Origin: Candidatus Phoenicimicrobium oleiphilum
GTDB lineage: Bacteria; Atribacterota; Phoenicimicrobiia; Phoenicimicrobiales; Phoenicimicrobiaceae
DNA: 64,000 bases
Reading direction: 5' to 3'
Assembly: GCA_039638295.1 (NCBI GenBank)
Contig: JBDIWJ010000003.1
Location: forward strand, 16,289 to 80,288
Shown: one piece after another, positions 1-64,000 of the stretch
Position numbering within the stretch: the first letter of the stretch is position 1
How the letters are laid out: every line of letters begins with the position of its first letter
Made by a program: the position numbers and the translations under genes
The notes under the pieces: generated by a model
Told to the model about the DNA's origin: nothing
The model's database searches: none
What the model saw: the letters and a program-made list of their open reading frames with translations, nothing else

Positions 1-822
1 AAAATAGTCGAGAAAGACAAAATAAAAAAAATAGCATTTGAAAGTAAAAATATTAATTATGCTGATTTTAAAAAATACTCTGACCGATTCCAAAATGTAG
101 AATTTATACCCACCGAAAATTTTATTGAAAAGATAAGAATGGTTAAAGATAGAGAAGAAATAATTAAAATAAAAAAAGCTGCTCAGATAACTACGGAAAG
201 TCTAAAGGAAGTATTTGAGATGATAGAACCAGGGGTAAGAGAACTTGATATTGCCACGGAGTTAGCTTATACTATGAGGAAAAAGGGTGCTCGAAAAGAA
301 GCTTTTGAATCAATTGTAGTATCAGGAGAAAGGTCATCTTTGCCCCATGGAAAACCTTCGGAAAAGAAGATTAGTGAAGGAGAGTTAATAACTATTGATG
401 TAGGCGCTAATTATCAAAATTATAATTCTGATATTACCCGAACGATAATTTTGGGGAAGGAAAATGAGAAACAGAAAGAAATGTTTTCTATTGTCTTAGA
501 AGCTCAAGAAGAAGCCCTTAAATCTTTAAAACCAGGATTAAAATGTAATGAAGTTGATTCTATTGCTCGGAATCTAATTGAAAAAAAGGGGTATGGAAAA
601 TATTTTGGGCATGGTTTAGGCCATGGAGTAGGGCTAGATATTCACGAATTGCCTCGAGTTTCTTTTAATGATGAAACAGTTCTCCTACCCGGAATGATAA
701 TAACTATTGAGCCCGGAATATATTTACCTAAAATCGGAGGGGTCAGGATTGAAGATTCAGTTTTGATAACTGAGGAAGGTTATGAAATAATAACCTGGTT
801 CCCTAAAATTTTAAATCTTTGA
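1..822 (+). CDS. Xaa-Pro aminopeptidase / M24B peptidase, C-terminal part (5'-partial, continues upstream of window)
   Basis: The reading frame is open from base 1 with no stop until 822. It has the M24 pita-bread fold motifs (HGLGHGVGLDIHE, GMIITIEPGIY). The N-terminal region upstream of the ORF-track ATG (NFIEKIRMVKDREEI) resembles the PepP linker. Confidence 0.8.
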   Translation, partial: KIVEKDKIKKIAFESKNINYADFKKYSDRFQNVEFIPTENFIEKIRMVKDREEIIKIKKAAQITTESLKEVFEMIEPGVRELDIATELAYTMRKKGARKEAFESIVVSGERSSLPHGKPSEKKISEGELITIDVGANYQNYNSDITRTIILGKENEKQKEMFSIVLEAQEEALKSLKPGLKCNEVDSIARNLIEKKGYGKYFGHGLGHGVGLDIHELPRVSFNDETVLLPGMIITIEPGIYLPKIGGVRIEDSVLITEEGYEIITWFPKILNL

Positions 823-1206
823 AAATAAGATTAAGTATTGCATTTTAAGATAATTATAGTGTAATGTTGAAAGTTATATTAACTGGAGATTGGGCATGAA
901 GAATGGAAATTTATTAGCAAATAATGTCGAAAATTATAACACCAACGTAGGACAGGCGTCTCGCCTGTCCTACGGACGTTGAAGGAGGTACAGTAGACAG
1001 GCGAGACGCCTGTCCTACTAGTATTTGCCATTCCCATGGAAACAGGAATCTAGAATAATGTCAAAAAAATAGATTCCTGCTTACGCAGAAATGACAAAGA
1101 ATAGTAGGAGCGTATTGTTATACGACTTATAAAAAATAAATAGAATAAAATAATAATAAAAGCAGAAAAATTTTGATAAGTTAATTATTTCAAAAGGAGA
1201 GAAGAT

Positions 1207-2445
1207 ATGAATAATTTAAAAAATGTTGATCCTGAAATATTTAAAGCGATAAAAGGTGAAGAAAATCGTCAAAAATATACTATAGAATTGATTGCTTCAG
1301 AGAATTTTGTTTCTTCAGCTGTATTAGAAGCGCAAGGGTCTGTTTTAACTAATAAATATGCAGAAGGATATCCTGGTAAAAAATATTATGGAGGGTGCCA
1401 TTATATTGATATTGTAGAAAATATTGCCATTGAAAGAGCTAAAGAAATATTTAAAGCTGACCATGCAAATGTTCAACCACATTCTGGCTCGCAGGCTAAT
1501 ATGGCGGTTTATTTTAGTGTTTTGGAGGTAGGGGATACTATTTTGGCAATGAATCTATCTCATGGTGGCCATCTCACCCACGGAAGTCCGGTAAATTTTT
1601 CTGGTAGATTTTTTAATATTATTCCTTATGGAGTAGATAAAGAAACGGGAAGAATTGATTATGATTGTTTAAGAGATCTTGCTATAAAAAATAAACCTAA
1701 AATGATTGTTGCTGGTGCAAGTGCTTATCCCAGAGAAATAGATTTTTCGACTTTCAGATCTATAGCTGATGAAGTAGGGGCATACTTGATGGCTGATATT
1801 GCCCATATTGCGGGTTTAGTTATTGCCGGTCTACATCAAAGTCCTGTTCCTTATTGCCATTTTGTAACCACTACTACACATAAAACTTTGAGGGGGCCAC
1901 GCGGCGGTTTAATTTTGTGCACAGAAGAGTATGCTCGTTCGATAGATAAAACCATATTCCCCGGGATTCAAGGAGGACCTTTGATGCATGTAATTGCTGC
2001 TAAAGCCGTTTGTTTTAAACAAGCAATGACTAAAGAATTTAAAGAATATCAAAAACAAATTATAAAAAATACCAGGGCATTGGCAAATAAATTAATGGAA
2101 TTAGGTTATAATTTGGTATCTGGAGGAACTGATAATCACTTAATTTTAGTAGATTTAAGAAATAAGGGAATCACCGGGAAACAAGCTGAAAATGCCTTAG
2201 AAGAAGCCGGAATTACTGTTAATAAAAATACAATTCCCTTTGATCCACAAAAACCTATGATTACCAGCGGAATAAGAATTGGGACTCCAGCAGTTACTAC
2301 TCGAGGGATGAAGGAGAAGGAGATGGAAGAAATAGCAGAGATGATTAATATAGTTTTGAGTAATATAGAAAGCAAAAAAATTAAAGAAGAAATAAGAAAA
2401 AAAGTTGAGAATCTTTGTGGGAAATTTGTACAGAATGAATGTTAA
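1207..2445 (+). CDS. glyA: serine hydroxymethyltransferase
   Basis: 412 aa with conserved SHMT motifs ([21 protein letters not shown]). A GGAGAG RBS sits 8 nt upstream of the ATG. Confidence 0.95.
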
Positions 2446-2579
2446 TGAGTAATGAGGTGTAGGGGCACGATGCATCGTGCCCACAGGTAAAGAAAGATAA
2501 TAAAACAGGAAGGGCACAATTCATTGTGCCCTACAATATAATTCGGAAATAAAGAATTAAGCAAAAGGGAGGTTTTATT

Positions 2580-3137
2580 TTGATTTCTACTAGTGACTTC
2601 AAGAAAGGATTGACTATTGAATTTAAGGGAGAGATATATAGTATTGTTGATTTTCTCCACGTAAAACCGGGTAAGGGTGGTGCATTTGTCCGCACTAAGC
2701 TAAAAAATATTAAAACTGGTTTAGTAGTGGATAAAACTTTTAGGGCAGGAGAAAAAATGGAGCAAGCTATAATCGATCGAAAAACTATGCAGTATTTATA
2801 TAATGATGGTGAAAATTATTATTTTATGAATAAAGAGACTTATGAACAGATATCATTACCCAAAGAGCAAATAAGTGAAATAGGGGAGTTTCTCAAAGAA
2901 GGAGAAGATGTAGAAATTATATTTTGTAAGGGTGTTGTGATAAGTGTGGAATTACCCAATTTTATGAATTTGAAAGTAATTAAGACTATGCCGGGAGTAA
3001 AGGGCAATACTGTGTCAGGAGCGCTTAAACCAGCTACATTAGAAACTGGGGCAATAATTCAAGTTCCTTTATTTATAAAAGATGGTGATATAATTAAAGT
3101 AGATACCAGGGAGAAGAGGTATATAGAAAGAGTATGA
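2580..3137 (+). CDS. efp: elongation factor P
   Basis: 185 aa starting MISTSDFKKGLTIEFKGEIY...KPGKGGAFVRTKLKN. It uses a TTG start with an AAGGGAGG RBS 8 nt upstream. Confidence 0.93.
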   Translation: MISTSDFKKGLTIEFKGEIYSIVDFLHVKPGKGGAFVRTKLKNIKTGLVVDKTFRAGEKMEQAIIDRKTMQYLYNDGENYYFMNKETYEQISLPKEQISEIGEFLKEGEDVEIIFCKGVVISVELPNFMNLKVIKTMPGVKGNTVSGALKPATLETGAIIQVPLFIKDGDIIKVDTREKRYIERV

Positions 3138-3330
3138 ATTCGCATCTCGTGAATCGTATCTCTTATTTAGTTATCTGGTTAGTTGGTTACCTAGTTAGCT
3201 GGTTGAGGAATGATTATATTAAAGAATTAATATTAAACTAATTAACCAACAAACCAGTTAACTAGCTAACTAAACACTAGCGAGATACGAAATACGAACG
3301 ACTATTTATGAGAGCGGGGTGGAGCAATCA

Positions 3331-3750
3331 ATGCAAACCATTAAAACTGAACTTGGAGAAATAAATATTTCTAAAGAAACTATTGGATATATCGTTCGTT
3401 TAATTTTAGTTGATATTAAAGGTGTGGCAGGCAGTAAAAAAACGGTTATGAATGAAATAACCGATATGTTAATGGGAAACACTGATATAATTAGTGATAC
3501 TTCAAGTAATATAAAAATAGAAATAAAGGATAACAAAATTTTCATTGATTTATTTATTATAATAAAATATGGAGTAAGGATACCAGACATAGCCTGGGAT
3601 ATACAAAACAGGATCAAAGAAGAATTAATAAGAAAAATTGGTACAGATACTAGCGAGATAAATATACATATTCAAGGGATACAGTTTCCTAAAAAAGCAC
3701 AGAGTAAAAAAGAATTAGTTGCATCTGATCTATTCATACAGGTTTTCTAA
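3331..3750 (+). CDS. Asp23/Gls24 family alkaline-shock protein (YqhY-like)
   Basis: Asp23-like sequence (IGYIVRLILVDIKGVAGS). The ATG at 3331 has GGAG 6 nt upstream; the ORF track instead offers an alternative GTG at 3319. The position upstream of nusB matches Firmicutes synteny. Confidence 0.8.
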   Translation: MQTIKTELGEINISKETIGYIVRLILVDIKGVAGSKKTVMNEITDMLMGNTDIISDTSSNIKIEIKDNKIFIDLFIIIKYGVRIPDIAWDIQNRIKEELIRKIGTDTSEINIHIQGIQFPKKAQSKKELVASDLFIQVF

Positions 3751-3799
3751 AAAAACAGATTGACTCATCCTCCCTGAAGGGAGAGGGTTGGGAGGAACA

Positions 3800-4219
3800 A
3801 TGGGAGTAAGAAGATTATCTCGTGAATTGGCATTACAGGTATTATTTCAAATCGATTTAGTCAATGCCAATATGGAAGAAAGTTTAAGATATATATTTGA
3901 AAATGGTACATATTCTGAAGATATAAAAGAGTTTACTTTAAATATAGTCAGAGGAGTAATGGGTAATTTAATAGAAATAGATAAAGCAATCAAAAAATAC
4001 ACTGATAATTGGTCTCTGGAAAGAATTAATAATATAGATCGGAATATTTTACGTATAGCAATTTACGAGATATTATTTAGAGATGATATTCCCAAGAGTG
4101 TTTCTATCAATGAAGCAGTTGAGTTAGCCAAAAAATATGGTACAGAAAGTTCATTTAGTTTTGTAAATGGTGTTTTAGGTAAAATAGATAAGAAAACAAT
4201 AAAGAGCAAAGAAGAATAA
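3800..4219 (+). CDS. nusB: transcription antitermination factor NusB
   Basis: LSRELALQVLFQIDL... is a NusB hallmark. The ATG at 3800 is preceded by GGGAGGAA. The ORF-track TTG at 3788 would overlap the RBS. Confidence 0.9.
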   Translation: MGVRRLSRELALQVLFQIDLVNANMEESLRYIFENGTYSEDIKEFTLNIVRGVMGNLIEIDKAIKKYTDNWSLERINNIDRNILRIAIYEILFRDDIPKSVSINEAVELAKKYGTESSFSFVNGVLGKIDKKTIKSKEE

Positions 4220-4224
4220 ATATT

Positions 4225-5454
4225 ATGGATAATCAAAATGAAGTAAAAATATATACAGTTTCAAAAATAAATAGATATATAAAAGCCCTCTTTGAAGGTG
4301 ATTACAATCTACAGAATGTATGGATATTGGGAGAGATTTCTAATTTTAAATTACATTCTTCTGGACATATGTATTTTGTGCTTAAAGATCAGGAAAGTCA
4401 AATTAAATGTGTTATGTTTAGAGGAAATAATTTTAATTTAAGATTTATGCCTCAGGATGGTATGAAAGTAAAAGTAATGGGAGATATTCGTGTTTACGAG
4501 AGGAGAGGGGAATATCAATTATATGCGAAAATAATTGTTGAATCAGGGAAAGGCGAACTTTACTTAGCTTTTGAAAGATTAAAAGAAAAGCTTAAGGCAG
4601 AAGGTCTTTTTGCTGAGGAATATAAGAAGAAATTACCCCTCATTCCTCAAAACATTGCGGTAATAACTTCCCCTACCGGAGCGGCAATTAGAGATATTAT
4701 TACTATATCGTTAAGAAGATTCCCCAATCTTTCTATATTGGTTGTACCTTCTTTAGTTCAAGGAACATTTGCTGCCCAGGAAATTGCCCAAAAAATAGAT
4801 TTTTTAAATAAACATTTTAGTGATTTAGATTTTATTATAATTGGCCGAGGTGGTGGTTCTTTAGAAGAATTATGGGCATTTAATGAAGAAATATTAGCTC
4901 GTAGTATATATAATTCTAAGATACCAATTGTTTCCGCAGTTGGTCACGAGACAGATTTTACCATTTCAGATTTTGTTGCTGATTTACGCTCTCCAACCCC
5001 TTCCGCGGCAGCTGAAATGACTATTCCTGATAAGAATAATTTAATAAATAATATAAATTTATTAAATAGCAAATTAACTAGAGCGATGAAAAGAAATATT
5101 GAATTAAAAATAGAGAACTTAAATTCTTTGAGCAAGAGTATTCAATATTATAGTCCAGAGAATAGGGTTAACCAATATTATCAATATATTGATGAATTTA
5201 TTGGTCGAATAAATTCAAGGATAAATCATAAGTTTCAATTATGGGAAGAAAGAATTAAAAAAGACTCGCAAAGATTAGATTCTTTAAATCCCTGGGCAGT
5301 TATTGAACGAGGATATAGTATATGTAGGAAACTACCCCATTTGGAAATTATTAAAAAATTAGAGCAAGTTGAAATCGGTAACAAAATCGAAGTTATCATA
5401 AGTGATGGAAAAATATCTGGGGAAGTAAACAAAAAGGAGGCTTTGAAGAATTGA
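4225..5454 (+). CDS. xseA: exodeoxyribonuclease VII large subunit
   Basis: 409 aa with an OB-fold N-terminus and a catalytic domain. Its stop overlaps the xseB start. Confidence 0.92.
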   Translation: MDNQNEVKIYTVSKINRYIKALFEGDYNLQNVWILGEISNFKLHSSGHMYFVLKDQESQIKCVMFRGNNFNLRFMPQDGMKVKVMGDIRVYERRGEYQLYAKIIVESGKGELYLAFERLKEKLKAEGLFAEEYKKKLPLIPQNIAVITSPTGAAIRDIITISLRRFPNLSILVVPSLVQGTFAAQEIAQKIDFLNKHFSDLDFIIIGRGGGSLEELWAFNEEILARSIYNSKIPIVSAVGHETDFTISDFVADLRSPTPSAAAEMTIPDKNNLINNINLLNSKLTRAMKRNIELKIENLNSLSKSIQYYSPENRVNQYYQYIDEFIGRINSRINHKFQLWEERIKKDSQRLDSLNPWAVIERGYSICRKLPHLEIIKKLEQVEIGNKIEVIISDGKISGEVNKKEALKN

Positions 5455-5720
5455 AAACTAAGAAAAAAATAGAAGAAATTTCCTTTGAAGACTATTTAAA
5501 AAAATTAGAGAGAATTGTTCAACAATTAGAAGAAGGAGAATTGACTTTAGATGAATCTGTAAAACTATATGAAGAAGGAATGAGTATTTCGAAATTATGC
5601 TTGGAAAAATTAAATAAGGCAAAACAAAAAATAGAAAAATTGGTGATAGAAGATGGCAATAAATTTTCCATCAAACCATTTTCAATCAATAAAGGAGAAA
5701 ACAATATTAATGAATTTTGA
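5451..5720 (+). CDS. xseB: exodeoxyribonuclease VII small subunit
   Basis: 89 aa coiled-coil protein (SFEDYLKKLERIVQQLEEGELTLDESVKLYEEG). Confidence 0.9.
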   Translation: MKTKKKIEEISFEDYLKKLERIVQQLEEGELTLDESVKLYEEGMSISKLCLEKLNKAKQKIEKLVIEDGNKFSIKPFSINKGENNINEF

Positions 5721-6570
5721 TAAGTATTTAAGTGATAAAAAAAGTATTATTGATAAGGCATTAGATGACTTTTTACCATCAGAAGAGTCCCCACCCTCAA
5801 TTATTCATAAAGCTATGCGATATAGTGTTTTTAATGGGGGTAAAAGACTTAGACCAATTTTGACCCTCGCTACCGCTGAATTATTGGGTAAAGAGATAGA
5901 AATAGTATTAAATTTGGCTTGTGGAATTGAACTAATTCATACTTTTTCTTTAATTCATGATGATTTACCTTGTATAGATAATGATGATTTCAGACGAGGG
6001 AAACCCAGCAACCATAAAGTATTTGGAGAGGCTGTTGCCCTATTAGCCGGGGATGCCCTTTTAGTTTCTGGATTTGAATTTATAGTAAAAAATGCTGAAA
6101 TTAAGAATATAAGGAAACAATCTATTTTAAAAGTACTTAAAGAAATATCTTATTATATTGGAACTAAAAATATGTTAGGCGGACAAGTAGAAGATATAAG
6201 TATGGAAAATGAAAATATCAATAGAGATTATCTATACAAAATGTATTCGAAAAAAACTGCGGCTCTAATCTGTGCTTCAATTAGAGGAGGGGCAATTTTA
6301 TCTGGAGCTAATCAAAGACAACTAAAAGCTTTAACCAGATATGGAGAAAATATTGGTTTAGCCTTTCAAGTTACGGATGATATAATTGATATGATGCAAG
6401 ACCAAAGGGAAATGAAAAAACCAACTTATCCTCAAAAATATGGGATTAAAGAAGCAAAGATAGAAGTTGAAAGATTGATTAAAGAAGCAAAAAAATCTTT
6501 AAAAATATTCAATGAAAAAGCAGAAATATTAAATGCTTTAGCTGATTATATACTAGCAAGAGAAAAATAG
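5710..6570 (+). CDS. ispA: (2E,6E)-farnesyl diphosphate synthase
   Basis: Polyprenyl synthase with an FSLIHDDLP (DDxxD) first motif and a VTDDIID second motif. The start is most likely ATG 5710 (MNFDKYL). The ORF-track start at 5653 overlaps xseB. Confidence 0.88.
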   Translation: MNFDKYLSDKKSIIDKALDDFLPSEESPPSIIHKAMRYSVFNGGKRLRPILTLATAELLGKEIEIVLNLACGIELIHTFSLIHDDLPCIDNDDFRRGKPSNHKVFGEAVALLAGDALLVSGFEFIVKNAEIKNIRKQSILKVLKEISYYIGTKNMLGGQVEDISMENENINRDYLYKMYSKKTAALICASIRGGAILSGANQRQLKALTRYGENIGLAFQVTDDIIDMMQDQREMKKPTYPQKYGIKEAKIEVERLIKEAKKSLKIFNEKAEILNALADYILAREK

Positions 6571-6630
6571 TGGTTAGTGAATATTCAATAACTAATGACT
6601 ATTCACTATCGACTAAATTAAGGAGGAAAG

Positions 6631-7359
6631 ATGCTTAGATCAAATAATAGAAAGTATGATGAAATACGGTCAATTAACATTATAAGGAATTATATAAAAT
6701 ACGCAGAAGGTTCTACTTTGATGGAAATGGGAGATACTAAAATAATTTGTACTGCATCAGTAGAGGATAAAGTACCATTATTTTTAAAAGGTACAAAACA
6801 AGGGTGGATATCTGCAGAATATTCAATGATTCCTCGAGCTAATCAAATTAGAAATATAAGAGATTCAGTTAAAGGTAAAATAAATGGGCGTTCTTCTGAA
6901 ATTCAAAGATTAATAGGACGGGCTTTAAGAGCGGTAGTTAATTTAGATGCACTTGGTGAAAGAACAATATGGATAGATTGTGATGTACTACAGGCAGATG
7001 GTGGAACCAGAACTGCAGCTATTACTGGGTCATTTATTGCCCTTTGCGATGCACTAAATTATTTAAAAGCAGAGGGACAATTAAAAAATATTCCTATAAA
7101 AGAATATATAGGGGCTATTAGTGTGGGAATAGTAGACGGAGAAATGATTTTAGATTTAAACTTTGAAGAGGATTCTCACGCTCAGGTGGACTTAAATATA
7201 GCTATGACTGAAAAAGGTGAAATAGTAGAAATTCAGGGAACTGCAGAAGGAAGACCTTTTTCTAAGAGAAATTTACAAGAATTGATTAAATTGGCTGAAA
7301 TTGGAATAGAAAAAATAATTGAAAAAGAAAAAGAGATATTAGGGAATATTATATGTTAG
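6631..7359 (+). CDS. rph: ribonuclease PH
   Basis: 242 aa starting [17 protein letters not shown]...[10 protein letters not shown], typical of RNase PH. Confidence 0.93.
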
Positions 7360-7952
7360 AAATATTAGTCGCATCTAAAAATTTAGATAAAGTTAAAGAA
7401 ATCAAAGAGATGTTAAAAAATACTAATTTAAAAATATTAACTATAAAAGATTTTCCTGAGCTTCCACAAATTGAGGAAGATGGAAAAACATTTATGGAAA
7501 ATGCCTTAAAAAAGGCTTGTAAAATTTCGCAGTATACCGGTAAAATTTGTTTAGCTGATGACTCAGGCTTAGAAATAGATTATTTAAAGGGAAAACCAGG
7601 TATTTACTCCTCAAGATGGGGGAATTGTGATGCAGAACGTATCAGTAAAGTTTTAGAATTACTAAAAGATGTGCCAGAAAATAAAAGAGGTGCTAAATTT
7701 ATATGTGTCTTAGTACTTGCCTTTCCAGATGGGAGAAGATATATAGTAAATGGAGAGTGCAAGGGAAGAATTTCTGTTAATCCCAGAGGAGAATATGGTT
7801 TTGGTTATGACCCTATTTTTTTAGTTCCCGAATATAATAAAACATTTGCTGAATTAGGTGAAGAAATAAAAAATCGCATAAGTCATAGAGGAAAAGCTTT
7901 TAAAAAAATGATTAAAATAATAAATAAATTAGTCGTTAGTAATAGTCGATAG
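7353..7952 (+). CDS. rdgB: dITP/XTP pyrophosphatase (Ham1/RdgB family)
   Basis: 199 aa starting [10 protein letters not shown]... with FGYDPIF. It overlaps the rph stop. Confidence 0.9.
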
Positions 7953-8277
7953 TCGATAGTATGACCGGTGCCTTAATTGGTTTAATATACCTTTATAATA
8001 TAATGATATTATACCAGACAATTTTTTCCTGCTTAAAAATGAAAAAATATGAAATATTTGTTAAAAAATTTTATTCGAATATCGTTTTTTGTATATCTCA
8101 TATAGTAAAAATAGTAATACCGTTAGCCAGTTTGCCAGTTACCCGGTCAAAGAATTAAAATCAACTTTCTTAACTGGATAACCGGTAAACAGGGTAACTG
8201 GGTAACTAATACGCGATACGATTTACTAACGACTATTCACTATCGACTAGTTAAGAGTTTTGAATTATGGTTTTTCG
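7927..8277 (+). repeat. ~350-bp dispersed repeat, copy A, with heptamer-tiled terminal inverted repeats (MITE-like)
   Basis: About 95% identical to the reverse complement of 52254-52608. Its ends are tagtcgttagtaatagtcgatagtcgatagt and actaacgactattcactatcgactagtt. An internal ccagttaccc...gggtaactgg hairpin is present. Confidence 0.85.
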
Positions 8278-8392
8278 CTTATTCGTTTTTACGGGCACAA
8301 GTTTCGCTTTAAGTTTTTAGCTGTATATCGATAACAGAAAGTCGACAATAAAAAATTTGGTTACTCTTAACAAAAAATTGTAAAGGAAGCGA

Positions 8393-8421
8393 TTGACTTA
8401 TATTTATATTTCCTATATAAT
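8393..8421 (+). promoter_or_regulatory. consensus sigma-70 promoter of the tRNA operon
   Basis: TTGACT (8393-8398), a 17-nt spacer, then TATAAT (8416-8421). This lies 12 nt upstream of tRNA-Pro. Confidence 0.75.
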
Positions 8422-8432
8422 AACGTTTGTCT

Positions 8433-8510
<78 letters not shown>

Positions 8511-8586
8511 GCGGGAATAGCTCAGTTGGTAGAGCACCAGCCTTCCAAGCTGGGTGTCGCGGGTTCGAGCCCCGTTTCCCGCTCCA
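8511..8586 (+). tRNA. tRNA-Gly (anticodon TCC)
   Basis: gcgggaatagctcagttggtagagc... with anticodon loop cTTCCaa. CCA is encoded. Confidence 0.85.
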
Positions 8587-8599
8587 GATGTAAACTCTC

Positions 8600-8676
<77 letters not shown>

Positions 8677-8695
8677 ATCTAAAAATATATAATAT

Positions 8696-8774
8696 GGTGG
8701 GCGTAGCTCAGACTGGTTAGAGCCCTGGATTGTGGCTCCAGAGGTCGGGGGTTCAAATCCCCTCGCTCACCCCA
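8696..8774 (+). tRNA. tRNA-His (anticodon GTG) with G-1
   Basis: Extra 5' G, acceptor gtgggcg/cgctcac, anticodon loop tTGTGgc and discriminator C. CCA is encoded. Confidence 0.82.
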
Positions 8775-8793
8775 TATTGGTATTAAATGTTTT

Positions 8794-8870
8794 GCGCTCG
8801 TAGCCCAATTGGATAGAGCTGCGGACTTCGGATCCGATGGTTGGGGGTTCGAGTCCCTCCGAGCGCGCCA
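8794..8870 (+). tRNA. tRNA-Arg (anticodon TCG), divergent paralogue of the TCT tRNA
   Basis: Closely related to the Arg-TCT tRNA. The anticodon loop is cTTCGga. It has one mismatch in the D-stem and one at position 27-43. CCA is encoded. Confidence 0.65.
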
Positions 8871-8880
8871 AATGTTTTGT

Positions 8881-8956
8881 GGGCCGTTAGCTCAGGTGGC
8901 AGAGCACCTGACTTTTAATCAGGGTGTCACAGGTTCGAATCCTGTACGGCCCACCA
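8881..8956 (+). tRNA. tRNA-Lys (anticodon TTT)
   Basis: gggccgttagctcaggtggcagagc... with anticodon loop cTTTTaa. CCA is encoded. Confidence 0.85.
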
Positions 8957-8969
8957 CTAAAATACAAAG

Positions 8970-9054
8970 GCGAGGGTGGTGGAATTGGTAGACACGCTGG
9001 ATTTAGGATCCAGTGGGTAAAACCATGCGGGTTCGAGTCCCGCCCTTCGCACCA
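8970..9054 (+). tRNA. tRNA-Leu (anticodon TAG), class II with long variable arm
   Basis: gcgagggtggtggaattggtagacacg... with anticodon loop tTTAGga and variable arm tgggtaaaaccatgc. CCA is encoded. Confidence 0.82.
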
Positions 9055-9097
9055 GATTATGATAAAAAATAATTAAGAATATAAATAATTTTAATTA

Positions 9098-9135
9098 ATA
9101 CAGCCGTAAAAATATTTGCGGCTGTATTTCAATTA
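9098..9135 (+). terminator. intrinsic terminator of the tRNA operon
   Basis: Hairpin atacagccg-N12-cggctgtat followed by tttcaatt. Confidence 0.6.
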
Positions 9136-9168
9136 CTATGTAGCTATTATTTCACGGAGGTTTGTCTA

Positions 9169-10485
9169 ATGGTAGATGTTAAAATAAAAAAGAAAGAAGA
9201 TAATGAAGTAAATCTCGAAATAGAGGTTGATAAATCTGAAGTAAGTAACCAATTAGAAAAAGTATATAATGATTTATCTTATAAAGTAAAAATTCCTGGA
9301 TTTCGAAAGGGTAAAATTCCAAGAAATATTTTAAATTTGCATTTGGGAAAAGAATATTTTTATCAAAAAACTGCCGAAATACTCATACCAGGTAGTTATA
9401 ATGATGCAATAAAAAAAGTAAATATTGAACCGATTGAGCAACCAAGAATTAATATAATCCAGATAGAAGAAGGTAAACCATTGATTTATGAAGCGAGTGT
9501 TCAGGTAAAGCCAGAAGTTAAAATCGGTTCTTTAAAAGAAATAAAAATAAAAAAAGAAAATTTAAAAATAACCAGCGAAGATGTGGAAAATGAAATTAAA
9601 AGAATTCAAGAAAGTCATGCTATTTTAAAAGTAGTTAAAAATCGAGAAGCAAAGGATGGAGACTTTCTAATAATTGATGCTGAAGCTTATATTGAAGGAA
9701 AATTAATAGAAAAAAGCAAGGTCGAAAAACAGATTATTCAATTAGGAAAGAGTGCCATTCCTGAATTTAATGAAAAACTTTTGGGTTGTAAACCGGGAGA
9801 AGAGAAAGAGATAAATATCAATGTTCCTAAAGACGCAAAAGATAAAGAATTAGCAGGCAAAGAAATTATTTATAAAATTAAAGTGTTGGAAATAAAAGAG
9901 AGAGAATTACCTGAATTGAATGATGATTTTGCTAAAACAGTAGGTAAATTTAGCGATTTGAACGATCTCAAGAATTCTATCAATAAGGAGTTAAATAAGC
10001 AAATTGATAGAATTAATAAAAATAATTTTGAGCAAAAATTATTGGATAAAGTAGCTGAAATTTGCGAAGTAAAGGTGCCTGATGTTTTAGTTGAAAGAGA
10101 AGTAAATTATATGATGAAATCTTTAGAGAATGATTTAAAATCCCAAAAGATATCTTCACAAGATTATTATAAGAATATTAATTCTGATGAGGAAACAGTT
10201 AGAAAAGAGTATAAAGTCGTTGCTGAAAGAAGAATAAAGCAAGAATTAATTCTGGATAAAATTGCTCGAGAAAATGGAATTGAGGTTTCTGAAAAAGAGA
10301 TAAAAGATAAAATTAACGATATTGCTAAAGAGATTAAGCAAGACCCATTAAAAGTGGAAGCCAATTTTAAAAAGAATAATAATATAGATTCATTAAGAGA
10401 AAATATAAGGAGAGAAAAAGTAATTGATTATATTGCTAAACAAATTACCATAATTGATTCTGAAAAGGAGGAAAAAACAAAATGA
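9169..10485 (+). CDS. tig: trigger factor
   Basis: 438 aa with N-terminal ribosome-binding motif GFRKGKIPR. Sits upstream of clpP-clpX. Confidence 0.92.
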
Positions 10486-11078
10486 CTTTAGTACCTATAG
10501 TAGTAGAACAAACTCCACGAGGAGAGAGATCATATGATATATACTCTCGTTTATTAAAAGATAGAATAATATTTTTAGGAACGGAAATTGATGATGCAAC
10601 AGCAAATACTATAATAGCTCAGTTGCTATTTTTAGAGGCAAGCGATCCTGATAAGGATATTTATGTTTATATAAATAGCCCTGGAGGATCAGTTAGCTCT
10701 ACCATTGCTATATATGATACTATTCAATATATTAGATCCAATGTTTCAACAATATGTGTTGGTATGGCTGCCAGTGGTGCAGCTTTAATATTAGCATGTG
10801 GCACAAAAGGGAAAAGATTTGCTTTACCTAATTCAAGAATTATGGTACATCAACCTTTAGGGGGAGCGCAAGGTCAAGTAACTGATATCGAGATACAAAC
10901 TAAAGAATTAAAAAGAATTAAAAATACTATTAATCAAATATTGACTTATCATACTGGACAACCTTTTGAAAAAATAGAAAGAGATACCGATAGAGATTTT
11001 TATTTAACTGCTCAAGAAGCAAAAGAGTACGGAATAGTTGATGATGTAATAAAAAGTCGAGATGAAGCAATTAAATAG
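10482..11078 (+). CDS. clpP: ATP-dependent Clp protease proteolytic subunit
   Basis: 198 aa. The catalytic Ser context GMAASGAA and the His context MVHQPLGG are present. Confidence 0.95.
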
Positions 11079-11202
11079 TATTGAGTATATAGTATTACGT
11101 ATCGAATATCGCGTATCGTGCATTGTACTAATACACTTACTCTATAAGCTATATGCTCTACGCTATAATGTATACGAGATAAGAGAAGGGAGTTGAAAAT
11201 CG

Positions 11203-12474
11203 ATGAAATGTTCATTTTGTGGTAAAAATCAAAATGAAGTACATACAATAATTGCAGGACCAGGAGTTTACATCTGTGATGAATGCATCGAGGTATGTAA
11301 TGATATTATATTAGATAAAAGAATAAAAAAAGATGTAACTTTTAATTTAAAAGAAATACCATCTCCACAAGAAATTAAAAATTATTTAGATAAATATGTC
11401 ATAGGACAAGAGAAAACAAAAAAAATACTTTCGGTAGCTGTATACAATCATTACAGGAGAATTATGAGTAATGATAGTAATAAACAAAATAAAAGGAATA
11501 AAAAAGCTAAAAAACAAAAAGAAGAAATAGAATTAGAAAAAAGTAATATTTTGCTAATAGGGCCTACCGGATGTGGAAAAACTTTATTGGCTCGAACTTT
11601 AGCCAAAAAATTAAATGTACCATTTGTTATTGCCGATGCTACTACCTTAACTGAGGCGGGATATGTAGGTGATGATGTAGAAAATATTTTGTTAAATTTA
11701 CTTAGAGTGGCCGATAATGATATTTTAAAAGCACAGAGAGGTATTATATATATCGATGAGATAGATAAAATCGCTCGAAAATCTGAGAATCCTTCTATAA
11801 CGAGAGATGTTTCAGGAGAAGGTGTTCAGCAGGCACTATTGAAAATTATAGAAGGTACAATTTCGAGTGTTCCGCCTTATGGAGGTCGGAAACATCCACA
11901 AGAAAAGAATATTCAAATAGATACTACCGAAATACTATTTATTTGTGGAGGAACATTTGAAGGATTAGAAAATATAATAAATAATAGGATAGGCAAAAAT
12001 AATATAGGTTTTAAAGCAAATATAAAAAGCAAAAATAATAAGGAGCAAATCTATAAAATAATAGAAAATGTATTACCAGAAGATTTGGTAAAATATGGAT
12101 TGATTCCTGAATTAGTGGGGAGATTGCATATTGTTTCTACTTTGGAAAATTTAGATAGAGATGCTTTGATAAAAATATTAACTGAACCGAGAAATGCAAT
12201 AATAAAACAATATAAAAAAATGTTTAAATTAGAAGGGGTAGAACTAAATTTTACCCCAGATGCTTTAGAAGCAATTGTAGAAGAAAGTATAAAAAGAAAT
12301 ACTGGGGCAAGAGGTTTGCGTTCGATTATGGAAGATTCAATTTTGGATATAATGTATCAAATACCATCAAATAAAAATATTAAGAAATGTACTATTACTA
12401 AAGAAGTTATTAAGAAGAAAGTGATGCCAGAAATAGAAAGATATGAAGAAAGCTTAAAAAAAGAAACTGCATAA
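11203..12474 (+). CDS. clpX: ATP-dependent Clp protease ATP-binding subunit ClpX
   Basis: C4 zinc finger (CSFCGK...CDEC), Walker A (GPTGCGKT) and the GYVG pore loop. Confidence 0.95.
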
Positions 12475-12530
12475 TAGCGTATAGTGTACAGCGTTGTACG
12501 CCATACAAAAAAGGGAGATTTACATTTTAT

Positions 12531-14888
12531 ATGAATAATAAAAATGCAAAAAGTTTAAACAAAAATGTATTACCAGTATTGCCATTAAGAGACTTAGTGG
12601 TTTTTCCTTATATGATTGTTCCCTTGTTTATAGGAAGAGAACAATCTATTAATTCATTAGAAGAAGCAGTAAACTTAAACAGTCTAATTTTTTTAGTATC
12701 TCAAAAAGACCCTGAAGTAGAGAAACCTGATTTCGAAGACCTTTATTCCGTAGGTACAATTGCCAAAATAATACAAATATATAAATTACCTGATGATACT
12801 ATCAAAGTATTGGTAGAAGGAATAAGTAGAGCAAAAATTGTTGATATAGAAGAAAATGAAAATTTACTTAGGGTAAAAATAGAAAAAATTAAGACGAAAA
12901 CTATAAAAAATTTAGAAACCAAAGCTTTAATGAGGTTAACGGTAAAAGAATTTGAGCAGTATTTAAAATTAAATGATAAACTACCCCCTGAAATAATGTT
13001 TTCGATAACAAATATTGAGAAGCCAGATAAATTAGCCGATTTAATTGCTTCAAATCTAATTTTAAAGGTAAAAGAGAAACAAGAATTATTAGAAATATCT
13101 AATCCTTCCCAGAGGTTAGAAAGATTAATTACCATATTAAAAAAAGAAATAATTATTTTAAAATTAGAACAAAAGATTCAAAATAGAGTAGAAGGGACAT
13201 TAGAAAAAATTCAAAGAGAATATTATCTAAAGGAACAGTTAAAAGAGATTCAAAAAGAATTGGGTAATAATGGAAGAGACATTTTCGAAGTTAAAGGTGA
13301 GGCTGAAGAATTCAAAGAGAAGATAAAATCTTTAAAATTAAACAAAGAACTGGAGGAAAGATTATTAAAGGAAACTTCACGTTTAGAAAAAATACCAATT
13401 TTGTCTGCAGAAAGTGGAGTAATAATAAATTATTTAGAATGGATTTTATCCCTTCCCTGGAATAAGAAGACGAAAGAAAAATTAGATATAAAATTAGTTG
13501 AAAAGATATTGGATGAAGATCACTATGGTTTAACAGATGTCAAAGAAAGAATTTTGGAATACTTAGCGGTAAGAAAGTTAAGGAAAAATAATAAGAAGGG
13601 GGTCATACTTTGTTTGGTAGGACCACCCGGAGTAGGCAAGACCTCTTTAGCAAAATCTATTGCGCGAGCAATGGGAAGAAACTTTGTAATGGTTTCTTTA
13701 GGAGGTGTTCGGGACGAGGCAGAAATACGGGGGCACAGAAAAACTTATATAGGTTCTATGCCAGGAAGAATTATAAAAGGAATAGTTAATGCAAAATCTA
13801 AGAATCCAGTTTTTTTATTAGATGAAATTGATAAAATGGGTATGGATTTTAGAGGTGATCCTGCTTCTGCACTTTTAGAAGTATTAGACCCTGAACAGAA
13901 TAGTAATTTTGTTGACCATTATCTCGAAATACCTTTTGATTTATCAGAAGTAATGTTCATTACTACTGCTAATGTAGATGATGAAATACCCTATTCACTC
14001 AGGGATAGAATGGAGATAATTAATATTCCTGGGTACACAGATTATGAAAAAGTAAAAATTAGTCAATTCTTTTTAATTCCTAAACAATTAAAGAACCATG
14101 GCTTTAAAAAAGAAGATATAGAGATATCGGAAAAAGCTATTAAAAAAGTAATTAGAGAATATACTCGTGAGGCAGGAGTACGTGGATTAGAAAAAGAGAT
14201 CGCCTCTATATGCAGAAAAGTGGCTCTAAAAATTACTTACTCTAAAAAGAAAAAAAGAGTGAAGATTACTTTAAATAATTTGGAGAATTATTTGGGTATA
14301 CCCAGATATAAATATAATAATGTTGAAAAAGAAGATATGATTGGATTAGCAACAGGTTTAGCCTGGACCGAGGCAGGAGGAGAGATATTATCAGTTGAAA
14401 CAATAGTAATGCCCGGGAAAGGCAAATTAACTCTTACTGGTCAATTAGGGGAAGTAATGCAAGAATCGGGAAAGGCTGCACTAACTTATGCCCGTTCTCG
14501 TGCCAAAAAATTTAAGATAAAAAATAAATTTTACGAAAACTATGATATTCATGTTCATATACCAGAAGGTGCCATACCTAAGGATGGACCATCAGCTGGA
14601 GTAACAATGGCTACTTCTTTAATTTCATCACTTACTGAAATTCCAGTTCGAAAAGATGTGGCAATGACTGGAGAAATCACTTTAAGAGGAAGAGTTCTGC
14701 CAGTTGGAGGTTTAAAGGAAAAGATACTTGCTGCCTATCAGTCTGGTATCAAAACGATAATAATTCCTAAAGAAAATATTAAAAATATAGATGATTTACC
14801 TAATAACATTAAAAAAAGATTAAAATTTGTTGCGGTAAATAATATCGATGATGTCTTAAAAACTGCGCTTACCAGATGTCCTTTTTAA
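12531..14888 (+). CDS. lon: Lon protease
   Basis: 785 aa with a LON N-domain, an AAA+ domain (GPPGVGKTS) and a Ser-Lys dyad (PKDGPSAG). Confidence 0.95.
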
Positions 14889-15059
14889 AAATACCATAAC
14901 AGTATCGAGTATCAAGTATATAGTATCCAGTAAAGAGAAAAAAAGAAAGAGAGAATGACTGAAAAATAAAATATATTTATCGGACGACGATAAAACTAAT
15001 AAAAAAATTATAATTTAAATTTATGATTATAACCCAAAAAGTGAAAAATATTTAAATTT

Positions 15060-15088
15060 TTGACAGATAAAATAATTTATAGTAATAT
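15060..15088 (+). promoter_or_regulatory. sigma-70 promoter for the valS leader
   Basis: TTGACA (15060-15065), a 17-nt spacer, then TAATAT (15083-15088). Confidence 0.6.
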
Positions 15089-15096
15089 ATATTAAA

Positions 15097-15341
15097 ATTA
15101 AGAAATATGCTATAAGGGGAAGAGTAGAAGGACATAAATATTTATTGCCTTTTATCGAAAGTCCTCCCCCAGCTGTTAATCTGAAAAATAAAAGTAGGAT
15201 TAACCGGTAGTTACGTTATAACTTAAAAATAGAGAGCCTGTTAATTTTATTTTTACAAAAAATATTTAATACAGGAATTAAGGTGGTACCACGGAAAGAC
15301 TCCTTTCGCCCTTTTAAGAAGCGAAGGGAGTCTTCTGTTTT
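15097..15341 (+). promoter_or_regulatory. T-box riboswitch leader of valS
   Basis: Canonical T-box sequence aattaaGGTGGTACCaCGG at 15277-15294. It is followed immediately by a terminator hairpin (gactcctttcgc/gcgaagggagtc) and ttctgtttt. Stem I has an AGAGTAG (AG-box-like) motif. Confidence 0.8.
15298..15341 (+). terminator. T-box attenuator terminator
   Basis: 12-bp stem with a U-tract. It overlaps the antiterminator and T-box. Confidence 0.75.
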
Positions 15342-15362
15342 AGATTTAAGGAGGATTAAATA

Positions 15363-18035
15363 ATGAAAAAAATAAATAATAGTGACATCCAGTCAGTATA
15401 CAATCCCAGGGCAGTTGAAGAAAAATGGTATAAATTCTGGCTGGAAAAAAATTATTTTAAAGCGAAAATCCAATTTGATAAAGAAAAAAATTATTCTATA
15501 GTTATACCTCCCCCTAATGTTACTGGTTCATTACATATTGGACATGCTTTAAACAATACTCTACAAGACATTTTAGTTAGATGGAAAAGAATGGAAGGTT
15601 ACAACACTCTTTGGTTACCAGGAACTGACCATGCAGGAATTGCTACCCAAAATGTAGTGGAAAGAGAAATAGCCAAAGAGGGGAAAAACAGATATGATTT
15701 GGGAAGAGAAAAATTCCTGGAAAGGGTGTGGCAGTGGAAGGAAAAATACGGGAATAACATTATAAATCAATTGAAAAGATTGGGATTTTCTTGTGATTGG
15801 TCACGATTAAGATTTACTTTAGATGAAGGGCTTTCCAGGGCTGTTAGAAGGGTATTTGTACAGTTATATAAAGAGGGACTGATATATCGGGAAAATTATG
15901 TAATAAATTGGTGTCCCAGATGCCAGACTGCTTTAGCAGATATTGAAGTAGTTTCGGTAGAAGAAAATGCTAATCTCTATTATATAAACTATCCCATTAA
16001 AGATTCTGAAGAGGTAATTTCAGTGGCTACTGTTCGCCCTGAAACAATGCTTGGTGATACGGCAGTAGCGGTTCATCCTGATGACAAAAGATACAAAAAA
16101 TATATTGGTAAAACTGCTATATTACCTTTAGTGGGGAGAGAACTACCAATAATCGCTGATAGTTATGTTGACCCTGAATTTGGTACAGGGGCAGTAAAGA
16201 TAACTCCTGCTCATGATTTAAATGATTTTGAATTAGGCAAACGTCATAGTCTTCAAATGATCAATTTATTAAAAAATGATGGAACTATGAACGAGCAAGC
16301 AGGGAAATATAAAGGCTTGAGTGTAACAGAATGTCGAGAAAAAGTGGTAAAAGAATTGAAAGAAAAAGGATACTTAATAAAAATTGAAGATTATCAACAT
16401 TCAATAGGGCATTGTTATAGATGCGGTACCATTATCGAACCATATCTTTCTAAACAATGGTTTGTGAAGATGAAGGAACTTGCACTACCAGCAATTTCAG
16501 CGGTCGAGGAAGGTAAAATTGAATTTATACCTTCTCGCTGGGATAAGGTATATTATGAGTGGATGAAAAATATTAAAGATTGGTGTATTTCGCGCCAATT
16601 ATGGTGGGGGCACCGTATTCCAGTATGGTATTGCCAGGATTGTTTAGAATTAAATGTCGAAGAAGATGCTCCTTCATTTTGTAAAAAATGTGGCAGCTAT
16701 AATTTAGTACAAGATCCTGATGTTTTAGATACCTGGTTTAGTTCAGCTTTATGGCCTTTTTCTACTTTAGGATGGCCAGAAGTAACTGATGACTTGAAAT
16801 GTTTTTATCCAACTTCAGTTTTAGTTACCGGTTTTGATATAATATTCTTTTGGGTAGCTCGAATGATAATGATGGGGCTGAAATTTTGTGGAGACGTACC
16901 CTTTAAAAAAGTTTATATAAATCCCTTGATTAGAGATGCAGAAGGCAAAAAAATGAGTAAATCAAAGGGGAATGTTATAGATCCCTTAACGATTGTCGAA
17001 GAATATGGATCTGATGCTTTAAGAATTACACTTGCCTCACTAACTATTCAAGGAAATTATATCTGTTTATCTGAAGAAAGAATTAAAGGGTTCAGGAATT
17101 TTACTAATAAAATATGGAATGTATCAAGATTTTCAATGATGAACCTTAAGGATTTTAATATTGATAAAATAGAAAAGGATAAATTGAAAATGTCCTTAGC
17201 TGATAAATGGATAATCAGTCGGTTAAACAGGGCAATAAAGAAGACTAGTGATTATCTTAATGAGTTTAAGTTTGGAGAAGCTGCAAAAACTATTTATGAA
17301 TTTAGTTGGAATGAATTTTGTGATTGGTATATAGAATTTATTAAACCAAGATTATATCAAGAAGAAGATGAGATTGGAAAACAGACAGCTCAATATATCT
17401 TGTGGATAACTTTGGAAAATACTTTAAAACTTTTACATCCTTTTATGCCTTTTATAACTGAAGAAATTTGGCAAAAAATTCCTCACAAAGGGAAAAGTAT
17501 TATGATTTCATATTGGCCCAAATATAATATGGAATGTGTAGATAAAGATACAGAAGAAAAGATGAGTAAAATTATGGATATAATTAGAACGATTAGAAAA
17601 ATCAAATCAGATATGAATATTCCATATAGCAAAAAGATAAATTTGTATCTTAATATTGCCCAGGATAAAAATTTGTTAGAACTAATAAAGGAAAATATCT
17701 ATTATATAGAATCATTAATCAAAATAGAATCATTAAATATTGGAACAAATATTACAAAACCGCCTTACTCAGCAACTGGTGTTTTGGAAGGTGTAGAAAT
17801 ATTTATTCCTTTGAAAGATATAATTAATATTCCAGAAGAGATAAGCCGTTTAGAGAAAAGATTACTTAAGGTAAAAAATGAGTTAGATATTGTATGCAGA
17901 AAATTAACTAATCAAGATTTTTTAGCCAAAGCTCCTGATGAGGTAATTAAGAAGAAGAAAGAGAAAGCAGATGAATTGCAGGATATCAAAGAAAGATTGG
18001 AAAATCACTTAAAAACCTTAAATAGTGGCAAATAG
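15363..18035 (+). CDS. valS: valine--tRNA ligase
   Basis: 890 aa with HIGH (PNVTGSLHIGH) and KMSKS motifs and a C-terminal coiled coil. Confidence 0.96.
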   Translation: MKKINNSDIQSVYNPRAVEEKWYKFWLEKNYFKAKIQFDKEKNYSIVIPPPNVTGSLHIGHALNNTLQDILVRWKRMEGYNTLWLPGTDHAGIATQNVVEREIAKEGKNRYDLGREKFLERVWQWKEKYGNNIINQLKRLGFSCDWSRLRFTLDEGLSRAVRRVFVQLYKEGLIYRENYVINWCPRCQTALADIEVVSVEENANLYYINYPIKDSEEVISVATVRPETMLGDTAVAVHPDDKRYKKYIGKTAILPLVGRELPIIADSYVDPEFGTGAVKITPAHDLNDFELGKRHSLQMINLLKNDGTMNEQAGKYKGLSVTECREKVVKELKEKGYLIKIEDYQHSIGHCYRCGTIIEPYLSKQWFVKMKELALPAISAVEEGKIEFIPSRWDKVYYEWMKNIKDWCISRQLWWGHRIPVWYCQDCLELNVEEDAPSFCKKCGSYNLVQDPDVLDTWFSSALWPFSTLGWPEVTDDLKCFYPTSVLVTGFDIIFFWVARMIMMGLKFCGDVPFKKVYINPLIRDAEGKKMSKSKGNVIDPLTIVEEYGSDALRITLASLTIQGNYICLSEERIKGFRNFTNKIWNVSRFSMMNLKDFNIDKIEKDKLKMSLADKWIISRLNRAIKKTSDYLNEFKFGEAAKTIYEFSWNEFCDWYIEFIKPRLYQEEDEIGKQTAQYILWITLENTLKLLHPFMPFITEEIWQKIPHKGKSIMISYWPKYNMECVDKDTEEKMSKIMDIIRTIRKIKSDMNIPYSKKINLYLNIAQDKNLLELIKENIYYIESLIKIESLNIGTNITKPPYSATGVLEGVEIFIPLKDIINIPEEISRLEKRLLKVKNELDIVCRKLTNQDFLAKAPDEVIKKKKEKADELQDIKERLENHLKTLNSGK

Positions 18036-18120
18036 TCGTTAGTGAATAGTGAATAGTAAGGAAGGTAATTGAAAAGTAGAGGTGTGGTGCTTATACTAAC
18101 GACTATTCACTATTAACTAA
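18033..18120. repeat. heptamer-tiled inverted-repeat element
   Basis: The arm tagtcgttagtgaatagtgaatagta faces the arm tactaacgactattcactattaacta. The element overlaps the valS stop. Confidence 0.8.
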
Positions 18121-18142
18121 CAACTGATTTGTAGAGGTGAGT

Positions 18143-19462
18143 ATGATAACTTATGCGGAAGCATTAGGCTATATTTATAATTTAAACAAATATGGAATAA
18201 AATTAGGTCTAAATAATATATCCTATTTACTTTTTCTTTTAGGTAACCCTCATAAAAATTTAAATATAATTCATATTGGGGGAACTAATGGAAAAGGGTC
18301 AACTGCTGCAATGATAAGCTCAATACTTCAAGCTAATGGTTTCAAAACTGGTCTTTACACTTCACCTCATTTAGTAGATTTCACTGAAAGAATGAAAATA
18401 AATTCACAAAACATAAGCCAGGAAAAGGTATGTGAATTATTAGAAAGGATCAAGCCTTATATTGAGGAAGTTTCTAACACTGCAGGGTATAACCATCCCA
18501 CTTTCTTTGAAGTAATTACCGCAATGGCTTTTCTTTATTTTTATGAAGAGAAAGTAGATTTTTTAGTTTTAGAAGTTGGATTGGGTGGACGGTTAGATGC
18601 TACTAATGTTTGTCAACCACTAATATCAGTTATTACCCAGATTGATTATGACCATATGGATAAATTAGGAAATAGTTTAAAAGAAATTGCCAGAGAGAAA
18701 AGTGGAATTATTAAATCTGGAGAAATTGTAATTTCTTCATCTCAATATGATGAAGCCTATAATGAAATTAAAAAAATAACTGATGAAAGAAATTCCCCCC
18801 TTTTTAGTATAGGTAAAGAGATAAATTACCAAATAAAAAAAACTGATATTAAAGGAAGTATATTTGATTTAAAAGGAATTTACAATGAATATAAAGATTT
18901 GCACGTTTCATTAATAGGTAAACATCAGGTGGATAACGCCGCTACAGCTATTGCAGCTATTGAAGCTCTTAGAATTAAAGGATTAAGCATTCCCACAAAA
19001 GCAATAAGAGATGGTTTGGAAAAGGTAAGGTGGGAAGGAAGGCTTGAAATTATCCAATATGATCCTCTGTTAGTCTTAGATGGGGCGCATAACCCCAATG
19101 GGATCAAGATAGTTCGACAAACCTTGGAAGAGTTATTTTCTTATAATCGGCTCATTTTGGTATTAGCTATTTTCTCTGACAAAGATTATAAAAAGATGAT
19201 CCAGATTATATCACCACTTGCTGATTTAATTATTACTACTAAAGCAGAAAATCCTCGAGCAACCCCTCCTCAGGTAATTGCTAAAGAAGCAGAACAGTAT
19301 AAAAATAAAAAAAAGATAATTGTTACTGAAAATATTACCCAGGCTATAAACTGTGCTTTATCAAATTCTAAAAAGAACGATTTAATATGCATAACTGGTT
19401 CTCTATATACAGTAGGTGAAGCAAAGAGGTACTTTATATATAAAAATTTAGTTAAAATTTAA
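18143..19462 (+). CDS. folC: bifunctional folylpolyglutamate synthase / dihydrofolate synthase
   Basis: Mur ligase family with GTNGKGST P-loop. The start is ATG 18143, 5 nt after GAGGTGA; the ORF-track GTG at 18137 overlaps this RBS. Confidence 0.88.
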   Translation: MITYAEALGYIYNLNKYGIKLGLNNISYLLFLLGNPHKNLNIIHIGGTNGKGSTAAMISSILQANGFKTGLYTSPHLVDFTERMKINSQNISQEKVCELLERIKPYIEEVSNTAGYNHPTFFEVITAMAFLYFYEEKVDFLVLEVGLGGRLDATNVCQPLISVITQIDYDHMDKLGNSLKEIAREKSGIIKSGEIVISSSQYDEAYNEIKKITDERNSPLFSIGKEINYQIKKTDIKGSIFDLKGIYNEYKDLHVSLIGKHQVDNAATAIAAIEALRIKGLSIPTKAIRDGLEKVRWEGRLEIIQYDPLLVLDGAHNPNGIKIVRQTLEELFSYNRLILVLAIFSDKDYKKMIQIISPLADLIITTKAENPRATPPQVIAKEAEQYKNKKKIIVTENITQAINCALSNSKKNDLICITGSLYTVGEAKRYFIYKNLVKI

Positions 19463-19555
19463 AACTCTTAACTAGTCATTGTGTCCCTACAACTCACCTT
19501 TCGTTTTAAGCTTAAAATAATAAACGATACAAAAGAAGTAAGGAGTAAAAAGATT

Positions 19556-20179
19556 ATGTTTAATCTTTCTAATCAGGAAAAGATTACAATAATTTTTTTA
19601 TTAATAATTATAGTAATAGTTTCTGGAGTAATTTTATATAGAAATATAAATTTTGAGGAAAAATTTACTATAAATCCTACAAAAAATTCTATGGAAAATA
19701 ATTCTACAGTAAAAATAGAAGTTCCTCCGGTTATAATTCATATCACTGGAGCAGTTAATAATCCGGGTGTTTATCAATTAAAATCAACAGATAGAATTAT
19801 TGATGCAGTAAAAATTGCTGGAGGAGCAACCGAAGAAGCAAACTTAGACGCGGTTAACTTAGCTTCCCTTCTAAAAGATGGTCAAAAAATAATTATACCT
19901 TATAGAATTGTAAGAAGTCCTGAAGAAAACTCTGGTGATAATTCATATAAAAATATCAATAGTATATATCCTTCGTCCCATTCGGATAAAATAAATATTA
20001 ATACTGCTAATTCTAACCTTTTACAATCTTTACCCGGGATTGGCCCAGTTCTTTCGGAAAGGATAGTAGAATATAGAAATCAGAACGGATTTTTTAACTC
20101 TATTGATGATATAAAAGATGTTTCAGGGATTGGAGAAAAAAAGTTTGAAGGAATTAAAGATCTAATTTGTGTCCAATAA
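19556..20179 (+). CDS. comEA: competence protein ComEA (membrane-anchored DNA receptor, SLBB + helix-hairpin-helix)
   Basis: The ATG at 19556 is preceded by AAGGAG. It has an N-terminal TM helix and C-terminal HhH motifs (LPGIGPVLSERIVEYR...GIGEKKF). Confidence 0.85.
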   Translation: MFNLSNQEKITIIFLLIIIVIVSGVILYRNINFEEKFTINPTKNSMENNSTVKIEVPPVIIHITGAVNNPGVYQLKSTDRIIDAVKIAGGATEEANLDAVNLASLLKDGQKIIIPYRIVRSPEENSGDNSYKNINSIYPSSHSDKININTANSNLLQSLPGIGPVLSERIVEYRNQNGFFNSIDDIKDVSGIGEKKFEGIKDLICVQ

Positions 20180-22563
20180 AAGATTTATCTTCAAATAACC
20201 AACACAATAAAATCAGACCTTTATTTGTAATTCTATTCTTATATATTATTGGGACAGTCTTTGGGAAATTTATTTATTTTAATTTAATTTTCCTATATAT
20301 TGTTATTACATTATTATTGATCATCACTCTTATAAGTTTTTTAAAGCAGTGGAATATCACCACTGCTTTATTATTTTTAATAATAATTTTAATTGGGATA
20401 TTTAATTATAATCTAAATTCTAAGCCACCTGGTAATAACCATATAATTAATTTTGTTGAGGATAAAAAATTAAATATTTTCGGAACAGTGTTAGAAAAAG
20501 AATATTATCCTGAGCAGGAAAAGTATTCTCTTAAATTTAGAGTAAGTCAAATTGAAAGAGAAGAGAAGAAGAGGAAGGCAAAGGGTATATCATTAGTAAA
20601 TATATATACCGGAAATTGCCCTTATGAATATGGAGATGTGCTAAGAATTCAAGGAAGATTGGTTAAACCCATTGCCAAGAATAATTATGGAGAATTTGAC
20701 TATGAATTATATTTAGCCCAAAAAAGAATTTTCACTTATATAAATATATGGCAGGATAAAGATATCCAAAAAATTGGAGAAGAAAGAATGAACCTATTGA
20801 TATCTTTTTCTGTTTATGTGAGAAATAAAATAAAAAGTATAATAGGAAACCTTATTGATTCTCCTTATGATTCTCTACTAATCGGTATGTTATTAGGGGA
20901 AAAAACTTACCTCCCATCAGAGGTAAAAGATGTTTTTATCGAATCAGGAATAATGCATATATTGGCAATTTCTGGTTTACATATCGGAATAATTGTTTTT
21001 GCCCTATTTATTTTTTTTAATTTTCTCCATATTCCAAAACGGATAAAAATAATTTCCATAATAGTAATATTAATTATGTATGCTTCAATTACTGGATTTC
21101 GTCCTTCTGTAGTCCGAGCTTCTATTATGTTTTCTTTATTAATAATAGGAAAATTAATAAACAGGAGAAGGAATCTTTACACTTCTCTTTTCCTGGCAGC
21201 TTTAATAATTTTATTGATAAACCCATTAATACTTTATGATGCTGGGTTCTTATTGTCCTTTGTAGTTACATTTTTTATAATATATCTATCTCCAATTTTT
21301 CAGGAATTATTTTTTAGAATTACAGATTGGATTAGAAAACCTTTGTCAGTTTCCATAGCTGCTTGGTTAGGGATTTTTCCACTTTCTGCTTATTTTTTCT
21401 ATAAAGTATCATTAATTGCCATTATTACTAATATAGTAATTGTTCCCCTTGCTGGTATAGCAGTGATATTAGGATTTATAATATTTTTTATTGGGTTAAT
21501 TAGTATCCCTTTAGCTGACTTAATTGCAAACCTTAATTATTATGTTTTAATGTTGATTTCTCTATTAGCTAAATTTTTTTCCTCTTTCCCTTTTTCTTAT
21601 GTATATACTGCACAACCTTCCATCATATCTATTTTTCTATACTATTCATTGATATTTCTCGTTATAGAAATATTTTATCGAAAAATATTTCCGGTAAAAT
21701 ATAAAATTAAATTTATTATTTTAACATTATCTGCAGTATTGATTGTCATCATAGTTCAAATATTTTACCCCGTAGATAATCTTAAAGTTAATTTTATCAA
21801 TGTAGGTGAAGGAGATTGTATCTTAATTGAAGCTCCTAAAAAATATAGTATTATAATAGATGGGGGAGGGTCACCTCGAAGCTCTTTTGATGTGGGGGAT
21901 AAAGTTGTAGTACCATACTTAAGGAGAAAAGGGATAGATAAGATTAATCTTTTAATATTAACTCATCCTCATTTAGACCATTTAGAAGGATTATTGCCTA
22001 TATTAAAGGAATTTAAAGTTGATATGGTTTTAGATAGTGGATTAATTTGTAATATACCAGAGTATAAAGAATTTATTTCAATAATTAAAGATAAAAATAT
22101 ACCTTATCATCAGGCTAAAGCCGGTGACAATTTCATTTTTGGTAGAAATTTAGAAATGCTTTTACTTAATCCTCTAAATAATTATGATTGTTATGAGGAA
22201 TCAGATTTTAATAATGCTTCAATTGTGATAAAATTATTCTATAAAAATTCAAAATTTCTTTTTACCGGAGATATCGAAAAGGAAGCTGAAAAAAGAATGT
22301 TAATCTGGCAAAATATTTTAAAGAGTGATATCTTAAAAGTTGCCCATCATGGAAGTTTAAGTTCTACCAGCTTAGAGTTTTTAAATGAAGTTGACCCTAT
22401 TATTGCAGTTATTTCTGTTGGTAAAAATAATTTTGGACATCCTTCCCCGAAAATTATTGAAAGATTGCAGGATAAAAATATTAAAATATATCGTACAGAT
22501 GAGAATGGTACAATAATTATAAGAACTGATGGCAAAAAATATTTTGTAAAAACATTGAGGTAA
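20167..22563 (+). CDS. comEC: DNA internalization competence protein ComEC/Rec2
   Basis: 798 aa polytopic membrane protein with a competence domain and a C-terminal metallo-beta-lactamase motif (ILTHPHLDHLEGL). The TTG start overlaps the comEA end. Confidence 0.88.
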   Translation: MCPIKDLSSNNQHNKIRPLFVILFLYIIGTVFGKFIYFNLIFLYIVITLLLIITLISFLKQWNITTALLFLIIILIGIFNYNLNSKPPGNNHIINFVEDKKLNIFGTVLEKEYYPEQEKYSLKFRVSQIEREEKKRKAKGISLVNIYTGNCPYEYGDVLRIQGRLVKPIAKNNYGEFDYELYLAQKRIFTYINIWQDKDIQKIGEERMNLLISFSVYVRNKIKSIIGNLIDSPYDSLLIGMLLGEKTYLPSEVKDVFIESGIMHILAISGLHIGIIVFALFIFFNFLHIPKRIKIISIIVILIMYASITGFRPSVVRASIMFSLLIIGKLINRRRNLYTSLFLAALIILLINPLILYDAGFLLSFVVTFFIIYLSPIFQELFFRITDWIRKPLSVSIAAWLGIFPLSAYFFYKVSLIAIITNIVIVPLAGIAVILGFIIFFIGLISIPLADLIANLNYYVLMLISLLAKFFSSFPFSYVYTAQPSIISIFLYYSLIFLVIEIFYRKIFPVKYKIKFIILTLSAVLIVIIVQIFYPVDNLKVNFINVGEGDCILIEAPKKYSIIIDGGGSPRSSFDVGDKVVVPYLRRKGIDKINLLILTHPHLDHLEGLLPILKEFKVDMVLDSGLICNIPEYKEFISIIKDKNIPYHQAKAGDNFIFGRNLEMLLLNPLNNYDCYEESDFNNASIVIKLFYKNSKFLFTGDIEKEAEKRMLIWQNILKSDILKVAHHGSLSSTSLEFLNEVDPIIAVISVGKNNFGHPSPKIIERLQDKNIKIYRTDENGTIIIRTDGKKYFVKTLR

Positions 22564-22573
22564 AACGATAAAA

Positions 22574-23599
22574 ATGAACCAGGAAAATTATTTAGATTAC
22601 GAAAGAATATTAAATCATATAAAAAAAGAAAATATTCGTCCTATTTATTTATTTTTTGGAGGTGAAAACTATTTAAAAGAAAATATTTTAAATAAATTTA
22701 GAGAAAAATTGATCAATCCTAACCAAAGAGAATTAAATTATAAAGTATTTTATGGTGAGAAATGTTCGATAAGTGAAATAATAAATGAGATGGAAACAAT
22801 TCCTTTTATATCTAAATATAAATTAGTAGTAATAAAAGAAGCAGAAAAAATTGCCCAAACAGATGAAGTAAAATTGATAGATTATTTAAATCGATTTAGT
22901 TTAAGTAATAATTTTTCTATACTAATACTAATATATAAAGAAAATGCTCCAGATAAAGAAATAATTAAGGCAGTTAAAAGGATAGGTTTAATAGTTAATT
23001 TTAATGTTCCAGATAAATCTAAATTAATTCTATGGACAAAGGCTAAATTTCGTCAAAGTAATAAAGAAATTACTCCAGAAGCTTTATTTTATTTACAATC
23101 TTATGTTGGTTCTGATTTGGGGTATCTTTTTAATGAAATAGAAAAAATAGATATTTGTACCAAAGATAAAAAGGTAATAGAGAAGGAAGATGTTGTTGCT
23201 GCTATAGGTGGCTCAGAATCTGTTAATATATTCAAGGTTTTAGATTCTTTAGGCGAAAAAAAGTCAAATAGTGCAATAGATGGATTAGTAAAATTAGATA
23301 ATAGTAATCTTCATTATTTGTCTATACTTGCAATGATTTACAGGCAAATAAGACTTATATTCCATACAAAATTATTGCTTTTAAGTGGGGCTGATTTTAA
23401 TCAAATAAGAAAAGAATTAAAAATACCTTCTTTTATTGTTGAAAAAATAGCAAAACAATCGAAAAAATATACTATTAAGGAACTTTGCCAGGCTTATAAA
23501 TTATTAAATATTGCGGATTTGGAATTAAAAGATAGCCAGAAAAATCCACAAATTATTTTAGAAGAGTTGGTTATGAATATTATAAATCAGAATAAATAG
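22574..23599 (+). CDS. holA: DNA polymerase III delta subunit
   Basis: 341 aa starting IYLFFGGENYL... Downstream of comEC, as in Bacillus. Confidence 0.85.
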   Translation: MNQENYLDYERILNHIKKENIRPIYLFFGGENYLKENILNKFREKLINPNQRELNYKVFYGEKCSISEIINEMETIPFISKYKLVVIKEAEKIAQTDEVKLIDYLNRFSLSNNFSILILIYKENAPDKEIIKAVKRIGLIVNFNVPDKSKLILWTKAKFRQSNKEITPEALFYLQSYVGSDLGYLFNEIEKIDICTKDKKVIEKEDVVAAIGGSESVNIFKVLDSLGEKKSNSAIDGLVKLDNSNLHYLSILAMIYRQIRLIFHTKLLLLSGADFNQIRKELKIPSFIVEKIAKQSKKYTIKELCQAYKLLNIADLELKDSQKNPQIILEELVMNIINQNK

Positions 23600-23658
23600 T
23601 ATTTCGTATATCGTATATATTATATCGTGAAGAAAAATAGGAGTCAGAATCCAGAAAT

Positions 23659-23694
23659 GTCATTGCGAGCGAGCGTAGGGAGCGTGGTAATCTC
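23659..23694. repeat. 35-nt cattgcgag...aatctc repeat unit (copy 1)
   Basis: gtcattgcgagcgagcgtagggagcgtggtaatctc. About 85% identical to the units at 59182-59217 and 59229-59264. Confidence 0.8.
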
Positions 23695-23767
23695 AGAAAA
23701 TAGTGTGTAACAAGAAGCAGGTAGAATATAATAGTAATGTGTAATAAGTGATGAGTAATATGTAGTG

Positions 23768-23847
23768 GTTCGATTCATCGAACCCGCTAACGGTGGGGCA
23801 GGTTCTCGCCTGTCCGTAAAATAACTCGGGGCGGATAAATCCGCCCC
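23768..23847. repeat. cluster of GC-rich palindromes in the holA/rpsT convergent spacer
   Basis: ggttcgattcatcgaacc at 23768-23785. A degenerate ggcaggttctcgcctgtcc at 23797-23815. ggggcggataaatccgcccc at 23828-23847. The last one, with the following T-rich run on the - strand, is the likely rpsT terminator. Confidence 0.7.
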
Positions 23848-23903
23848 CTACGCTTAACAAATAAGAAGAATAACTATTGAATTAATGAATAATTTTGGAA
23901 ATA

Positions 23904-24383
23904 TTATTCACTTTTAGTTTCTGTTTTCTTCTTTACAGATTTTTTGGTTGATTTGGCTACTGTTTTTTTCGCAACTTTTGTGGTTTCTTTAGCTTTAGCT
24001 TTTTTAGTTGGTTTTGAAATCTTTTTGGCTACTGTTTTTTTTACTGTTTTTGTGGGTTCCTTTGCTATTGGTTTTTTCTCAGCTTCTGTTGTTTTTTCAA
24101 TTTCAGTCACCTGTGTAGGTTTGGTTAAAATATTTAATTTTTTTGACAATCTCGATTTTTTGCGAGAAGCAGCCCCTTTGGGCAGAATACCTTTGTCAAC
24201 AGCTTTATCCAGGCTTGAAACTGAATCTTTAAAATATTTAATAACATCGTTTTCATTTTTTTCTTCTAAGGCTAGATTGAATTTTTTTATATTTGTTTTT
24301 ATTTTGGATTTATATGTAATATTTCTTAAATGACTTTTTTCAGCAGTTTTTACTCTTTTTATTGCAGATTTTATTCTGGGCAT
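23904..24383 (-). CDS. rpsT: 30S ribosomal protein S20 with Lys/Ala-rich C-terminal extension
   Basis: The N-terminal ~85 aa (MPRIKSAIKRVKTAEKSHLRN...) is canonical S20. It is followed by a ~70-aa KKTVAKK-rich tail. Confidence 0.88.
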   Translation of the reverse strand: MPRIKSAIKRVKTAEKSHLRNITYKSKIKTNIKKFNLALEEKNENDVIKYFKDSVSSLDKAVDKGILPKGAASRKKSRLSKKLNILTKPTQVTEIEKTTEAEKKPIAKEPTKTVKKTVAKKISKPTKKAKAKETTKVAKKTVAKSTKKSVKKKTETKSE

Positions 24384-24506
24384 AATAACATCCTTTCGTT
24401 AATTTATTATTACTTGGTAAATTTTAACATTATTTTATTTGAAAATCAAGGCTAATCAGTATAGAGTATTGAGTATATAGATACTAAATACGAAAAAGGG
24501 AGATTA

Positions 24507-26075
24507 ATGGAGACAAAACATAAAATTGCTAAATATGCTGGAATAGTAATTATAGCAACCATATTTTGTAGAATATTAGGGTTAGGAAGAGAGATAGTAA
24601 TTTCTAATAAATTTGGTGCAAGTATCGAAACTGATGCCTTTTTTATTGCTTTTATGATTCCTAATTTGTTGAGAAGTTTTTTGGGAGAAGGTGCATTAAA
24701 TACAGCTTTTATACCTGTCTTTGCTGAATATCTAACTAATTATGATAGAAAAAAAGCAGAATACTTTGCCAGTAATGTTCTAAACATTTTAATATTAGTT
24801 TTAATAATAATTATAGTTTTGGGAATTTGGGGAGCACCATTATTAATTAATATAATTGCCATTGGTTTTAAAAGTAATATCTATAAATATGAATTAGCTG
24901 TAAATTTAACCCGATCTATGTTTCCTTATATTGGATTTGTAGCGATTGCTGCTCTATTTATGGGTATATTAAACTCTTATGATCATTTTCTGGTGCCAGC
25001 TTTGGCACCCGCAATGTTAAATATTTTTATTATAATTTTTGCTTTTGCCTTGAGCTTTCGATATGGAATTTACAGTTTAGCCCTGGGTGTAATTTTAGGG
25101 GGTATTGGTCAGGCATTAATACAAGTTCCAGTATTGATAAAAAAAAGAATAAAATATAAATTCATTGTAGATCTTAATGATGATGGAGTGAAAAAAATAT
25201 TTAAATTGTTACTTCCAGCTATGTTAGGATTGGCTATCACCCAGATTAATGTAGTGGTGGACAGGGCTATAGCCTCTAATTTAGTTGATGGAAGTATATC
25301 CGCTTTGTATTATGCAAATAGGTTAGTTCAATTTCCTTTAGGCGCTTTTGGTATAGCTATTTCCATTGCTATTTTCCCAACACTCTCTAAATATGCCGCT
25401 AAGGATAATATCTTTGAACTAAAAAAATCATTTTTATTTGGCTTAAGAATGTTGATATATATAACTATTCCTTCTGCGGTAGGGTTAATAGTTTTAAGAG
25501 GGTCTTTAATTCGTCTAATTTATGAACACGGTATTTTTAGCGAAATAGCTACCATTATGACTGCTAATGCTCTATTATATTATTCTATCGGGCTATTTGC
25601 TTATGCAAGTGTTCGACTAACTACTATGGTATTTTATGCTCTAAAAGATACTAAAACTCCAGTTAAAATTGGTATATTCATTGTATTTATAAATATTGCT
25701 CTTGATTTAATCTTAGTCAGATATTTAGCTCATTCAGGTTTAGCCCTAGCCACTTCAATAGCAGCTATAATAAATATGATTATTTTGTTAAAAGTTTTGC
25801 AGGATAAAATAGGTAGTGCTGAACTGGAAAGTCAAATATTATTTCTGTTGAAAATTATCGTAGCTTCGTTTGCTATGGGTATAAGTTGCATTTTGGTTAG
25901 TAATTTTTTAGGAAATATATTAGAATTATCTAATAAATTAAATCAAGTCATTCAAGTATTCATCCCGATTTTATGCGGTGGTATAATATATATAGTTAGC
26001 AGCTATTTATTGGGCATACAAGAAGTAAAGGATTTAAAACAAAATCTAAAAATAATCTTAAGTGGAAAGGCATAG
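24507..26075 (+). CDS. murJ: lipid II flippase MurJ (MviN)
   Basis: 522 aa protein of the MOP superfamily with about 14 TM segments. It starts MVN-like ([21 protein letters not shown]). Confidence 0.88.
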
Positions 26076-26077
26076 AA

Positions 26078-27892
26078 ATGTTAAAAGATTGCCATATCGA
26101 TACAAAAAGAATAAGAAATTTTTCCATAATTGCGCACATTGATCATGGGAAATCTACAATTGCCGATAGACTATTAGAATATACTGGAACAATTTCAGAA
26201 AGAGAAAGAAAAGAACAAATATTAGATGATATGGAATTAGAAAGAGAAAAGGGTATAACTATTAAATCAAAAGCAGTAAGATTGCATTATCAGGCAAAAG
26301 ATGGCAATGAATACATTTTAAACTTAATTGATACTCCAGGACATGTTGATTTTTCCTATGAGGTCTCTCGAAGTCTTGCTGCTTGTGAAGGAGCCTTACT
26401 TATCGTTGATGCTTCTCAGGGTATACAAGCTCAAACTTTAGCCAATATTCATCTGGCTGTTAAAAATAATCTAAAAATAATACCTGTAATTAATAAGATA
26501 GACCTTTCTACCGCTAATCCAGAAAAAGTCATTCAAAACCTGAGAAATATTTCCGTGCTAAAAAAAGAAGAGATAATTTTAGCGAGTGCAAAGGAAGGAA
26601 TCGGGACCCAGAATATCCTTGAGGCAATTGTGCAAAAAATACCTCATCCACCAGGAAAACTAAATCTCCCTTTACGGGCACTTATATTTGATTCGGTTTA
26701 CAACCCTTATCAGGGAACAATTGTATACCTCAAAATTGTGGATGGAATTATAAAACCTGGAATGATTATAAAAACTATGTCTAACGAAAAAAAATATGAA
26801 GTTGCAGAAGTAGGAATTTTTCGCCCTAAAATGCAACCGACAAATAAACTTATTGCTGGTGAGGTTGGATATATAAAGGCTGGGTTTAAAAACATTAAAG
26901 ATACTCGAGTAGGAGATACTATCACTGATTTTTCTAATCCTGCAAAAAGAAGCCTTCCTGGATATAAAAAAATAAACCCTTTGGTTTTTTGTAGTATTTA
27001 TCCTGTCGATAATAAAGATTACGAAAATCTCAAGGCGGCTTTAGATAAATTAAAACTAAATGATTCTTCTCTATTTAGTGAACCTGAGACATCACAAGCT
27101 CTGGGTTTTGGTTTCAGATGTGGATTTTTAGGATTATTGCATATGGAAATTATTCAAGAAAGGTTAGAAAGGGAATATAATATTAATTTAATTGCTACGA
27201 CCCCTACTGTAATGTATCAGATTACCAGAAAAGATGGAAAAATTATTAAAATAAGCAATCCTTCTTCTTTTCCTTTAAAAACTGAGATAGAAAAGATTGA
27301 AGAACCATATGTAAAGGTAGATATCATTACTCCCAGTCAATATATTGGGGGAATTATGGATTTAGTACAGGACAGAAGAGGAATTTTTAAAAATATGGAG
27401 TACATAGATGAAACAAGAGCGAAATTAAATTATGAATTACCTTTAAATGAGATTGTTTTAGATTTTTATGATAAATTAAAGTCCAGAAGTAGTGGATATG
27501 CGTCATTAGATTATGAATTTGCAGGATATAAACAATCTGATTTAATTAAAGTAGATATATTAGTTAATCATGAGTTAGTAGATGCCTTATCCTTTATTGT
27601 TCATAAAGATAAAGCCTACTCCCGCGCTAAAAAGATAGTAGAAAAATTAAAAGAGATTATTCCTCGCCAATTATATGAAGTACCAATTCAAGCAACAATT
27701 GAACGGAAAATTATTGCTCGAGAAACAATAAGAGCATTAAAAAAAGATGTTATAGCTAAATGTTATGGGGGCGATATTACCCGCAAAAGAAAACTCCTGG
27801 AAAAACAAAAAGCTGGTAAAAAGAGGATGAAAAAATTAGGAAGAGTAGATATTCCTCAAGAGGCATTTCTGGGAATATTGAAAATTGATTAG
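26078..27892 (+). CDS. lepA: translation elongation factor 4 (LepA)
   Basis: 604 aa with GTPase motifs AHIDHGKST and DTPGHVDF, plus the LepA C-terminal domain. Confidence 0.95.
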
Positions 27893-27902
27893 GTGATTAC
27901 AA

Positions 27903-29039
27903 ATGGATATAGGATTATACTTACACTTTCCTTTTTGTAAATCAAAATGCTTTTACTGTGATTTTAATTCTTATCCTTTAAAAGACGATAAAGAGGTTTT
28001 ACCCTATATTTGCTCTTTGCATAAGGAAATTACTATATATTCTAAAAAATTAAAGAATGTTACCCTAAAGACAATATATTTGGGAGGTGGCACTCCTACC
28101 ATTTTATCAGGAGAATTAATTGGTAATATTATAAATTTTTGTAAAAATAATTTTAATTTAGCTCGGAATATTGAAATAACTATAGAAGCAAACCCAGGAA
28201 CGGTTGATAAAGAAAAATTGGAGATTATATTATCTTCAGGAGCAAATAGATTAAGTTTGGGAGCACAGAGCTTTAATGATTATTTGTTGAAAAAACTGGG
28301 TAGAATCCATACTGCTCAAGATATTATACACTCTTATTATCAAGCCCGTGAATCAGGGTTTAATAATATTAATATAGATATTATGTTTGCGTTACCCGAT
28401 CAAACATTACTCGATTTTCAAAATACGATTAAAAAAGCTGTATCTTTAAGACCAGATCATTTATCTTTATACAACTTGACCATTGAAAAAGGTACAGTAT
28501 TTTTTAATTATTATAAACAAGGCATTCTAAATCTTCCTGGTGAAGATTTAGAATATGAAATGTATAATTGGGCAATAAAATATTTAAAAAAGAATAATTT
28601 TGAGCATTATGAAATATCCAATTTTGCACTTCCTTCAAAACGGTCGGTTCACAATCAAATTTATTGGAATAATCAACCTTATTTAGGAATAGGCGCAGGC
28701 GCTACTTCTTATATCGATGGTTATCGTTATATGAATTATAAAGATCCGAAAATATATATCAAAGAGATTAAGAACGATAAATTACCAATAGAACAAGGAG
28801 AAAAATTAACTCTACGTAAAAGAATGATAGAAACGATAATTTTAAATTTGAGAACTAAAGATGGAGTAATTTACCAGAAATTTTATGATCAATTTAGAAT
28901 GGAATTGGATAAAGTATTTAATAAGTCTATAAATAAATTGATTGATTTGGGATTATTAAGAAAAGATAATTATAAAATTCAACTTACCCCGAAAGGATTA
29001 TTTCTTGCTAACTATGTTTTTAGAGAATTTATTGATTAA
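27903..29039 (+). CDS. hemW: radical SAM heme chaperone HemW (coproporphyrinogen III oxidase-like)
   Basis: CxxxCxxC motif (FPFCKSKCFYCDF) plus the HemN C-terminal domain. Confidence 0.85.
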   Translation: MDIGLYLHFPFCKSKCFYCDFNSYPLKDDKEVLPYICSLHKEITIYSKKLKNVTLKTIYLGGGTPTILSGELIGNIINFCKNNFNLARNIEITIEANPGTVDKEKLEIILSSGANRLSLGAQSFNDYLLKKLGRIHTAQDIIHSYYQARESGFNNINIDIMFALPDQTLLDFQNTIKKAVSLRPDHLSLYNLTIEKGTVFFNYYKQGILNLPGEDLEYEMYNWAIKYLKKNNFEHYEISNFALPSKRSVHNQIYWNNQPYLGIGAGATSYIDGYRYMNYKDPKIYIKEIKNDKLPIEQGEKLTLRKRMIETIILNLRTKDGVIYQKFYDQFRMELDKVFNKSINKLIDLGLLRKDNYKIQLTPKGLFLANYVFREFID

Positions 29040-29218
29040 TTAGATTAGTATCTCGTATCCCCGTTTTCACGGCGATAAGTCTCGTGAAGAAAATTAGAAA
29101 TTAAACGTAGGGGCACAATGTATCGCGCCCTCAAAAGCTGTATCCTTGTCCAACTAACGACTATATTATTTAGCAAATTGGTGAATAGGTGAATAGAAAA
29201 TTTATTTTCTTGAAACAT

Positions 29219-29247
29219 CTTGACAAATTAATTATATGGTGATATCT
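29219..29247 (+). promoter_or_regulatory. putative sigma-70 promoter of the hrcA operon
   Basis: TTGACA (29219-29224), a 17-nt spacer, then TATCTT. Confidence 0.5.
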
Positions 29248-29259
29248 TATTTAGGGTAA

Positions 29260-29286
29260 TTAGCACTCTCAAGGGGAGAGTGCTAA
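29260..29286 (+). promoter_or_regulatory. CIRCE operator (HrcA binding site)
   Basis: Perfect TTAGCACTC-N9-GAGTGCTAA inverted repeat. Confidence 0.9.
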
Positions 29287-29300
29287 AAAAGGTGAAGAAA

Positions 29301-30332
29301 ATGGAACTAAATGAAAGAATGAAAACGATATTAGCAGCAGTAATACATAGGTATATTACTACTGCTGAACCAGTTAGTTCAAGTATAATTGCTGAAAAAT
29401 ATGATTTGAATCTCAGCACAGCAACCATAAGACACGAGATGAATTTACTAGAGAAATATGATTACTTGTGGCAACCTCACACTTCAGCTGGTAGAATTCC
29501 TACTGATAAAGGTTATAGGTTTTATGTAGATAATTTGATGAAAAAGACTTATTTAAAAGAAAATGAGAAGGAGCAAATTTCTCATATTTATAAAAAAAGC
29601 AAAGAGTTTGAAGAAACTATGAAAATAACTTCACAATTACTATCAAAATTAACAAATAATATAGGAGTGGTGTTGGAGCCAAGTATTTTAAGCAATTCAA
29701 TTAAACATATTCAATTTATTCCGGTAGGGAATAACCGTATCTTGGTATTAATGATTACCTATACAGGATTGGTCTACCAAAAATTAATAACTTTGTCTGG
29801 AGAAATTGAAAAAGACAATTTGAACTATCTATCTAATATTATAAATATAAAATTACAAAAAAAAGAGATAAATCTTGTAAATTTATATAATATATTAAAA
29901 AAAGAACTTAATAGAATTATTGAATTTCAAGAAAGATTTAATTATATTAATAATTTTATTGAAGATTGCTTAAATACAAAATATTTTAGTGGTAAAATAT
30001 ATTTAAATGGCCGAATTAATATAATGAAGCAGCCAGAATTTAGAGAAACTGGTAAATTGAATTATCTTTTATCTTTTGTAGAAAAAGAAAATATTTTAGC
30101 CGAGACAATTAGAAAATACCTATTATTTGAAAATACCAAAGTAATTATTGGGAGAGAAAATAGGCAAAAAGAAATACAAAATTGTAGTATAATTGCGAGA
30201 AAGTACAATATTAAAGGGAAACCTGCTGGGGCAATTGGTATATTAGGACCAACTCGAATGAATTATCCTCGAATGATTTCGATTGTAGAATACATTTCTG
30301 AAAAATTGAGTGAAATATTATCTGAATTTTAA
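29301..30332 (+). CDS. hrcA: heat-inducible transcription repressor HrcA
   Basis: MELNERMKTILAAVIHRYITTAEPVSS... The ATG at 29301 has AAGGTGA 6 nt upstream. The ORF-track GTG at 29280 lies inside CIRCE. Confidence 0.9.
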   Translation: MELNERMKTILAAVIHRYITTAEPVSSSIIAEKYDLNLSTATIRHEMNLLEKYDYLWQPHTSAGRIPTDKGYRFYVDNLMKKTYLKENEKEQISHIYKKSKEFEETMKITSQLLSKLTNNIGVVLEPSILSNSIKHIQFIPVGNNRILVLMITYTGLVYQKLITLSGEIEKDNLNYLSNIINIKLQKKEINLVNLYNILKKELNRIIEFQERFNYINNFIEDCLNTKYFSGKIYLNGRINIMKQPEFRETGKLNYLLSFVEKENILAETIRKYLLFENTKVIIGRENRQKEIQNCSIIARKYNIKGKPAGAIGILGPTRMNYPRMISIVEYISEKLSEILSEF

Positions 30333-30393
30333 GAATATATATTTCTTGGAGGGTTGAAAATAGTCGATAAAGGGAATTATCAAAAATTATAAA

Positions 30394-30981
30394 ATGGTGA
30401 TAAAAATGGATGATAAAGAATATAAAAAAGCTAAAAAAGATGAATTGATTCAAAAATTAAAAGAAAAAGATGAATTGATCAAGAAATTAGAAGAAAAATT
30501 ATTAGAAACCGAGAAGATAGCACAACAAAAAGAAAATTTATCTAAGGAATATCTGGAGCATCTGAAAAGGTTACAAGCTGATTTCGAAAATTATAAGAAA
30601 CGTGAAGAAAAAAAGAAGAAAGAGTTTATAGAATTTGCTAATGAAGAACTATTAAATAATTTATTAACTGTTGTTGATAATTTGGAAAGGGCTTTAGATT
30701 CTACCAAAAGTGAGAATAACGTAGAAGCAATAAAGCAAGGAATCAATAATATCTTAAAAGACTTTTACAATATCTTAAACAAAGAAGGGGTTAAACCTAT
30801 AAAAGCAAGAGGGCATAAGTTTGACCCTTATAAACACGAAGCAGTAATGACTGTTGAAACTGATCAATATCCTGAAGATACGATAACTGAAGAGCTTCGA
30901 AAGGGTTATTATTTTAAATCAAAAATATTAAGGCCTGCAATGGTAAAAGTTGCAGTTTCTATTAAGAAAAATAATAAATAG
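30394..30981 (+). CDS. grpE: nucleotide exchange factor GrpE
   Basis: 195 aa with a coiled-coil N-terminus and the GrpE signature (LQADFENYKKR...). Confidence 0.92.
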   Translation: MVIKMDDKEYKKAKKDELIQKLKEKDELIKKLEEKLLETEKIAQQKENLSKEYLEHLKRLQADFENYKKREEKKKKEFIEFANEELLNNLLTVVDNLERALDSTKSENNVEAIKQGINNILKDFYNILNKEGVKPIKARGHKFDPYKHEAVMTVETDQYPEDTITEELRKGYYFKSKILRPAMVKVAVSIKKNNK

Positions 30982-31017
30982 TTTAAATCAATTATTTAAA
31001 TAAGGAGGGAATTTGCT

Positions 31018-32961
31018 ATGGGGAAAATAGTAGGAATAGATTTAGGAACTACTAATTCAGTAGTTGCTGTAATGGAAGGCGGTAAGCCATTAGTTATCGA
31101 AAATGAAGAGGGGGGTAGAACTACCCCTTCGATTGTTGCATTTACTAAAAAGGGAGAACGATTAGTAGGATTGTTAGCAAAAAGGCAAGCTATTACTAAT
31201 TCAGAAAATACAATTTTTTCAGTTAAAAGACTTATTGGTAGAAGATATAATGATGAAATAGTACAAAAGGCAAAAAAATTCTTGCCTTTTAAATTAATTC
31301 CCGGGGAGCACACAGACATTAAAATTGAAGTAAAAGGTAAAGCTTATAGCCCCCAGGAAATTTCTGCAATGGTATTGCAGAAATTAAAAAAATCTGCAGA
31401 AAATCATCTGGGAGAAAAGGTGACTGATGCTGTTATCACAGTTCCTGCATATTTTAATGATAACCAAAGAGAAGCGACAAAAGATGCAGGTAGAATTGCT
31501 GGCTTGAATGTTTTAAGAATTATTAATGAACCTACTGCGGCCGCTTTAGCCTATGGTTTAGATAAGAAAAAAGATGAGAAAGTTGCTGTCTTTGACCTTG
31601 GTGGAGGTACTTTTGATATATCCATTTTAGAGATTGGCAAAGAAGGAGTATATGAGGTAAAATCAACCAATGGAAATACTTTCTTGGGAGGCGATGATTT
31701 TGACCAAAGAATAATAGATTGGCTGGTAGATAATTTTAAAAAGGAAAATGGAATAGATTTAAAAAAGGACCAGATGGCTTTGCAAAGATTAAAAGAAGCT
31801 GCAGAAAAAGCAAAATGTGAATTGTCTACTGCCTTGGAAACCGAGATCAATTTACCTTTTATCACTGCTGATGCTAGTGGGCCAAAACATTTAAATATTA
31901 CTTTAACCAGGGCAAAATTAGAACAGCTGACTGCTGATCTCATTGAAAGTACTATAGAACCTTGTTATAAAGCACTTGAAGATGCCAAGCTAAAACCTGA
32001 AGATATTGATGAAGTGATATTAGTTGGTGGCCAAACTCGAATGCCGAAAGTGCAAGAAACAGTTAAGAAAATTTTTGGGAAAGAAGCGAATAAAGGAGTT
32101 AATCCTGATGAAGTAGTAGCAGTTGGGGCAGCAATTCAGGCAGGCATATTAAAAGGTGAGGTAAAAGATATTTTGTTGCTTGATGTTACTCCTTTGTCTT
32201 TAGGTATTGAAACCTTGGGTGGGGTATTTACTAAACTTATTGAAAGAAATACTACCATACCTACTTCTAAAAGTCAGATATTTTCCACTGCCGCAGACAA
32301 TCAGACAGCTGTTGACATAAATGTATTGCAGGGCGAAAGACCGATGGCTAAGGATAATACCAGTTTAGGCAGATTTCAATTGGTAGGCATTCCCCCTGCG
32401 CCAAGAGGAATACCTCAAATAGAAGTTACCTTTGATATCGATGCTAATGGCATTTTAAATGTAAAAGCGAAAGATTTAGGAACAGGTAAAGAACAAAAGA
32501 TAACTATTACTGCTTCTTCTGGATTAACTGAAGAAGAGATTAAGAAAAAGATAAAAGAGGCAGAGCAGTATGCTGAGGAAGATAGAAAAATGAAGGAGAA
32601 GGTAGAACTCCGTAACCAGGCTGATACTTTAATTTATACAGTTGAAAAAACTATGAAGGAATCAGAAGATAAGATTAGTGAAGATGAAAAAAATAAAATA
32701 AATGAAGATATCAAAGACCTCAGGAAGGCTTTAGAAGAAGATGATGCGGAAAGAATTAAATCAGGTATCGAAAAATTAACTGCTTCCTCACATAAGCTTG
32801 CTGAAGAAATTTATAAAAAAGCATCGGCTCAAACACAACAACAGGGGACAACTAAAGAAGAAAAAGAGAGCGAACAGTCGAAAACAACACAAGAAAAAGG
32901 TGAAGAAAAAGTGGTTGATGCTGATTATGAGGTAGAAAATGATAAAGACAAAAAAGATTAA
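31018..32961 (+). CDS. dnaK: chaperone DnaK (Hsp70)
   Basis: 647 aa with [10 protein letters not shown] and DLGGGTFD motifs and an acidic C-terminal tail. Confidence 0.97.
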
Positions 32962-32964
32962 ACT

Positions 32965-33014
32965 AAGGGCATCAGAATTTCAAAAATTCCGATGCCCTTA
33001 ATGAATATTTTTTT
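32965..33014 (+). terminator. intrinsic terminator after dnaK
   Basis: Long hairpin aagggcatcagaattt-caaa-aaattccgatgccctt, followed by a T7 run. Confidence 0.7.
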
Positions 33015-33125
33015 AAAAAACAATATATTCTAACAAGATTGTCAGAAAAGTTTTATATAAAATCGAAATGAAGTAAAAAGGAGATAGAGGGGTTTCAGGG
33101 GAGTTTTCTCCCCTGGCAATCTTGT
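33008..33125 (+). ncRNA. duplicated structured element (copy 1), candidate small RNA or protein-binding hairpin
   Basis: The 63-nt segment aaaaaacaatatattctaacaagattgtcagaaaagttttatataaaatcgaaatg is near-identical to 41177-41239. The caagattgtcag...ctggcaatcttg 12-bp stem encloses the palindrome TTTTATATAAAA and a ggggag-tttt-ctcccc hairpin. Confidence 0.45.
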
Positions 33126-33164
33126 CGTTAGTATTACGTAAATAAGATTAAGATTCAGGGATAG

Positions 33165-33222
33165 GGGCACGATGCATCGTGCTCAAATCAAGAAAGAATT
33201 GCGGGTCGGATAAATCCGACCC
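33165..33222. repeat. GC-rich palindrome pair upstream of dnaJ
   Basis: gggcacgatgcatcgtgctc (33165-33184) and gggtcggataaatccgaccc (33203-33222). The same two families occur at 2463-2482 and 23828-23847. Confidence 0.75.
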
Positions 33223-33354
33223 CTTGTACACTAAAGGTATTTTACTAGTCATACTATACACTATACTTGTACTATAACAATATCTATATACGAAATTGGT
33301 ATTAGATATTTGTTTTTTTGATAATTAAAATAACATTAGAGAGGAAATTGTTAA

Positions 33355-34506
33355 TTGCCCAAAAAAGATTACTATGAAATTTTAGGCATAAATAAAGATG
33401 CAACTACCGATGAGATAAAAAAAGCTTATAGAAAACTTGCTCTAAAATATCATCCAGACAGAAACTCTTCCGATAGTAATGCTGAGGCAAAATTTAAAGA
33501 AATTAATGAAGCTTACCAGGTTCTTAGCGATCCAGAAAAGAGAGCAAGGTATGATCAATTTGGCACAGCAGAAGGTTTGGGAGGATTTGATTTTAGAGAT
33601 TTTCAGGGAAGAGGTTTTTCTGATTTTGGAGATTTTGGAGATTTTAGCGATATATTCGATTCTTTTTTTGGAACAAGAACTCGAAGGCGCGAAGAAAGAG
33701 TTCGTCCCCAAAGAGGGGCTAATTTAAGATATAATTTAGAAATAAGCTTTGAAGACGCTGCCTTTGGTAAAGAAACTAAAATTGAGGTTCCTCATTGGGA
33801 GACTTGTCCAATATGTCATGGAAGCAAGGCTGAGCCCGGAACTACTCCCCAGACTTGTCCTGATTGTAATGGAACTGGAGAAATTAGAAATACACAAAGC
33901 TCTCTATTTGGACAATTTGTGAATATTCAAACCTGTCCCCGTTGTGGCGGGGATGGAAAAATAATCCGCAATGTTTGCACTAATTGTAGAGGTACGGGAA
34001 AAGTCAAGAAAAATAAAATGGTGAAAGTAAAAATACCTGCAGGAGTAGATACGGGACATCGGTTAAGAATTGCTGGCATGGGTGAGCCCGGAGAAAGAGG
34101 TGGTGCTCCTGGGGACCTTTATATTGTTATATATGTAAAACCTCATAAGATATTTAAACGTGAAGGAATAAATGTTATATGTAATCATTCGATAAGTTTT
34201 GTAAAGGCTGCATTAGGAGGTGAAATTACTGTCCCTACTTTAGATGGAAATGCAAAATTAAAAATCCCTTCAGGTACCCAATCAAATACTATATTTAGAC
34301 TTAAAGGAAAAGGAATATATAAAATTGGTTCTAAACAACGTGGAGATCAGTACGTTAAAATAATGGTAGAAATACCCCAAAAATTGAGCAATGAACAAAA
34401 GAGGTTACTGTTAGAATTTGCCAAATTAAGTGGTGAGGACCTAAATACAATTGGTGAAAAGGGTATTTTTGATAAAATAAAAAATGTCTTCAACCAAAAT
34501 GATTAG
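33355..34506 (+). CDS. dnaJ: chaperone DnaJ
   Basis: TTG start giving [12 protein letters not shown]... It has a J-domain (HPD), a G/F-rich region and four CxxCxGxG zinc-finger repeats. Confidence 0.95.
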
Positions 34507-34589
34507 CTTTATTAATTTTAATTGTATAGGAACCTCCCTTAACTATTCAATAAAGACTAAATAATAATACATCGAAAGGATTTACCCCT

Positions 34590-35333
34590 ATGCCTCTCTT
34601 TTTTACTGCACCTGAAAATATTAGGAAAAGTGAAAAAATTATTTTAATTTATGGAAATGAAGCAAGGCATATAATTAAGTCTTTAAGATACAAAAAAAAT
34701 GACCAAATATTAATATCTGATGGCAAGGGGAATAAATATATTTCTATAATTGATAATTATAAACATCAAGTATTGCAGTGTAAAATAGTAAGATCTATAC
34801 CCGATAATCTTAATTCAGGAATAAGCAAAATAGTTTTAGCGCAGTCTATATTAAAAAGCAATAAGATGGATTTTATTATTCAGAAGTCTACAGAATTGGG
34901 AATTACTTCCATTATTCCATTTATATCTTCAAGAACTATTCCAATGGTCAGTTCTATCAACTTTGATAAAAAATTAAAACGCTGGCAAAAGATTGCTTAT
35001 GAGTCAAGTAAACAATCTGAAAGAACTATTATTCCAGAAATTTTACCGATTATTAGTTTTAAAGAACTTTTAAAAAATACTGCTAATTTTAATTTGACTC
35101 TAATATTTTGGGAAAATGAAAGGTCAACTAATCTAAAAGATGTAATAACTTCCTCTCCTAAACCAAATAAAATTCTTTGTTTAATTGGTCCAGAGGGAGG
35201 TTTTTCTGACGAAGAGATAAAGTTAGCTAAAGATGCTGGCTTGAAATCAGTAAGCTTAGGGGATCATTATTTAAGAAGTGAAACAGCCGCAATTTTTGTT
35301 TTGTCAGTAATTACTTATGTTTTTAATTTTTAA
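34590..35333 (+). CDS. rsmE: 16S rRNA (uracil1498-N3)-methyltransferase RsmE
   Basis: 247 aa with a PUA-like N-terminus and a SPOUT domain (LCLIGPEGGFSDEEI). Confidence 0.85.
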   Translation: MPLFFTAPENIRKSEKIILIYGNEARHIIKSLRYKKNDQILISDGKGNKYISIIDNYKHQVLQCKIVRSIPDNLNSGISKIVLAQSILKSNKMDFIIQKSTELGITSIIPFISSRTIPMVSSINFDKKLKRWQKIAYESSKQSERTIIPEILPIISFKELLKNTANFNLTLIFWENERSTNLKDVITSSPKPNKILCLIGPEGGFSDEEIKLAKDAGLKSVSLGDHYLRSETAAIFVLSVITYVFNF

Positions 35334-36657
35334 GAAGGAGGATTATTTTATAATAAAAGTTGCTTTTAAGACACTTGGCTGTAAAGTAAATCAATATGAG
35401 ACTGAAGTTATCTTCAATTTATTTCAAGCTGCTGGTTATCAAACAGTTGGTTTTGATGAAAGAGCAGATATTTATGTGATAAATACTTGTACTGTTACTA
35501 AAGAGGCTGATCGTAAATCCAAACAAATGATAAGAAAAGCTATTAACCAAAATCAAAATGCCATGGTAATTGTAACCGGTTGTTATGCGCAATCTAATTA
35601 TCAAGATTTAAAAACAATAGAAGGAGTAAATTTAATATTAAGCAATAACGAAAAAAACAATATCTTACAGCAATTAGACAAACTGCATATTAATCACACC
35701 ATTATTGATGTAAAACCTGCAAAAAATTTTAGAGAATACGTGAATATTTGTAAAGGTAGAACAAGTTTACATACTCGCGCCTGGGTTAAAATACAAGAAG
35801 GTTGCAATAGATTTTGTTCTTATTGCAAAGTACCATATGTAAGGGGACCAGTACGAAGTAGACTAGTTGAAGATATAGAAAAAGAGATATCAGATTTAAA
35901 TAATAAAGGAGTTAGAGAAGTAGTTCTTTTGGGAATTAATTTAGGAGCTTATGGAGAAGACCTAAATAAAGAAAAGATAAATTTATCAAAAATAATATCT
36001 ATAATTAATAAATATGAAAGTATAAAAAGAATTCGTTTAAGTTCTATAGAATTAGATTATCTTGATGATGAATTATTAGAGGCTTTTAAAAAATACCCCA
36101 AACTATGCCACCATCTACATATTCCCCTCCAAAGTGGTGATGATAAAATTCTCAAGCTAATGAATCGTTCTTATAATACTTCATTTTTTTACCAAAAAAT
36201 CAATAAATTTAGGAAAGATATTCCTGATATAGCAATAACTAGCGATATTATGGTTGGATTCCCCTATGAAGATGAACGAAGTTTTAATAATACCTATAAT
36301 TTCTTAAGAAAATTGGAATTTGCAAAAATCCATGTTTTCCCCTATTCTGATCGAGAAGAATGTTTGGCTAATTTACTAATTGATAAGGTAGACCAAAAAA
36401 TAAAAAAAGAAAGAAGTAAAAGGTTATTAGATTTATCAAAAGAACTATCTTATAATTTTCGAAAGAAACATATTGGTGCAATAATGAATGTTTTAATTGA
36501 GAATGAAATTAAAGATAAAGAAGGAAAAGTCTATTCCCAGGGTATCACTGATAACTATATAAAAGTATTGATACCTGATTTAACCGGAAGAAAAGGTGAA
36601 TTAGTTAATGTCAAGTTAAACCAAATATATTCTAATTACATCGTCTCGTCAATTTAA
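35317..36657 (+). CDS. mtaB: tRNA (N6-threonylcarbamoyladenosine37) methylthiotransferase MtaB (MiaB-like)
   Basis: The MiaB-like N-terminus (KVAFKTLGCKVNQYE) with its three N-terminal Cys, a radical SAM CxxxCxxC motif (CNRFCSYC) and a TRAM domain. The start is uncertain: ATG 35317 has no RBS and overlaps rsmE, while a strong AAGAAGGAGGA RBS is positioned for ATA 35350/35353. Confidence 0.8.
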   Translation: MFLIFKKEDYFIIKVAFKTLGCKVNQYETEVIFNLFQAAGYQTVGFDERADIYVINTCTVTKEADRKSKQMIRKAINQNQNAMVIVTGCYAQSNYQDLKTIEGVNLILSNNEKNNILQQLDKLHINHTIIDVKPAKNFREYVNICKGRTSLHTRAWVKIQEGCNRFCSYCKVPYVRGPVRSRLVEDIEKEISDLNNKGVREVVLLGINLGAYGEDLNKEKINLSKIISIINKYESIKRIRLSSIELDYLDDELLEAFKKYPKLCHHLHIPLQSGDDKILKLMNRSYNTSFFYQKINKFRKDIPDIAITSDIMVGFPYEDERSFNNTYNFLRKLEFAKIHVFPYSDREECLANLLIDKVDQKIKKERSKRLLDLSKELSYNFRKKHIGAIMNVLIENEIKDKEGKVYSQGITDNYIKVLIPDLTGRKGELVNVKLNQIYSNYIVSSI

Positions 36658-36951
36658 ATTTTGGGGGAGTATTAAGATAAAAAAAGGAATGATACTTTTC
36701 TTTCTCTTTATTTACCCAATATGTAATACAAATTTATTTTGATTCTGGTTTTCTATCATCTTTTATCTTTACGAGATACAATTCACGAGATACGAATTTA
36801 TATTGCCAAATAAATAATTTTATGTTATAATTTAATGTGTTCAATTAAAAGATTGATCTTCCCAAAAGAGTGGTTTTAGATGCCACTCTTTTATTATATA
36901 AAATAATATACACTTAAGTGACAAATAACTAGAAAGGAGGGAGGATATTAT

Positions 36952-38028
36952 ATGAACGAAGATATAATCAAAGTTTTAAATGATATAGAAAAGGAAAAAG
37001 GTATAGCTAAAGATATATTAATTAAAGCGATAGAATCTGCCTTGACTTCGGCTTACAAGAAAAATTATGGAATTAAGAATAATATCGAAGTAAATATGTG
37101 TAAAGATACTGGCAAAATTAAAGTATTTAACAAAAAGATTATCGTAAAAAGAGTTTCAAATTCTGTAAATGAAATATCAATAGATGAATTAGAATTATCA
37201 GATAAAGATAAAGATACATATAAAATTGGTGATACAATCCTGATTGAAATTACACCTAAAGAATTTGGGAGAATAGCAGCGCAAACTGCAAAACAAGTAA
37301 TTGTGCAAAAAATTAGAGAAGCCGAAAGAAATGTTATTTATGAAAAATATATTGACAAAGAAAGGGATATTGTTACAGGAGTTATACAAAGAATAGAAAA
37401 TAGAAATGTAATTATTGATTTAGGTAGAGCGGAGGCCCTTCTTTTACCTAATGAGCAAATAAAGGATGAGGAATATTACAAAGGAAAAAGGATGAAAGTA
37501 TATATTGTTGAGGTAAGAAAAACTTCTAAGGGTCCAAAAATATTTACCTCCAGAACTCATCCAGAGTTATTGAAGCGTTTATTTGAATTAGAAGTTCCAG
37601 AAATTCACGAAGGATTAGTTGAAATAAAAAATATTGCTCGAGAAGCAGGAAAACGTTCAAAAGTAGCGGTTTATTCCAAAGATGAAAAGGTTGACCCAGT
37701 AGGTGCATGTATAGGAGATAGGGGTTCTCGAATAAAGTCTATTATGATGGAATTAAAAGACGAAAAAATTGATATTGTTAGATGGAGTGATGAGGAAAAA
37801 TCATTTATTGCTAATTCATTAAGTCCAGCAAAGGTTATATCTGTAAATCTCTTTGAAAAAGAAAAAATTGCTACAGTAGTTGTAGAAGACCAACAATTAT
37901 CCTTGGCAATAGGGAGAGAAGGACAAAATGCAAGACTTGCTGCCAAATTGACTGGCTGGAAAATTGATATAAAAAGCGAAACACAATATAAAGAAGAAAA
38001 TAATAAAAACCCTGATAGTGATTCTTAA
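36952..38028 (+). CDS. nusA: transcription termination/antitermination factor NusA
   Basis: 358 aa with an N-terminal domain, S1 domain and two KH domains. The RBS is AAAGGAGGGAGG. Confidence 0.95.
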   Translation: MNEDIIKVLNDIEKEKGIAKDILIKAIESALTSAYKKNYGIKNNIEVNMCKDTGKIKVFNKKIIVKRVSNSVNEISIDELELSDKDKDTYKIGDTILIEITPKEFGRIAAQTAKQVIVQKIREAERNVIYEKYIDKERDIVTGVIQRIENRNVIIDLGRAEALLLPNEQIKDEEYYKGKRMKVYIVEVRKTSKGPKIFTSRTHPELLKRLFELEVPEIHEGLVEIKNIAREAGKRSKVAVYSKDEKVDPVGACIGDRGSRIKSIMMELKDEKIDIVRWSDEEKSFIANSLSPAKVISVNLFEKEKIATVVVEDQQLSLAIGREGQNARLAAKLTGWKIDIKSETQYKEENNKNPDSDS

Positions 38029-38080
38029 AAATTAATTTGGAAAAATGAATTAAAAACTTTTGAGGGATATTTTTGATAAA

Positions 38081-38350
38081 ATGAAAAAAAATATAAAAAT
38101 ACCAATAAGAACTTGTATTGGCTGTCAAAATAAAAAACCAAAAAGGGAAATGTTAAGAATAATAAGGACATCGGAAGGAAATATTGAAATTGATGCAACT
38201 GGTAAAAAATCAGGTAGGGGAGCTTACCTTTGTTACAATGTTGAATGTTTAGATAAAGCATTAAGAGAAAAAAGGTTATATAAATCATTTAAAAAAGATA
38301 TTTCTCCACAAATAATTAATGAGCTAAGAAAGAAGTTGTTTGTTAAGTAA
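38081..38350 (+). CDS. YlxR family RNA-binding protein (DUF448; RnpM-like)
   Basis: IRTCIGCQNKKPKREMLRI...GRGAYLC. Sits between nusA and infB as in Firmicutes. The ATG at 38081 is preferred over the ORF-track TTG at 38060. Confidence 0.8.
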   Translation: MKKNIKIPIRTCIGCQNKKPKREMLRIIRTSEGNIEIDATGKKSGRGAYLCYNVECLDKALREKRLYKSFKKDISPQIINELRKKLFVK

Positions 38351-38492
38351 AAAAATCTGCTCGTGAAAAATGGGCATCTGAATTCTGTATTCTAGCTTCT
38401 ATTTAATTTGTGAGATATGAAATAAATTATTAGAGTTTAAGAAAAAAGGAAATTCCCATACAGTTTAAATCATAACGGAGGAGGCGATATGT

Positions 38493-40439
38493 ATGAAAAT
38501 GAGAGTTTATGAACTTGCTGAAAATTTGAAAATCCCTGCAAAAGAATTAATTGTATTCTTAAAAAACGAAGGCATTAAAGTAAAAAACCATATGAGCAAT
38601 TTAGATAAAGACACTATAGAATTAATAAAAGAGGTGGTTATTTCTGAAAAAGAAAGAAGAGATAAAGAAAAAGAAAAAAGAGAAGTTAAATCTATTGAAA
38701 TTAACAAACTTCCAAATTTAAAAGAATTATCTTTACAACTAAAGGTGCCTTTGTCTGAATTAATGCAAAAAGTAATAAATTTTGGAACAATTAGTTCAAT
38801 TGACAAAGAAATTCCAGTTAATGTATTACAGAAAATTATCCAGGAATATGGTTTTCAAGTAAAATATTCAACAAAATTAAAAAATAAATTGGATTTTCAT
38901 AAGAAAGATAAAGCAATTAAACTCATATCAAGACCCCCGGTTATTACTATAATTGGCCATGTCGATCATGGCAAAACTACTCTTCTTGATGCTATAAGAA
39001 AAACAAATGTAACTAAAGAAGAAGTGGGTGGAATTACCCAAAGTATCGGCGCTTATCAAGTAAATATAGATAATAAAAAGATTGTTTTTATTGATACCCC
39101 AGGTCATGAAGCATTTACTACTATGAGAGCACGCGGTGTGAAAGCAACAGATATTGCAGTTTTAGTTGTGGCTGCAGATGATGGGGTGATGCCCCAGACC
39201 ATCGAGGCAATTAATCATGCTAAGGCCGCAAATGTTCCAATTATTGTAGCTGTAAATAAAATAGATAAACCAAATGCTAACCCTGAAAAAGTAAAAAAAG
39301 ATCTTTCTAAATATAATTTAGTTTCTGAGGAATGGGGTGGAGAGACTTTAATGGTAGAAGTATCTGCCTTACAAAAGAAAGGTATAAAAGAATTATTAGA
39401 GACTATTTCTTTGCAAGCAGAAATGTTAGAATTAAAAGCGAATCCAGAAATTCCTGCGAGAGGTGTAATAATAGAAACTAAATTAGATAAAAAAAGAGGG
39501 ATAGTTAGTTCAGTTTTAATTCGAGATGGGTCATTAAAAGTTGGTGATTACTTTGTTGCCGGATTATCTTGTGGTAAAATAAGAAATTTAATTGATGATA
39601 AAGGCAAAAGCATTAAAGAAGCAGGACCATCTACTCCAGTAGAAATTATAGGTTTTTCTAAAATGCCTCAAGCGGGTGATTATTTCCAAATTGTGCCTGA
39701 TGAAAAATTTGCCAAAATTATAATTGAAGAAAGAGAAAATGAAAAAAGAAGTAAAATTATAGAAGATTCTTCCAAAGTTTCATTGGAAAAATTATTTTTA
39801 GAGATGAAGGAAGGCAAAATAGACAAATTAAATATTATTTTAAAGACTGATACTCAAGGTTCATTGGATGCTTTAGAAGAAGCATTGAAAAAAATAAAAG
39901 TCGGGAGTGAAGATGAAAAGATAAAAATTGATATAATTCATGCTGGTGTGGGAAACATTACTGAAACCGATGTTATGTTAGCTTCTGCTTCAGAAGCAAT
40001 AGTAGTGGGTTTTAATATACGACCAGATTCAAATGTACAAAAAATTGCAAAAAATGAAAAGGTAGAAATAAGGTTATATAGGGTAATATATGATTTAATA
40101 GATGACATTAAATTAGCTTTGCAAGGTTATCTAAAACCAAAAATTAAAGAATATATTTGTGGACAAGCAGAAGTCAGAGAAATATTTAAAATCCCTAAAG
40201 TTGGTACAATTGCAGGAAGTTACGTTTTAAGTGGCAAAATATCTAAAAAAGATAGCGTTAGAGTAATCAGGGATGGAAAATTGATATATGAAGGGAAAAT
40301 AGCTTCTTTGAAAAGATTTAAAGAGGATGTAAAAGAAGTTAATACGGGCTTTGAATGCGGAATAGGTATAGAAAATTTTAATGATATTAAATTGAAAGAC
40401 ATTATTGAATTCTATAATTTCGAAGAAGTTAAAGAATAA
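38493..40439 (+). CDS. infB: translation initiation factor IF-2
   Basis: 648 aa with G-domain motifs GHVDHGKTT and DTPGHEAF. The RBS is GGAGGAGG. Confidence 0.95.
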
Positions 40440-40514
40440 AATTGAAAGTATTAGATATGTCTTAAAATAAAGTAAAATTTAAAATATAATAAAAAAATAC
40501 TATCGTTAAATAAA

Positions 40515-40796
40515 ATGTTTATTGGAATCTGTAAAATTAATTTGTATTTTTCAAATAGTCATTCATTAAAAGATAAAAGGAATATCTTAAAAAGTATAAA
40601 AACAAGGATTAGAAATCATTACAATGTTTCAGTTGCAGAAATAGATAATCATGATTTATGGAAAAATGCAATCTTGGGGATTGTTTGCGTGGGAAATGAT
40701 AAAAAATATCTTAATAAAATGTTAGATGAAATCATCCTATTTTTAGAAAAACAAAATGAATCTCAATTGATAAATTATGAAATTAGTATTATCTAA
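40515..40796 (+). CDS. DUF503 family protein (YlxP-like)
   Basis: 93 aa. Sits between infB and rbfA, as ylxP does in Bacillus. Confidence 0.75.
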   Translation: MFIGICKINLYFSNSHSLKDKRNILKSIKTRIRNHYNVSVAEIDNHDLWKNAILGIVCVGNDKKYLNKMLDEIILFLEKQNESQLINYEISII

Positions 40797-40810
40797 GGTG
40801 ATAAATAAAA

Positions 40811-41173
40811 ATGGTTGCTTCGCACACTAAAAGATCTGAACAATTAGAAAAATATCTTAAAAAAATAATCAATAATATTCTTTATAGAAAAATAAATGAT
40901 CCAAGAATTAGTTTTGTTACTATAACAAGAGTGTCTGCCTCCGCAGATTTAAAATACGCCAAGATATATATCAGTATTTATGGTGATGAAAATCACAATA
41001 TAAATTGTTTAAAAGCGCTAAGAAATGCTACAAAATTTATAAGAGGAGAAATCGGAAGAGAATCAAAAATTAGATTTGTACCAGAAATTAAGTTTCTAAT
41101 CGATGAAGACATAGAATATCAATACAAATTGTTGGAGTATCGGAATTTCAAAAATTCCGATACTCCAAAATGA
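40811..41173 (+). CDS. rbfA: ribosome-binding factor A
   Basis: 120 aa with the RbfA KH-like domain (RISFVTITRVSASADLKYAKIYISIYG). Confidence 0.9.
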   Translation: MVASHTKRSEQLEKYLKKIINNILYRKINDPRISFVTITRVSASADLKYAKIYISIYGDENHNINCLKALRNATKFIRGEIGRESKIRFVPEIKFLIDEDIEYQYKLLEYRNFKNSDTPK

Positions 41174-41176
41174 ATG

Positions 41177-41259
41177 CTTTTTAAAAAACAATATATTCTA
41201 ACAAGATTGTCAGAAAAAGTTTTATATAAAAGCGAAATGTCACTCCCCTGACAATCTTG
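41177..41259 (+). ncRNA. duplicated structured element (copy 2)
   Basis: Near-identical to 33008-33070, with a closing stem caagattgtcag...ctgacaatcttg. It lies directly after the rbfA stop. Confidence 0.45.
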
Positions 41260-41302
41260 AATATAGTAAATAAAATACACAAGGAACAATTAGATAGTAA
41301 AG

Positions 41303-42367
41303 ATGAAAATAAAAAATAATTTTAAGGAAATTGTTGAAATATTGAAAAAAAATGACAGTTTTTTGATTACTTCTCATATAAATTTAGATGGTGACGCCAT
41401 TGGTTCTGAACTTGCTTTAAATTTCGTATTAGAAAAATTAAATAAAAAATCTATTATATTAAATCAAGATAAATTACCTAAAATTTACCATTTTTTGCCT
41501 GGAAGCAATAAAGTATATAATTTAAAGGAAGACAAGTTTGATAAAAAGATTTATAATGTTGGGATAATATTAGATAGCAGTAATATTGATAGGTTAGGGA
41601 AAATATCTAAAATATTGGATAATACAAACATCGTAGTAAATATTGATCATCATAAGAGTAATGAAAATTATGGTGATATAAATTACATAGATTATTCTTC
41701 ATCTTCAGTTGGAGAAATCATTTATGATTTAATTAAATATATGAACCATATGATCGTGAAAACGGGTAGGGATTTATTAGACGAAAAAACATCTTCTTGT
41801 TTATTTACAGCCATAATGACTGATACAGGATCATTTAAATATTCAAACGTAAGTTCTAAAACATTTAAAATAGCATCTGATTTAATTGCCAGGGGAGCTA
41901 AATCAGATTTGATTGCTAATAATGTGTATAATAAAAATACTTACTCCGGACTAAAATTATTAGGGGAAGCTCTTTCAACTTTAGAGATAGACTATTCTAT
42001 GGGTGTGGCATGGTTATATATTACCAGAAAGATGTTGAAAGAAACCAGAGCTAATGATGAGGAAATAGAAGGGATAATTGATATTGTCACAACTTTAAAA
42101 AATAATGAAATATCTATCCTGTTTAGAGAAACTAATGATAATAAAACAAAAGTTAGTTTTCGCTCTAAAAGTAATTTTGATGTAAATAAATTTGCCATTA
42201 AATTTAATGGAGGCGGGCATCCAAACTCATCGGGTTGTTTATGTTCAGAAAAGTTGGAAGTAGTAAAAGAAAAAATCCTTTCTGAATTATTTAAAGAATT
42301 AAAATTTCAAAAAATAAAAAATTGTCCTCGTGAAAACAAGAATATAACGGATATGTTAATAAATTAA
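41303..42367 (+). CDS. nrnA: bifunctional oligoribonuclease / pAp phosphatase NrnA (DHH-DHHA1)
   Basis: DHH motif (NIDHH) with an N-terminal DGDAIGS, plus a DHHA1 GGGH motif. Confidence 0.85.
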   Translation: MKIKNNFKEIVEILKKNDSFLITSHINLDGDAIGSELALNFVLEKLNKKSIILNQDKLPKIYHFLPGSNKVYNLKEDKFDKKIYNVGIILDSSNIDRLGKISKILDNTNIVVNIDHHKSNENYGDINYIDYSSSSVGEIIYDLIKYMNHMIVKTGRDLLDEKTSSCLFTAIMTDTGSFKYSNVSSKTFKIASDLIARGAKSDLIANNVYNKNTYSGLKLLGEALSTLEIDYSMGVAWLYITRKMLKETRANDEEIEGIIDIVTTLKNNEISILFRETNDNKTKVSFRSKSNFDVNKFAIKFNGGGHPNSSGCLCSEKLEVVKEKILSELFKELKFQKIKNCPRENKNITDMLIN

Positions 42368-42370
42368 AAA

Positions 42371-43297
42371 ATGAATGGTATTTTAAATATTTTTAAACCA
42401 AAAGGAATTAGTTCATTTAAAGTTGTAAAAGAAGTTAGAAATATTTTAGGTGTAAAGAAAGCGGGGCATGCCGGAACATTAGACCCTTCTGCATCAGGCG
42501 TTTTATTAGTATGTTTGGACCAGGCAACCAAGATCGTTAAATTTATGACAGAACTAAAAAAACATTATATTGGTGAAATGATATTAGGTATAAGTACTAC
42601 CACCTACGATTCGGAAGGAGAAATCATCCAGATAAAAAAAGTTAATACTGATATTGACGAAAAAATAATTAATAATGTATTCCAGAAATATAAAGGCACG
42701 ATTAGTCAAATTCCTCCGATGTTTTCGTCGGTCCATTATAAAGGTGAAAGATTATATAATCTTGCCAGAAAAGGTATAGAAGTAAAGAGAAATCCTAGGA
42801 AAATAAAAATATACCAATTAAATTTGATTAACTTTGTCAAAAGAAAAAACCCGATTATTAAGTTTGAGGTAGTATGTTCAAAAGGTACTTATATTAGAAC
42901 ATTATGTAATGATATAGGCAATGAATTAGGTTGTGGCGCGTATTTATCCAGTTTGGTTAGGAAGGAAATCGGAAATTTTAATATTGAAAACTCTTTAAAA
43001 TTAGAAGATTTGAAAAAAGACCCAACTTTGGGTAAAAAATACCTGATTACTATAGACTCTGCTCTTAACGATTTAGAAAGAATAACGATAAAAGCAGATG
43101 AAATTAAAACTATTATGAATGGAGGTATTATATTAAAAAGGCAAACTATAAAAAATCAAGAAGAATCAAAGATAAAAAAAGGTAAATTAATTAAAATATT
43201 AGATGCTCAAGGGAATTTATTAGCCATTGGCCTCCAAATTATAAAAAACAGAGAAGATATAATAATCAAACCAGTTAAAATATTTAAAAATCTTTGA
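42371..43297 (+). CDS. truB: tRNA pseudouridine(55) synthase
   Basis: GILNIFKPKGISSF...GHAGTLDPSASGVL catalytic Asp motif, and a PUA C-terminus. Confidence 0.93.
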   Translation: MNGILNIFKPKGISSFKVVKEVRNILGVKKAGHAGTLDPSASGVLLVCLDQATKIVKFMTELKKHYIGEMILGISTTTYDSEGEIIQIKKVNTDIDEKIINNVFQKYKGTISQIPPMFSSVHYKGERLYNLARKGIEVKRNPRKIKIYQLNLINFVKRKNPIIKFEVVCSKGTYIRTLCNDIGNELGCGAYLSSLVRKEIGNFNIENSLKLEDLKKDPTLGKKYLITIDSALNDLERITIKADEIKTIMNGGIILKRQTIKNQEESKIKKGKLIKILDAQGNLLAIGLQIIKNREDIIIKPVKIFKNL

Positions 43298-43330
43298 TTA
43301 AAATGGTTTTTAAAAAGTAAATGTTAAATT

Positions 43331-44299
43331 ATGAAAATATTAATATACTCGAAAAATATAAAATTACCTGATAAAGATCGCTATATTGCTTTAGGTGTTT
43401 TTGATGGCGTACATCTAGGGCATCAAAAATTAATTAGATCTACTGTTGACAAAGCAAAAAAAAATAATGGTATAAGTATAGTTATAACTTTCGAACCTCA
43501 TCCAGATAAAATAATTATCCCTGGGAATAATATTTTTCTTTTAACTACTTTAAAAGAAAAGATAAATTTGATTAATGATTTAAATGTAGATATTTTGCTT
43601 ATTATTAGATTTACTAAAAAAATAAGTGGGATGTCTCCTAAAGACTTTGTAAGTAAAATTTTGGTTGATGACTTAAAGGTAAAAGAACTTTTTGTAGGCT
43701 TTAACTATAAATTTGGTTTCCAGGGGAGCGGAAATATTGAGTGCTTAAAAAAATATGGTAAAATATATAACTTTAAAACTAATATAGTAAAACCCGAAAT
43801 TATAGAAAATACCGTTATAAGTAGTACCAAGATAAAAGAATATATTAGCCTTGGAGATATGGAAAAAGCAAAGAAATTTCTGGGACATAATCTAATAATT
43901 TCAGGAAAAGTGGTTCCTGGAAAAAGAAGGGGGAAAAATTTACTTAATTTTGCTACAGCTAATATTGATATACCTTCTGAAAAAATTATGCCAGCTAACG
44001 GGGTTTATTTAGTAAAAATAACAATTAATAACAAAAAATATTATGGTTTGATGAATATTGGAACAAGACCCACTTTCAATGAAAGAAATCGAACTGTAGA
44101 AATTCATATATTAGACTTTAATCAGAGCATTTATAATAAATATCTAAATATCGAAATGTTGCATAAAATAAGAGATGAAAAATATTTCCCCAATGCTATT
44201 TTGCTAAAAAAACAGATTGAAAAAGACATTTTGATTGCCCGAAATATAATTGATAAAAGAAATAGTATGATTGAAATCCAAAAAATAGACAAATGGTAA
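43331..44299 (+). CDS. ribF: bifunctional riboflavin kinase / FMN adenylyltransferase
   Basis: 322 aa with an FAD synthetase N-terminus (GVFDGVHLGHQ) and a riboflavin kinase C-terminus. Confidence 0.9.
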   Translation: MKILIYSKNIKLPDKDRYIALGVFDGVHLGHQKLIRSTVDKAKKNNGISIVITFEPHPDKIIIPGNNIFLLTTLKEKINLINDLNVDILLIIRFTKKISGMSPKDFVSKILVDDLKVKELFVGFNYKFGFQGSGNIECLKKYGKIYNFKTNIVKPEIIENTVISSTKIKEYISLGDMEKAKKFLGHNLIISGKVVPGKRRGKNLLNFATANIDIPSEKIMPANGVYLVKITINNKKYYGLMNIGTRPTFNERNRTVEIHILDFNQSIYNKYLNIEMLHKIRDEKYFPNAILLKKQIEKDILIARNIIDKRNSMIEIQKIDKW

Positions 44300-44533
44300 G
44301 GTAGGGGGCAATATGCATAATCTTTTGAAGATATTTTTGGCTTTTTGTGGAATAACCATAGTATATAAATTAGCTACTAGTGAATAGAAAATAGTATAAG
44401 AACGAAGTAAACTAACTGCTAACGACTTTTCACTAACGACTAATTGTTGAAGGGTCTAATTGTTTATGCTAAAATAATTTAGCTTATTAATAATAAAAAT
44501 TTAAATCATCAAAAAACAAAAGGAGATATTAAT

Positions 44534-44800
44534 ATGGTTTTTAAAGAAGATAAGGAGAAAATAATAAAAAAATATCAACATCATACTACTGATACTGGTT
44601 CACCCGAGGTACAAATTGCCTTGTTAACAGAAAGAATAAACTATCTTACAGAACACCTAAATAAAAATAAGCAGGATTTTCATTCCAAACAAGGCTTATT
44701 AAAGATGGTTGGTAAAAGAAGAAGATTATTAAATTATCTTAAAAATAAAGATGTCGAGAAGTACCGAAAAGTCCTGAGTGACCTTAATTTAAGAAAATAG
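44534..44800 (+). CDS. rpsO: 30S ribosomal protein S15
   Basis: 88 aa ([21 protein letters not shown]...). Confidence 0.95.
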
Positions 44801-44865
44801 CAATAATGAAATTTTACATAAAAAATATTCATTGTTTTAAAAAAAGGAGGAAAACGTATATATAG

Positions 44866-47016
44866 ATGTTAGGATCTAATGAAATTAAAATTAATATAAA
44901 TACAAATAAAATAATTAATTTAGGAACTGGTAAAATTGCCAAACAGGCAGATGGCTCAGTAATAGTCAGCTGCGGCGAAACAACTGTACTGGTAACTGCA
45001 GTATCTTCTAAAGAGCCAAGAGAAGGAATTGACTTTTTTCCTTTATTAGTAGATTATGAGGAAAAATTTTACGCTGCAGGTAAGATACCTGGAGGATTTT
45101 TCAAAAGAGAAGGCAAACCGAGCAAGAATGCAATATTAACCTCTAGACTTATTGACCGACCATTACGACCATTATTTCCCAAGGGATATAGAAATGACGT
45201 TCAGGTTATTGCCACCGTTCTTTCTTATGATCAAAAAAATTTACCAGACATTCTTGCAATTATTGGAGCATCTTCTGCTCTATGGATATCGGAAATCCCT
45301 ATACAATGTCCAATAGGAGCAGTTAGGATTGGAATGATAAATAATGAAATTGTGGTAAATCCTACTAATGAAGAATTAGAAAATAGCGTATTAGATTTAA
45401 TCATAGCCGGCACGAAAGATTCTATTATCATGATGGAAGGCGAAGCAAAGGAAGTCCCAGAAGAAACAATTTTAAAGGCAATAGATGTAGCTCAGGAATC
45501 GATCAAAATAATCGTTGAAGGTCAAGAAAAATTATTAGATATTTTAGGAAAATCTAATGTAGAAAAGAACGAAATATTTTCAAATGCAGTAGCCAAAGAA
45601 AAAGATGATGCATATGAAAAAATAAAAAAGGACTTTGAAGAAGAAATTAAGAAAGCTATTTGTATTAACGAAAAAAAAGAACGAGAAGAATCATTAGAAG
45701 AAATATTTAATAATGTTATGGAAAAATACTCTACGGAAGAAGAGGAACAAAAATCTCTTTTGAAAAACATTTTTGATGACATTTGCCGAGAAGTTGTCCG
45801 TAGTTTAATACTCCAGGAAAAAATTAGAGTAGATGGTAGAAAATTAGATGATATTCGTCCTATTAGTTGTGAGATCGGCATACTTCCACGGGTACACGGG
45901 AGTGCTTTATTCACCAGAGGCCAAACCCAGGCTTTGGTTTTAACTACTCTTGGTACAATTAAAGATAGACAATTTATTGATACCTTAGAAGAAGAAGATT
46001 ATGAGAGATTTTATTTACATTATAATTTCCCACCTTACAGTGTTGGTGAAGTAAGTCCAAGAAGGGGTCAATCAAGAAGAGAAATTGGTCATGGTTCATT
46101 GGCAGAAAAAGCTTTAAAATTTGTAATTCCACCAGAAGAAGAGTTTCCTTATACTATTCGAGTGGTTTCTGAAATCTTAGAATCAAACGGTTCTTCTTCT
46201 ATGGCTACTGTCTGTGGAGGAAGTTTATCTCTAATGGATGCAGGAGTCCCTATAAAGAGACCGATAGCTGGAATTGCTATGGGTTTAGTAAAAGAATATG
46301 AAAATGTGGAGATTTTAACTGATATCTTAGGGATAGAAGACCATTTTGGAGATATGGATTTCAAAGCTGCTGGAAGTAGCAATGGAATTACTGCAATTCA
46401 GATGGATCTAAAAATTGCCGGTATTTCTAGAAATACGATGAATGATATTTTACGAAAATCAAAAAAAGCAAGGTTGGCTATCTTGGAAAAAATGAATGAA
46501 GTAATTTCAAAACCGAAAAAAGATTTATCTACCTATGCTCCTAAAATAACTATTATGAAGATTGATCCCACTAAAATTGGTATAGTTATTGGTCCAAGTG
46601 GGAAAAATATAAAAAAGATAATTGAGACAACCGGAGCATCAATCGACATTAAAGAGGATGGAGAAATATTTATCTCCTCTACTGATGAAAAATCAGTAAC
46701 GCAGTCTAAGAAAATGATTGAGAGTCTAGTAAAAGAAGCCAAAGTTGGAGATATATATAAAGGAAGAGTAACCCGAACTACTAATTTTGGAGCTTTTGTA
46801 GAAATTTTGCCTGGGAAAGAAGGATTGGTTCATATTTCAAAATTATCTAAAAAACGCATCGCAAAAGTTGAAGATATAGTTAAAGTAAATGATGATATAT
46901 TAGTTAAGGTTATTGGCATTGACAATCTTGGGAGAATTGATTTAAGAAAGATAGATGCTGATGAAAATAATATAGTAGAAAATGATATTACTGATAAAAA
47001 TGAAAATTATGATTAA
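44866..47016 (+). CDS. pnp: polyribonucleotide nucleotidyltransferase (PNPase)
   Basis: 716 aa with two RNase PH domains plus KH and S1 domains. Confidence 0.96.
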   Translation: MLGSNEIKININTNKIINLGTGKIAKQADGSVIVSCGETTVLVTAVSSKEPREGIDFFPLLVDYEEKFYAAGKIPGGFFKREGKPSKNAILTSRLIDRPLRPLFPKGYRNDVQVIATVLSYDQKNLPDILAIIGASSALWISEIPIQCPIGAVRIGMINNEIVVNPTNEELENSVLDLIIAGTKDSIIMMEGEAKEVPEETILKAIDVAQESIKIIVEGQEKLLDILGKSNVEKNEIFSNAVAKEKDDAYEKIKKDFEEEIKKAICINEKKEREESLEEIFNNVMEKYSTEEEEQKSLLKNIFDDICREVVRSLILQEKIRVDGRKLDDIRPISCEIGILPRVHGSALFTRGQTQALVLTTLGTIKDRQFIDTLEEEDYERFYLHYNFPPYSVGEVSPRRGQSRREIGHGSLAEKALKFVIPPEEEFPYTIRVVSEILESNGSSSMATVCGGSLSLMDAGVPIKRPIAGIAMGLVKEYENVEILTDILGIEDHFGDMDFKAAGSSNGITAIQMDLKIAGISRNTMNDILRKSKKARLAILEKMNEVISKPKKDLSTYAPKITIMKIDPTKIGIVIGPSGKNIKKIIETTGASIDIKEDGEIFISSTDEKSVTQSKKMIESLVKEAKVGDIYKGRVTRTTNFGAFVEILPGKEGLVHISKLSKKRIAKVEDIVKVNDDILVKVIGIDNLGRIDLRKIDADENNIVENDITDKNENYD

Positions 47017-47061
47017 TCTTTTAATTTAAACAAAAAAATAATCAAATAAATAGATAAAAGA

Positions 47062-47529
47062 GTGAATTTAAAGTTGGCAATTAATAGGATAGAAATAAAG
47101 TTAGAAAAAGCAAAAGGTTGCGAAGACCTGCCTTTACCTGTTTCTGCAAGTGAATTTTCGTCAGGAGTTGATTTATTATGTGCAGAAACTTCGGAGATTA
47201 TATTAAAACCTGGCCAAATAAAATTAGTTTCTACAGGCATTAAAATTATGATACCTGAAGGATATGAAGGTCAAATAAGGCCACGTAGTGGTCTTGCTCT
47301 TAAATATGGTGTTACTGTTTTAAATACTCCAGGAACTATCGATTCTGATTATAGAGGAATTGTAAAGGTAATATTAATTAATTTAGGTGAAAAGGATTTT
47401 ATTATACAAAGAGGAGACAGAATCGCTCAATTGATAGTTCAAAAAGTATTTTATCCTGATTTTAAATTAGTTAAAACTTTAAATAATACAAAAAGAGGAG
47501 AAGGTGGATTTGGACATAGTGGCATATAA
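47062..47529 (+). CDS. dut: dUTP diphosphatase
   Basis: 155 aa with dUTPase motifs (SAGVDL, RSGLALK, GTIDSDYRG). GTG start. Confidence 0.88.
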   Translation: MNLKLAINRIEIKLEKAKGCEDLPLPVSASEFSSGVDLLCAETSEIILKPGQIKLVSTGIKIMIPEGYEGQIRPRSGLALKYGVTVLNTPGTIDSDYRGIVKVILINLGEKDFIIQRGDRIAQLIVQKVFYPDFKLVKTLNNTKRGEGGFGHSGI

Positions 47530-47631
47530 TAAGTAATAAGTAATGAGTAATGAGTAATAAGATTAAATTTTCTAATTACTGAAAACTACTACTTACCGCG
47601 AATTACTCATTACTCATTACTTATTTACTTT
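47530..47631. repeat. heptamer-tiled inverted-repeat element
   Basis: The arm (gtaataa gtaatga gtaatga gtaataa) faces its reverse complement across a 38-nt spacer. It begins immediately after the dut stop. Confidence 0.85.
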
Positions 47632-47650
47632 ATCTAAGTGGAGGTATTTA

Positions 47651-49264
47651 ATGGGCATTGAGCTAATCTTTGGAATGGTTGGAGGCTTAGGCTTATTTTT
47701 GTATGGAATGAATTTGCTTAGTGAAGGTTTGCAAAAAATTACCGGGGATAAAATTCAAAAAATATTAGAATTATTAACCAACAAACCAATAATGGGTGTT
47801 ATAACCGGAGCCCTAATTACCTCTATCATTCAAAGTAGTAGTGCTACAAGCGTTATAGTTATTGGACTAGTTAATGCTGGTTTATTAAATTTAAAACAGT
47901 CAATAAGTATTATAGCCGGAGCAAATATAGGGACTACTGTAACTGCTCAGATAGTGTCTTTTCGCTTGGAAAAATATGCTTTGCCCGCAATTGGCATAGG
48001 AGTTATTTTAAATCTTATGTCAAAAAAAAGAAAATATAAATATTTGGGACAAGTCTTACTTGGTTTTGGTATATTATTCTTAGGGCTATATACTATGTCG
48101 ACTGCAGTAAAACCTTTAAGAAGTTATACTCCATTCCTGGATTTATTAGTAAATATTTCTCATAATCCATTATTAGGAATCGCAGTTGCTGCAATATTTA
48201 CAGCTATAATCCAAAGTAGTAGTGCTACTACTGCAATCATTATTGCTATGTCAATTCAAGGTATAATTAATATAGAATCAGCGATTCCATTAATATTGGG
48301 AAGTAATATTGGGACTTGTTTTACTGCGGTAATTGCCAGCATAGGAAGTTCTATAACGGGAAAACGCGTTGCACTTTCTCATCTTTTATTTAATATTGGA
48401 GGGGTCATCCTTTTTCTATTCTTTTTAGATAAATTTTCATTTTTAACAACTTTGACTTCTCCAATTATCCCCAGGCAGATTGCCAATGCCCATACAATAT
48501 TCAATGTAGTTAATTCTATTATATTACTTCCTTTCCTATCCTTTTTTGTTAAATTTATTGTTAAGCTCTTACCTGGTGAAGAAATTGTTATAAAAAAAGG
48601 CCCTATCTATCTAAGCAAAAGCGTAATAAATACTCCATCTATTGCCTTAGAGCAAGCCACAAAGGAATTAATTAGAATGGGAAAGATGGTGGAAAGTATG
48701 TTAAATGATGTGATACTATCTTTTATTCAAAATGATATAAATGTTTTAAAGAAGGTATATTTAAAGGAAGAAGTTGTAAACACATTAGAGAAAGAGATTA
48801 CTAAATATTTAGTATTAATTTCGCAACAATCCCTTAATGTTAATCAATCAAAGAGATTAAATGATTTAATAAATATAGTAAACGATATAGAAAGGGTAGG
48901 TGACCATGCTGAAAATTTAGCAGAACTTACTGAAGAAAAAATAAATGAAGGTTTACCTTTCAGCGATAAAGCCATAGATGAATTAAAATTTATGTTTTCT
49001 AAAGTACAATCTTCTCTAAATAAATCAATTTCTGCCTTGGAAAATAGAGATACAGATTTAGCTCGAGAGGTAGCCTCTAAAGAAGATGAAATTGATAAAA
49101 TAGAACAAAAACTTCGTGATAACCATATAAATAGACTAAATAAGGGTGTTTGCTATCCAGAATCTGGAGTAATTTTTTTAGACATAATAAGTAATTTAGA
49201 AAGAATCGGAGACCATGCCAATAATATTAGCTTGATGGTAATTGATGAATTATCCAAAAGTTAG
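47651..49264 (+). CDS. Na+/phosphate cotransporter (NptA family) with C-terminal PhoU domains
   Basis: 537 aa. It has duplicated QSSSAT motifs in the TM domain and a C-terminal paired PhoU-like helical domain. Confidence 0.85.
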   Translation: MGIELIFGMVGGLGLFLYGMNLLSEGLQKITGDKIQKILELLTNKPIMGVITGALITSIIQSSSATSVIVIGLVNAGLLNLKQSISIIAGANIGTTVTAQIVSFRLEKYALPAIGIGVILNLMSKKRKYKYLGQVLLGFGILFLGLYTMSTAVKPLRSYTPFLDLLVNISHNPLLGIAVAAIFTAIIQSSSATTAIIIAMSIQGIINIESAIPLILGSNIGTCFTAVIASIGSSITGKRVALSHLLFNIGGVILFLFFLDKFSFLTTLTSPIIPRQIANAHTIFNVVNSIILLPFLSFFVKFIVKLLPGEEIVIKKGPIYLSKSVINTPSIALEQATKELIRMGKMVESMLNDVILSFIQNDINVLKKVYLKEEVVNTLEKEITKYLVLISQQSLNVNQSKRLNDLINIVNDIERVGDHAENLAELTEEKINEGLPFSDKAIDELKFMFSKVQSSLNKSISALENRDTDLAREVASKEDEIDKIEQKLRDNHINRLNKGVCYPESGVIFLDIISNLERIGDHANNISLMVIDELSKS

Positions 49265-49278
49265 GGGAATATATCTAA

Positions 49279-50100
49279 TTGATATTATTAGGATTAATAC
49301 AAGGTATTACTGAATTTCTTCCAGTAAGCAGTTCTGGTCATTTGGTAATAGCAAAATATTTTTTAAAATTGAATTTACCAGGTGCTGCTTTTGAAGCATT
49401 TGTCCATTTTGGAACAGTTTTAGCGGTGATAATACTTTTTAAAAAAGAGATAAAGAAATTGTTTATATCTTTCTTTCAAAGTATTTATAAATTGTTTAAG
49501 GGGGAAAAAATTTCAAGTATATTAGAAAAAGACTCTTATTCAAAATTTGCCTGGTTTTTAATTATTAGTTCTGTTCCAGCTGCTATAATAGGATATAACT
49601 TTAGTTCGTATCTGGAAATATTATTTAACAAAACACTAATAACTTCATCAATGTTGTTTATCACCGGGACATTACTCTGGTTGGGTAATAAAAATTACAC
49701 TGAAGGGAATAAGAATATTTCAGAAATTTCCTATAAGGATGCCATTTTTATAGGAGTAGCTCAAGCTGTTGCTATTATTCCTGGAATTTCAAGATCAGGT
49801 TTAACTGTCTTGGCAGGATTACAAAGGAATTTAGATCGAGAATTTGCAGCAAAATATTCTTTTATATTGTCTATACCAATCATTCTGGGTGCAACAATTT
49901 TTAAAGTAGGAGAATTATCTTCTCTAAATATAGAGCTTTCTAATTTGATATTGTCTGGATTGGTAGCTTTGATATCAGGTTACCTGGCAATGAAAATATT
50001 CATTAGATTATTAAAAAGTCGCAAAATATATTTCTTTTCATATTATCTTTGGGTTTTGTCTATTTCAACCATTTGTATAGTTTTATTGAAAGGGTATTGA
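49279..50100 (+). CDS. uppP: undecaprenyl-diphosphate phosphatase
   Basis: GLIQGITEFLPVSSSGHL signature. TTG start. Confidence 0.9.
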   Translation: MILLGLIQGITEFLPVSSSGHLVIAKYFLKLNLPGAAFEAFVHFGTVLAVIILFKKEIKKLFISFFQSIYKLFKGEKISSILEKDSYSKFAWFLIISSVPAAIIGYNFSSYLEILFNKTLITSSMLFITGTLLWLGNKNYTEGNKNISEISYKDAIFIGVAQAVAIIPGISRSGLTVLAGLQRNLDREFAAKYSFILSIPIILGATIFKVGELSSLNIELSNLILSGLVALISGYLAMKIFIRLLKSRKIYFFSYYLWVLSISTICIVLLKGY

Positions 50101-50101
50101 G

Positions 50102-52234
50102 ATGAGAAAGAAAAATACCAAAAATGAAGTTGTAAGTATATTAATAATATCATTTTCCTTAATATATCTTTTTGCTTTTATCTTTGCAGAAAAAATGGGA
50201 ATTGTGGGGAAAATGATTGTACAAACTGCTACTGGTAATATTGGTCTAGGTGCGTATATTTTACCTTTTTTATTATTATTTTTAGGATTTATCACTTTTT
50301 TTGATTATAAATTACCTAATCCTTACCATAAATTCTTTGGCGTAGTTTTATTATTCATAATCTTCCTTACCTTCATCCATATTAAGTTATTATTTCTTAG
50401 TAACCCTTATTTATTGGCAAAAAGTGGGGTAGGGGGAGGTTTATTGGGTTACTATCTTGCTAATTCTTTGCATCTTTATTTTGGAATAAAAGGTTCTTAT
50501 CTTGTTTTAATATCACTGAGTTTGATATCTGCTTTATTCATAACAGAAATATCTTATTTTTATATACTCCATAATTTATTAAAAGGGATAAAATTAATAT
50601 TACACAAATTTTACGAAATCCTTAAAAATAGTTTAGTCAAAATATTTAAGACTATAAGTTATAAGGAAAAAACAGATTATGGTGAAGTATACGAAAAAGA
50701 GAGAAGACCTGTGGAAAATTATAAAGAAAAAAGAAAAGAAAAGAAATTAAAAGAAGAAATTATTTTTGATAAAGACTATCAAGAAACTACTATAAGTACC
50801 TATCAAATACCACCTTTATCTCTATTATTTGAATCAGACATTAAAGAAAAAGGCGATACTAAACTGAATATAGAGGAAAATATGAACACTCTTGAAAAAA
50901 CATTTTTTAATTTTGGTATAGATGCAAAAGTTGTAGGTGTGATCCAGGGGCCTACCGTTACTCGATATGAAATTCAACCTGCTCCTGGAGTTAAAATATC
51001 TAAAATAACTAACCTTAGTAATGATATTGCCTTAGCTTTCGCAGTGGCTTCCGTGAGAATAGAGGCTCCTATCCCCGGGAAAAATGCCGTAGGTATTGAA
51101 GTCCCTAATCGAAAAAGGATCAACGTTTATTTAAAAGAAATATTACAGAGTGATGAATTTAAAAATAGTAAATTTAAATTACCCATAGCTTTAGGAATAG
51201 ATATTGGAGGTAGACCAATAATCGCGGATTTAACTGAACTGCCCCACCTTCTAATTGCAGGGGCAACAGGATCAGGGAAAAGTGTATGTATTAATAATAT
51301 AATATTAAGCTTTTTGTATAAATTAGGCCCAGAAAGAGTAAAATTTCTTATGATTGATCCAAAAAGAGTAGAATTGAATATTTATAATGGTATCCCTCAT
51401 CTCCTGATTCCCATTGTTACTGATGCTACTCAATCAATTAAAGTATTAAATTGGACAATTTCTGAAATGGAAAAAAGATTTAAAATTTTTGCTGAAGCAG
51501 GAGTTAGAAATTTAGATGGTTATAATGAATACATCAGAAATGTCAAATCAGATACCTCTACATTACCTTATATTATAGTAATAATCGATGAATTAGCGGA
51601 TTTAATGTTATCTTCTCCGGTTAAGGTAGAAGAAGCATTATGTAGATTGGCTCAAATGACTCGAGCAACCGGAATACATTTAATTATTGCTACTCAGCGA
51701 CCTTCTGTAGATATTATTACTGGTTCCATAAAAATAAACTTTCCTTCTAGAATTGCTTTTGCAGTATCGACTCAAGTAGATTCAAGAACTATATTAGATG
51801 TTAATGGGGCAGAGAAATTGTTAGGAAATGGTGATATGTTATTTTCCCCGGTTGGAGCTTCTAAACCGATTAGAGCCCAAGGAGCTTTTGTAGTAGAAAA
51901 GGAGATTAAAAAAGTAGTATCTTTTTTACAAAAAAATAGTCCATCCCCTGCCTATGAACAGGAGGTATTGGAGTTTAAAAAAAGTAAAAGTACTTATCGA
52001 GAAGCAGATGAAGAGGAAGAAGATGAATTATTTAATGATGCAGTATCAATAATTATTAATAGTAAGCAAGCTTCCATATCTATATTACAGAGAAAATTGA
52101 GAATCGGTTATACCAGAGCTGCAAGATTGATAGATTTAATGGAGAAGAGGGGAATTGTAGGACCTTATGATGGTCGAAACCCACGAAAAATATTAATTTC
52201 TAATGAAGAATACTTGAATAAATATGGTGAATAA
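50102..52234 (+). CDS. ftsK: DNA translocase FtsK/SpoIIIE
   Basis: 710 aa with N-terminal TM segments, Walker A GATGSGKS and a C-terminal gamma winged-helix domain. Confidence 0.93.
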   Translation: MRKKNTKNEVVSILIISFSLIYLFAFIFAEKMGIVGKMIVQTATGNIGLGAYILPFLLLFLGFITFFDYKLPNPYHKFFGVVLLFIIFLTFIHIKLLFLSNPYLLAKSGVGGGLLGYYLANSLHLYFGIKGSYLVLISLSLISALFITEISYFYILHNLLKGIKLILHKFYEILKNSLVKIFKTISYKEKTDYGEVYEKERRPVENYKEKRKEKKLKEEIIFDKDYQETTISTYQIPPLSLLFESDIKEKGDTKLNIEENMNTLEKTFFNFGIDAKVVGVIQGPTVTRYEIQPAPGVKISKITNLSNDIALAFAVASVRIEAPIPGKNAVGIEVPNRKRINVYLKEILQSDEFKNSKFKLPIALGIDIGGRPIIADLTELPHLLIAGATGSGKSVCINNIILSFLYKLGPERVKFLMIDPKRVELNIYNGIPHLLIPIVTDATQSIKVLNWTISEMEKRFKIFAEAGVRNLDGYNEYIRNVKSDTSTLPYIIVIIDELADLMLSSPVKVEEALCRLAQMTRATGIHLIIATQRPSVDIITGSIKINFPSRIAFAVSTQVDSRTILDVNGAEKLLGNGDMLFSPVGASKPIRAQGAFVVEKEIKKVVSFLQKNSPSPAYEQEVLEFKKSKSTYREADEEEEDELFNDAVSIIINSKQASISILQRKLRIGYTRAARLIDLMEKRGIVGPYDGRNPRKILISNEEYLNKYGE

Positions 52235-52253
52235 ATTAAAAACTTAAAACTAC

Positions 52254-52608
52254 AAGCGAAAAACCATAATTCAAAACTCTTAACTAGTCGATAGTGAATA
52301 GTCGTTAGTAAATCGTATCGCGTATTAGTTACCCAGTTACCCTATTTACCGGTTATCCAGTTAAGAAAGTTGATTTTAATTCTTTGACTGGGTAACTGGC
52401 AAACTGGCTAACGGTATTACCATTTTTACTATATGCGATATACAAAAAACGATATTCGAATAAAATTTTTTAACAAATATTTCATATTTTTTCATTTTTA
52501 AGCAGGAAAAAAATTGTCTGGTATAGTATTATTATATTATAAGGGTATATTAAACCAATTGAGGTATCTGTCATACTAACGACTATCGACTATTCACTAA
52601 CGACTAAT
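52254..52608 (-). repeat. ~350-bp dispersed repeat, copy B (inverted relative to copy A)
   Basis: The reverse complement aligns end to end with 7927-8277, with about 15 mismatches or indels. Confidence 0.85.
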
Positions 52609-52700
52609 AAAAGGAGGTGATAAATGAATTATTTCTGAAGTGAAATTTAAACGATGTTAATATTTTCATTATTTTCTAATAAAGAAAGGAGATTTTAGTA

Positions 52701-53744
52701 ATGAAAAACATGCTATCAAAAGTAGTTGTATTAGTAATAATATTAAGCTTATGTCTTTCTTTTGCAGCTTTCTCTGCAGAACCAGTTAAAGTTGGGTTGG
52801 TATTCGATATCGGCGGAAAGGGAGATAAATCATTTAATGACTCTGCCTGGCGTGGACTTGATTGGGCAGCAAAGGATTTTGGAATTAAACGTATTGCCTT
52901 AGAACCTGGAGTTGATGCTGATAGAGAAGTAAACCTTAGAAACCTGGCGATGTTAGGATATGATTTAGTAATTGGAGTAGGATTTTTATTTACTGACGCT
53001 ATTTCTTCAGTTGCTGATGAGTTCCCTGATACGAAATTTGCCATTGTCGATGGATTTATTCCTGATAAACCGAATGTAGTATCATTACTATTCAAGGAAC
53101 ATGAGGGTTCATTCTTAGTTGGTATGATTGCTGGTTTGAAAGCCAAAGAAGATGGCAAAGATATTGTTGGTTTTGTTGGAGGAATGGACATTCCCCTTAT
53201 TCATAAATTTGAAGCTGGTTATATAGCAGGAGTTAAATATGTTTATCCGGAATGTAAAATACTATCTGCCTATGCAGGGGATACTCCTGTAGCATTTGCT
53301 GACCCAGTAAAAGGTAAAGAATTAGCCTTATCCCAATATGATAATGGTGCCTGGATTATTTATCATGCCTCAGGTCTAACCGGTGCAGGAGTATTCGAAG
53401 CTGCCAAAGAAAGAAAAAGATACGTAATTGGAGTTGACTCCAATCAGAACTATCTGGGATACATTGAAGAAACTGGAGAAAGTTATGGTTTAACCAGTAT
53501 GCTAAAACAAGTAGATGTGTCAGTATATTTAGCTATAAAATCAGTAGTTGAAGGAACTTTCCAAGGTGGAATCGAAGAATTTGGTTTAGATAGAACTGTT
53601 GTCATTGGAGATACAACTTACTACGGAGTTTACTATGCTCTCGATAAATACAACGAAAATCTTTTATCTCCCGAAATAATAGCTCAAGTGGAAGAAGCAA
53701 AAGGTAAAATTATAAGCGGAGAAATTATTGTGCCCACTGAATAA
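52701..53744 (+). CDS. BMP-family ABC transporter substrate-binding protein (nucleoside-binding)
   Basis: Signal peptide, then a Bmp/PnrA-like fold (DIGGKGDKSFND...). It is the first gene of a four-gene ABC operon. Confidence 0.85.
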   Translation: MKNMLSKVVVLVIILSLCLSFAAFSAEPVKVGLVFDIGGKGDKSFNDSAWRGLDWAAKDFGIKRIALEPGVDADREVNLRNLAMLGYDLVIGVGFLFTDAISSVADEFPDTKFAIVDGFIPDKPNVVSLLFKEHEGSFLVGMIAGLKAKEDGKDIVGFVGGMDIPLIHKFEAGYIAGVKYVYPECKILSAYAGDTPVAFADPVKGKELALSQYDNGAWIIYHASGLTGAGVFEAAKERKRYVIGVDSNQNYLGYIEETGESYGLTSMLKQVDVSVYLAIKSVVEGTFQGGIEEFGLDRTVVIGDTTYYGVYYALDKYNENLLSPEIIAQVEEAKGKIISGEIIVPTE

Positions 53745-53861
53745 CTACTAAACCCTGGTAAATTTCTCTATTAATTTAGAGAGGCATCCATTATTGTAAA
53801 ATGTATGCCTCTCTATATAAAAAATCTTAGATGCAATTATTAGTTAAGGAGGAATTATTAA

Positions 53862-55400
53862 TTGCCAGAAATTGTCTTAGAAATGAGGAATATTACTAAA
53901 CAATTCCCTTTAGTTTTGGCAAATGATAGGGTCAATTTTTCTGTTTATAAAGGTGAGATACATGCTCTGGTTGGTGAAAATGGAGCTGGAAAAACAACTT
54001 TAATGAGTATCCTGTATGGACTATATCAGGCTGATTCTGGTGAGATCTTTATAAATGGGAAAAAGGTAAATATAGTTAATCCAACCACTGCCATTAATTT
54101 AAAAATTGGTATGGTTCACCAACATTTTATGCTCGTCCCTCCTTTAACTGTTACGGAAAACGTTATCCTGGGAATGGAACCTGTAAAGAATAATATTTTA
54201 ATAGATATGGAAAGTTCCACTAAAAAGGTGGAAGAATTATCTAAAAGTATGGGCTTTAAAATCGATCCTGATGCAAAAATTGAAAATATCTCTGTAGGAA
54301 TTCAACAGAGAGTAGAAATTATAAAAGTGCTTTACCGGGGGGCAGAAATTTTAGTTATGGATGAGCCCACTGCAGTATTAACTCCCCAGGAAGTAGAAGA
54401 ATTATTTGGAATACTTAAATCATTAAAAAAACAGGGAAAGACCATCATTTTTATAACCCATAAATTAAATGAAGTTATGGCTATCTCTGACCGGGTAACA
54501 GTTATGAGAAAAGGGAAAGTGGTAGGAGTAAAAAATACTAAAGATACCAATAAAGAGGAAATTGCCACTATGATGGTTGGCAGGAAGGTTATTTTTGAAA
54601 TTAAAAAACAACCTCTTAAGCTTGGTAGAACAGTTTTAAAAGTAGAAAAATTAAAAGTGCTTAACAACAAAGGATTACCAGCTGTAAAGAATATTTCTTT
54701 TGAAATAAAGGAAGGAGAAATATTAGGATTTGCTGGTATAGAAGGCAATGGGCAAACTGAATTAGTGGAAGCTATTACTGGACTTCAACCAGTAGCTGGT
54801 GGGAAAATATTTCTCTACAATGAAGATATTACTAATTATTCTCCTCGAAAAATTAGAGAAAATAAAATTGGTCATATCCCTGAGGATAGAAGGCAGAGAG
54901 GAATTGTTTTAGATTATACTGTAGCTGAAAATTTAATTTTAGGAAATCACTATCGCCCACCTTTTAGCAAAGGCTTAACCCTAAATTTTAATAATATCTA
55001 CGATTATTCTAACAATTTAATTAAAAATTTTGATATACGCCCCCCTGATAAAGATAATTTATTAAAATCTTTATCAGGAGGTAATCAGCAGAAAGTCATC
55101 GTTGCTCGAGAATTATATGGAGAACCAAAACTTTTAATTGCTGCTCAACCTACACGGGGATTAGATGTAGGATCCATAGAATTTGTACATAAGCAAATAT
55201 TAAATGAAAGAGATAAAGGAAAAGCGATTTTATTAGTATCTGCTGATTTAGAAGAGATAATGTCTTTATCTGATCGCATTGCCGTAATATACGAAGGTGA
55301 GATAGTAGATATTTTAGACCCGAAAAAAACAGACGAACAAGAGTTAGGTTTATTAATGACTGGATCTCGTAGGAATAGTAAGTTATCGCAGACCAAGTAG
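53862..55400 (+). CDS. ABC transporter ATP-binding protein with two fused NBDs
   Basis: Two Walker A motifs (GENGAGKTT; GIEGNGQTE) and LSGGNQQK signature motifs. TTG start with a TAAGGAGGA RBS. Confidence 0.9.
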   Translation: MPEIVLEMRNITKQFPLVLANDRVNFSVYKGEIHALVGENGAGKTTLMSILYGLYQADSGEIFINGKKVNIVNPTTAINLKIGMVHQHFMLVPPLTVTENVILGMEPVKNNILIDMESSTKKVEELSKSMGFKIDPDAKIENISVGIQQRVEIIKVLYRGAEILVMDEPTAVLTPQEVEELFGILKSLKKQGKTIIFITHKLNEVMAISDRVTVMRKGKVVGVKNTKDTNKEEIATMMVGRKVIFEIKKQPLKLGRTVLKVEKLKVLNNKGLPAVKNISFEIKEGEILGFAGIEGNGQTELVEAITGLQPVAGGKIFLYNEDITNYSPRKIRENKIGHIPEDRRQRGIVLDYTVAENLILGNHYRPPFSKGLTLNFNNIYDYSNNLIKNFDIRPPDKDNLLKSLSGGNQQKVIVARELYGEPKLLIAAQPTRGLDVGSIEFVHKQILNERDKGKAILLVSADLEEIMSLSDRIAVIYEGEIVDILDPKKTDEQELGLLMTGSRRNSKLSQTK

Positions 55401-55419
55401 TTTATGGAGGAAGATAAAT

Positions 55420-56544
55420 TTGAAAAGTATTAAAAAAATTGACTATTATATTCTTTTAGAAAGAATAACCCCTTTAATTGCTGTAATATTTGCTCTCTTG
55501 GTAGGTGCAATTGTTATTATATTAGTCGGAGAGAACCCTATTTATGTATATAAAGTACTTTTTGGAAATGCTATTAGCAATAGAGACGGTTGGGGGAATG
55601 TACTATTCAGAGCAACTCCCTTAATATTTACTGGTATGGCAGTTGCCTTCGCGTTCCGTTGTGGTTTGTTTAATATAGGTGGAGAAGGACAAATGTATAT
55701 AGGGACCTTCCTGGCTACCTGGGTTGGATTTACCTTTACTAATTTACCTGCTTTTATTCTTATTCCATTTTGTATTTTAGCTGCTGCCGCTGGTGGTGCT
55801 TTATGGGCAGCTGTTCCCGGAATATTAAAAGCAAAAACCGGAGTACACGAAGTTATTATTACTATTATGATGAATTGGATAGCAGCTTCTTTAAGTTTTT
55901 TTCTTGTATTAAAATATAGAGCACCAGCAACTGCAGCAATGGAAGCAGCTGGAGTAAAACAGATGATTCCTCATACTAGCGAAATAGCCCAAGCTGCTCG
56001 TTTACCAAGACTTTATACTATACTTAAATCGTTCAATATAGATTTTCCTGCTCATAACCAATTAAATATTTCTTTCTTTATTGCTATCGCTATAGCAATA
56101 TTAGCTTACTATATTTTATGGAAAACAAATTTGGGCTATGAAATAAGGGCAGTTGGTTATAACCCTTTAGCTGCTGAATATGGAGGAATTAATGTTGCTA
56201 AAAATATAGTATTGGCTATGGTAATTAGTGGGGCTTTTGCGGGCTTAGTAGCCACTAATGAAGTAATGGGGTTTAAATATCGCTGGAGGCAGGAACTTTT
56301 CACTGGATTAGGTTTTAATGGAATTGCGGTAGCACTTTTAGGTAAAAACCACCCCTTTGGAGTAGTTCTCGCTGCCATTTTATTCGGCATTTTAAATTAT
56401 GGAGGTGCAATAGTAAATATTTTTACCGAAGGTAGAATACCTCGGGAAATTATTATGGTATTACAAGCAGTTATAGTAATTTTTGTAGTAATCAGCGATG
56501 AAGTAGTAAAAAGATTAATCAGGAAAAGGAGGAAATTGACGTAA
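55420..56544 (+). CDS. ABC transporter permease
   Basis: 374 aa polytopic membrane protein. TTG start with a GGAGGAAG RBS. Confidence 0.85.
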   Translation: MKSIKKIDYYILLERITPLIAVIFALLVGAIVIILVGENPIYVYKVLFGNAISNRDGWGNVLFRATPLIFTGMAVAFAFRCGLFNIGGEGQMYIGTFLATWVGFTFTNLPAFILIPFCILAAAAGGALWAAVPGILKAKTGVHEVIITIMMNWIAASLSFFLVLKYRAPATAAMEAAGVKQMIPHTSEIAQAARLPRLYTILKSFNIDFPAHNQLNISFFIAIAIAILAYYILWKTNLGYEIRAVGYNPLAAEYGGINVAKNIVLAMVISGAFAGLVATNEVMGFKYRWRQELFTGLGFNGIAVALLGKNHPFGVVLAAILFGILNYGGAIVNIFTEGRIPREIIMVLQAVIVIFVVISDEVVKRLIRKRRKLT

Positions 56545-57488
56545 TGTTTGGCGAAATATTTAATGCAGAATTTATTGCTTCATCTATTAGAGTAGCTATT
56601 CCTTTAGCCTTAGCAGGTTTAGGCGGAACTTTCTCAGAAAAGTCAGGAGTAGTTAATATTGGATTAGAAGGTATGATGTTAACCGGTGCTTTTACTGCTA
56701 TTGCTATAACCAATTATACTCAAAACCCCTGGGTAGGAGTTTTAGCAGCAATCTTTGTCGGTATTTTATTGGGGTTAATACATGCTATTACCTGCATCAC
56801 ATTTAAAGCAAACCAAATAGTTAGTGGTGTAGCTATTAATTTATTCGCTAGTGGAATAACTATATTCTTTTGTTGGCTTTTGTTTGATGAGACCCAAATT
56901 ATGGCTAAAAGCAGTTTACCAATTTGGGGATTGACTGTTCCAAATATAGGAGAAGGTTCAACATTTGTAAGAAGTATTATAATAATATTTGCTCATCATT
57001 CTCCCTTAGTGTACTTAACTATATTAATTTTCATATTATCGCATTTAATTATATTTAAAACTCCTTTTGGATTAAGATTGAGGTCAGTAGGAGAATACCC
57101 TCAAGCTGCTGATACCATGGGAGTTAATATTATTAAGATGCGATATATCGCAGTTTTAATTTCTGGAGCCCTTGCTGGATTAGCAGGCTCATTTTTATCC
57201 TTAGAACAGGCTCATTTTTTTGTGAAAGAAATAAGCGGAGGAAGAGGTTTTATTGCCTTAGCAGCAATGATTTTTGGAAAATGGACTCCTTTAGGAACCG
57301 CTGGAGCTGCCTTACTTTTTGGATTTGGAGAGGCTTTAGCTATGAGATTACAGGGTGTTCTTGCTATACCAGTACAATTTATCCATATGGTTCCCTACTT
57401 ACTGGCAATTTTCGTATTAGTAAGTGCCATTGGAAGAGCTGTTCCTCCCGCCGCAGATGGAATTCCTTATGAAAAAGAGGTAGGATAA
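56544..57488 (+). CDS. ABC transporter permease
   Basis: 314 aa membrane protein. Its ATG overlaps the upstream stop as TAATG. Confidence 0.85.
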   Translation: MFGEIFNAEFIASSIRVAIPLALAGLGGTFSEKSGVVNIGLEGMMLTGAFTAIAITNYTQNPWVGVLAAIFVGILLGLIHAITCITFKANQIVSGVAINLFASGITIFFCWLLFDETQIMAKSSLPIWGLTVPNIGEGSTFVRSIIIIFAHHSPLVYLTILIFILSHLIIFKTPFGLRLRSVGEYPQAADTMGVNIIKMRYIAVLISGALAGLAGSFLSLEQAHFFVKEISGGRGFIALAAMIFGKWTPLGTAGAALLFGFGEALAMRLQGVLAIPVQFIHMVPYLLAIFVLVSAIGRAVPPAADGIPYEKEVG

Positions 57489-57584
57489 TAAGAAAAAAAT
57501 AATACGAATAACTCGACTAAGAAATGTTTTAGGTATATAATATAAAAAAAATATCAATTTCCAAAAGGAGAAGAATTTAATTAA

Positions 57585-58406
57585 ATGAAAGATATTGGAA
57601 ATTTTTTAAAAGGGAAAAGAGAAGCGAAGGGCATTTCTCTAAACGAAGTAGAGAAAGACCTAAAAATACGTAAAAGATATTTACAAGCTCTGGAAGACGG
57701 TAATGTTAATATAATCCCAGGAAAAGCTTACATTGTAGGATATTTAAGAAATTACAGCAAATACCTGGGTATAGATGAAGAAGATATAAATAGCATTATT
57801 CAAACTTATAAGGATATAGAAAAACAGAAAGGTGTTTTACAAGACATTAAAGAAGAAAATGTTTTTCTAAAAAAGAAAGATAGATCTATACTGTTTGATA
57901 AAAAAAGAGTTTTCTTTCCTTATAAATATATTTATTTGGTTAGTTTTATTTTAATAATCTTTGTTGGATTATTATGGATAAATCATTCTTTAAAAGAAGC
58001 TCAAAATATCCCTGTTCCTTCTCCAGAAATAGAGACCGAAGCTGATTTAAACGTTATGGAAAGTACAAATGAAACATCTACTTTAACCGAGGAAGTTAGT
58101 GAAACTTCAATTGAAGAATCAATCGAAGAAACTTTGTTAACGGAGGATATTATAATTGATAAAACACCTACATTAAGAATAATAGCCAGTAATAATACCT
58201 GGGTAAAAATTCTTCATAATGATGAAATAGTATTTGAAAGAATATTATTTAAGGGGGAAGAAATTTGCTGGCAAAGCAAACAATCTTTAAATCTTATTAC
58301 CGAATATCCAGCACAAATCGAAGCATATTATAATGAGGAAGAAGTTGAAATAAATAAAGGAATTACTAAAAATAACATTTTAAAATACAGTTTTACTCCT
58401 ATGTAA
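57585..58406 (+). CDS. RodZ-like cytoskeleton protein (XRE-HTH + TM + DUF4115)
   Basis: An N-terminal HTH (ISLNEVEKDLKIRKRYLQALEDGN) is followed by a single TM helix and an acidic linker. Confidence 0.7.
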   Translation: MKDIGNFLKGKREAKGISLNEVEKDLKIRKRYLQALEDGNVNIIPGKAYIVGYLRNYSKYLGIDEEDINSIIQTYKDIEKQKGVLQDIKEENVFLKKKDRSILFDKKRVFFPYKYIYLVSFILIIFVGLLWINHSLKEAQNIPVPSPEIETEADLNVMESTNETSTLTEEVSETSIEESIEETLLTEDIIIDKTPTLRIIASNNTWVKILHNDEIVFERILFKGEEICWQSKQSLNLITEYPAQIEAYYNEEEVEINKGITKNNILKYSFTPM

Positions 58407-58442
58407 ATAGTTTTAAAATATTAAGGAACATAAATTAAAATT

Positions 58443-59018
58443 GTGGGAAAGGTATATTTTCCAAAACCAGTTAAGCTTATAATAAGTATGATTAGCTCAG
58501 ATGAGCATCTGTTTAATTATTATAAGGAAATATTGATAAAAAGATTTGGTCCAGTAGACCTCGAAAGCAATATTCAACCATTCGATTTTACCAATTATTA
58601 TGAAAAAGAATTTGGCGAAGGTCTAATTCAAAAATTGTTTTCTTTAGAATCTTTAATCAAAATAGAAAAACTTCCCGAAATAAAAAAAATAACTAATGAC
58701 ATAGAAAACAATCTTATTAAAAAGAAGGATATCACCAAAGATATTTCTTCTTCTAAAAGAAAGATAAATCTTGATCCGGGTTATATTTCTCTGGATAAGT
58801 TTATTCTGGCAAGTACTAAAAATGGACCATCAAGAATTTATTTAAACAATGGAATATATGCTGAGATCACTCTCAGATTTATTAATAAATCATTTGTTCC
58901 TTGTGAATATACTTATCCCAATTATAAAACAGAAGAATATATAAATTTTTTAAATAAAGTCAGGCAAAAATATAAATTACAATTGAGAAAATATTCGAAT
59001 AAAAATAGTATTCTTTAA
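58443..59018 (+). CDS. conserved hypothetical protein (possibly DUF4416 family)
   Basis: 191 aa ORF with a GTG start. No motif I can assign with confidence. Confidence 0.5.
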   Translation: MGKVYFPKPVKLIISMISSDEHLFNYYKEILIKRFGPVDLESNIQPFDFTNYYEKEFGEGLIQKLFSLESLIKIEKLPEIKKITNDIENNLIKKKDITKDISSSKRKINLDPGYISLDKFILASTKNGPSRIYLNNGIYAEITLRFINKSFVPCEYTYPNYKTEEYINFLNKVRQKYKLQLRKYSNKNSIL

Positions 59019-59181
59019 TTTTCCAAAAGGTAAATAATGATTTGTATATCAGGTAGCGTTTAGCATATAGAGAATACAGTAATTAGTAATGTGTAATAAG
59101 TAATAAGTAGAGATAAAGTATAGTAAAATAGCGAAAAACGAAAAACCATAATTTAAAATTCAAAACTTTTTGTACTTTTCT

Positions 59182-59264
59182 GTCATTGCGAGCGACCACA
59201 GGGAGCGTGGCAATCTCTTTATGATATTGAGATTGCTTCGTCGCTGAAGCTCCTCGCAATGACA
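59182..59264. repeat. inverted pair of 35-nt cattgcgag units
   Basis: gtcattgcgagcgaccacagggagcgtggcaatctc at 59182-59217. Its inverted partner (reverse complement gtcattgcgaggagcttcagcgacgaagcaatctc) is at 59229-59264. The two are separated by tttatgatatt. Confidence 0.85.
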
Positions 59265-59341
59265 AGAATGTATTATTTTTTTAAAGAAATTCTTATACAT
59301 TTAAATTAGAAATAAAACAATAGGGAGTTAATTATAAAAAT

Positions 59342-59911
59342 TTGGAAAAGATAAGGGCTTTTATTGCCATCAACTTAAGTTCAGATATAAGAGAGTATTT
59401 ATCTTCTCTTAAAAATAATTTTAAAATTGGTAATTCTAAAATAAAGTGGGTTGAAGAAAATAATTTACATATTACTTTAAAATTTTTAGGTTATATCTTA
59501 CCACAACAATTAGAATTGATAGATTTGGGATTAAAAAAAATAACCAATCAGTACCCCCCTTTTTCTATAAAATTATCGTCAGACATAGGGATATTTCCTC
59601 CTTATAAAATACCTCGAATAATATGGGTAGGTATTAAAGAAGGCACACGAGAATTAACAGAACTTTATAACTCAATTGAAGAAACCTTGTATAAAAATGG
59701 TTTCCCTAAAGAAAATAAAAGATTTTCTGGTCATATTACTATTGGAAGAATAAAATATATAAAAGACAAAGATAGTTTAATTAATTCTTTAAAACAGATA
59801 CGCATAGAACGTTTTTCCCAAAAGGTAGAAAGTGTGGAACTTATGGAAAGTGAATTAACCCCGAAGGGGCCTGTATATCACGTTTTTCATAAGTATCTAT
59901 TATTAAAATAA
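59342..59911 (+). CDS. thpR: RNA 2',3'-cyclic phosphodiesterase (2H family; ThpR/LigT)
   Basis: Two H-x-T-x motifs (HITLKFLG, HITIGRI). TTG start. Confidence 0.85.
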   Translation: MEKIRAFIAINLSSDIREYLSSLKNNFKIGNSKIKWVEENNLHITLKFLGYILPQQLELIDLGLKKITNQYPPFSIKLSSDIGIFPPYKIPRIIWVGIKEGTRELTELYNSIEETLYKNGFPKENKRFSGHITIGRIKYIKDKDSLINSLKQIRIERFSQKVESVELMESELTPKGPVYHVFHKYLLLK

Positions 59912-59936
59912 TAAATATCTTTAAAGGAGCAGAGAA

Positions 59937-60980
59937 ATGACTGAAAAGGATCAACAAAATAATCCAGAAAAAGAAAAAGCATTAAAAATAGCTATGCAAA
60001 ATATCGAACAAAGATTTGGAAAAGGTTCGATAATGAAACTGGGAGACAAGCCCATAATCTTAGATAGTAACTGTATATCTACAGGTTCATTAGGATTAGA
60101 TATTGCTCTTGGGATAGGAGGTGTACCTCGGGGGAGAGTAATAGAAATATTTGGACCTGAATCATCAGGGAAAACAACACTTGCTTTACACATTATAGCT
60201 GAAGCCCAAAAAAACAATGGAATTGCTGCGTTTATTGATGCTGAACATGCTTTAGATCCAAACTATGCCAAGAGTATCGGCGTAAATATTGATGAATTAA
60301 TTATATCCCAACCCGATACTGGTGAACAAGCGTTAGAGATTGCTGAATCCCTGGTAAGAAGTAACGCTGTCGATGTTATAGTAATAGATTCAGTTGCAGC
60401 TCTTGTACCCAAAGCAGAAATTGAAGGCGATATGGGAGATTCATATATGGGATTACAAGCAAGGTTAATGTCTCAAGCCCTTAGAAAGTTAACTGCTATT
60501 ATAAGTAAATCAAGAACCACTACTATATTTGTAAACCAGATTAGAGAAAAAATTGGTATTTTTTTTGGTAATCCTGAGACAACTCCTGGAGGCAGAGCAC
60601 TTAAATTTTATTCAACAATCAGAATGGATATTAGAAGAAAAGCATCCATTAAAAAAGATGAAAATGATATTGGAATAAATGTGAAAGTAAAGGTAGTAAA
60701 AAACAAGTTAGCTCCACCTTTTAAAGAAGCTAACTTTGATATTATTTTTGGTACAGGGATATCAAAAGAAGGGGATATTATAGATCTTGGTTTAAAATAC
60801 GGTATATTACAAAAATCAGGAGTATGGATATCTTATAATGATATAAAATTTGGTCAAGGTCGGGAAAATTGTAAAAAATATTTACAAGAACACTCAGAAG
60901 TTGCAAAAGAAATAGAAAATAAAATACTTTCTATCGTTGGCCTCAATAAAAAAACAAACAAAGAGGTTGCTAAAAAATAA
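59937..60980 (+). CDS. recA: recombinase RecA
   Basis: 347 aa with Walker [10 protein letters not shown] and L1/L2 loops. Confidence 0.97.
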
Positions 60981-61069
60981 AGAAAATAACTTCTATTGAA
61001 TATAATAAAAAAGTTCCTTCTCAAAGAGTAGTCTATATAGATAATAAATCAAAATATAATATTGATGAA

Positions 61070-61612
61070 GTGACTATCGACTTGTTAGATCTTTATATTG
61101 GTAAAGAATTAACCGATAAAGAGATCAGTAAAATTATTTTGGAAGATGAAACAGAAAAAGGAAAAAAATATGTTTTAAGACTACTAAACCGTAGATGTTA
61201 TAGTAAATATGAAATCATCAACAAATTAAAAATAAAAGGTTTTTCTAAAAATGTTATTCCTGTTATTATTTCTTGGTTAGAAAAGAAAGAATATATTGAT
61301 GATGAATTGTTTGCTACTATGTGGGCTCAGTCCAGGATGAAAAATAAACCTATAGGAAGATATAGATTAAATCAGGAATTAAAAATAAAAGGAATTGACC
61401 AAGAGATTATTAATAAAATATTAGATAAAATTTATAATGATGTAGACGAGTTAACTTTAGCGCGAAATCTTATTAATAAAAAAATTACTTCATCAAAGCT
61501 AAAAAATATATCTGTAAATCCTGATAGAATATATAATTTTTTATTAAGAAGAGGGTTCTCAAGAGAAATATCTAAAAAAATCTACGATGAACTAAACAAT
61601 GAAAATGTATAG
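61070..61612 (+). CDS. recX: recombination regulator RecX
   Basis: 180 aa triple-helical repeat protein downstream of recA. GTG start. Confidence 0.8.
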   Translation: MTIDLLDLYIGKELTDKEISKIILEDETEKGKKYVLRLLNRRCYSKYEIINKLKIKGFSKNVIPVIISWLEKKEYIDDELFATMWAQSRMKNKPIGRYRLNQELKIKGIDQEIINKILDKIYNDVDELTLARNLINKKITSSKLKNISVNPDRIYNFLLRRGFSREISKKIYDELNNENV

Positions 61613-61748
61613 TGTAAAGTGTAATAAGTAACGTGTAATAAATAACTGTTTTTATAATTTTAAGTTTAATCTCATAACTTATTACCTATTACTTGTTACT
61701 GTATTTTATACGAGACACGATTCACGAAATACGAATTTAGTTATTTGA
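61611..61748. repeat. heptamer-tiled inverted-repeat element
   Basis: The arm gtgtaaagtgtaataagtaacgtgtaataaataac faces cttattacctattacttgttac. This is followed by cgagaca cgattca cgaaata cgaattt heptamers. Confidence 0.8.
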
Positions 61749-61773
61749 CTTTTTAAATTATAAAGGTTAAAAT
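61745..61773 (+). promoter_or_regulatory. putative sigma-70 promoter of rny
   Basis: TTGACT, a 17-nt spacer, then TAAAAT. Confidence 0.5.
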
Positions 61774-61931
61774 ATTTTAAGTAATTTTTTCTAAATTTTT
61801 TATAATCTCATACACTAAAAACGGTTTCTTAATTAGATAAAAATAGTTCTTGCATATAAAGATTATAAAGTATAAAAATAAATTACATAACCTATGTACC
61901 TTGTAAATTGAATAATAGGAGGTGAAACAAC

Positions 61932-63464
61932 ATTAAAATTTACTACATTTTTATTTTAAACACTTTAATTGGTATAATAATAGGCTATCTCTTGTATAAA
62001 TATATCGCTAAAACAAAAATATCCTCAGCAGAAACATATTATAAAAATATTATAGAAAATGCAAAAAGGGAAGCCGATTCAATTAAAAAAGAATCTATTT
62101 TACAGGCAAGAGAAGAATCTTATAAAATAAAAAGAGATGCCGAAATTTCAATTAGAGAAAAAAATAATGAGCTACAAAAACTTGAAGACCAGTTATTAAA
62201 AAAGAGCAATAATTTAGTCCAAAAGATGGATGCTCTTGAAAAAAAAGAAAGATCATTAAACTATAAAGAACAAGAATTAGAAAATGACATACAAAAAGTC
62301 AAAAATATATACCAGGAACAAAGAAATAAATTAATAAAAATTTCTAGAATGAGTGTTGAGGAGGCAAAGAAAGAACTCCTCAATAATTTAGAAAAAGAAC
62401 TTACTCATGAAACCGGGAAGATAATAAAAGAGATTGAAGAGCAGGCTTATGCAGAAGCAGATAAAAAATCCAGAAATGTAATATCATTAGCAATTCAAAG
62501 ATATGCTGCGGACCATACCGTAGAAACCACAACATCATTTGTACCATTACCTAATGAAGATATGAAGGGTAGGATAATTGGGAGAGAAGGTAGAAATATC
62601 AGGACTTTCGAGATGTTAACCGGAGTTGATTTAATTGTTGATGATACCCCAGAGGCAGTAATTATTTCTGGATTTGATCCTATACGAAGAGAAATTGCCA
62701 AAATTGCTTTAGAAAAATTAATCACTGATGGACGTATTCAACCTGCCAGGATTGAGGAAGTAATAGAAAAATCTAAAGCAATTGTTAACAGTAAAATTCA
62801 AGAAGAAGGGGAACAGGTAATTTTTGACCTAAATATTAAAAATATTAGTTCAAAATTAATTCACCTGTTGGGTAAATTGAAATATCGTACGAGTTATGGT
62901 CAAAATGTCTTGCAACATTCTAAAGAAGTAGCTTATCTTTCTGAGATTATGGCTTCTGAATTAGGTGTAAACGCCCAATTAGCTAAAAGAGCAGGACTTC
63001 TTCATGATATAGGAAAGGCTGTAGATCATGAAATAGAAGGGCCTCACGCTATAATAGGTTCTGAAATAGCTAAGAAAAATGAGGAAAGTTTCGAGGTGAT
63101 TAATGCTATTGCTGCTCATCATGGAGAGATTGAACCAAAAACTATTGAGGCTATTTTAGTTCAATCTGCTGACGCAATATCTGCTTCACGTCCTGGTGCT
63201 CGACGTGAAATGTTGGAAACTTATGTAAAGAGATTAGAAAAATTAGAAGAAATTGCCAATTCTTTTGAAGGAGTTGAAAAAGCATTTGCTATACAGGCAG
63301 GTAGAGAGATAAGAATAATCGTTAATCCAGAAGAAATAGACGATTATGTAGCTAAAAAGTTAGCGAGAGATATTTCAAAAAAAGTAGAAAAAAATATAGA
63401 TTATCCTGGCCAAATTAAAGTGATAATTATCAGAGAAGTTCGTGCTGTAGAATATGCAAAATAA
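61932..63464 (+). CDS. rny: ribonuclease Y
   Basis: KH and HD domains. The ORF-track TTG at 61992 would delete the conserved N-terminal TM anchor ([19 protein letters not shown]) that is encoded in frame upstream. The only RBS (TAGGAGGTGA at 61915-61924) is positioned for ATT 61932. Confidence 0.85.
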
Positions 63465-63483
63465 ATAAATAAAATAAGATACA

Positions 63484-63524
63484 AATAGGGAGGTAATTTT
63501 TATAAATAAATTACCTCCCTATTT
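63484..63524 (+). terminator. intrinsic terminator after rny
   Basis: Hairpin aaatagggaggtaat/attacctccctattt with an AT-rich tail. Confidence 0.7.
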
Positions 63525-63607
63525 AATATATATATTTATGTAATTTTGAAGCTGTAAAAAAGTCTTATTTCTACTCATATCCCCGGATAAAATATTCATA
63601 TTTTTAA

Positions 63608-64000
63608 GACACCTCTTTTAAACCTGAACGTGGTCAATATGATGCAGATAAAATTTTTAAAATATTAAAAAGATGTGAAGGGAAGAAAGTATTGGGGGTA
63701 ATAGATAAAGACCTTTATGCTCAACGGTTAAATTTCATCTTTGGTCAAGCTGAATTGCCTGGTAGATGTGCTTTGATTTCTATAACAAGATTGAGACAAG
63801 ATTTTTATGGATTGCCAAAAGATGAGATGATATTCTTTGATAGAATAATAAAAGAAGTTGTACATGGGTTAGGTCATACATATAGGATTAAACATTGTTT
63901 AAATCAAAATTGTGTTATGTTTTTTTCTAACAGTATAATAGATATTGATAAAAAGAGTTCATTTTTTTGCAAAATATGCCATAAAAATTTAGAATTCTTT
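63608..64000 (+). pseudogene. archaemetzincin-like (peptidase M54) zinc metalloprotease, N-terminally truncated and 3'-partial
   Basis: An open frame with no ATG start runs off the window end. It reads PERGQYDADKIFKILKRCEGKKVLGVIDKDLY...HGLGHTYRIKHCLNQNCVMFFSNS...FFCKICH, matching the HExxHxxGxxH/Cys4 archaemetzincin core with E replaced by G. An in-frame TAA at 63605 removes the N-terminal ~60 aa. Confidence 0.5.

Follow-up and report, generated by a model that had tools for sequence, protein, structure and literature searches.

GTAG-tagged REP palindromes, mostly paired as REPINs, in the spacers of an Atribacterota genome, and their probable assignment to RAYT group 4

The GC-rich palindromes of the Candidatus Phoenicimicrobium oleiphilum window (the whole 64-kb stretch of DNA analyzed) are very probably GTAG-tagged REPs, mostly arranged as REPINs, of a RAYT/TnpA_REP (HUH/Y1) system of subclass 2.4, i.e. 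RAYT group 4. The elements share a common architecture and lie outside genes; their dimer is dispersed, polymorphic by site and biased in orientation, and related contigs display the REPtron arrangement, in which a RAYT gene is flanked by its own REPs. A sequence-only reading of the window had hesitated between REP-like elements and the operator sites of a dimeric regulator. The first of these proposals is supported by several features: the GTAG feet, the inverted dimers, the extragenic location, the many unrelated sites, and the adjacency to RAYT genes in related Atribacterota contigs.

The window has a GC content of ~30% and a positive GC skew, and its + strand carries nearly all genes; intergenic DNA amounts to 7.4 kb, or 11.5% of its length. 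The SHMT and DnaK encoded here have the very sequences of MAG proteins recorded under Atribacterota bacterium. Metagenome contigs L001-L006 carry the window sequence with at least 99.9% identity, and hence represent one strain with no polymorphism among them. L001 extends the window by 8.8 kb upstream, making ~73 kb of the genome readable. All REP counts for this genome cover these ~73 kb only, which harbor two full type-A REPINs and at least four other REP units.

Footed hairpins and dimers in the window

The seven palindromes listed in the sequence-only reading are all present, with exact starts at positions 2463, 2512, 29111, 33165, 23828, 33203 and 23767. Their coordinates had been given to within 1 nt, two of them being shifted by one base (2511 and 23768 instead of 2512 and 23767), while the start at 29110 corresponds to 29111 plus an extra G. 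They had been described as perfect 20-nt palindromes, which is true for 2463-2482 only; the other copies are imperfect, with a non-palindromic center of 2-4 nt or 1-3 mismatches. The GC-rich palindromes are confirmed and exceed the chance expectation by far. With up to 3 mismatches allowed, the 20-mer has 4 matches in the window, against 0.00 in 100 shuffles. A scan for hairpins of 8 or more pairs, with no more than 1 mismatch and a GC fraction of 0.55 or higher, returns 9 GC-rich hairpins, whereas 30 local shuffles give 0.67 on average, and 8 of these 9 fall in the intergenic 11.5% of the window. The stems of the window hairpins are 7-13 bp long and their loops 0-4 nt.

In nearly all copies, a GTAG foot is located directly 5' of the stem, or appears as CTAC at its 3' side when the copy is inverted. 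The feet are found on the outer side at 2459, 2532, 29107, 23762, 23848, 946/971 and 993/1015. Seven of the nine intergenic hairpins of the window possess a GTAG/CTAC foot, and one more has TAG. Most copies assemble as inverted dimers with their feet pointing outward, GTAG-hairpin...hairpin-CTAC, which is the organization of a REPIN (Table 1). The pairing of the copies had been correctly recognized from the sequence alone, as opposed to the GTAG/CTAC feet, the 946-1018 family and the dimer (REPIN) organization, which were overlooked; the decayed copies fit the earlier idea of propagation followed by drift.

Table 1. Footed elements of the window with their arms, and one foot-less hairpin (positions are those of the window)
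Feature	Position	Strand	Sequence and context
Type-A REPIN	2459..2534	+	between glyA (SHMT, 1207-2445) and efp (2580-3137)
Left arm of REPIN 2459..2534	2459-2482		GTAG+GGGCACGATGCATCGTGCCC
Right arm of REPIN 2459..2534	2512-2534		GGGCACAATTCATTGTGCCC+TAC, after an A-rich 29-nt spacer
Solo type-A REP, decayed stem	29107..29130	+	GTAG+GGGCACAATGTATCGCGCCC; 3' of a radical-SAM/HemN-like gene, 130 nt upstream of the hrcA CIRCE operator
Mixed A+B dimer	33162..33229	+	dnaK-dnaJ spacer
Left arm of dimer 33162..33229	33162-33184		TAG+GGGCACGATGCATCGTGCTC
Right arm of dimer 33162..33229	33203-33229		type B, GGGTCGGATAAATCCGACCC, decayed foot CTTGTAC
Composite dimer (E+B)	23762..23851	+	between convergent holA and rpsT
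Left arm of dimer 23762..23851	23762-23784		GTAG-T-GGTTCGATTCATCGAACC
Decayed type-C hairpin nested in dimer 23762..23851	23792-23818		
Right arm of dimer 23762..23851	23828-23851		GGGGCGGATAAATCCGCCCC+CTAC
Two double-foot type-C REPs, opposite orientation	946..1018	.	M24 peptidase gene-glyA spacer
Type-C REP 1	946-974		cGTAG-GACAGGCG-TCT-CGCCTGTC-CTACg
Type-C REP 2	993-1018		GTAG-ACAGGCG-AGA-CGCCTGT-CCTAC
Foot-less GC-rich hairpin	33096..33115	.	CAGGGGAG-TTTT-CTCCCCTG, dnaK-dnaJ spacer

The REPIN downstream of glyA folds locally into two strong hairpins, with z = -5.6 for DNA and -4.8 for RNA. A second type-A REPIN is located ~3 kb upstream of the window (L001, 5761-5838), with identical arm asymmetry and spacer length, and a third in contig L015, which belongs to another Atribacterota species, in an unrelated gene context. 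The composite elements also have counterparts elsewhere: an A+B composite with intact feet (GTAA...CTAC) is found in an Atribacterota MAG (locus L033), an E+B dimer without the nested hairpin in L154, and both arm families of the latter occur with CTAC feet in Atribacterota-like contigs. A 25-nt exact match to the type-C REP adjoins the REPIN in L015, and further members of the type-C family, GACAGGCGAGACGCCTGTC+CTAC, are present in metagenome loci. As the hairpin at 33096..33115 has no GTAG/CTAC foot, its membership of the REP set is uncertain. The sole minus-strand ORF beside a REP cluster (23904-24383, near the cluster downstream of holA), a suspected RAYT, encodes ribosomal protein S20 (rpsT).

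A T-tract follows none of the copies on the + strand, as established by a scan of positions 800-3400 and by direct reading of the other flanks. The sequence-only reading had named fewer than about five copies genome-wide, or a U-tract after each of them, as evidence against its proposal: the copies are many and the T-tracts absent. Plain intrinsic terminators are thus rejected, the T-tract being missing from the transcribed strand at all copies, and the CRISPR, attC and terminator readings are ruled out on anatomy. An Rfam search of the window matched 7 tRNAs and nothing at the hairpins. These seven tRNA genes are clustered on the + strand at 8433-9051.

Other repeats are present in the window. 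Long AT-rich inverted repeats start many spacers right past the stop codon (47528-47625, 18036-18130, 3138-3300, 61613-61740, 44380-44450, 59073-59109, 23599-23628 and 14901-14932). They are made of tandem words of 7-8 nt, e.g. taagtaa/tgagtaa ... ttactca/ttactta, and TRF identifies period-7 arrays in these spacers; we take them to resemble the heptamer STRR repeats of cyanobacteria. In related contigs such as L253, REPINs have word repeats of this kind right beside them. A 355-nt inverted repeat, 96% identical between its copies at 7928-8280 and 52254-52608, encloses ~44 kb. Both copies are intergenic and contain word repeats, one being just upstream of the tRNA cluster; the pair may belong to a dispersed repeat or may delimit an invertible segment.

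The motif GTCATTGCGAGCGA...AGGGAGCGTGGCAATCTC is found twice, at 23659-23695 and at 59182-59263, the second copy being a full hairpin that terminates in CTCGCAATGAC. It appears to represent a further small family of repeats, sequences of this type being known from many phyla. A 100-nt segment is shared, with 90% identity, by the 3' side of dnaK (32971-33070) and that of the gene ending at 41173 (41139-41239), and includes the hairpin-like aagggcatc...gatgccctt (32965-33000). Finally, the hairpin TCCCCGTTTTCACGG(C)GA at 29058-29075 represents another repeated family, devoid of the GTAG foot and also present in related loci (L133-L252); in Atribacterota-like contigs, TCCCCGTGAAAACGGGGA is found 5 times and ATTCCCGCGAAAGCGGGAAT 7 times.

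Dispersal across genomes and association with RAYT genes

An exact search for GGGCACRATNNATYGTGCCC, with one genome per species, returned at least 119 loci, for a chance expectation roughly estimated at ~35 matches. The loci listed belong to Acidobacteriota, Chloroflexota, Thermodesulfobacteriota/Deltaproteobacteria, Atribacterota, Cyanobacteria, KSB1, Omnitrophota, Verrucomicrobiota, Bacteroidota/Rhodothermales, Bacillota and Patescibacteria, with locus GC ranging from 32 to 74% among the matches listed. Most of the listed 20-mer matches are bordered by GTAG and CTAC and form a 28-nt palindrome; the fuller form, GTAG-GGGCACGAT-NN-ATCGTGCCC-CTAC, is found in more than 10 phyla. The only neighbors recurring among the at least 119 cross-phylum loci are response regulators, a generic family, and palindrome-bearing RAYTs. 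To note, a Chloroflexota chromosome (OZ244814.1; L066, 6362-6949) contains three copies of the 28-nt palindrome with identical flanks and a 284-nt period, and hence a longer unit arrayed in tandem.

The dimer was searched in metagenome contigs with both arms exact, yielding at least 120 loci and at least 128 instances; the matches listed, in Atribacterota-like contigs, have a median locus GC of 0.35. Among the instances listed, GTAGGG forms the left flank in 105 of 128 and CCCTAC the right flank in 117 of 128, and the left arm, the spacer length and the right arm are constant, including at the two loci of this genome. The most frequent spacer measures 33 nt from one 16-nt core arm to the other, or ~29 nt between the full 20-nt palindromes. 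Depending on how the flanks are clustered, the instances represent at least 44, 82 or 87 distinct sites, and dimer flanks display a T at position -1 in 66 of 87 sites and an A at +1 in 83 of 87. Dimer-bearing contigs hold further hairpin families, including all the stems of the window, each with a CTAC foot.

The position of the elements relative to genes, which the sequence-only reading had put forward as a check, is uneven: copies lie outside genes, mostly 3' of co-oriented ones. Indeed, of the 129 listed dimer instances, 126 do not fall within an ORF of 100 aa or more, and a median of 97 nt separates the stop codon of the co-oriented upstream gene from the dimer among the matches listed. 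In the same matches, the dimer is co-oriented with its upstream gene in 83 cases versus 20, and lies on the G-rich strand in 103 versus 26. The bias persists in the 44 de-duplicated sites (32:12 for co-orientation, p = 0.004; 34:10 for the G-rich strand, p = 0.0004). It could stem from RNA-level selection instead of strand-specific insertion.

Orthologous spacers have been found filled in one contig and empty in another (L162 versus L015/L207, L135 versus L154, and L212 versus L193), and one orthologous site carries a solo arm in one contig and the full dimer in another. Since the extra flanking bases differ and the filled/empty junctions are ragged, insertion is indistinguishable from deletion at these sites, and the alignments, with their ragged ends, yield no callable target site for the dimer.

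Among the at least 119 palindrome loci, the sole meaningful recurrent gene is an ORF of 175-200 aa that contains the palindrome. It matches the NCBIfam model REP_Tyr_transpos (E 1.6e-19, 70 bits, which is below the 80-bit cut-off) and Pfam Y1_Tnp (E 4e-7), and its homologs in public sources are named "REP element-mobilizing transposase RayT". A phmmer search of a single RAYT against the PDB gave no match; the RAYT family profile matches the structure of E. coli TnpA_REP (PDB ID 4ER8, E 4e-6), with an alignment spanning WQxxxxEHxxR. This segment corresponds to W94, Q95, E100, H101 and R104, the GTAG-contacting residues of E. coli TnpA_REP (PMC6006769). The RAYTs exhibit the HuH motif MPNHFHGII, the segment WQRNYYEHIIR and the Y motif YILENP/YIQNNP; N84, H85, W143, Q144 and Y164, among others, are invariant in 32 sequences.

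Within the RAYT gene, the palindrome separates the HuH motif (MPNHxHGII) from the segment EQFGKP...WQRNYYEHIIR...YIxNNP. This internal hairpin is read as GRGTMHRAPT or CKGTMHPAPT and, in one gene, in another frame as VGARYIVPL. The pattern GT-xx-RAP is present in 134 of 252 RAYT homologs, and its central dipeptide (MH, LQ, AR, VH or AC) fits a palindromic DNA center in 121 of 143 motifs against 13% expected, which indicates that the constraint acts on the DNA. In seven RAYT proteins (P0020, P0033, P0041, P0058, P0073, P0079 and P0080) the hairpin-bearing segment is repeated in tandem, with 2-3 copies (...GRGTMHRAPT..EKFGKPTSNTIPTI...), and hence the internal REP region has been amplified in-frame. 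A RAYT subgroup (P0139, P0141, P0142, P0149, P0155 and L257) harbors KGVLQYAPT, corresponding to GGGCGTATTGCAATACGCCCCTAC, instead of RGTMHRAPT, with FRSPSQTIGS instead of FGKPxSGSIPT just downstream, and REPs of the GGGCGTAT type border its gene, an indication that every RAYT lineage carries within it a REP type of its own.

REPtrons are found in the low-GC Atribacterota-like contigs L159, L253, L257 and L265. On either side of their RAYT gene lies the REPIN known from the window. In L159, the order is REPIN, 40 nt, RAYT, 8 nt, REPIN, and the internal hairpin reads CKGTMHPAPT; the other three contigs are arranged alike, with GGGCGTAT-type REPs in addition. A RAYT is located near a REPIN in L165, L187, L228 and L237 as well. 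The position of the gene is constant across many samples, either lspA-lgt-RAYT-rluD or GAF/HD-RAYT-ligA. UniRef attributes one RAYT cluster to Candidatus Sediminicultor, a genus of Atribacterota (JS1).

The search for a RAYT gene that the sequence-only reading had called for succeeded in these related contigs and was negative in the ~73 kb of this genome: tblastn identified none in either the window or the 8.8 kb preceding it. The matches of RAYTs to the window are limited to 7-11 hairpin codons, with no flanking RAYT coding sequence. The lgt-rluD and ligA neighborhoods, where RAYTs reside in relatives, are not in the window, and ten RAYT clusters list no member accession from this MAG.

Proposed mode of spread and competing explanations

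By analogy with E. coli TnpA_REP and IS200/IS605, the RAYT would bind the single-stranded hairpin and read its GTAG foot through WQxxxxEHxxR, and would cut and rejoin single-stranded DNA, thereby seeding or maintaining copies. This would probably take place on the single-stranded DNA of the replication fork, a location that would fit the strand bias. Cleavage and joining of the cognate single-stranded REP would likewise follow the model of E. coli TnpA_REP (PMC3479197 and PMC8266576). Copies in 3' untranslated regions may secondarily stabilize or end transcripts as RNA hairpins, a role that is compatible with the data.

The hairpin inside the RAYT gene might be more than a tolerated insertion, namely a functional cis site maintained at the DNA level and serving as master/donor copy or in autoregulation; we consider this rather unlikely. 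If true, travel with the gene would explain how one stem, GTAG-GGGCACG...CGTGCCC-CTAC, came to be common to more than 10 phyla at 32-74% GC, and the system of the Atribacterota (JS1 lineage) would still be active, inserting REPINs in a strand-specific manner.

Could the palindromes be host elements selected mainly for an RNA function, spreading independently of any transposase and acting as 3'-end hairpins that end transcripts with no need of a T-tract or shield mRNA from 3' exonucleases? Their location in the 3' regions of co-oriented genes, the median of 97 nt past the stop codon and the orientation bias, all among the matches listed, would suit such a function, as would the stable RNA hairpins formed and the secondary RNA roles published for E. 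coli REPs. We nevertheless consider this explanation improbable: selection for 3' hairpins accounts neither for the conserved GTAG/CTAC feet and the conserved left/right asymmetry of the dimer, nor for a 28-nt sequence present in more than 10 phyla at 32-74% GC, nor for the copies flanking and inside RAYT genes, and T-tracts are absent after the copies. The RNA function and the REP interpretation are compatible, provided that the RNA role is secondary.

That the palindromes are remnants of degraded RAYT genes, i.e. of their internal hairpin segment, rather than independent repeats, is very improbable. The hairpin does belong to RAYT reading frames, and some RAYTs contain 2-3 tandem hairpin segments; however, the tblastn matches cover 7-11 hairpin codons only, RAYT coding sequence is absent from their flanks, and the spacer of the dimer is conserved as a non-coding A-rich stretch.

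The operator proposal of the sequence-only reading draws on dyad symmetry and intergenic sites, one of them in the spacer upstream of hrcA, and is almost certainly incorrect: the sites are 3' of genes and not at promoters, the 76-79 nt dimer recurs in at least 44-87 unrelated contexts, several unrelated stem sequences share common feet, the 28-nt form is found in more than 10 phyla and within RAYT reading frames of other phyla, and the hrcA spacer has its own separate, perfect CIRCE (TTAGCACTC-N9-GAGTGCTAA, 29260-29286). This CIRCE overlaps the mechanically called GTG start of hrcA at 29280; the true start is therefore probably further downstream.

Relation to described REP systems and significance

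All findings fit the published descriptions of subclass 2.4 and of GTAG-tagged REPs. The GTAG-tagged REP superfamily was described in several phyla by Di Nocera, De Gregorio and Rocco (2013, PMC3733652). In the portion of that paper available to us, its members share several features with the present elements: short GC-rich stem-loops with a terminal GTAG, the published stems being 6-13 bp long; the coexistence of several families per genome; a predominance of head-to-head dimers whose two members are separated by 20-100 bp and turn their GTAG ends outward; a location mainly 3' of genes, between unidirectional or convergent ORFs; and an association with RAYTs. The same portion reports 24 consensus families, and the likeness drawn here is one of architecture; Atribacterota is not among the phyla it names. 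A literature search combining Atribacter and REP found no paper, and an exact-sequence literature search for the palindrome returned unrelated primer matches only.

TnpA_Y1 subclass 2.4 (Quentin et al. 2018, PMC6006769) is equivalent to RAYT group 4 (Bertels et al. 2017, PMC5581495) and has been described from Cyanobacteria, Bacteroidetes and a range of other phyla (PMC6006769). Its REPs are "long" and "double foot", with a 5' GTAG and a 3' CTAC (PMC6006769, PMC5581495). The subclass motifs NH[IFV]H, WQ and YIxNNP have their counterparts in MPNHFHGII, the WQ motif and YILENP / YIQNNP; the 5' GTAG and 3' CTAC of the REPs and their patchy spread over many phyla are shared as well, and the in-frame hairpin between the HuH and Tyr motifs of the related-contig RAYT matches that of published subclass 2.4. 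Two differences are found: the window copies are mostly single-foot dimer arms and not double-foot monomers, and the RAYT is seen in related Atribacterota-like contigs only, with none in the ~73 kb of this genome.

The REPINs of Pseudomonas and Enterobacteria (Bertels and Rainey 2011, PMC3116915) resemble those of the window in that the repeated unit consists of two inverted REPs and a short spacer, with an associated RAYT in a conserved chromosomal position. Unlike these classic REPINs, which go with RAYT groups 2 and 3, the present ones go with group 4, their arms are consistently unlike variants (GATGCATC versus AATTCATT), and mixed-arm dimers occur (A+B, E+B). With Rho-independent terminators, the elements share a GC-rich hairpin past the stop codon; they differ from them by the absence of a T-tract on the transcribed strand and by the conserved GTAG/CTAC feet.

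The understanding of how REPs work is unchanged by the finding, which adds Atribacterota to the hosts of the REPIN/RAYT group 4 system. It also points to a risk for annotation in this uncultured lineage, where the hairpins may be annotated in error as terminators, operators or small ORFs; GRGTMHRAPT and KGHNSLCPY, for example, are peptides obtained by translating the repeat. The asymmetric dimer, with its dozens of sites, its 3-4:1 orientation bias and the fixed positions of its RAYTs, provides a usable data set that could serve the study of REPIN persistence in slow-growing subsurface bacteria.

Follow-up and report, generated by a model that had tools for sequence, protein, structure and literature searches.

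Heptad arrays in Atribacterota spacer DNA

Tandem arrays of a common 7-nt unit occupy about half of the intergenic spacers in the window (i.e. the whole 64,000-nt stretch of DNA that was analysed), which is derived from an uncultured member of the Atribacterota where such arrays are a real, lineage-wide feature. With about even confidence, we propose that they are STRR-type heptanucleotide repeats of one Atribacterota clade, arranged as REP/BIME-like palindromes, which would be driven by slippage and would form intercistronic stem-loops in mRNA. The original prediction, which had described palindromic heptamer elements at almost every operon boundary, was partly supported.

The 7-nt periodicity was confirmed as real and far above chance. 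In 7.1 kb of spacer DNA in the window, the lag-7 match fraction was 0.3645, compared with 0.3072±0.0051 in 100 dinucleotide-preserving shuffles (z=11.2), with further autocorrelation signals at lag 14 (z=6.0) and lag 21 (z=3.2); coding DNA of the window (lag-7 match 0.2868) displayed no periodicity signal. Runs of a 4-mer core, defined as a 4-mer repeated at least three times at a fixed spacing, numbered 17 at spacing 7 versus 1–8 at spacings 5–14, and all 17 were located in spacers or at gene ends. A detector with a threshold of at least 15/21 matches identified 16 arrays in the window at lag 7, all non-coding, none at lags 5, 6, 10 and 11, four at lag 8 and two, both coding, at lag 9. The pattern GTA-N4-GTA-N4-GTA was matched 19 times (0.25 expected; none of 100 shuffles got that far), as opposed to three matches with N3 and none with N5, and TRF, an independent method, found a 7- or 14-nt period at the majority of the originally listed sites.

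In the window the lag-7 excess was +0.057, and 50 related contigs (EF-P at least 80% identical) gave +0.052, compared with −0.003 and −0.011 in other taxa, while array density per 10 kb was 2.5–4.6 in the window and clade and 0.2–0.9 in other taxa. The claim of a genuine, non-compositional repeat family is thereby upheld, the signal being absent from shuffles and from low-GC genomes of other taxa. The G+C content of ~30% in the window would suit a pattern that arises by chance or from the AT-rich composition of spacers, or hairpins that are ordinary intrinsic terminators, yet this explanation has a negligible probability: its chance component is refuted by the shuffles, the other-taxon genomes and the GTA-spacing searches, and the array stems, as predicted, are AT-rich and lack a T-run. 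Canonical terminators with a G+C stem and a T-run are found in other spacers (e.g. 9103–9133, 32966–33012, 53785–53830 and 63488–63525).

Expectation-maximization on 147 arrays yielded one common heptad, M-G-T-A-T-W-K (G 83%, T 76%), with a consensus of 3.65 bits versus 2.03±0.03 in column-permuted controls. The apparent unit variants, earlier regarded as variable unit sequence, all collapse to this single super-consensus, MGTATWK=(A/C)GTAT(A/T)(T/G), in which A and C have near-equal shares at position 1. A typical array contains 4–6 units (median length 39 nt), and several arrays belong to dispersed sequence families (D2, D3, D12 and D13). The periodicity is not the strict 7 nt that had been stated: heptamer arms also enclose 8-mer arrays (GGTTAGCT / AACTGGnn), at 3166–3274, 8122–8207 and 52327–52419. 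The features of the window are as follows:

3141..3165, + strand: G/T-type heptad arm (CGCATC TCGTGAA TCGTATC TC), outer 5′ arm of a nested hairpin, starting 3 nt past the efp stop
3166..3205, + strand: 8-mer array (GGTTAGTT / GGTTACCT / AGTTAGCT), inner 5′ arm; TRF period 8/16 at 3170–3204
3243..3274, + strand: complementary 8-mer array, inner 3′ arm
3281..3302, + strand: A/C-type heptad arm (CGAGATA CGAAATA CGAACGA), outer 3′ arm, adjoining the asp23 ribosome-binding site on its upstream side
6568..6618, + strand: compact hairpin; TAGT-type arm including the upstream TAG stop, and ACTA-type arm whose end lies 12 nt upstream of the rph start
7929..7960, + strand: TAGT-type array that overlaps the stop of a ham1-like gene and forms the left end of a 355-nt composite repeat
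8122..8207, + strand: complementary 8-mer array pair (GTTAGCCA... / TAACTGGG...) within the composite; TRF
8208..8290, + strand: A/C-type heptads (ATACGCG ATACGAT; ACTAACG ACTATTC ACTATCG), then GTTTTGA-type; right end of the composite
11075..11129, + strand: G/T-type array (AGTAT / CGTAT units) taking in the clpP TAG stop codon
11136..11175, + strand: A/C-type array (CTCTATA AGCTATA TGCTCTA CGCTATA), a poorly complementary partner
12476..12512, + strand: short hairpin with ~2 units per arm (CGTATAG TGTACAG / TTGTACG CCATACA), between clpX and lon
14897..14933, + strand: solitary G/T-type array (AGTATCG AGTATCA AGTATAT AGTATCC), 8 nt past the lon stop
18028..18060, + strand: TAGT-type arm taking in the valS TAG stop codon
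18092..18122, + strand: ACTA-type arm; array as detected 18092–18130, ending 6 nt before the listed folC start
23596..23628, + strand: solitary G/T-type array (GTATTTC GTATATC GTATATA) taking in the upstream TAG stop; TRF
23729..23764, + strand: solitary G/T-type array of the GTAAT family, family D13; TRF
24455..24491, + strand: short G/T-type array, then 1–2 complementary units, with the next start codon 15 nt downstream
33246..33283, + strand: irregular solitary A/C-type array (ACTATAC units)
36770..36802, + strand: solitary A/C-type array (ACGAGAT ACAATTC ACGAGAT ACGAATT), I8; TRF
44374..44446, + strand: degenerate TAGT-type arm and ACTA-type arm, families D2/D3
47527..47561, + strand: G/T-type arm (TAATAAG x2, TAATGAG x2, TAATAAG), which begins at the TAA stop codon of dUTPase; TRF 5.0 copies, 92% matches
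47598..47631, + strand: complementary A/C-type arm (ATTACTC x2, ATTACTT); array as detected 47592–47634, ending 16 nt before the next start
52254..52608, − strand: second, inverted copy of the composite, 355 nt; AAAAC-, TAGT-, CGTAT-type and 8-mer arrays, then ACTA-type at 52573–52608
59054..59116, + strand: long solitary G/T-type array of ~8 units, GTAAT family; TRF 5.1 copies
59130..59170, + strand: AAAAC-type heptads (CGAAAAA CGAAAAA CCATAAT TTAAAAT TCAAAAC), D14, I15
61602..61639, + strand: G/T-type arm (TGTATAG TGTAAAG TGTAATA AGTAACG TGTAAT) taking in the recX TAG stop; TRF
61676..61705, + strand: complementary A/C-type arm (TTACCTA TTACTTG TTACTGT)
61708..61737, + strand: extra A/C-type array (ACGAGAC ACGATTC ACGAAAT ACGAATT), I18

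The arrays at 7929–7960 with 8223–8249, and at 52285–52311 with 52573–52608, had been overlooked originally. The array at 36770..36802 adjoins the best promoter-like site of the region (36803–36831), and that at 61708..61737 is homologous both to 36770–36802 and to the reverse complement of 3137–3166.

Position and polarity relative to genes

By our count from the sequence, ~17 of the 36 spacers of at least 25 nt in the window carry arrays, rather than nearly every spacer as first thought. Co-directional spacers were shown to hold 110 of 115 arrays, and many sites look like intra-operon gaps rather than operon boundaries, because they are short co-directional spacers ending at a ribosome-binding site.

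Within spacers, the order G/T-type followed by A/C-type was observed 34 times and the opposite order once (binomial p=2×10⁻⁹, without correction for shared ancestry); array counts pool orthologous spacers of related contigs, so that p-values are optimistic. G/T-type arrays start at a median of 2 nt past the stop codon, 43 of 59 of them at no more than 15 nt; for the ends of A/C-type arrays, the median distance to the next ORF start is 17 nt, and 31 of 51 lie no more than 30 nt away from it. Solitary arrays conform to the same rule, with 11 G/T-type arrays near a stop and none near a start, and seven A/C-type arrays near a start and one near a stop (Fisher p=1.6×10⁻⁴). Stop triplets are present in 54% of G/T-strand units versus 26% of A/C-strand units. 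The 34:1 orientation bias is beyond what hairpin energetics can explain and needs a filtering argument, common descent or a sequence-specific reader.

Such a reader would be a dedicated nucleic-acid-binding protein with a 7-nt register, for which the arrays would act as operator-like sites with hairpin potential being secondary; we regard this idea, which the original prediction had raised as a binding array with a 7-bp register, as unlikely. Candidates would be an RNA-binding ring protein of the HutP or TRAP type, a cold-shock-domain protein, or a DNA-binding ribbon-helix-helix protein like omega of pSM19035. One consensus spanning sequence-diverse arrays, the typical array size, the fast turnover of exact sequence while motif, register and location are kept, and a convergent orientation and gene-context polarity that are strict even for solitary arrays would all fit. 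The TAGT family reads UAG-N4-UAG-N4-UAG, which we take to be the HutP site pattern, and tandem operators of ribbon-helix-helix proteins are typically 7 bp and 8 bp. A binding partner has also been postulated for the heptamers of Nostoc and Beggiatoaceae. However, no candidate protein was found, the UAG pattern fails in ~40% of units, position 1 being A or C, and a range from one to more than 15 copies at one orthologous site, which is empty in contig L097, is atypical of an operator. The polarity can also be accounted for if spurious stops, starts and SD-like sequences are filtered out. Conservation within arrays is only modestly higher at positions 1–3 (0.76–0.83) than at positions 6–7 (0.63–0.67), a difference compatible with motif selection as well as with its absence.

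Pairing, copy-number change and relatives

The predicted mirroring of arrays holds for ~9 of the 16 sites originally listed (3141, 6574, 11079, 12476, 18033, 24453 (short), 44370, 47530 and 61611), whereas arrays at 14893, 23602, 23722, 33238, 36770 and 59060 stand alone and 29041 comprises just two units. Similarly, many copies can fold into the long AT-rich hairpins envisaged, yet only five of the ten window hairpins tested beat shuffles (3130–3310, z=−6.6; 6565–6622, −5.95; 18028–18122, −3.8; 47522–47632, −9.4; 12470–12515, −2.8). The other five folded no better than shuffles (11075–11190, z=+0.4; 33235–33305, +0.8; 24450–24500, −1.6; 44365–44450, −1.5; 61600–61705, −2.0), which counts against a hairpin explanation, as do the 51 of 92 spacer groups with one array only and the very unequal sizes that arms can have (e.g. 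~4 versus at least 15 units in L133). The inner 8-mer hairpin at 3163–3275 gave a z of −4.3.

When the arms at 47527..47561 and 47598..47631 are aligned, they form 28 Watson–Crick pairs and no mismatch. Duplex energy was −23.4 kcal/mol for cognate arms compared with −15.8 for arms of different spacers, and unit order within an arm matters little (−23.4 versus −21.6 kcal/mol). Arm mismatches comprised 101 transversions and 39 transitions; given this and the near-indifference to unit order, much of the arm pairing is simply a consequence of the heptad that the arms have in common. On the sense strand, G.U wobbles exceeded A.C (27 versus 12, p=0.024).

Relatives have arrays in their orthologous spacers as well, whereas the original prediction had named absence there as a sign of chance. 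The efp–asp23 spacers have a ~60-nt central palindrome in common, and their arms vary by whole heptads (1–9 units on the left, 3–15 or more on the right); the 3141..3165 arm is also present in L092 and L101, a single AGCGTAC unit separates L092 from L093, and the spacer is without arrays in L097, L128 and L142. The L092 counterpart of the solitary array at 14897..14933 has both arms. In L096, the hairpin corresponding to 6568..6618 has a ~230-nt insertion in its loop, and its right arm is identical at 26/26 nt, compared with ~90% for neighbouring coding DNA. Near-identical strains (99.9–100% over ~21 kb) exhibited no copy-number polymorphism, so slippage would appear to be slow.

Arrays might alternatively be neutral by-products of a 7-nt slippage bias, tolerated only where harmless and devoid of RNA or DNA function. 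The way they fill the space from stop codon to ribosome-binding site, their dispensability at individual sites (as in the three empty efp–asp23 spacers) and their highly variable copy numbers are consistent with this, and slippage favouring 7 nt has been proposed for bacteria generally (Mrazek 2007, as far as cited in PMC4679880 and PMC4692102). Nevertheless, we consider it improbable: arbitrary 7-mers would be expected rather than one common consensus, and the better match of cognate arms, the sense-strand G.U excess and the conserved L096 arm all argue against it.

The original prediction had also raised a MITE family. In a fuller version of this reading, paired arrays would be the terminal inverted repeats of non-autonomous MITE- or REPIN-like elements, with a transposase elsewhere and the heptads as its subterminal binding repeats. 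Terminal inverted repeats would impose a fixed convergent orientation, the arrays fall into dispersed families, and the array-bounded composite occurs twice (52254..52608 versus 7928–8280, inverted, 96% identity over 355 nt). Moreover, small genes lie between arms in relatives: a 23S-rRNA-IVS protein gene in L139 (between four-unit arms, perfectly complementary by eye), another in L091, and a GIY-YIG gene in L124. This origin is nonetheless rather unlikely, as no target-site duplication was seen at either end of the duplicated composite, sizes are heterogeneous with no discrete length, the same spacer is occupied across the clade with no presence/absence scatter, whole units change in each arm independently of the other, and solitary arrays obey the gene-context polarity too. 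The only transposase-like gene seen, Y1_Tnp in L092, is flanked by GC-rich GTAG hairpins rather than by heptads.

Proposed explanation and known heptamer systems

In the slippage-driven stem-loop explanation that we propose, whole units would be gained and lost in DNA through replication slippage or unequal recombination, and composite pieces would now and then be copied into new spacers. Selection would restrict arrays to the free stretch from the stop codon to the next ribosome-binding site and fix their polarity, placing the G/T-type strand, with its many TAG/TAA/TGA triplets, next to or across the stop codon and the G-poor A/C-type strand directly upstream of the Shine–Dalgarno sequence. 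Given that co-directional genes flank the spacers, polycistronic mRNA most probably includes the arrays, and facing arrays could pair there into a long imperfect stem with the upstream stop codon and the downstream ribosome-binding site at its base. By analogy with REP/BIME, the effect would probably be post-transcriptional, as a barrier to 3′ exonucleases or a target of RNase III, and paired arrays may also hinder, or couple, termination and re-initiation.

The earlier likening to REP/BIME holds for lifestyle and palindromic nature, while the view that the elements are undescribed does not. Intergenic heptanucleotide repeats are over-represented in bacteria (Mrazek 2007, to the extent cited in PMC4679880 and PMC4692102), and other known examples include the STRR of Calothrix/Nostoc and the TAACTGA repeats of Beggiatoaceae. 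In Xanthomonas, (GGGANTN)n forms 70–75 convergent pairs at a mean of 28 nt from the 5′ ORF, most of them transcribed (PMC4692102). Nostoc favosum L048 carries (TAGTCAT)n ... (ATGACTA)n immediately downstream of clpX, an architecture like that of the Atribacterota pairs. In Xanthomonas and cyanobacteria, convergent pairs of heterogeneous heptamer arrays close behind genes are already known, and the Atribacterota arrays are the same kind of feature as the heptamer repeats of Nostoc and Xanthomonas.

Periodicity of the spacers and its distribution among relatives

The window (G+C content ~30%) carries almost every gene on the forward strand, in an order that includes glyA-efp-asp23-nusB-xseAB-ispA-rph-ham1, a tRNA cluster and tig-clpP-clpX-lon-valS-folC-comEA-comEC. 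A ClpX protein identical to that encoded here was found on one 92-kb JGI metagenome contig and in several Logan assemblies, and trigger-factor homologues with 63-65% identity are labelled Atribacteria or Atribacterota by their sources, which places the organism among the uncultured Atribacterota.

Base identity at a lag of 7 nt in the spacers (7.1 kb) was shown to be 0.3645, compared with 0.3072 ± 0.0051 in dinucleotide-preserving shuffles (z=11.2), with harmonics at lag 14 (z=6.0) and lag 21 (z=3.2), whereas the coding DNA of the window displayed no lag-7 signal, which bears out the original prediction that spacers are tiled by 7-nt units. Four-mers repeated at least three times at a spacing of 7 formed 17 runs, compared with 1-8 at other spacings, and all 17 were located in spacers or at gene ends. 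A window detector requiring at least 15 of 21 matches at a given lag identified 16 lag-7 arrays, every one non-coding, versus none at lags 5, 6, 10 and 11, four at lag 8 and two, both coding, at lag 9. The pattern GTA-N4-GTA-N4-GTA was matched 19 times against an expectation of 0.25 (three times for the N3 version and never for the N5 version), and TRF called a period of 7 or 14 at most sites of the original prediction. A chance reading was thus excluded. Two parts of that prediction were too strong: arrays were counted by eye in ~17 of 36 spacers, not nearly all of them, and the period is not strictly 7 nt, as 8-mer arrays (GGTTAGCT / AACTGGnn) are nested in heptamer arms at three places.

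The arrays were also excluded as intrinsic terminators. Heptad stems are AT-rich and lack a T-run, no terminator-like site in positions 1-60000 of the window coincides with a heptad array, and ordinary terminators with a G+C stem and T-run stand in other spacers, indicating that the arrays are not the terminators of this organism. Promoter-like sites occurred at the level of shuffled sequence (93-112 found, 96-108 expected), and operon boundaries are therefore not mappable from them. Rfam covariance models returned seven tRNAs only at the gathering threshold; an E-value of up to 0.05 added just a sub-threshold T-box and two weak tRNA-overlapping matches, and at neither setting was an array in the window matched. 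The T-box leader is positioned upstream of valS (15103-15316; 82.7 bits, E 2e-16, Rfam gathering score 93); its promoter-like site (15060-15088) is itself preceded by the heptad array at 14897-14933.

Relatives were sampled by a metagenome scan with EF-P, which yielded ~50 contigs encoding EF-P proteins of 80-97% identity. The lag-7 excess of their non-coding DNA was +0.052, compared with +0.057 in the window and with -0.003 and -0.011 in contigs of other taxa, including contigs below 40% G+C. Array density was 2.5-4.6 per 10 kb in the clade and 0.2-0.9 elsewhere. A scan of genome contigs with ClpX retrieved just ~60%-identical relatives belonging to other phyla, which provided controls, both negative and positive; the detector recovered the arrays already known from Nostoc and Halotia loci. 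Within Atribacterota, contigs L126, L128 and L142 exhibited no lag-7 signal, and L094 and L095, from relatives with 67% trigger-factor identity, exhibited little.

Arrays proved to be retained at orthologous sites, as would be expected of the genuine element family originally predicted: in nearly every relative the efp-asp23 spacer contains arrays, extending from the stop codon to the ribosome-binding site (RBS). In relative L097 this spacer is 5 nt long and has no array, indicating that the array is not essential there. Eight orthologous efp-asp23 spacers have a central palindrome of ~60 nt in common, flanked by arms that vary by whole heptads (left, 1-9 units; right, 3 to >15) and change independently of each other; relatives L092 and L093 are distinguished by a single unit. 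Array polymorphism was absent among same-strain contigs (identity 99.9-100%, up to 21 kb), indicating that the arrays are not phase-variable loci. In L096, the coding DNA of which is ~90% identical to that of the window, most spacers are no longer alignable; one hairpin arm nonetheless matches without a difference over 26 nt, its loop having acquired a ~230-nt insertion.

Heptad consensus, polarity and pairing of the arms

Expectation-maximisation over rotation and strand was applied to 147 non-coding arrays, drawn from related contigs as well as from the window (median length 39 nt, about 5-6 units). Apparently different units were shown to collapse to a single heptad, (A/C)-G-T-A-T-(A/T)-(T/G), in which G reaches 83% and T 76%, with an information content of 3.65 bits versus 2.03 ± 0.03 when the columns of each array were permuted. 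The most frequent units are AGTATAT, CGTATAT, AGTATTT, CGTATAG, AGTATCG and CGTATCT. That the arrays are purely neutral is highly unlikely, since neutrality leaves this shared consensus unaccounted for.

Arrays in which the heptad is read on the sense strand (G/T-type) and their complements (A/C-type) follow a fixed order. Where neighbouring arrays are of opposite type, the G/T-type leads 34 times and the A/C-type once (34 convergent pairs versus one divergent); in the window itself, 10-11 convergent pairs and one weak divergent case (29153-29196) were counted by eye. Of the 115 arrays flanked by called genes on either side, 110 are situated in co-directional spacers. There, the distance between the upstream stop codon and the beginning of a G/T-type array has a median of 2 nt and does not exceed 15 nt in 43 of 59 cases, the stop codon itself frequently being part of the array, and A/C-type arrays end a median of 17 nt ahead of the next ORF start, at the Shine-Dalgarno (SD) sequence. 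Solitary arrays obey the same rule, with 11 G/T-type arrays near a stop and none near a start, compared with one and seven, respectively, for the A/C-type (Fisher p 1.6e-4, an optimistic value, as are all p-values for polarity, since the counts pool orthologous sites of related contigs). A stop triplet is present in 54% of G/T-strand units versus 26% of A/C-strand units and, as 7 is not divisible by 3, a set of three stop-bearing units suffices to close every reading frame.

A dedicated protein reading the 7-nt register, among the roles proposed in the original prediction, would account directly for both consensus and polarity, and represents the main rival to a role as mRNA stem-loops; we consider it rather unlikely.

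The facing arrays permit stems of 20-30 bp. The original expectation that most arrays are mirrored and form long hairpins held in part: ~9 of the 16 listed sites possess an inverted partner, and five of ten folds were more stable than shuffles (z -2.8 to -9.4), the other five not. Mean duplex energy was -23.4 kcal/mol for cognate arms and -15.8 kcal/mol for arms of different spacers. Permuting the unit order in one arm hardly altered the cognate value (-21.6 kcal/mol), so that unit order offers no measure of selection for pairing. In 24 aligned stems, with 606 Watson-Crick positions and 101 transversion mismatches, G.U outnumbered A.C on the sense strand (27 versus 12; p 0.024). Taken together, the cognate-arm energies and sense-strand wobble indicate that partner arms share unit types and show a modest sign of selection on the sense RNA. 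RNAalifold reported only two compensatory pairs across the eight orthologous spacers. Much of the pairing is a plain consequence of two arrays of the same heptad facing each other.

Other spacer elements and the proposed role of the arrays

Repeats and genes in or near the spacers (positions refer to the window unless a relative's contig is named)
2455-2483, 2504-2532, 23758-23786, 29103-29131, 33157-33185: GTAG-tagged G+C-rich hairpins
23828-23847, 33203-33222; L092 5100-5160, 5750-5780: further sites of the GTAG-hairpin family
23659-23696, 59191-59266, 946-974, 990-1018; L092 1640-1730, 7254-7350, 10383-10483: further G+C-rich palindromes
8250-8290, 52254-52284, 59130-59170; L092 16114-16240, 17830-17870: heptad sub-family GTTTTGA / TTTTGAA / CGAAAAA
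L091 2421-2780 (clpP/clpX); L139/L140 6660-7016 (efp/asp23 in L139): 23S-rRNA-intervening-sequence protein gene
10482-14888; L092 9648-12987; L094 4846-7905: clpP-lon junctions compared
23904-24383, minus strand: ribosomal protein S20 gene

An array-bounded composite of 355 nt is present in two copies of opposite orientation and 96% identity (7928-8280 and 52254-52608), with an interior of ~260 nt found in this genome only and no target-site duplication at its ends. A MITE-like origin of the paired arrays, as had been suggested originally, would account for their fixed orientation and for the duplicated composite; the inverted arms are present, but target duplications and a discrete length are missing, the distance between arms ranging from a few nt (6568-6618) to ~260 nt. 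Such an origin would also leave positional persistence and unit-wise change unexplained, and is judged distinctly improbable.

The composite contains a promoter-like stretch, directed in copy 2 towards the gene at 52701 and in copy 1 antisense into a ham1-like gene. Directly after the ACTA-type array, at 52612-52640, a strong RBS (AAAGGAGGTG) is followed by a mini-ORF of four codons (ATG AAT TAT TTC TGA), which may encode a leader peptide ~60 nt upstream of the gene at 52701.

A second, unrelated family consists of G+C-rich hairpins with a GTAG tag (e.g. GTAGGGGCACGATGCATCGTGCCC), together with CGGG(G/T)CGGATAAATCCG(C/A)CCC. In L092 and L093, GTAG hairpins stand on either side of a 175-aa Y1_Tnp gene (27.8 bits, cut-off 23), an arrangement characteristic of REP elements and their RAYT transposase; it is thus this family that combines G+C richness, GTAG tag and RAYT association in the genome, and the RAYT-like gene was rejected as a partner of the heptads. 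Further G+C-rich palindromic elements (GTCATTGCGAGCGA...GCAATGAC and GTAGGACAGGCG...CGCCTGTCCTAC) are found repeatedly in spacers, both in the window and in its relatives, and frequently within the loops of heptad hairpins, which accordingly look like insertion hot spots.

In relatives, a gene for a 119-aa 23S-rRNA-intervening-sequence (IVS) protein (PF05635, 134 bits; bAvd-like) is located between inverted heptad arms, a layout that is also that of an rRNA intervening sequence. The arms in L139, four units each (GTATCGC GTATTGC x2 / GCGATAC GCAATAC x2), are perfectly complementary by eye. Across ~450 kb of Atribacterota sequence (the window plus L081-L145), two distinct copies of the gene, both between heptad arms, compare with ~150 arrays; it was rejected as an autonomous partner of the hairpins and is at best a passenger.

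A 104-aa GIY-YIG nuclease gene occupies the efp-asp23 spacer of L124 (846-1160; also in L125), bordered by GTCATTCCCGCGAAAGCGGGAATC hairpins, by three tandem copies of a 21-nt repeat (GGAATGACAGAGAGGATGC) and by long inverted arms of the AAAAC / GTTTT type, which recur in L102, L113, L116, L127, L132 and L144. One unit of the GTTTTGA sub-family, TTTTGAA, is reported to precede 21 genes of Nostoc PCC 7120 as 3-4 contiguous copies (bioRxiv 10.1101/2022.06.06.494920), a likeness that may be due to chance in AT-rich DNA. An 84-nt direct repeat with 83% identity (32971-33054 and 41139-41222), in which a terminator-like hairpin precedes AAAAAACAATATATTCTAACAAGATTGTCAGAAAA, occurs on the 3' side of two different genes and may represent a shared terminator-plus-regulatory module.

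On the minus strand, the S20 gene (85 bits, residues 3-84) is the single clear case; its product is extended at the C-terminus by ~75 residues, encoded by tandem repeats of 36 nt (12 aa; family D1). In relatives with 74% and 67% trigger-factor identity, lon directly follows clpP with no clpX called between them; L092 has a 394-nt repeat-filled spacer at the clpX position, and clpX is present in the window and its 94% relative.

The arrays are best read as slippage-made heptad elements that act as intercistronic mRNA stem-loops, a reading to which we assign an even chance. The common heptad, the gain and loss of whole units, the persistence in given spacers, the polarity towards stop codon and RBS and the stem potential are direct observations. 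Slippage or unequal recombination would create and alter the arrays, composites would occasionally be copied to other spacers, and selection would filter the outcome, placing the stop-rich strand against gene ends and the G-poor strand, devoid of start and SD-like sequences, against ribosome-binding sites. A polycistronic transcript would fold such that the base of the stem links the upstream stop codon with the downstream RBS. The stems of rRNA intervening sequences are cut by RNase III, and REP elements have roles in mRNA stabilisation and translation; by analogy with these and with BIMEs, heptad stems could serve as exonuclease barriers or RNase III targets or, alternatively, modulate termination and re-initiation. 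The picture of mRNA stems fits with the IVS protein gene between heptad arms in L139 and L091.

Comparison with known heptamer and palindrome systems

That long SSRs are enriched in heptanucleotides, and that a 7-nt unit might match the length of DNA held by the polymerase, was put forward by Mrazek et al. 2007, as cited in PMC4679880 and PMC4692102, in which polymerase slippage, G-quadruplexes and a binding protein are proposed as causes of intergenic heptamer abundance. The arrays resemble the cyanobacterial STRR heptanucleotides (Mazel 1990 and Mrazek 2007, as cited in PMC4692102 and PMC4679880) in consisting of head-to-tail 7-nt units in at least three copies, above chance, with a strong intergenic bias (147 of 151 arrays non-coding in relatives), an abundance restricted to the lineage, several variants per genome and whole-unit copy-number change between relatives at the same site. 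They differ in belonging to another phylum, in lower G+C content, in the looser MGTATWK variants and in nested 8-mer arrays; a polarity from stop codon to RBS was not found reported for STRRs in the literature searched.

In Nostoc, arrays of GGGGA(C/T)T, TTTTGAA and GAC(C/T)AAT are located close to promoters or start codons; their influence on expression is modest, and a binding partner has been postulated. A Nostoc favosum contig (L048) was shown to carry a convergent pair, (TAGTCAT/TGGTCAT)x4 ... (ATGACTA/ATGACAA), ~10 nt downstream of the clpX match, with the architecture seen in the window and a unit near its TAGTCGT/TAGTCGA family; convergent pairs also occur in Halotia (L058). A metagenome contig of 58% G+C (L159; EF-P 55% identical) exhibits convergent (TCTAAAG)n ... 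(CGACTTT/TGACTTT)n arrays at 3372-3494, 5931-5971 and 10047-10101, extending the convergent architecture to at least one further, unrelated lineage.

Xanthomonas genomes contain ~185 heterogeneous (GGGANTN)n arrays each, mostly of four units, 70-75 convergent pairs per genome and 89-93% intergenic, mainly between co-oriented ORFs and on average 28 nt from the 5' ORF; they occupy the same spacers in two species with varying length and sequence, and most are transcribed, with no function found (Rehm et al. 2015, PMC4692102). The present arrays likewise share with these and with Nostoc GGGGA(C/T)T a heterogeneous heptamer unit built round a conserved core, convergent pairs and proximity to the 5' ORF. 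The Xanthomonas and Nostoc units are G-rich and have been explained by G-quadruplexes, whereas the Atribacterota units, all else being shared, lack G-tracts: no GGG run was present in the 40 commonest units or in the window arrays read.

TAACTGA arrays in marine Beggiatoaceae, cyanobacteria and some Bacteroidetes comprise 2-6 copies in one orientation right upstream of start codons (169 direct sets, one indirect), where they stand in for a canonical SD sequence, and a post-transcriptional role was proposed for them (MacGregor 2015, PMC4679880). The A/C-type arrays similarly end right upstream of the RBS; however, TAACTGA is one exact unit that replaces the SD sequence, whereas a canonical SD follows the arrays described here.

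With REP/BIME/REPIN elements (PMC3733652, PMC3184786), the arrays share the form of short imperfect palindromes dense between co-directional genes, a composition that varies between relatives at conserved sites, a fixed inverted orientation of pairs and, probably, action as mRNA stem-loops. Unlike REPs, which are G+C-rich, carry a GTAG or CGTC tag and have no internal 7-nt tiling, the heptad arrays are AT-rich and untagged, and include no G+C-rich palindrome of 20-40 nt with either tag. In the contigs examined, the Y1_Tnp gene of L092 is flanked by GC-rich hairpins rather than heptads.

Contiguous 7-nt units are also bound by the omega repressor of pSM19035, cooperatively on direct and convergent but not divergent heptads (consensus WATCACW), and a HutP site consists of UAG-N4 three times. 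The likeness is one of form, TAGTCGT TAGTGAA TAGTGAA matching UAG-N4 x3; these are single regulatory sites, whereas the heptads constitute a genome-wide family with a consensus other than WATCACW. A HutP-like reading fits the TAGT family only: the UAG pattern requires a unit beginning in A (position 1) and ending in T (position 7), and ~40% of units have C, not A, before GT. It is conceivable, though very unlikely, that a putative 7-nt-register protein marks cistron ends (G/T-type) and the approach of the next cistron (A/C-type) as a genome-wide post-transcriptional punctuation, with the same principle behind the Nostoc, Xanthomonas and Beggiatoaceae arrays. Convergent heptamer arrays would then have a reader as their common principle, not G-quadruplexes or plain slippage, and the likeness of TAGTCGT in the window to Nostoc TAGTCAT would stem from a reader that is shared or has been exchanged.

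Irrespective of such a reader, the arrays, considered here chiefly as mRNA stem-loops, represent a new member of the known heptamer class, in a phylum for which the open-access literature on Atribacterota and heptamer repeats yielded no description of such elements. Together with the other spacer repeats, they probably complicate Atribacterota metagenome assembly and annotation. They possess all defining features of the class except G-quadruplex potential, which is particular to the Xanthomonas units. That an AT-rich case incapable of forming G-quadruplexes reproduces the class hallmarks (~4-6 units, convergent pairs, placement right after the upstream gene and site persistence with unit turnover) argues against G-quadruplexes as the common cause, and the quantified polarity rule, with G/T-type arrays at the stop codon and A/C-type arrays before the RBS even when solitary, can be tested in other heptamer systems.

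Follow-up and report, generated by a model that had tools for sequence, protein, structure and literature searches.

A probable duplicated intergenic spacer of heptamer-phased modules forms an inverted repeat pair in an Atribacterota genome

The inverted repeat pair and its setting

The window analyzed here, a stretch of 64,000 nt, is matched by contigs of oil-reservoir and subsurface metagenomes, the source metagenomes including JGI 3300010235, 3300013884, 3300006094 and 3300003664 (OilBA1); its nearest genomes are Atribacterota MAGs (RNase PH 83–87% identical), and its host is a member of the Atribacterota (JS1-like). Two copies of a ~350-bp unit lie in it 44 kb apart and in inverted orientation (Table 1). 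Copy A has rph, rdgB and a tRNA operon as its neighbors, and copy B has bacA, ftsK and bmp. The pair had been noted in a preliminary description made from the letters alone, and its extent, its orientation and an end-to-end identity of about 95% were borne out, the alignment being identical in 340 of 355 columns (95.8%); the structural details given there were all found present in the copies. The 12 substitutions and 3 single-base indels that separate A from B are unevenly spread, with 11 of the 15 in 7929–8022 and only 4 in 8023–8280, and the arm 8022–8280 is 98% complementary to its counterpart in copy B. An assembly artefact is ruled out by the several independent assemblies that span both copies with unique flanks.

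No third copy of the unit was found in ~79 kb of host sequence, that is, the window extended by a further ~15 kb, nor was a full-length copy present among the 120 module-bearing metagenome loci listed, which come from contigs other than the host's own (metagenome loci and contigs are given below as L numbers). The core 22-mer GGGTAACTGGGTAACTAATACG had 0 matches in GTDB representative genomes and 0 in viral contigs, and the tail motif of the repeat had 0 matches in viral contigs; from these two results in viral contigs we see no link to phage.

Table 1. Coordinates of the two repeat copies, their parts and related arrays and modules in the window.
Feature	Positions	Strand	Remarks
Copy A, 352 nt	7929–8280	+	rdgB-to-tRNA-operon spacer; putatively the derived copy
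Outer TAGTNNN heptamer array, copy A	7929–7962	+	gives rdgB its last 5 codons and stop
Promoter-like block, copy A	8008–8036	−	TTAAGC (8031–8036), spacer, extended −10 TGGTATAAT (8008–8016)
Inner hairpin, copy A	8120–8207	+	inverted CCAGTTA / TAACTGG-type arrays; perfect stem 8135–8144 with 8192–8201
Inverted (ACTA-type) partner array, copy A	8222–8250	+	subterminal
T-rich heptad module, site A	8250–8337	+	A/B homology breakpoint inside module
Second inverted TAGTNNN array pair	18030–18129	+	intergenic; loop only ~35 nt
Solo 17-nt fragment GACTAGTTAAGAGTTTT	19461–19477	−	array/tail-module junction
T-rich heptad module, site B	52235–52284	−	directly after ftsK stop; 52254–52284 common to A
Copy B, 355 nt	52254–52608	−	most of ftsK-to-bmp spacer; putatively the native copy
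Inner hairpin, copy B (approximate limits)	52327–52414	−	perfect stem 52333–52342 with 52390–52399
Promoter-like block, copy B	52498–52527	+	TTAAGC, 18 nt, TGG-TATAGT; points to bmp operon
Outer heptamer array, copy B	52575–52607	+	in bmp leader
Solo T-rich module	59132–59166	−	within ~115-nt composite 59061–59175

Architecture of the unit

Both ends of the unit had been described as heptamer-tiled arrays in inverted orientation. The arrays are real and the left one is terminal, but the right one is subterminal, with a 31-nt tail (8250–8280) beyond it. The two outer arrays of copy A are able to pair, with −26.7 kcal/mol when joined, and the outer array of copy B sits just 5′ of a Shine-Dalgarno sequence and a 4-codon uORF (52611–52638). 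The strong local hairpin claimed for the core, with the stem CCAGTTACCC/GGGTAACTGG, is found in both copies. Arrays like those of the inner hairpin, with other loops, occur at L182, L168, L151 and L204. As had also been observed, the 65-codon ORF (7961–8158) is not intact in copy B, where a 1-nt indel in a T-run breaks the frame. With this ORF disrupted and no other ORF of at least 40 aa common to copies A and B, the protein-coding reading was dropped. The exact 65-aa product is on record in no assembly.

Each copy further contains a promoter-like block, so called by its conservation and its match to an extended −10; the promoter scan did not flag it because its −35 is weak. The block of copy B is kept upstream of bmp in two related loci (L147 and L170), and copy B thus holds the likely bmp promoter. 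By sequence match, the block of copy A points toward rdgB, that is, antisense, and copy A would hold a copy of the putative bmp promoter directed into rdgB.

We also weighed the possibility, raised in the preliminary description, that the pair represents two copies of a gene for a structured non-coding RNA. On either strand the full unit has a more stable fold than its shuffled controls (z = −5.3 and −4.4), but inverted heptamer arrays fold well by construction, and the homologous arrays at other loci differ in loop and sequence. Two SNPs in the inner hairpin retain pairing on the + strand of copy A (G-U to A-U and G-C to G-U), yet a population variant, L005, mixes them, and covariation needs more than two copies with their 15 differing positions. 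A compensatory change between these two SNPs was rejected, the SNPs being in different pairs. The window gave only tRNAs at the Rfam gathering threshold, and a search of 7850–8440 at E ≤ 10 returned only chance miRNA-like matches far below gathering. Nor was there a terminator-like site, or a promoter facing the structured part. We consider an RNA gene highly improbable.

Heptad-phased modules in the intergenic DNA

The heptamer phasing of the unit is shared by the intergenic DNA at large. The pattern (TAGTNNN)x2+TAGT has 22 matches against 0.49 expected, and the intergenic self-match at lag 7 is 0.360, compared to 0.29–0.31 at neighboring lags and 0.287 in coding DNA. With copies A and B removed the value stays at 0.356, and the intergenic autocorrelation peaks at period 7 and at period 14. 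Low-complexity A-rich stretches aside, period-7 runs are found in spacers, or else at the end of a gene or close to it, and several arrays start at, or a few bases from, a stop codon. The array units are degenerate rather than exact (TAGTCGT, TAGTGAA, TAGTCGA and so on). The T-rich module keeps heptad phase without being repetitive; its sequence is fixed, with the consensus GTTTTGA RTTTTRA ATTATGG TTTTTCG CTTTTMG YTTTAAG TTTTTAG. Among the matches listed, 133 of 134 T-rich modules fall outside long ORFs. The conserved T-rich heptad module was observed in more than 120 metagenome contigs.

Several of these elements stand alone in the window. The solo sub-modules named in the preliminary description are real (59139–59161 with 2 mismatches and 19461–19477 exact, with chance expectations of 0.00 and 0.01), and the array pair at 18030–18129 reproduces the shell of the 350-bp unit but lacks its large interior. 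The composite at 59061–59175 is identical in 112 of 115 positions to a non-orthologous site in L138, where genes are ~80% identical. A dispersed family of 150–165 nt was seen in at least 9 loci with unrelated surroundings and a sharply defined left end; its ends are also those of the 350-bp unit, namely TTAGTCGTTAGTGAATAGT at the left and the T-rich module at the right. The modules sit in different spacers in related species. An RNAalifold consensus of the A-rich/T-rich hairpin from 56 instances had only 7 pairs and no compensatory changes, so that the support for this hairpin comes from single-sequence folds. No transposase was found between paired modules in L106, L132 and L127, where the genes are housekeeping genes.

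Taken together, the intergenic DNA of the host is built largely from heptamer-phased modules: TAGTNNN arrays, CCAGTTA/TAACTGG arrays and the T-rich module. The modules are often in inverted pairs that are predicted to form hairpins, many of them beginning at or near the stop of the upstream gene, and they belong to dispersed, apparently mobile repeat families.

Short dispersed repeats and mini-elements are reportedly nested in heptamer arrays in Nostoc. The window resembles this in having short, mobile-looking sequences within arrays and within each other that yield mosaic spacers, as with the insert at 8281–8304 and its relative in L167, but it has no sequence relationship to the Nostoc repeats and belongs to another phylum. 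We know of no mobilizing function for either the nested repeats of Nostoc or the modules of this host. REP/BIME/REPIN, Correia/NEMIS, ERIC, BOX and RUP are MITE-like intergenic repeats. Like these families, the host modules are short, extragenic, hairpin-forming, often just 3′ of genes, multicopy and found in both orientations, and they are possible substrates for recombination and rearrangement; unlike them they have no single palindromic consensus unit, and heptad phasing is foreign to those families. REPINs are described in PMC3116915. Judged by the ORF list alone, no RAYT-type (IS200/IS605-like Y1) transposase was seen in the window.

Heptanucleotide intergenic repeats are known as the cyanobacterial STRR and as long simple sequence repeats, or LSSR (Mrazek et al. 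2007, as cited in PMC4679880), and TAACTGA repeats occur in marine Beggiatoaceae, Cyanobacteria and Bacteroidetes (MacGregor 2015, PMC4679880). The host arrays share with all of these a 7-nt unit, a strongly intergenic location, abundance in the genome and a patchy phylogenetic distribution. Some arrays also lie directly upstream of start codons, as in other heptamer-repeat systems and as the array of copy B does before its Shine-Dalgarno sequence, and the host array type TAACTGG, GGTAACT resembles TAACTGA. In contrast to STRR, LSSR and TAACTGA repeats, the host units are degenerate, form inverted, hairpin-forming pairs and in many cases start at stop codons, and the T-rich module differs from simple tandem repeats in being a fixed 50-nt sequence conserved across species. 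In the literature searched we found no report of heptamer or tandem intergenic repeats in Atribacterota.

These properties would fit a bolder proposal, which we offer tentatively and regard as rather less likely to be right than wrong. The heptad modules (the T-rich 50-nt module and the TAGT-bounded 150–165-nt hairpin) may form an undescribed, Atribacterota-specific system of miniature elements that is spread or kept by dedicated machinery and acts as transcript punctuation. The machinery might then be a sequence-specific binding protein or a Y1-type transposase, the modules would be bidirectional A-arm/U-arm hairpins at operon boundaries, sometimes with promoters, and the 350-bp pair would be a case of modules mobilizing or converting the host DNA between them.

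Proposed origin of the pair, gene conversion and a possible 44-kb inversion

The history of the two sites was approached through related loci. L147 and L170 are orthologous ftsK-bmp loci, and both keep a block of ~60 nt, ATATTTTTTnATTTTTAAGCAGGAAAAA...GGT.T.GTATTATTATATT..AAGG, upstream of the bmp leader, with a different interior. On the ftsK side, the T-rich module of site B is conserved in L147 (71/84 over the stop-proximal region), its core being nearly identical. Since the ftsK-side tail is kept in L147 and the promoter-like block in L147 and L170, each at the same site, copy B is most simply taken as native. At the other site, the rdgB-tRNA spacer of the closest relative, L010, is 65 nt long and without arrays, and from this empty site we infer that copy A is secondary. 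The same spacer has unrelated arrays in L195, L012 and L041, and L011 and L012 have TTAGTCGTTAATGAATAGT-like arrays at the same rdgB codon as the array of copy A.

The right homology breakpoint falls inside a module carried by both sites. Past ...GGTTTTTCGCTT both sites continue along one module consensus, each in a diverged form of its own; at site A, 8250–8280 is common to B, 8281–8304 is a nested insert of 24 nt that resembles one in L167, and 8305–8337 is the A-specific remainder. No target-site duplication was found, the flanks being ...AATAAA| and |ATTCGT at A and ...CTTTTA| and |GTAGTT at B. The breakpoint in a shared module, the TAGT array in relatives and the missing target-site duplication favor homology-primed copying over transposition.

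Our preferred reading, to which we assign a probability of about 0.6, is that the two copies go back to the duplication of a single composite intergenic spacer and are neither a self-contained mobile element nor a gene. On this reading the 350-bp repeat as a unit is probably without a function of its own. The ancestral unit would have been the ftsK-bmp spacer, comprising a T-rich module, an outer TAGT pair, an inner CCAGTTA pair and the bmp promoter-like block. Spacer A would already have borne a TAGT array at the rdgB stop and a T-rich module, and the interior of B would later have been copied, inverted, into the rdgB-tRNA spacer, with the shared modules presumably serving as homology for non-reciprocal recombination (gene conversion or template switching). 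The direction and the mechanism of copying are suggested by the comparative anatomy of the sites. The preliminary description had held that, if no further copies existed, the region would be a local segmental duplication; this comes closest to the outcome, except that the modules from which the unit is built do form a true repeat family.

A MITE had been proposed as well. We weighed this as a MITE-like or composite mobile element, in which a unit running from the TAGT array to the T-rich module would be mobilized in trans by some enzyme and would have carried the promoter block from B to A. The ends of the unit are those of the dispersed 150–165-nt family with its sharp left end in at least 9 loci, related species have modules at non-orthologous sites, where these modules are better conserved than genes, and site A is empty in L010; composite-transposon-like mobilization of everything between two terminal modules would be expected to give a similar product. 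On the other hand, target-site duplications are absent, the right inverted array stops 31 nt short of the end, and homology ceases within a module that continues, diverged, at both sites. Only two copies were found in the ~79 kb of host sequence and the 120 loci listed, and housekeeping genes with no transposase lie between paired modules. Part of the interior of B is ancestral at that locus, so that the search for empty sites in relatives is positive at A and negative at B, where L147 and L170 have orthologous sequence. The absent duplication, the subterminal right array, the ancestral context of copy B and the copy number of two speak against the MITE reading, and we judge a mobile element to be unlikely.

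The pair, a duplicated spacer as we prefer to read it, now acts like any other dispersed homologous sequence. In another sample, 3300006094, B-type bases stand at all 4 right-half SNPs (8098, 8113, 8145 and 8190) of the copy at site A (L002/L229), which is normally flanked on either side; the site-B copy of the same sample, L231, is 96.1% identical to copy A of the window, equal to L210. We attribute these four B alleles at site A to gene conversion, the allele patterns showing that the two copies still convert each other.

A crossover between A and B would invert the intervening 44 kb, as the preliminary description had proposed, and a single contig suggests that it has occurred. Positions 1–2844 of L005 match window positions 5437–8280 and positions 2492–4599 match 52608–50499, so that L005 joins rdgB to ftsK(rc) through the repeat, which is the junction predicted for the inversion. 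This lends the proposal one supporting contig but leaves it unconfirmed: L005 is one 4.6-kb contig of an older assembly and may be chimeric, misjoined at the repeat. The reciprocal junction (bmp-rc/repeat/tRNA) was absent from the contigs carrying Bmp, trigger factor, ClpP or FtsK, among which OilBA1, the sample of L005, is represented by the short L001, ending outside the repeat. The standard gene order was found in at least 3 independent long contigs. It also appears long-standing: the 55 ORFs that reach 110 aa and are not nested in a longer + strand ORF all run along the + strand, except possibly one at 23.9–24.4 kb, and GC skew is +0.12 to +0.26 throughout the window.

The junction in L005 might also point to a programmed invertible segment, with the inverted repeats as sites of a regulated 44-kb switch. 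Against this, the Pfam labels on called genes revealed no recombinase or invertase gene beside either copy, the neighbors being rdgB, tRNAs, ftsK and bmp, and inversion of the long-standing order, seen in the independent long contigs, would move ~40 genes to the lagging strand. Moreover, after a crossover in the 98%-identical right part each promoter block would remain with the same outer gene, so that nothing would be switched. We therefore regard a programmed switch as very improbable. The duplicated spacer is comparable to inversions and conversion between rRNA operons or IS copies, with which it shares inverted tracts (here of ~350 bp), mosaic alleles and a recombinant junction contig; it differs in that a spacer is duplicated and the inversion is not symmetric about origin or terminus.

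In the host, then, what is probably a duplicated spacer now provides the homology for gene conversion and, possibly, for inversion of 44 kb of housekeeping genes, among them tRNAs, tig, clpPX, lon, the dnaK region and ftsK. Many public contigs break exactly in the repeat, and one (L005) may be a chimera or the record of a real inversion, which calls for caution in the assembly and binning of subsurface genomes. The wider value of the finding lies in an Atribacterota lineage whose spacers keep a 7-nt phase and are assembled from a limited set of conserved modules in shuffled order, one composite of which (59061–59175) is better conserved than its flanking genes. Such organization, so far known chiefly in cyanobacteria and in giant sulfur bacteria, is thereby extended to a deep-branching, barely cultivated phylum, with specific motifs as candidate terminators, promoters, protein-binding or mobile sequences.

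Alignment and setting of the repeat pair

The 350-bp unit is a composite intergenic spacer that has been duplicated in inverted orientation, and its two copies serve as homology for recombination. Copy A (7929-8280, + strand) aligned end to end with the reverse complement of copy B (52254-52608), with 340 of 355 columns identical (95.8%), in agreement with the inverted pair of about 95% identity reported in the preliminary description. The differences, 12 substitutions and 3 one-base indels, are unevenly placed, 11 of the 15 lying in the left 95 nt and 4 in the other 258 nt; a repeat finder scored the arm 8022-8280 as 98% complementary to its partner. The strong core hairpin was likewise recovered in both copies, and the 65-codon ORF is indeed disrupted in copy B. 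The heptamer-tiled inverted arrays are also real, but only the left one is terminal: the repeat continues past the right array as a 31-nt tail, which makes that array subterminal. Several independent metagenome assemblies contain contigs that cross each copy and reach unique sequence on both sides.

In copy A, which is flanked by rdgB and an operon of seven tRNAs, the TAGT array (a run of TAGTNNN heptamers) supplies the final five codons and stop codon of rdgB. Copy B takes up the greater part of the spacer that separates ftsK from an ABC transporter operon headed by bmp, a Bmp-family lipoprotein gene. By exact-protein look-ups the window matches oil-reservoir and subsurface metagenome contigs, including contigs of 91.7 kb and 144 kb, and its nearest genomes are Atribacterota MAGs (RNase PH 83-87% identical). 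Among ORFs of 110 aa or longer, leaving out those nested in a longer + strand ORF, all 55 are on the + strand; with a GC skew that stays positive from end to end, the window forms a single leading-strand block without internal origin or terminus. An overlapping ORF pair at 23.9-24.4 kb is a possible strand exception; the ORF region 23904-24383 (either strand) contains repeats spaced 12-36 nt (23916-24113), which suggest a low-complexity, lysine-rich repeat protein. We also note a CIRCE-type inverted repeat, TTAGCACTC-N9-GAGTGCTA, at 29260-29285, immediately 5' of the gene whose start is at 29280.

When further copies of the unit were sought, no third one was found in ~79 kb of host sequence. 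The full unit was absent from the 120 module-bearing loci listed, where matches were partial and at module level, and its core 22-mer had 0 matches in GTDB representative genomes and 0 in viral contigs. A structured ncRNA gene family, the other reading first suggested, found no support: an Rfam search of the unit gave no match, and neither a terminator nor a promoter facing the structured part was found. The unit has strong fold z-scores, which the inverted arrays yield by construction, and the two SNPs within the hairpin are not compensatory to each other.

Coordinates of repeat features in the window
Feature	Position	Strand	Remarks
TAGTNNN heptamer array, left end of copy A	7929-7962		
Inverted partner array of copy A	8222-8250		
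31-nt tail past inverted array	8250-8280		within repeat
Inner hairpin stem, copy A	8135-8144 with 8192-8201		CCAGTTACCC with GGGTAACTGG; in both copies
Promoter-like block, copy A	8031-8036 and 8008-8016	-	TTAAGC and TGGTATAAT; directed into rdgB
Promoter-like block, copy B	52498-52527	+	TTAAGC, 18 nt, TGG-TATAGT
T-rich module	8250-8337	+	also at loci L090-L209
T-rich module	52235-52284	-	
T-rich module	59132-59166	-	
Solo sub-modules	59139-59161 and 19461-19477		real, non-random
Second inverted TAGT-array pair	18030-18129		35-nt loop

Native and secondary copies

Comparison with relatives points to copy B as the native copy and copy A as the secondary one. We compared copy B with orthologous ftsK-bmp loci of related species (L147 and L170). 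The T-rich module, a ~50-nt heptad-phased sequence that includes the tail of the unit, is retained in L147 directly 3' of the ftsK stop with a nearly identical core, and both loci keep a ~60-nt block (ATATTTTTTnATTTTTAAGCAGGAAAAA...GGT.T.GTATTATTATATT..AAGG), which is followed by a conserved leader (AAGGAGGTGATAAATGAATTAT...) and then bmp. In copy B, this conserved block is the promoter-like one, resembling an extended -10 site directed at bmp. The spacer interior between the module and promoter-like anchors differs among all three species. The bmp operon leader has a Shine-Dalgarno sequence and a small uORF (window 52611-52700; L147 ~1165-1286; L170 ~2815-2931), which in the relatives encodes 12 aa (MNYFSGHINPIK / MNYLSNRIHPIK) and precedes a hairpin (CCCTATTAAAT...ATTTAACAGGG), and in the window is shortened to MNYF-stop; uORF and hairpin may constitute a leader-peptide or attenuator element.

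In L010, the closest relative, site A is a 65-nt spacer free of arrays, its tRNA promoter following straight after rdgB, and L195, L012 and L041 have other arrays. The bmp promoter block was absent from site A of every relative compared, and the block in copy A is thus a transplanted copy. The rdgB C-terminal residues and stop vary among relatives (window 7926-7952; L010 3240-3257; L011, L012, L041) because different heptamer arrays start within the last codons and provide the stop.

The right homology end (...GGTTTTTCGCTT) falls within the T-rich module, beyond which each site continues with its own diverged version of the consensus: GTAGTTTTAAGTTTTTAATTTAT at site B and, after a 24-nt nested insert, CGCTTTAAGTTTTTAGCTGTATA at site A. 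On the left, the homology is bounded by the TAGT array of the rdgB stop; L011 and L012 have such an array at the same codon. Since the right breakpoint lies inside a shared module and the left array also occurs in relatives, we favor homology-primed, non-reciprocal copying into site A, by gene conversion or template switching, in which the recipient rdgB-tRNA spacer would already have held a TAGT array and a T-rich module. Cut-and-paste transposition does not fit this breakpoint pattern well, and the MITE proposed earlier is unlikely: no target-site duplication flanks copy A or B, the homology ends inside the module, and the right array is subterminal. Mobilization of all the DNA between two terminal modules is a rival that we consider less likely. 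The 24-nt insert (ATTCGTTTTTACGGGCACAAGTTT, window 8281-8304; ACCCGCTTTTGCGGGCACAAGTTT, reverse complement, L167 ~829-852) splits the T-rich module at two unrelated loci, at an identical position in each, and looks like a nested mini-insertion.

Recombination between the copies

Gene conversion between the A and B copies is indicated by sample 3300006094, whose site-A copy (L002/L229, normal flanks) is B-type at each of the four right-half SNPs. L231, which has the site-B copy from this sample, scores 96.1% against window copy A, as does L210.

The suggestion that the pair could mediate a 44-kb inversion fared less clearly. In L005, a 4.6-kb contig from the OilBA1 sample, the repeat joins rdgB to reverse-complemented ftsK, which is precisely the junction that recombination would leave in such an inversion. 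A search for the reciprocal junction found none, however, and the standard order is seen in no fewer than three long contigs. Given the uniform GC skew and gene orientation, this order is probably old and inversion would be costly. L005 thus represents a rare variant or else an assembly chimera. Many short-read contigs end within the repeat (e.g., at window 8051). Although the L005 junction would suit a programmed inversion switch, such a switch is unlikely, since neither copy has an adjacent recombinase gene, and crossing over within the near-identical right portion would leave each promoter block facing the gene it faces now. Near the window, a single transposase-like gene was seen, a 149-aa rve_3 integrase-domain ORF (L231 16421-16870), ~6 kb past the right window end and near the end of this 54-kb contig of the same organism.

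Heptad-phased repeats in Atribacterota spacers

Heptamer arrays characterize the genome at large and are not peculiar to the 350-bp unit. (TAGTNNN)2TAGT was observed 22 times against 0.49 expected, and a period-7 scan showed that many gene boundaries carry arrays, whose units are of several types (TAGTNNN, TAATNAG, TATCGAG-like, TACGNNA and others); several of these arrays start at the stop codon or a few bases away. Intergenic self-match was 0.360 at lag 7 and 0.336 at lag 14, compared to ~0.29-0.31 at neighboring lags and 0.287 in coding DNA; without copies A and B the lag-7 value was still 0.356. The second inverted TAGT-array pair has the same shell as the 350-bp unit, minus the large interior, and sub-modules do recur alone, as first described. 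Small GC-rich hairpin repeats (GTAGGGGCACGATGCATCGTGC..., CGGGTCGGATAAATCCGACCCC...; 29107-29135, 33160-33225, and many loci, e.g., L138, L142 and L170) are dispersed across spacers, often nested among arrays. An 84-nt direct repeat (32971-33054 versus 41139-41222, 83% identical), made of a terminator-like hairpin and then a conserved AACAAGATTGTCAG box, lies 3' of two different genes.

Scanning JGI metagenome contigs with the tail motif GARTTTTRAATTATGGTTTTTCG matched at least 120 contigs. Among the matches listed, these extend to a consensus, AAAAAGTTTT-GAGTTTTGAATTATGGTTTTTCG-CTTTTCGCTTTAAGTTTTTAGCT, that is heptad-phased itself (GTTTTGA RTTTTRA ATTATGG TTTTTCG CTTTTMG YTTTAAG TTTTTAG). Within this same set, 133 of 134 instances map outside long ORFs, both orientations occur (T-rich strand sense in 61 versus 30), and an A-rich mirror arm precedes the module in 74 of 126, with a long A:U hairpin as the predicted fold; this hairpin was not supported by covariation when an alignment of instances was folded. 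A 150-165-nt subfamily begins with TTAGTCGTTAGTGAATAGTAT, the left end of the 350-bp unit, and has a sharp left boundary and wholly unrelated flanks. At least 10 module loci are orthologous to parts of the window, and their spacers hold module combinations unlike the window's. Scan and spacer comparison thus identify a dispersed, rapidly reshuffled repeat family.

In the sole case measured, the family is unusually well conserved: a composite of TAATNNG array and T-rich module (59061-59175) matches L138 (~4445-4570) at 112 of 115 positions plus one 7-nt indel, in a non-orthologous spacer of an organism whose flanking genes are only ~80% identical. Such conservation implies that the composite spread recently or is under strong constraint. 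Beside it, at 59180-59270, is a GC-rich palindromic repeat (CTGTCATTGCGAGCG...GCAATCTC / GAGATTGCTTCGTCGC...CGCAATGACAAG) that recurs next to heptad modules in many related contigs (also L095, L151, L172 and L195). A control set of 747 kb, made up of 80 RNase-PH loci spanning many phyla, contained the T-rich module only in an Atribacteria MAG, and viral contigs gave no match. No published description of the family was found in the literature searched; its nearest counterparts on record are the heptanucleotide repeats of cyanobacteria and marine Beggiatoaceae (PMC4679880).

The inverted pair is real and ordinary in kind. What is unusual is its building material, a heptad-phased, modular and conserved repeat vocabulary in Atribacterota intergenic DNA, which resembles the heptamer-repeat and miniature-element phenomena of other phyla and merits genome-wide description.

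Follow-up and report, generated by a model that had tools for sequence, protein, structure and literature searches.

Atribacterota are a subsurface phylum, abundant worldwide but with few cultures. Among sites built from short spaced repeats, those of HutP read UAG-N4-UAG-N4-UAG, and those of TRAP consist of GAG/UAG repeats. Tandem heptamers are known from the Beggiatoaceae, where TAACTGA repeats are intergenic and often lie a few nucleotides upstream of start codons (MacGregor, 2015, PMC4679880), and heptamer repeats have also been reported near start codons in Nostoc (bioRxiv 10.1101/2022.06.06.494920). The REP unit, an imperfect palindrome of 20–40 nt with a conserved GTAG or CGTC head, is mobilized by RAYT transposases (PMC2817692, PMC3116915, PMC3733652), and MITEs with internal minisatellites have been described as well (PMC4596501). 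A literature search on repeats in Atribacterota returned no description of the modules reported here, and modules of this phylum with such strict placement relative to genes are apparently new to the literature.

Here we set against these systems an inverted repeat pair found in a 64-kb window (the whole stretch of DNA that was analysed), which we examined together with about 1.2 Mb of related loci. The repeat is modular; the copy between ftsK and the BMP operon (copy B) is native to its site, and the copy at rdgB (copy A) is derived. We think it probable that copy B represents a native, repeat-filled spacer and control region and that copy A is a second copy, generated 44 kb away by recombination and now decaying.

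An inverted repeat pair with modular anatomy

A preliminary description, made from the sequence of the window, had paired 52254–52608 with a copy at 7927–8277. Pairwise alignment of the two copies with MAFFT upheld the inverted match: 52254–52608 on the + strand corresponds to 8280–7928 on the − strand, the earlier partner coordinates being off by 1–3 bases, and the roughly 15 changes estimated at that time come to 14 (12 substitutions and two one-base indels). The match spans 355 nt at 96% identity. By blastn, 52246–52608 aligned with 8289–7928 at 95.3% identity (E 2e-133), and a repeat search of the window returned the copies as two pairs of arms, 8022–8280 / 52254–52512 (259 nt, 98%) and 7941–8072 / 52463–52594. 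The copies are inverted relative to each other with 43,973 nt between them, and their differences are unevenly spread: four lie within the first ~255 nt, and the last ~90 nt hold ten.

Copy sequence is AT-rich and packed with short-period repeats, and the borders of both copies are break points of short-read contigs, as might be expected if the similarity were a chance low-complexity resemblance or an assembly artefact. Against this stand the length and identity of the match, as well as the fact that independent assemblies of different samples (L119, L120, L126, L130) contain both copies and reproduce their diagnostic differences. The blastn E-value and this recurrence together rule out either explanation, the probability of which we regard as negligible.

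Copy B begins 20 nt downstream of the ftsK stop codon and is followed by a mini-ORF and the BMP operon, as had been described. Its portrayal as a discrete 350-bp element, by contrast, proved misleading on two counts: the right third is conserved sequence native to the BMP operon, probably its control region, and the other two thirds, to the left, are a patchwork of repeat modules that occur throughout Atribacterota. The features of the site are listed below.

50102..52234, + strand: ftsK (ORF; Pfam FtsK_4TM, FtsK_alpha, FtsK_SpoIIIE and FtsK_gamma on an identical product)
52236..52279, + strand: module 1, A-rich unlike heptamers (TTAAAAA CTTAAAA CTACAAG CGAAAAA CCATAAT TCAAAAC)
52284..52312, + strand: module 2, TAG-heptamer array, 5′ arm of the outer stem (TRF; inverted-repeat pairs I1–I4)
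52313..52326, + strand: module 3, CGTATCG-type heptamers, 5′ arm of the middle stem (predicted fold)
52327..52421, + strand: module 4, octamer-array hairpin (TRF; inverted repeats I6/I9; MFE structure)
52428..52462, + strand: module 3′, ATATGCGATATAC...CGATATTCGA, 3′ arm of the middle stem (MFE structure)
52463..52560, + strand: conserved non-coding core, native to the ftsK–BMP spacer (orthologue comparison)
52575..52607, + strand: module 2′, CTA-heptamer array, 3′ arm of the outer stem (TRF; inverted repeats)
52613..52638, + strand: ribosome-binding site GGAGG (52613–52617) and mini-ORF MNYF* (52624–52638), conserved
52701..53744, + strand: BMP-family lipoprotein, first gene of the nucleoside ABC-transporter operon (ORF; PF02608)

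The first repeat module lies directly 3′ of the ftsK stop. It contains, at 52257–52279, a 23-mer box that recurs across the phylum, and the identity between the copies begins within it, at 52254. Module 2 is made of the units TAGTCGA, TAGTGAA, TAGTCGT and TAGTAAA; module 3 has one additional unit in the aligned sequence of the close relative L134. Module 4 consists of a AGTTACCC-type array (52327–52363), a loop (52364–52386) and a complementary array (52387–52421), and related arrays are present at 3138–3306 of the window and in loci L029 and L067. Module 2′ (ACTAACG ACTATCG ACTATTC ACTAACG ACTAA) sits in the leader, just 5′ of the ribosome-binding site. Identity between the copies stops at 52608, with GGAGG 4 nt and the mini-ORF start codon 15 nt downstream, leaving both of these outside the duplicated stretch. 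The GGAGGTGATAGATG motif occurs in 61 of the 81 sequences examined (window included), among which the mini-ORF peptide varies from 2 to 26 aa, with MNYFS as its commonest start. Genes with ABC_tran and BPD_transp_2 domains (Pfam) follow the BMP gene. Elsewhere in the window there are GC-rich GTAG...CTAC hairpins (e.g., 2446–2579), a family distinct from the modules of the repeat pair.

The conserved core and the predicted RNA structure

The core at 52457–52560, together with the leader, matches the orthologous ftsK–BMP spacer of dozens of species at 65–90% identity, with 52463–52560 by itself doing so in many species at 65–84%, and holds blocks that are at least 90% conserved across 44 distinct related sequences, all in the same ftsK-to-BMP position. 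In the shortest orthologous spacers (203–236 nt) the ftsK stop is followed by the core at once, indicating that the hairpin modules, which are lineage-specific, can be dispensed with; of the relatives, only the closest, L134 (81%) and L153 (74%), have the entire composite at this position. Judging solely from its conservation and position, this ancient core of about 100 nt (52463–52560) most likely contains the BMP operon's promoter and/or operator. By eye, an extended −10-like TGGTATAGT is seen at 52519–52527 in copy B, with TGGTATAAT as its counterpart in copy A. This best −10-like hexamer is not conserved in orthologues, many of which have TTTTCA-17-GATAAT in its place, and a consensus promoter scan found no + strand site in the core and a total count equal to chance. 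A scan for intrinsic terminators across 52100–52800 and 7800–8500 gave no terminator-like site, the outer stem being followed by TAAAAGGAGG and not by the T run of a terminator.

The conserved core also bears on whether the repeat is a mobile element, that is, a MITE or non-autonomous transposon. Such an element would fit two near-identical, non-coding units in opposite orientation with inverted heptamer arrays at their ends (26–39 nt, 79–85% complementary). It would likewise fit the emptiness of site A in some relatives (L214–L217) and the Y1 (IS200/RAYT-like) transposase gene of a related genome, seen in contig L218 as a 175-aa Y1_Tnp protein with a weak match (27.8 bits). However, the interior core is conserved orthologously at site B across species, and site B is therefore not an insertion. 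Just two copies of the unit were found, and the core (52463–52546) had no further match elsewhere in the window or in 0.69 Mb of additional Atribacterota sequence. Its flanks (CTAC/AAAA at B and GAAT/TTAT at A, on the element strand) share no direct repeat that could be a target-site duplication. The would-be terminal repeats are generic arrays that stand beside many genes of the genome: the arms at 52285–52310 and 52574–52599 are 85% complementary, and the same TAG and CTA heptamer arrays flank other genes. Both identity boundaries, moreover, fall inside pre-existing modules. Taking both sides together, we consider a mobile element unlikely. Viral contigs searched with the box and with the core gave no matches, and a tblastn search of the box loci L002–L118 for ftsK, BMP and rdgB loci found none, the sole match being the trigger-factor locus L011.

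The ccagttaccc/gggtaactgg hairpin to which attention had been drawn is real, pairing 52327–52342 with 52390–52405 at 88% complementarity. The predicted fold of copy B reaches −92 kcal/mol (z −6.45, with no shuffle equalling it), and the hairpin sequence is kept in L134 and L153; both would suit a duplicated gene for a structured non-coding RNA, or a duplicated cis-regulatory RNA (sRNA, riboswitch or attenuator). The substitutions do not bear this out. None of the 14 differences between the copies is compensatory, so the compensatory pattern for which a check had been proposed is lacking, and three of them break strong-stem pairs of copy A. An alignment of B, A, L134 and L153, which has low power with four close relatives, likewise gave no compensatory change in 30 pairs and a covariation term of +0.31. 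Fold strength is roughly equal on both strands, most orthologous spacers have no hairpin, and copy A runs antisense relative to its flanking genes. At gathering score, Rfam identified only tRNAs in the window and no family in 14 related loci; a relaxed Rfam search of 52200–52760 gave nothing but spurious eukaryotic miRNA-like matches far below threshold, and the minimal orthologue gave nothing relevant. An RNA gene or RNA switch accordingly seems to us very improbable.

Nor does the repeat appear to encode a protein. The 65-aa ORF of copy A (7961–8158) has no Pfam match and is broken in copy B, as the preliminary description had noted in judging the stretch probably non-coding; the break is a frameshift, with a stop after 30 codons. 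The repeated stretch is without coding capacity, covariation or a known RNA family, and its modules turn over fast. In annotation, the pair should be named neither a mobile element nor an sRNA gene.

Copy A at the rdgB–tRNA site

The second site lies between rdgB and a tRNA cluster and comprises the following features.

7353..7952, + strand: rdgB, Ham1-like XTP/dITP diphosphatase (ORF; PF01725)
7928..8280, − strand: copy A, secondary inverted copy of 52254–52608 (repeat search, MAFFT, blastn)
8393..8421, + strand: promoter-like site of the tRNA cluster, TTGACT-17-TATAAT (11/12 matches)

Copy A overlaps the end of rdgB, whose last seven codons and stop are encoded on the + strand by its first 24 nt (7929–7952), placing the C-terminus KLVVSNSR* within a heptamer array that, reverse-complemented, equals the right end of copy B. 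Homologues of RdgB terminate in KLV(V/I)SE*, an end that TTAGTC(G/A)TTAGTGAATAG would encode, which makes the heptamer array ancestral at this position. The promoter-like site is outside copy A and has the same sequence in L214 and L218; the tRNAs follow at 8433–9054. The orthologous spacer between rdgB and tRNA-Pro is 86 nt long and repeat-free in L214, L215 and L217, and in L218 it is 356 nt long and holds unrelated modules.

Nine of the ten right-hand differences between the copies arose in A, as judged by eye with L134 for reference, and one A-derived change, at 52530, affects a position that is at least 90% conserved. Copy A also folds less strongly than copy B (−80.8 vs. −92 kcal/mol; z −3.7 vs. 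about −6.5). The outer part of module 1 is present at site A too, with the left identity boundary inside that module, so that both ends of identity lie within dispersed modules already at the A site. Further indication of the process involved comes from a near-clonal strain, L126: over 9868 positions it has 7 differences from the window, of which four fall within 93 nt of copy A, and at all four L126 carries the B allele; a switch of four out of four to the allele of the other copy indicates gene conversion.

Most likely, we infer, copy A owes its origin to ectopic homologous recombination or gene conversion. The TAG-heptamer array at the 3′ end of rdgB would have served as the anchor on one side and the A-rich box as the anchor on the other. 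The BMP control core would have come along as a passenger that is decaying in copy A, and the hairpin-bearing left part would still be homogenised between the two copies through gene conversion. The lower divergence of this left part could, in part, reflect selection on the hairpin instead of conversion. Simple gene conversion leaves a 21-nt filler, CTTGTGCCCGTAAAAACGAAT, at the left junction of copy A unexplained. Copy A thus construed would carry a stray BMP control region aimed antisense into rdgB.

An inverted pair of this kind might also be the substrate of a real 44-kb inversion that is polymorphic in natural populations. A 4.6-kb contig (L129; JGI 3300003664) carries rph–rdgB, the element and the reverse complement of ftsK, exactly as recombination of A with B predicts, and its element mixes A and B alleles in a mosaic. 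However, this is one short contig from a short-read assembly, and since A and B are nearly identical over their left ~250 nt, an assembler could have crossed from one to the other there. The standard order is seen in two long contigs of 91.7 and 144 kb and also in L126 and L130. The reciprocal junction was not found: look-ups of FtsK, Rph and Tig led to same-species contigs in which neither this junction nor any additional copy turned up, and the exact BMP protein is recorded only in a contig of 1.1 kb. GC skew stays positive all along, and on both sides the + strand carries nearly all genes. Neither copy has a recombinase gene beside it, the flanking genes being housekeeping ones (rph, rdgB, tRNAs and tig at one site; bacA, ftsK and bmp at the other; Pfam). 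We therefore give a natural inversion only a slim chance, and the junction in L129 may be an assembly chimera. Short-read assemblies break at 52283/52343 and at 8051 because of the pair, which can yield a false, or possibly real, inversion junction in assemblies.

Heptamer modules across Atribacterota and their nearest parallels

Beyond the repeat pair, exact copies of the 23-mer box occur in more than 117 stretches, which come almost entirely from Atribacterota genome bins, and at least 25 species-level bins are represented among the 80 loci listed. The box sits in a consensus of about 55 nt, is present three times in the window (0.01 expected) and rarely falls inside ORFs (4 of 129 sites). 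Relative to genes it is oriented sense in 23 cases and antisense in 58, and its occurrence in both orientations lends no support to the box acting by itself in a simple strand-specific way. Module 1 as a whole strings together seven different heptamers in a fixed order, kept across species. The pattern (TAGN4)2TAG is found 17 times in the window against 0.88 expected. TRF reports a period of 7 at 52575–52607 and 7930–7960 and of 14 at 52281–52313, with unlike units within arrays (74–80% matches).

The arrays are also placed consistently with respect to genes. By counts that rest on crude ORF calls, in 757 kb of unrelated loci the sense TAG arrays lie at a median of 15 nt past the upstream stop, with 57 of 64 nearer the upstream gene, and their complements are nearer the downstream gene in 45 of 57 cases. 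CTA arrays precede ribosome-binding sites at 6591–6615, at 18094–18119 and in many other loci; those ending at 6615, 18119 and 52607 stop 5–12 nt before the ribosome-binding site. Since nearly all genes here are co-oriented, polarity relative to genes and polarity relative to replication are inseparable. The modules combine differently between loci, and strains that are about 99% identical differ through indels of whole modules. Such turnover makes the modules useful as strain markers and a likely driver of recombination. It also offers a tractable case for the function of heptamer repeats, a question since the first cyanobacterial finds.

As our best guess, the modules would act in the transcript. 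With the TAG arrays, each of the three reading frames would meet a stop codon within about 15 nt of the gene's own stop; TAG and CTA arrays would pair as a 3′-end or insulating stem-loop, and CTA arrays would supply an A/C-rich leader ahead of the ribosome-binding site. A further idea, which we put forward tentatively and as rather doubtful, is that the modules are no junk but a functional, phylum-wide system made up of the fixed ~55-nt A-rich box, TAG arrays within about 15 nt of stops and complementary CTA arrays before ribosome-binding sites. The modules could then be regularly spaced binding sites of a multimeric protein that recognises RNA or DNA; alternatively, they could be a built-in three-frame translational stop combined with an insulating stem-loop. 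If the idea is right, such a system would order the ends of transcripts and the starts of translation throughout the genomes of Atribacterota.

Among the closest parallels to the modules are the STRR/LSSR repeats of cyanobacteria and Beggiatoaceae, which are likewise intergenic 7-nt tandem units in short arrays, often near start codons. Even the units resemble each other (TAACTGA, TTCAAAA and GACYAAT there; ACTAACG, TTCAAAA and TTAGTCG here), and post-transcriptional roles have been suggested for those repeats in the literature. In contrast to those repeats, the units within an array are unlike here, and the order of module 1 is conserved across the phylum. The arrays of Atribacterota also form complementary pairs of fixed polarity (TAG after stops, CTA before ribosome-binding sites) and fold into long nested hairpins. 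The array here is followed by a strong ribosome-binding site, whereas BOGUAY genes past TAACTGA repeats mostly have none, and Atribacterota are absent from the host phyla reported in the cited papers on repeats of this type. By analogy, module 2 resembles HutP and TRAP sites in being exactly (UAG N4)n on the sense strand, although the arrays here are genome-wide and not limited to one operon.

With the REP, BIME and REPIN sequences of Proteobacteria, the modules share an extragenic, high-copy occurrence, mosaic composition, hairpins between co-directional genes, and behaviour as recombination targets and a source of rapid indel variation. They differ from them in that their arms are tandem arrays of 7–8 nt with no GTAG or CGTC head. 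MITEs (PMC4596501) are similar to the repeat pair in being small and non-coding, with inverted ends, internal tandem repeats and a presence or absence that differs between relatives; the repeat described here differs in its lack of a target-site duplication, the finding of only two copies and the native, orthologously conserved regulatory core inside it. The pair is best compared with ectopic conversion or segmental duplication, a general bacterial mechanism, with which it shares identity boundaries inside pre-existing homologous repeats, mosaic divergence, and near-clonal strains that switch to the allele of the other copy. It is unusual among such cases only in its very short anchor arrays (18–45 nt) and its 21-nt junction filler.

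The repeat pair and its anatomy

The repeat flagged earlier arose by lineage-specific duplication of an intergenic region packed with repeats, and the probable control region of an operon was copied along as a passenger. Copy B starts 20 nt past the ftsK stop codon and ends 4 nt ahead of the GGAGG of a mini-ORF (52624-52638, MNYF*), itself upstream of the BMP lipoprotein gene that opens a nucleoside ABC-transporter operon, as the preliminary description had placed it. Copy A, its inverted partner, has rdgB (7353-7952) on one side and a cluster of seven tRNA genes on the other. A repeat search of the window returned arms at 8022-8280 and 52254-52512 (259 nt, 98%) and a second arm pair at 7941-8072 and 52463-52594. 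Pairwise alignment and blastn (E 2e-133) agree that 52254-52608 is matched by 8280-7928 of the minus strand, confirming that the reported 350-bp inverted repeat is real. Where about 15 differences had been noted between the copies, we counted 14 (12 substitutions and 2 one-base indels), 4 of them within the first ~255 nt and 10 within the final ~90 nt. Copy A contains a 65-aa ORF (7961-8158) that has no Pfam match and is indeed broken in copy B, by a frameshift leading to a stop after 30 codons; we agree with the earlier suggestion that the element is non-coding.

Along its plus strand, copy B strings together short-period modules around one unique stretch:

52236-52279, plus strand: A-rich series of seven unlike heptamers (module 1)
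52284-52312, plus strand: TAG-heptamer array
52313-52326, plus strand: CGTATCG-type units
52327-52421, plus strand: octamer-array hairpin
52428-52462, plus strand: partner of the CGTATCG units
52463-52560, plus strand: AT-rich unique stretch of ~100 nt
52575-52607, plus strand: CTA-heptamer array, complementary to the TAG array

In the predicted fold of this strand, three stems are nested and the unique stretch bulges out to the side (-92 kcal/mol, z -6.45); the opposite strand scored z -5.6, and copy A folded more weakly than copy B (-80.8 kcal/mol, z -3.7). A second nested hairpin of the same architecture, 63% identical to 52297-52461, lies at 3138-3306 between efp-like and asp23-like genes. 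Its outer CGTATCTCG/ACGAGAT-type arrays enclose an inner GTTAGCTG-type octamer hairpin, and its loop is similar to that of copy B.

The compensatory changes proposed as a sign of RNA structure were absent, as 0 of the 14 differences pair with one another; three of them (52389, 52436, 52595) disrupt pairs in strong stems of copy A. When the orthologous copies from the related loci L134 and L153 were added, 0 of 30 predicted pairs had changed on both sides (covariation term +0.31). An Rfam search of the window found tRNAs only, a relaxed search of the ftsK-BMP spacer found nothing relevant, and the same modules in 14 related loci had no Rfam match. A terminator scan around both copies predicted no intrinsic terminator. 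The repeat is not a structured RNA gene. Elsewhere in the window, the leader of an 890-aa ORF at 15363 (~15100-15360) holds a T-box-like AAGGTGGTACCACGG motif with a hairpin after it; at gathering score, Rfam listed no T-box there.

Native and derived copies

A metagenome scan with the BMP protein recovered 80 orthologous loci (67-92% identity), most with ftsK as the upstream gene, and spacers of 203-912 nt. Identity to the orthologous spacers is 65-90% over the unique stretch from 52457 to 52560, the CTA array and the region of the mini-ORF, with blocks AAATATTTTTTCATTTTTAAGCAGGAAAAA and GTATTATTATATTAA at least 90% conserved among 44 distinct sequences. The shortest spacers have the core (~52463-52560) directly after the ftsK stop, without hairpin modules, and no relatives but the closest have the full composite: L134, with 81% identity across the entire spacer, and L153, with 74%. 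From conservation and position, we conclude that the core is probably the operon's own control region. A consensus promoter scan was uninformative for it, and the window's extended -10-like TGGTATAGT is not conserved among orthologues. Upstream of BMP (52613-52700), a strong ribosome-binding site with a start codon, GGAGGTGATAGATG, is conserved in 61 of 81 sequences compared, window included. It opens a mini-ORF of 2-26 residues, most often beginning MNYFS (window and orthologues L134-L210), and the pair has the look of a leader-peptide or stand-by ribosome device serving the transporter operon. For the 12-codon mini-ORF, the stop falls within a hairpin loop (ACCCTATTAAATA...TATTTAACAGGGT).

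At the site of copy A, the spacer between rdgB and the tRNA genes measures 480 nt in the window. Among contigs of RdgB homologues (78% identity), the rdgB-to-tRNA-Pro spacer in L214, L215 and L217 is 86 nt with the tRNA promoter alone, and in L218 it is 356 nt of unrelated modules. Comparing diagnostic sites by eye with L134, we assigned 9 of the 10 right-hand differences to changes in copy A; one of the nine falls at the equivalent of 52530, a position at least 90% conserved. Copy A is the derived copy and copy B is native.

The RdgB homologues end in KLV(V/I)SE*, for which the coding sequence would be TTAGTC(G/A)TTAGTGAATAG; on this basis the TAG array is ancestral at the rdgB 3' end. It is the exact reverse complement of the copy B right end, and a one-base deletion in copy A (52595 equivalent) yields an RdgB ending in KLVVSNSR*. 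At 7929-7952 the TAG-heptamer array supplies the last 5-7 RdgB codons (KLVVSE* in relatives, from a comparison with proteins P0001-P0022), so that across species a housekeeping protein takes its C-terminus and its stop codon from a repeat module. The left limit of identity between the copies falls within module 1. Site A has the outer part of this module too, with 21 nt of filler between it and the identical part. Neither copy is flanked by a target-site duplication. Copy A was most likely made by ectopic recombination or by gene conversion, with dispersed modules as anchors, which accounts better than transposition for the ancestral rdgB array, the boundary in module 1 and the absent duplication. 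A MITE was rejected for the missing target-site duplication, for the copy number (two within the 64 kb of this genome covered) and for the native interior. In same-species contig L126, 7 of 9868 positions are unlike the window; 4 of them lie within 93 nt of copy A and all four switch to the copy B allele, which supports ongoing gene conversion between the copies.

An inversion of the 44-kb segment between the two copies, present in a minority, is possible but unlikely. Contig L129 (4.6 kb, 1-4599; JGI 3300003664 OilBA1_1024431) runs from rph-rdgB through a mosaic of copies A and B into the reverse complement of ftsK, the junction that this inversion would create. However, same-species contig look-ups did not recover the reciprocal junction, the standard order is found in two long contigs as well as L126 and L130, GC skew is positive throughout, and genes on both sides are nearly all on the plus strand. 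Because short-read contigs end exactly at the repeat borders, a chimeric assembly join is the simpler reading of L129. The repeat pair is chiefly relevant to annotation and assembly.

Repeat modules across Atribacterota

The module background is the more interesting result. The 23-mer box of module 1, CGAAAAACCATAATTYAAAAYTC, occurs 3 times in the window (0.01 expected). Across the species-representative genomes, exact copies were found in more than 117 stretches, nearly all in Atribacterota bins; the 80 loci listed represent at least 25 assemblies, and viral contigs gave no match. A ~55-nt consensus, AGCTAAAAACTTAAAGCGAAAAG-box-AAAACTTTTTCT, is conserved around it, and the modules 3' of this consensus differ from locus to locus. 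Arrays of such modules or GC-rich hairpins are present in most longer intergenic regions of the window; (TAGN4)2TAG is found 17 times (0.88 expected). Placement was measured with crude ORF calls in 757 kb of loci unrelated to the ftsK-BMP spacer; like the other Atribacterota loci used, they do not sample whole genomes independently. Sense-strand TAG arrays follow the upstream gene's stop at a median distance of 15 nt (57/64 closer to the upstream gene), their complements are closer to the downstream gene in 45 of 57 cases, and GTA/TAC arrays follow the same pattern. The ~99% identical strain L120 shows whole-module indels or replacements at 59019-59341 and 61613-61736, showing that modules turn over fast. 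Its counterparts of these two spacers are at 18926-18996 and 21272-21522, between genes ~99% identical, and one indel deletes the third copy of the box. Atribacterota genomes contain a conserved, rapidly reshuffled set of 7-8-nt modules, strictly placed after stop codons and before ribosome-binding sites. We found no description of these repeats in Atribacterota in the literature searched.

A ~200-nt composite (A-rich box, ...CTCTCAATATTAAATTTTAAGTTCTGTTTTTGCTTCTTTATCTTTTCATTTTTGCTATATAGTATACGAGATAAGAAAGATGAAACTCAATAGATAA..., T-rich partner of the box) is conserved across several Atribacterota bins, in at least 18 loci that include L005, L009, L015, L024, L038, L050, L054, L082, L087, L088, L100, L103, L107 and L109. 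It has no Rfam match and is a candidate for a true mobile element or RNA. Hairpins of the TGTCATTGCGAGCG...CGCAATGACA type (23650-23700, 59180-59265 and many related loci) often adjoin the box. An 84-nt direct repeat containing ...AAAAAACAATATATTCTAACAAGATTGTCAGAAAAGTTTT is 83% identical between two intergenic regions 8 kb apart (32971-33054 and 41139-41222) and recurs in L119 and L120. GC-rich hairpins of the GTAGGGG...CCCCTAC and GTAGGACAGGCG...CGCCTGTCCTAC types (943-1030, 2446-2579, 23700-23860, 29100-29140, 33150-33230) are REP-like and GTAG-headed, a family separate from the heptamer modules. In L218, between a polyprenyl synthase gene and rph, a 175-aa protein (1675-2202) scores 27.8 bits (cut-off 23) against the Pfam domain of Y1 (IS200-like) transposases; REP-associated tyrosine transposases are typically of this size and likewise stand as single genes.

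REP, BIME and REPIN elements resemble the Atribacterota modules in being mosaic, extragenic and hairpin-forming, but the unit differs. Nearest to the modules are the heptamer repeats known from cyanobacteria and Beggiatoaceae, such as the TAACTGA arrays that lie shortly before start codons (PMC4679880) and the TTCAAAA and GACYAAT arrays of Nostoc (bioRxiv 10.1101/2022.06.06.494920). Unlike these, the Atribacterota arrays have unlike units in conserved order, are paired as complements with fixed polarity, nest into hairpins and are followed by a strong ribosome-binding site.
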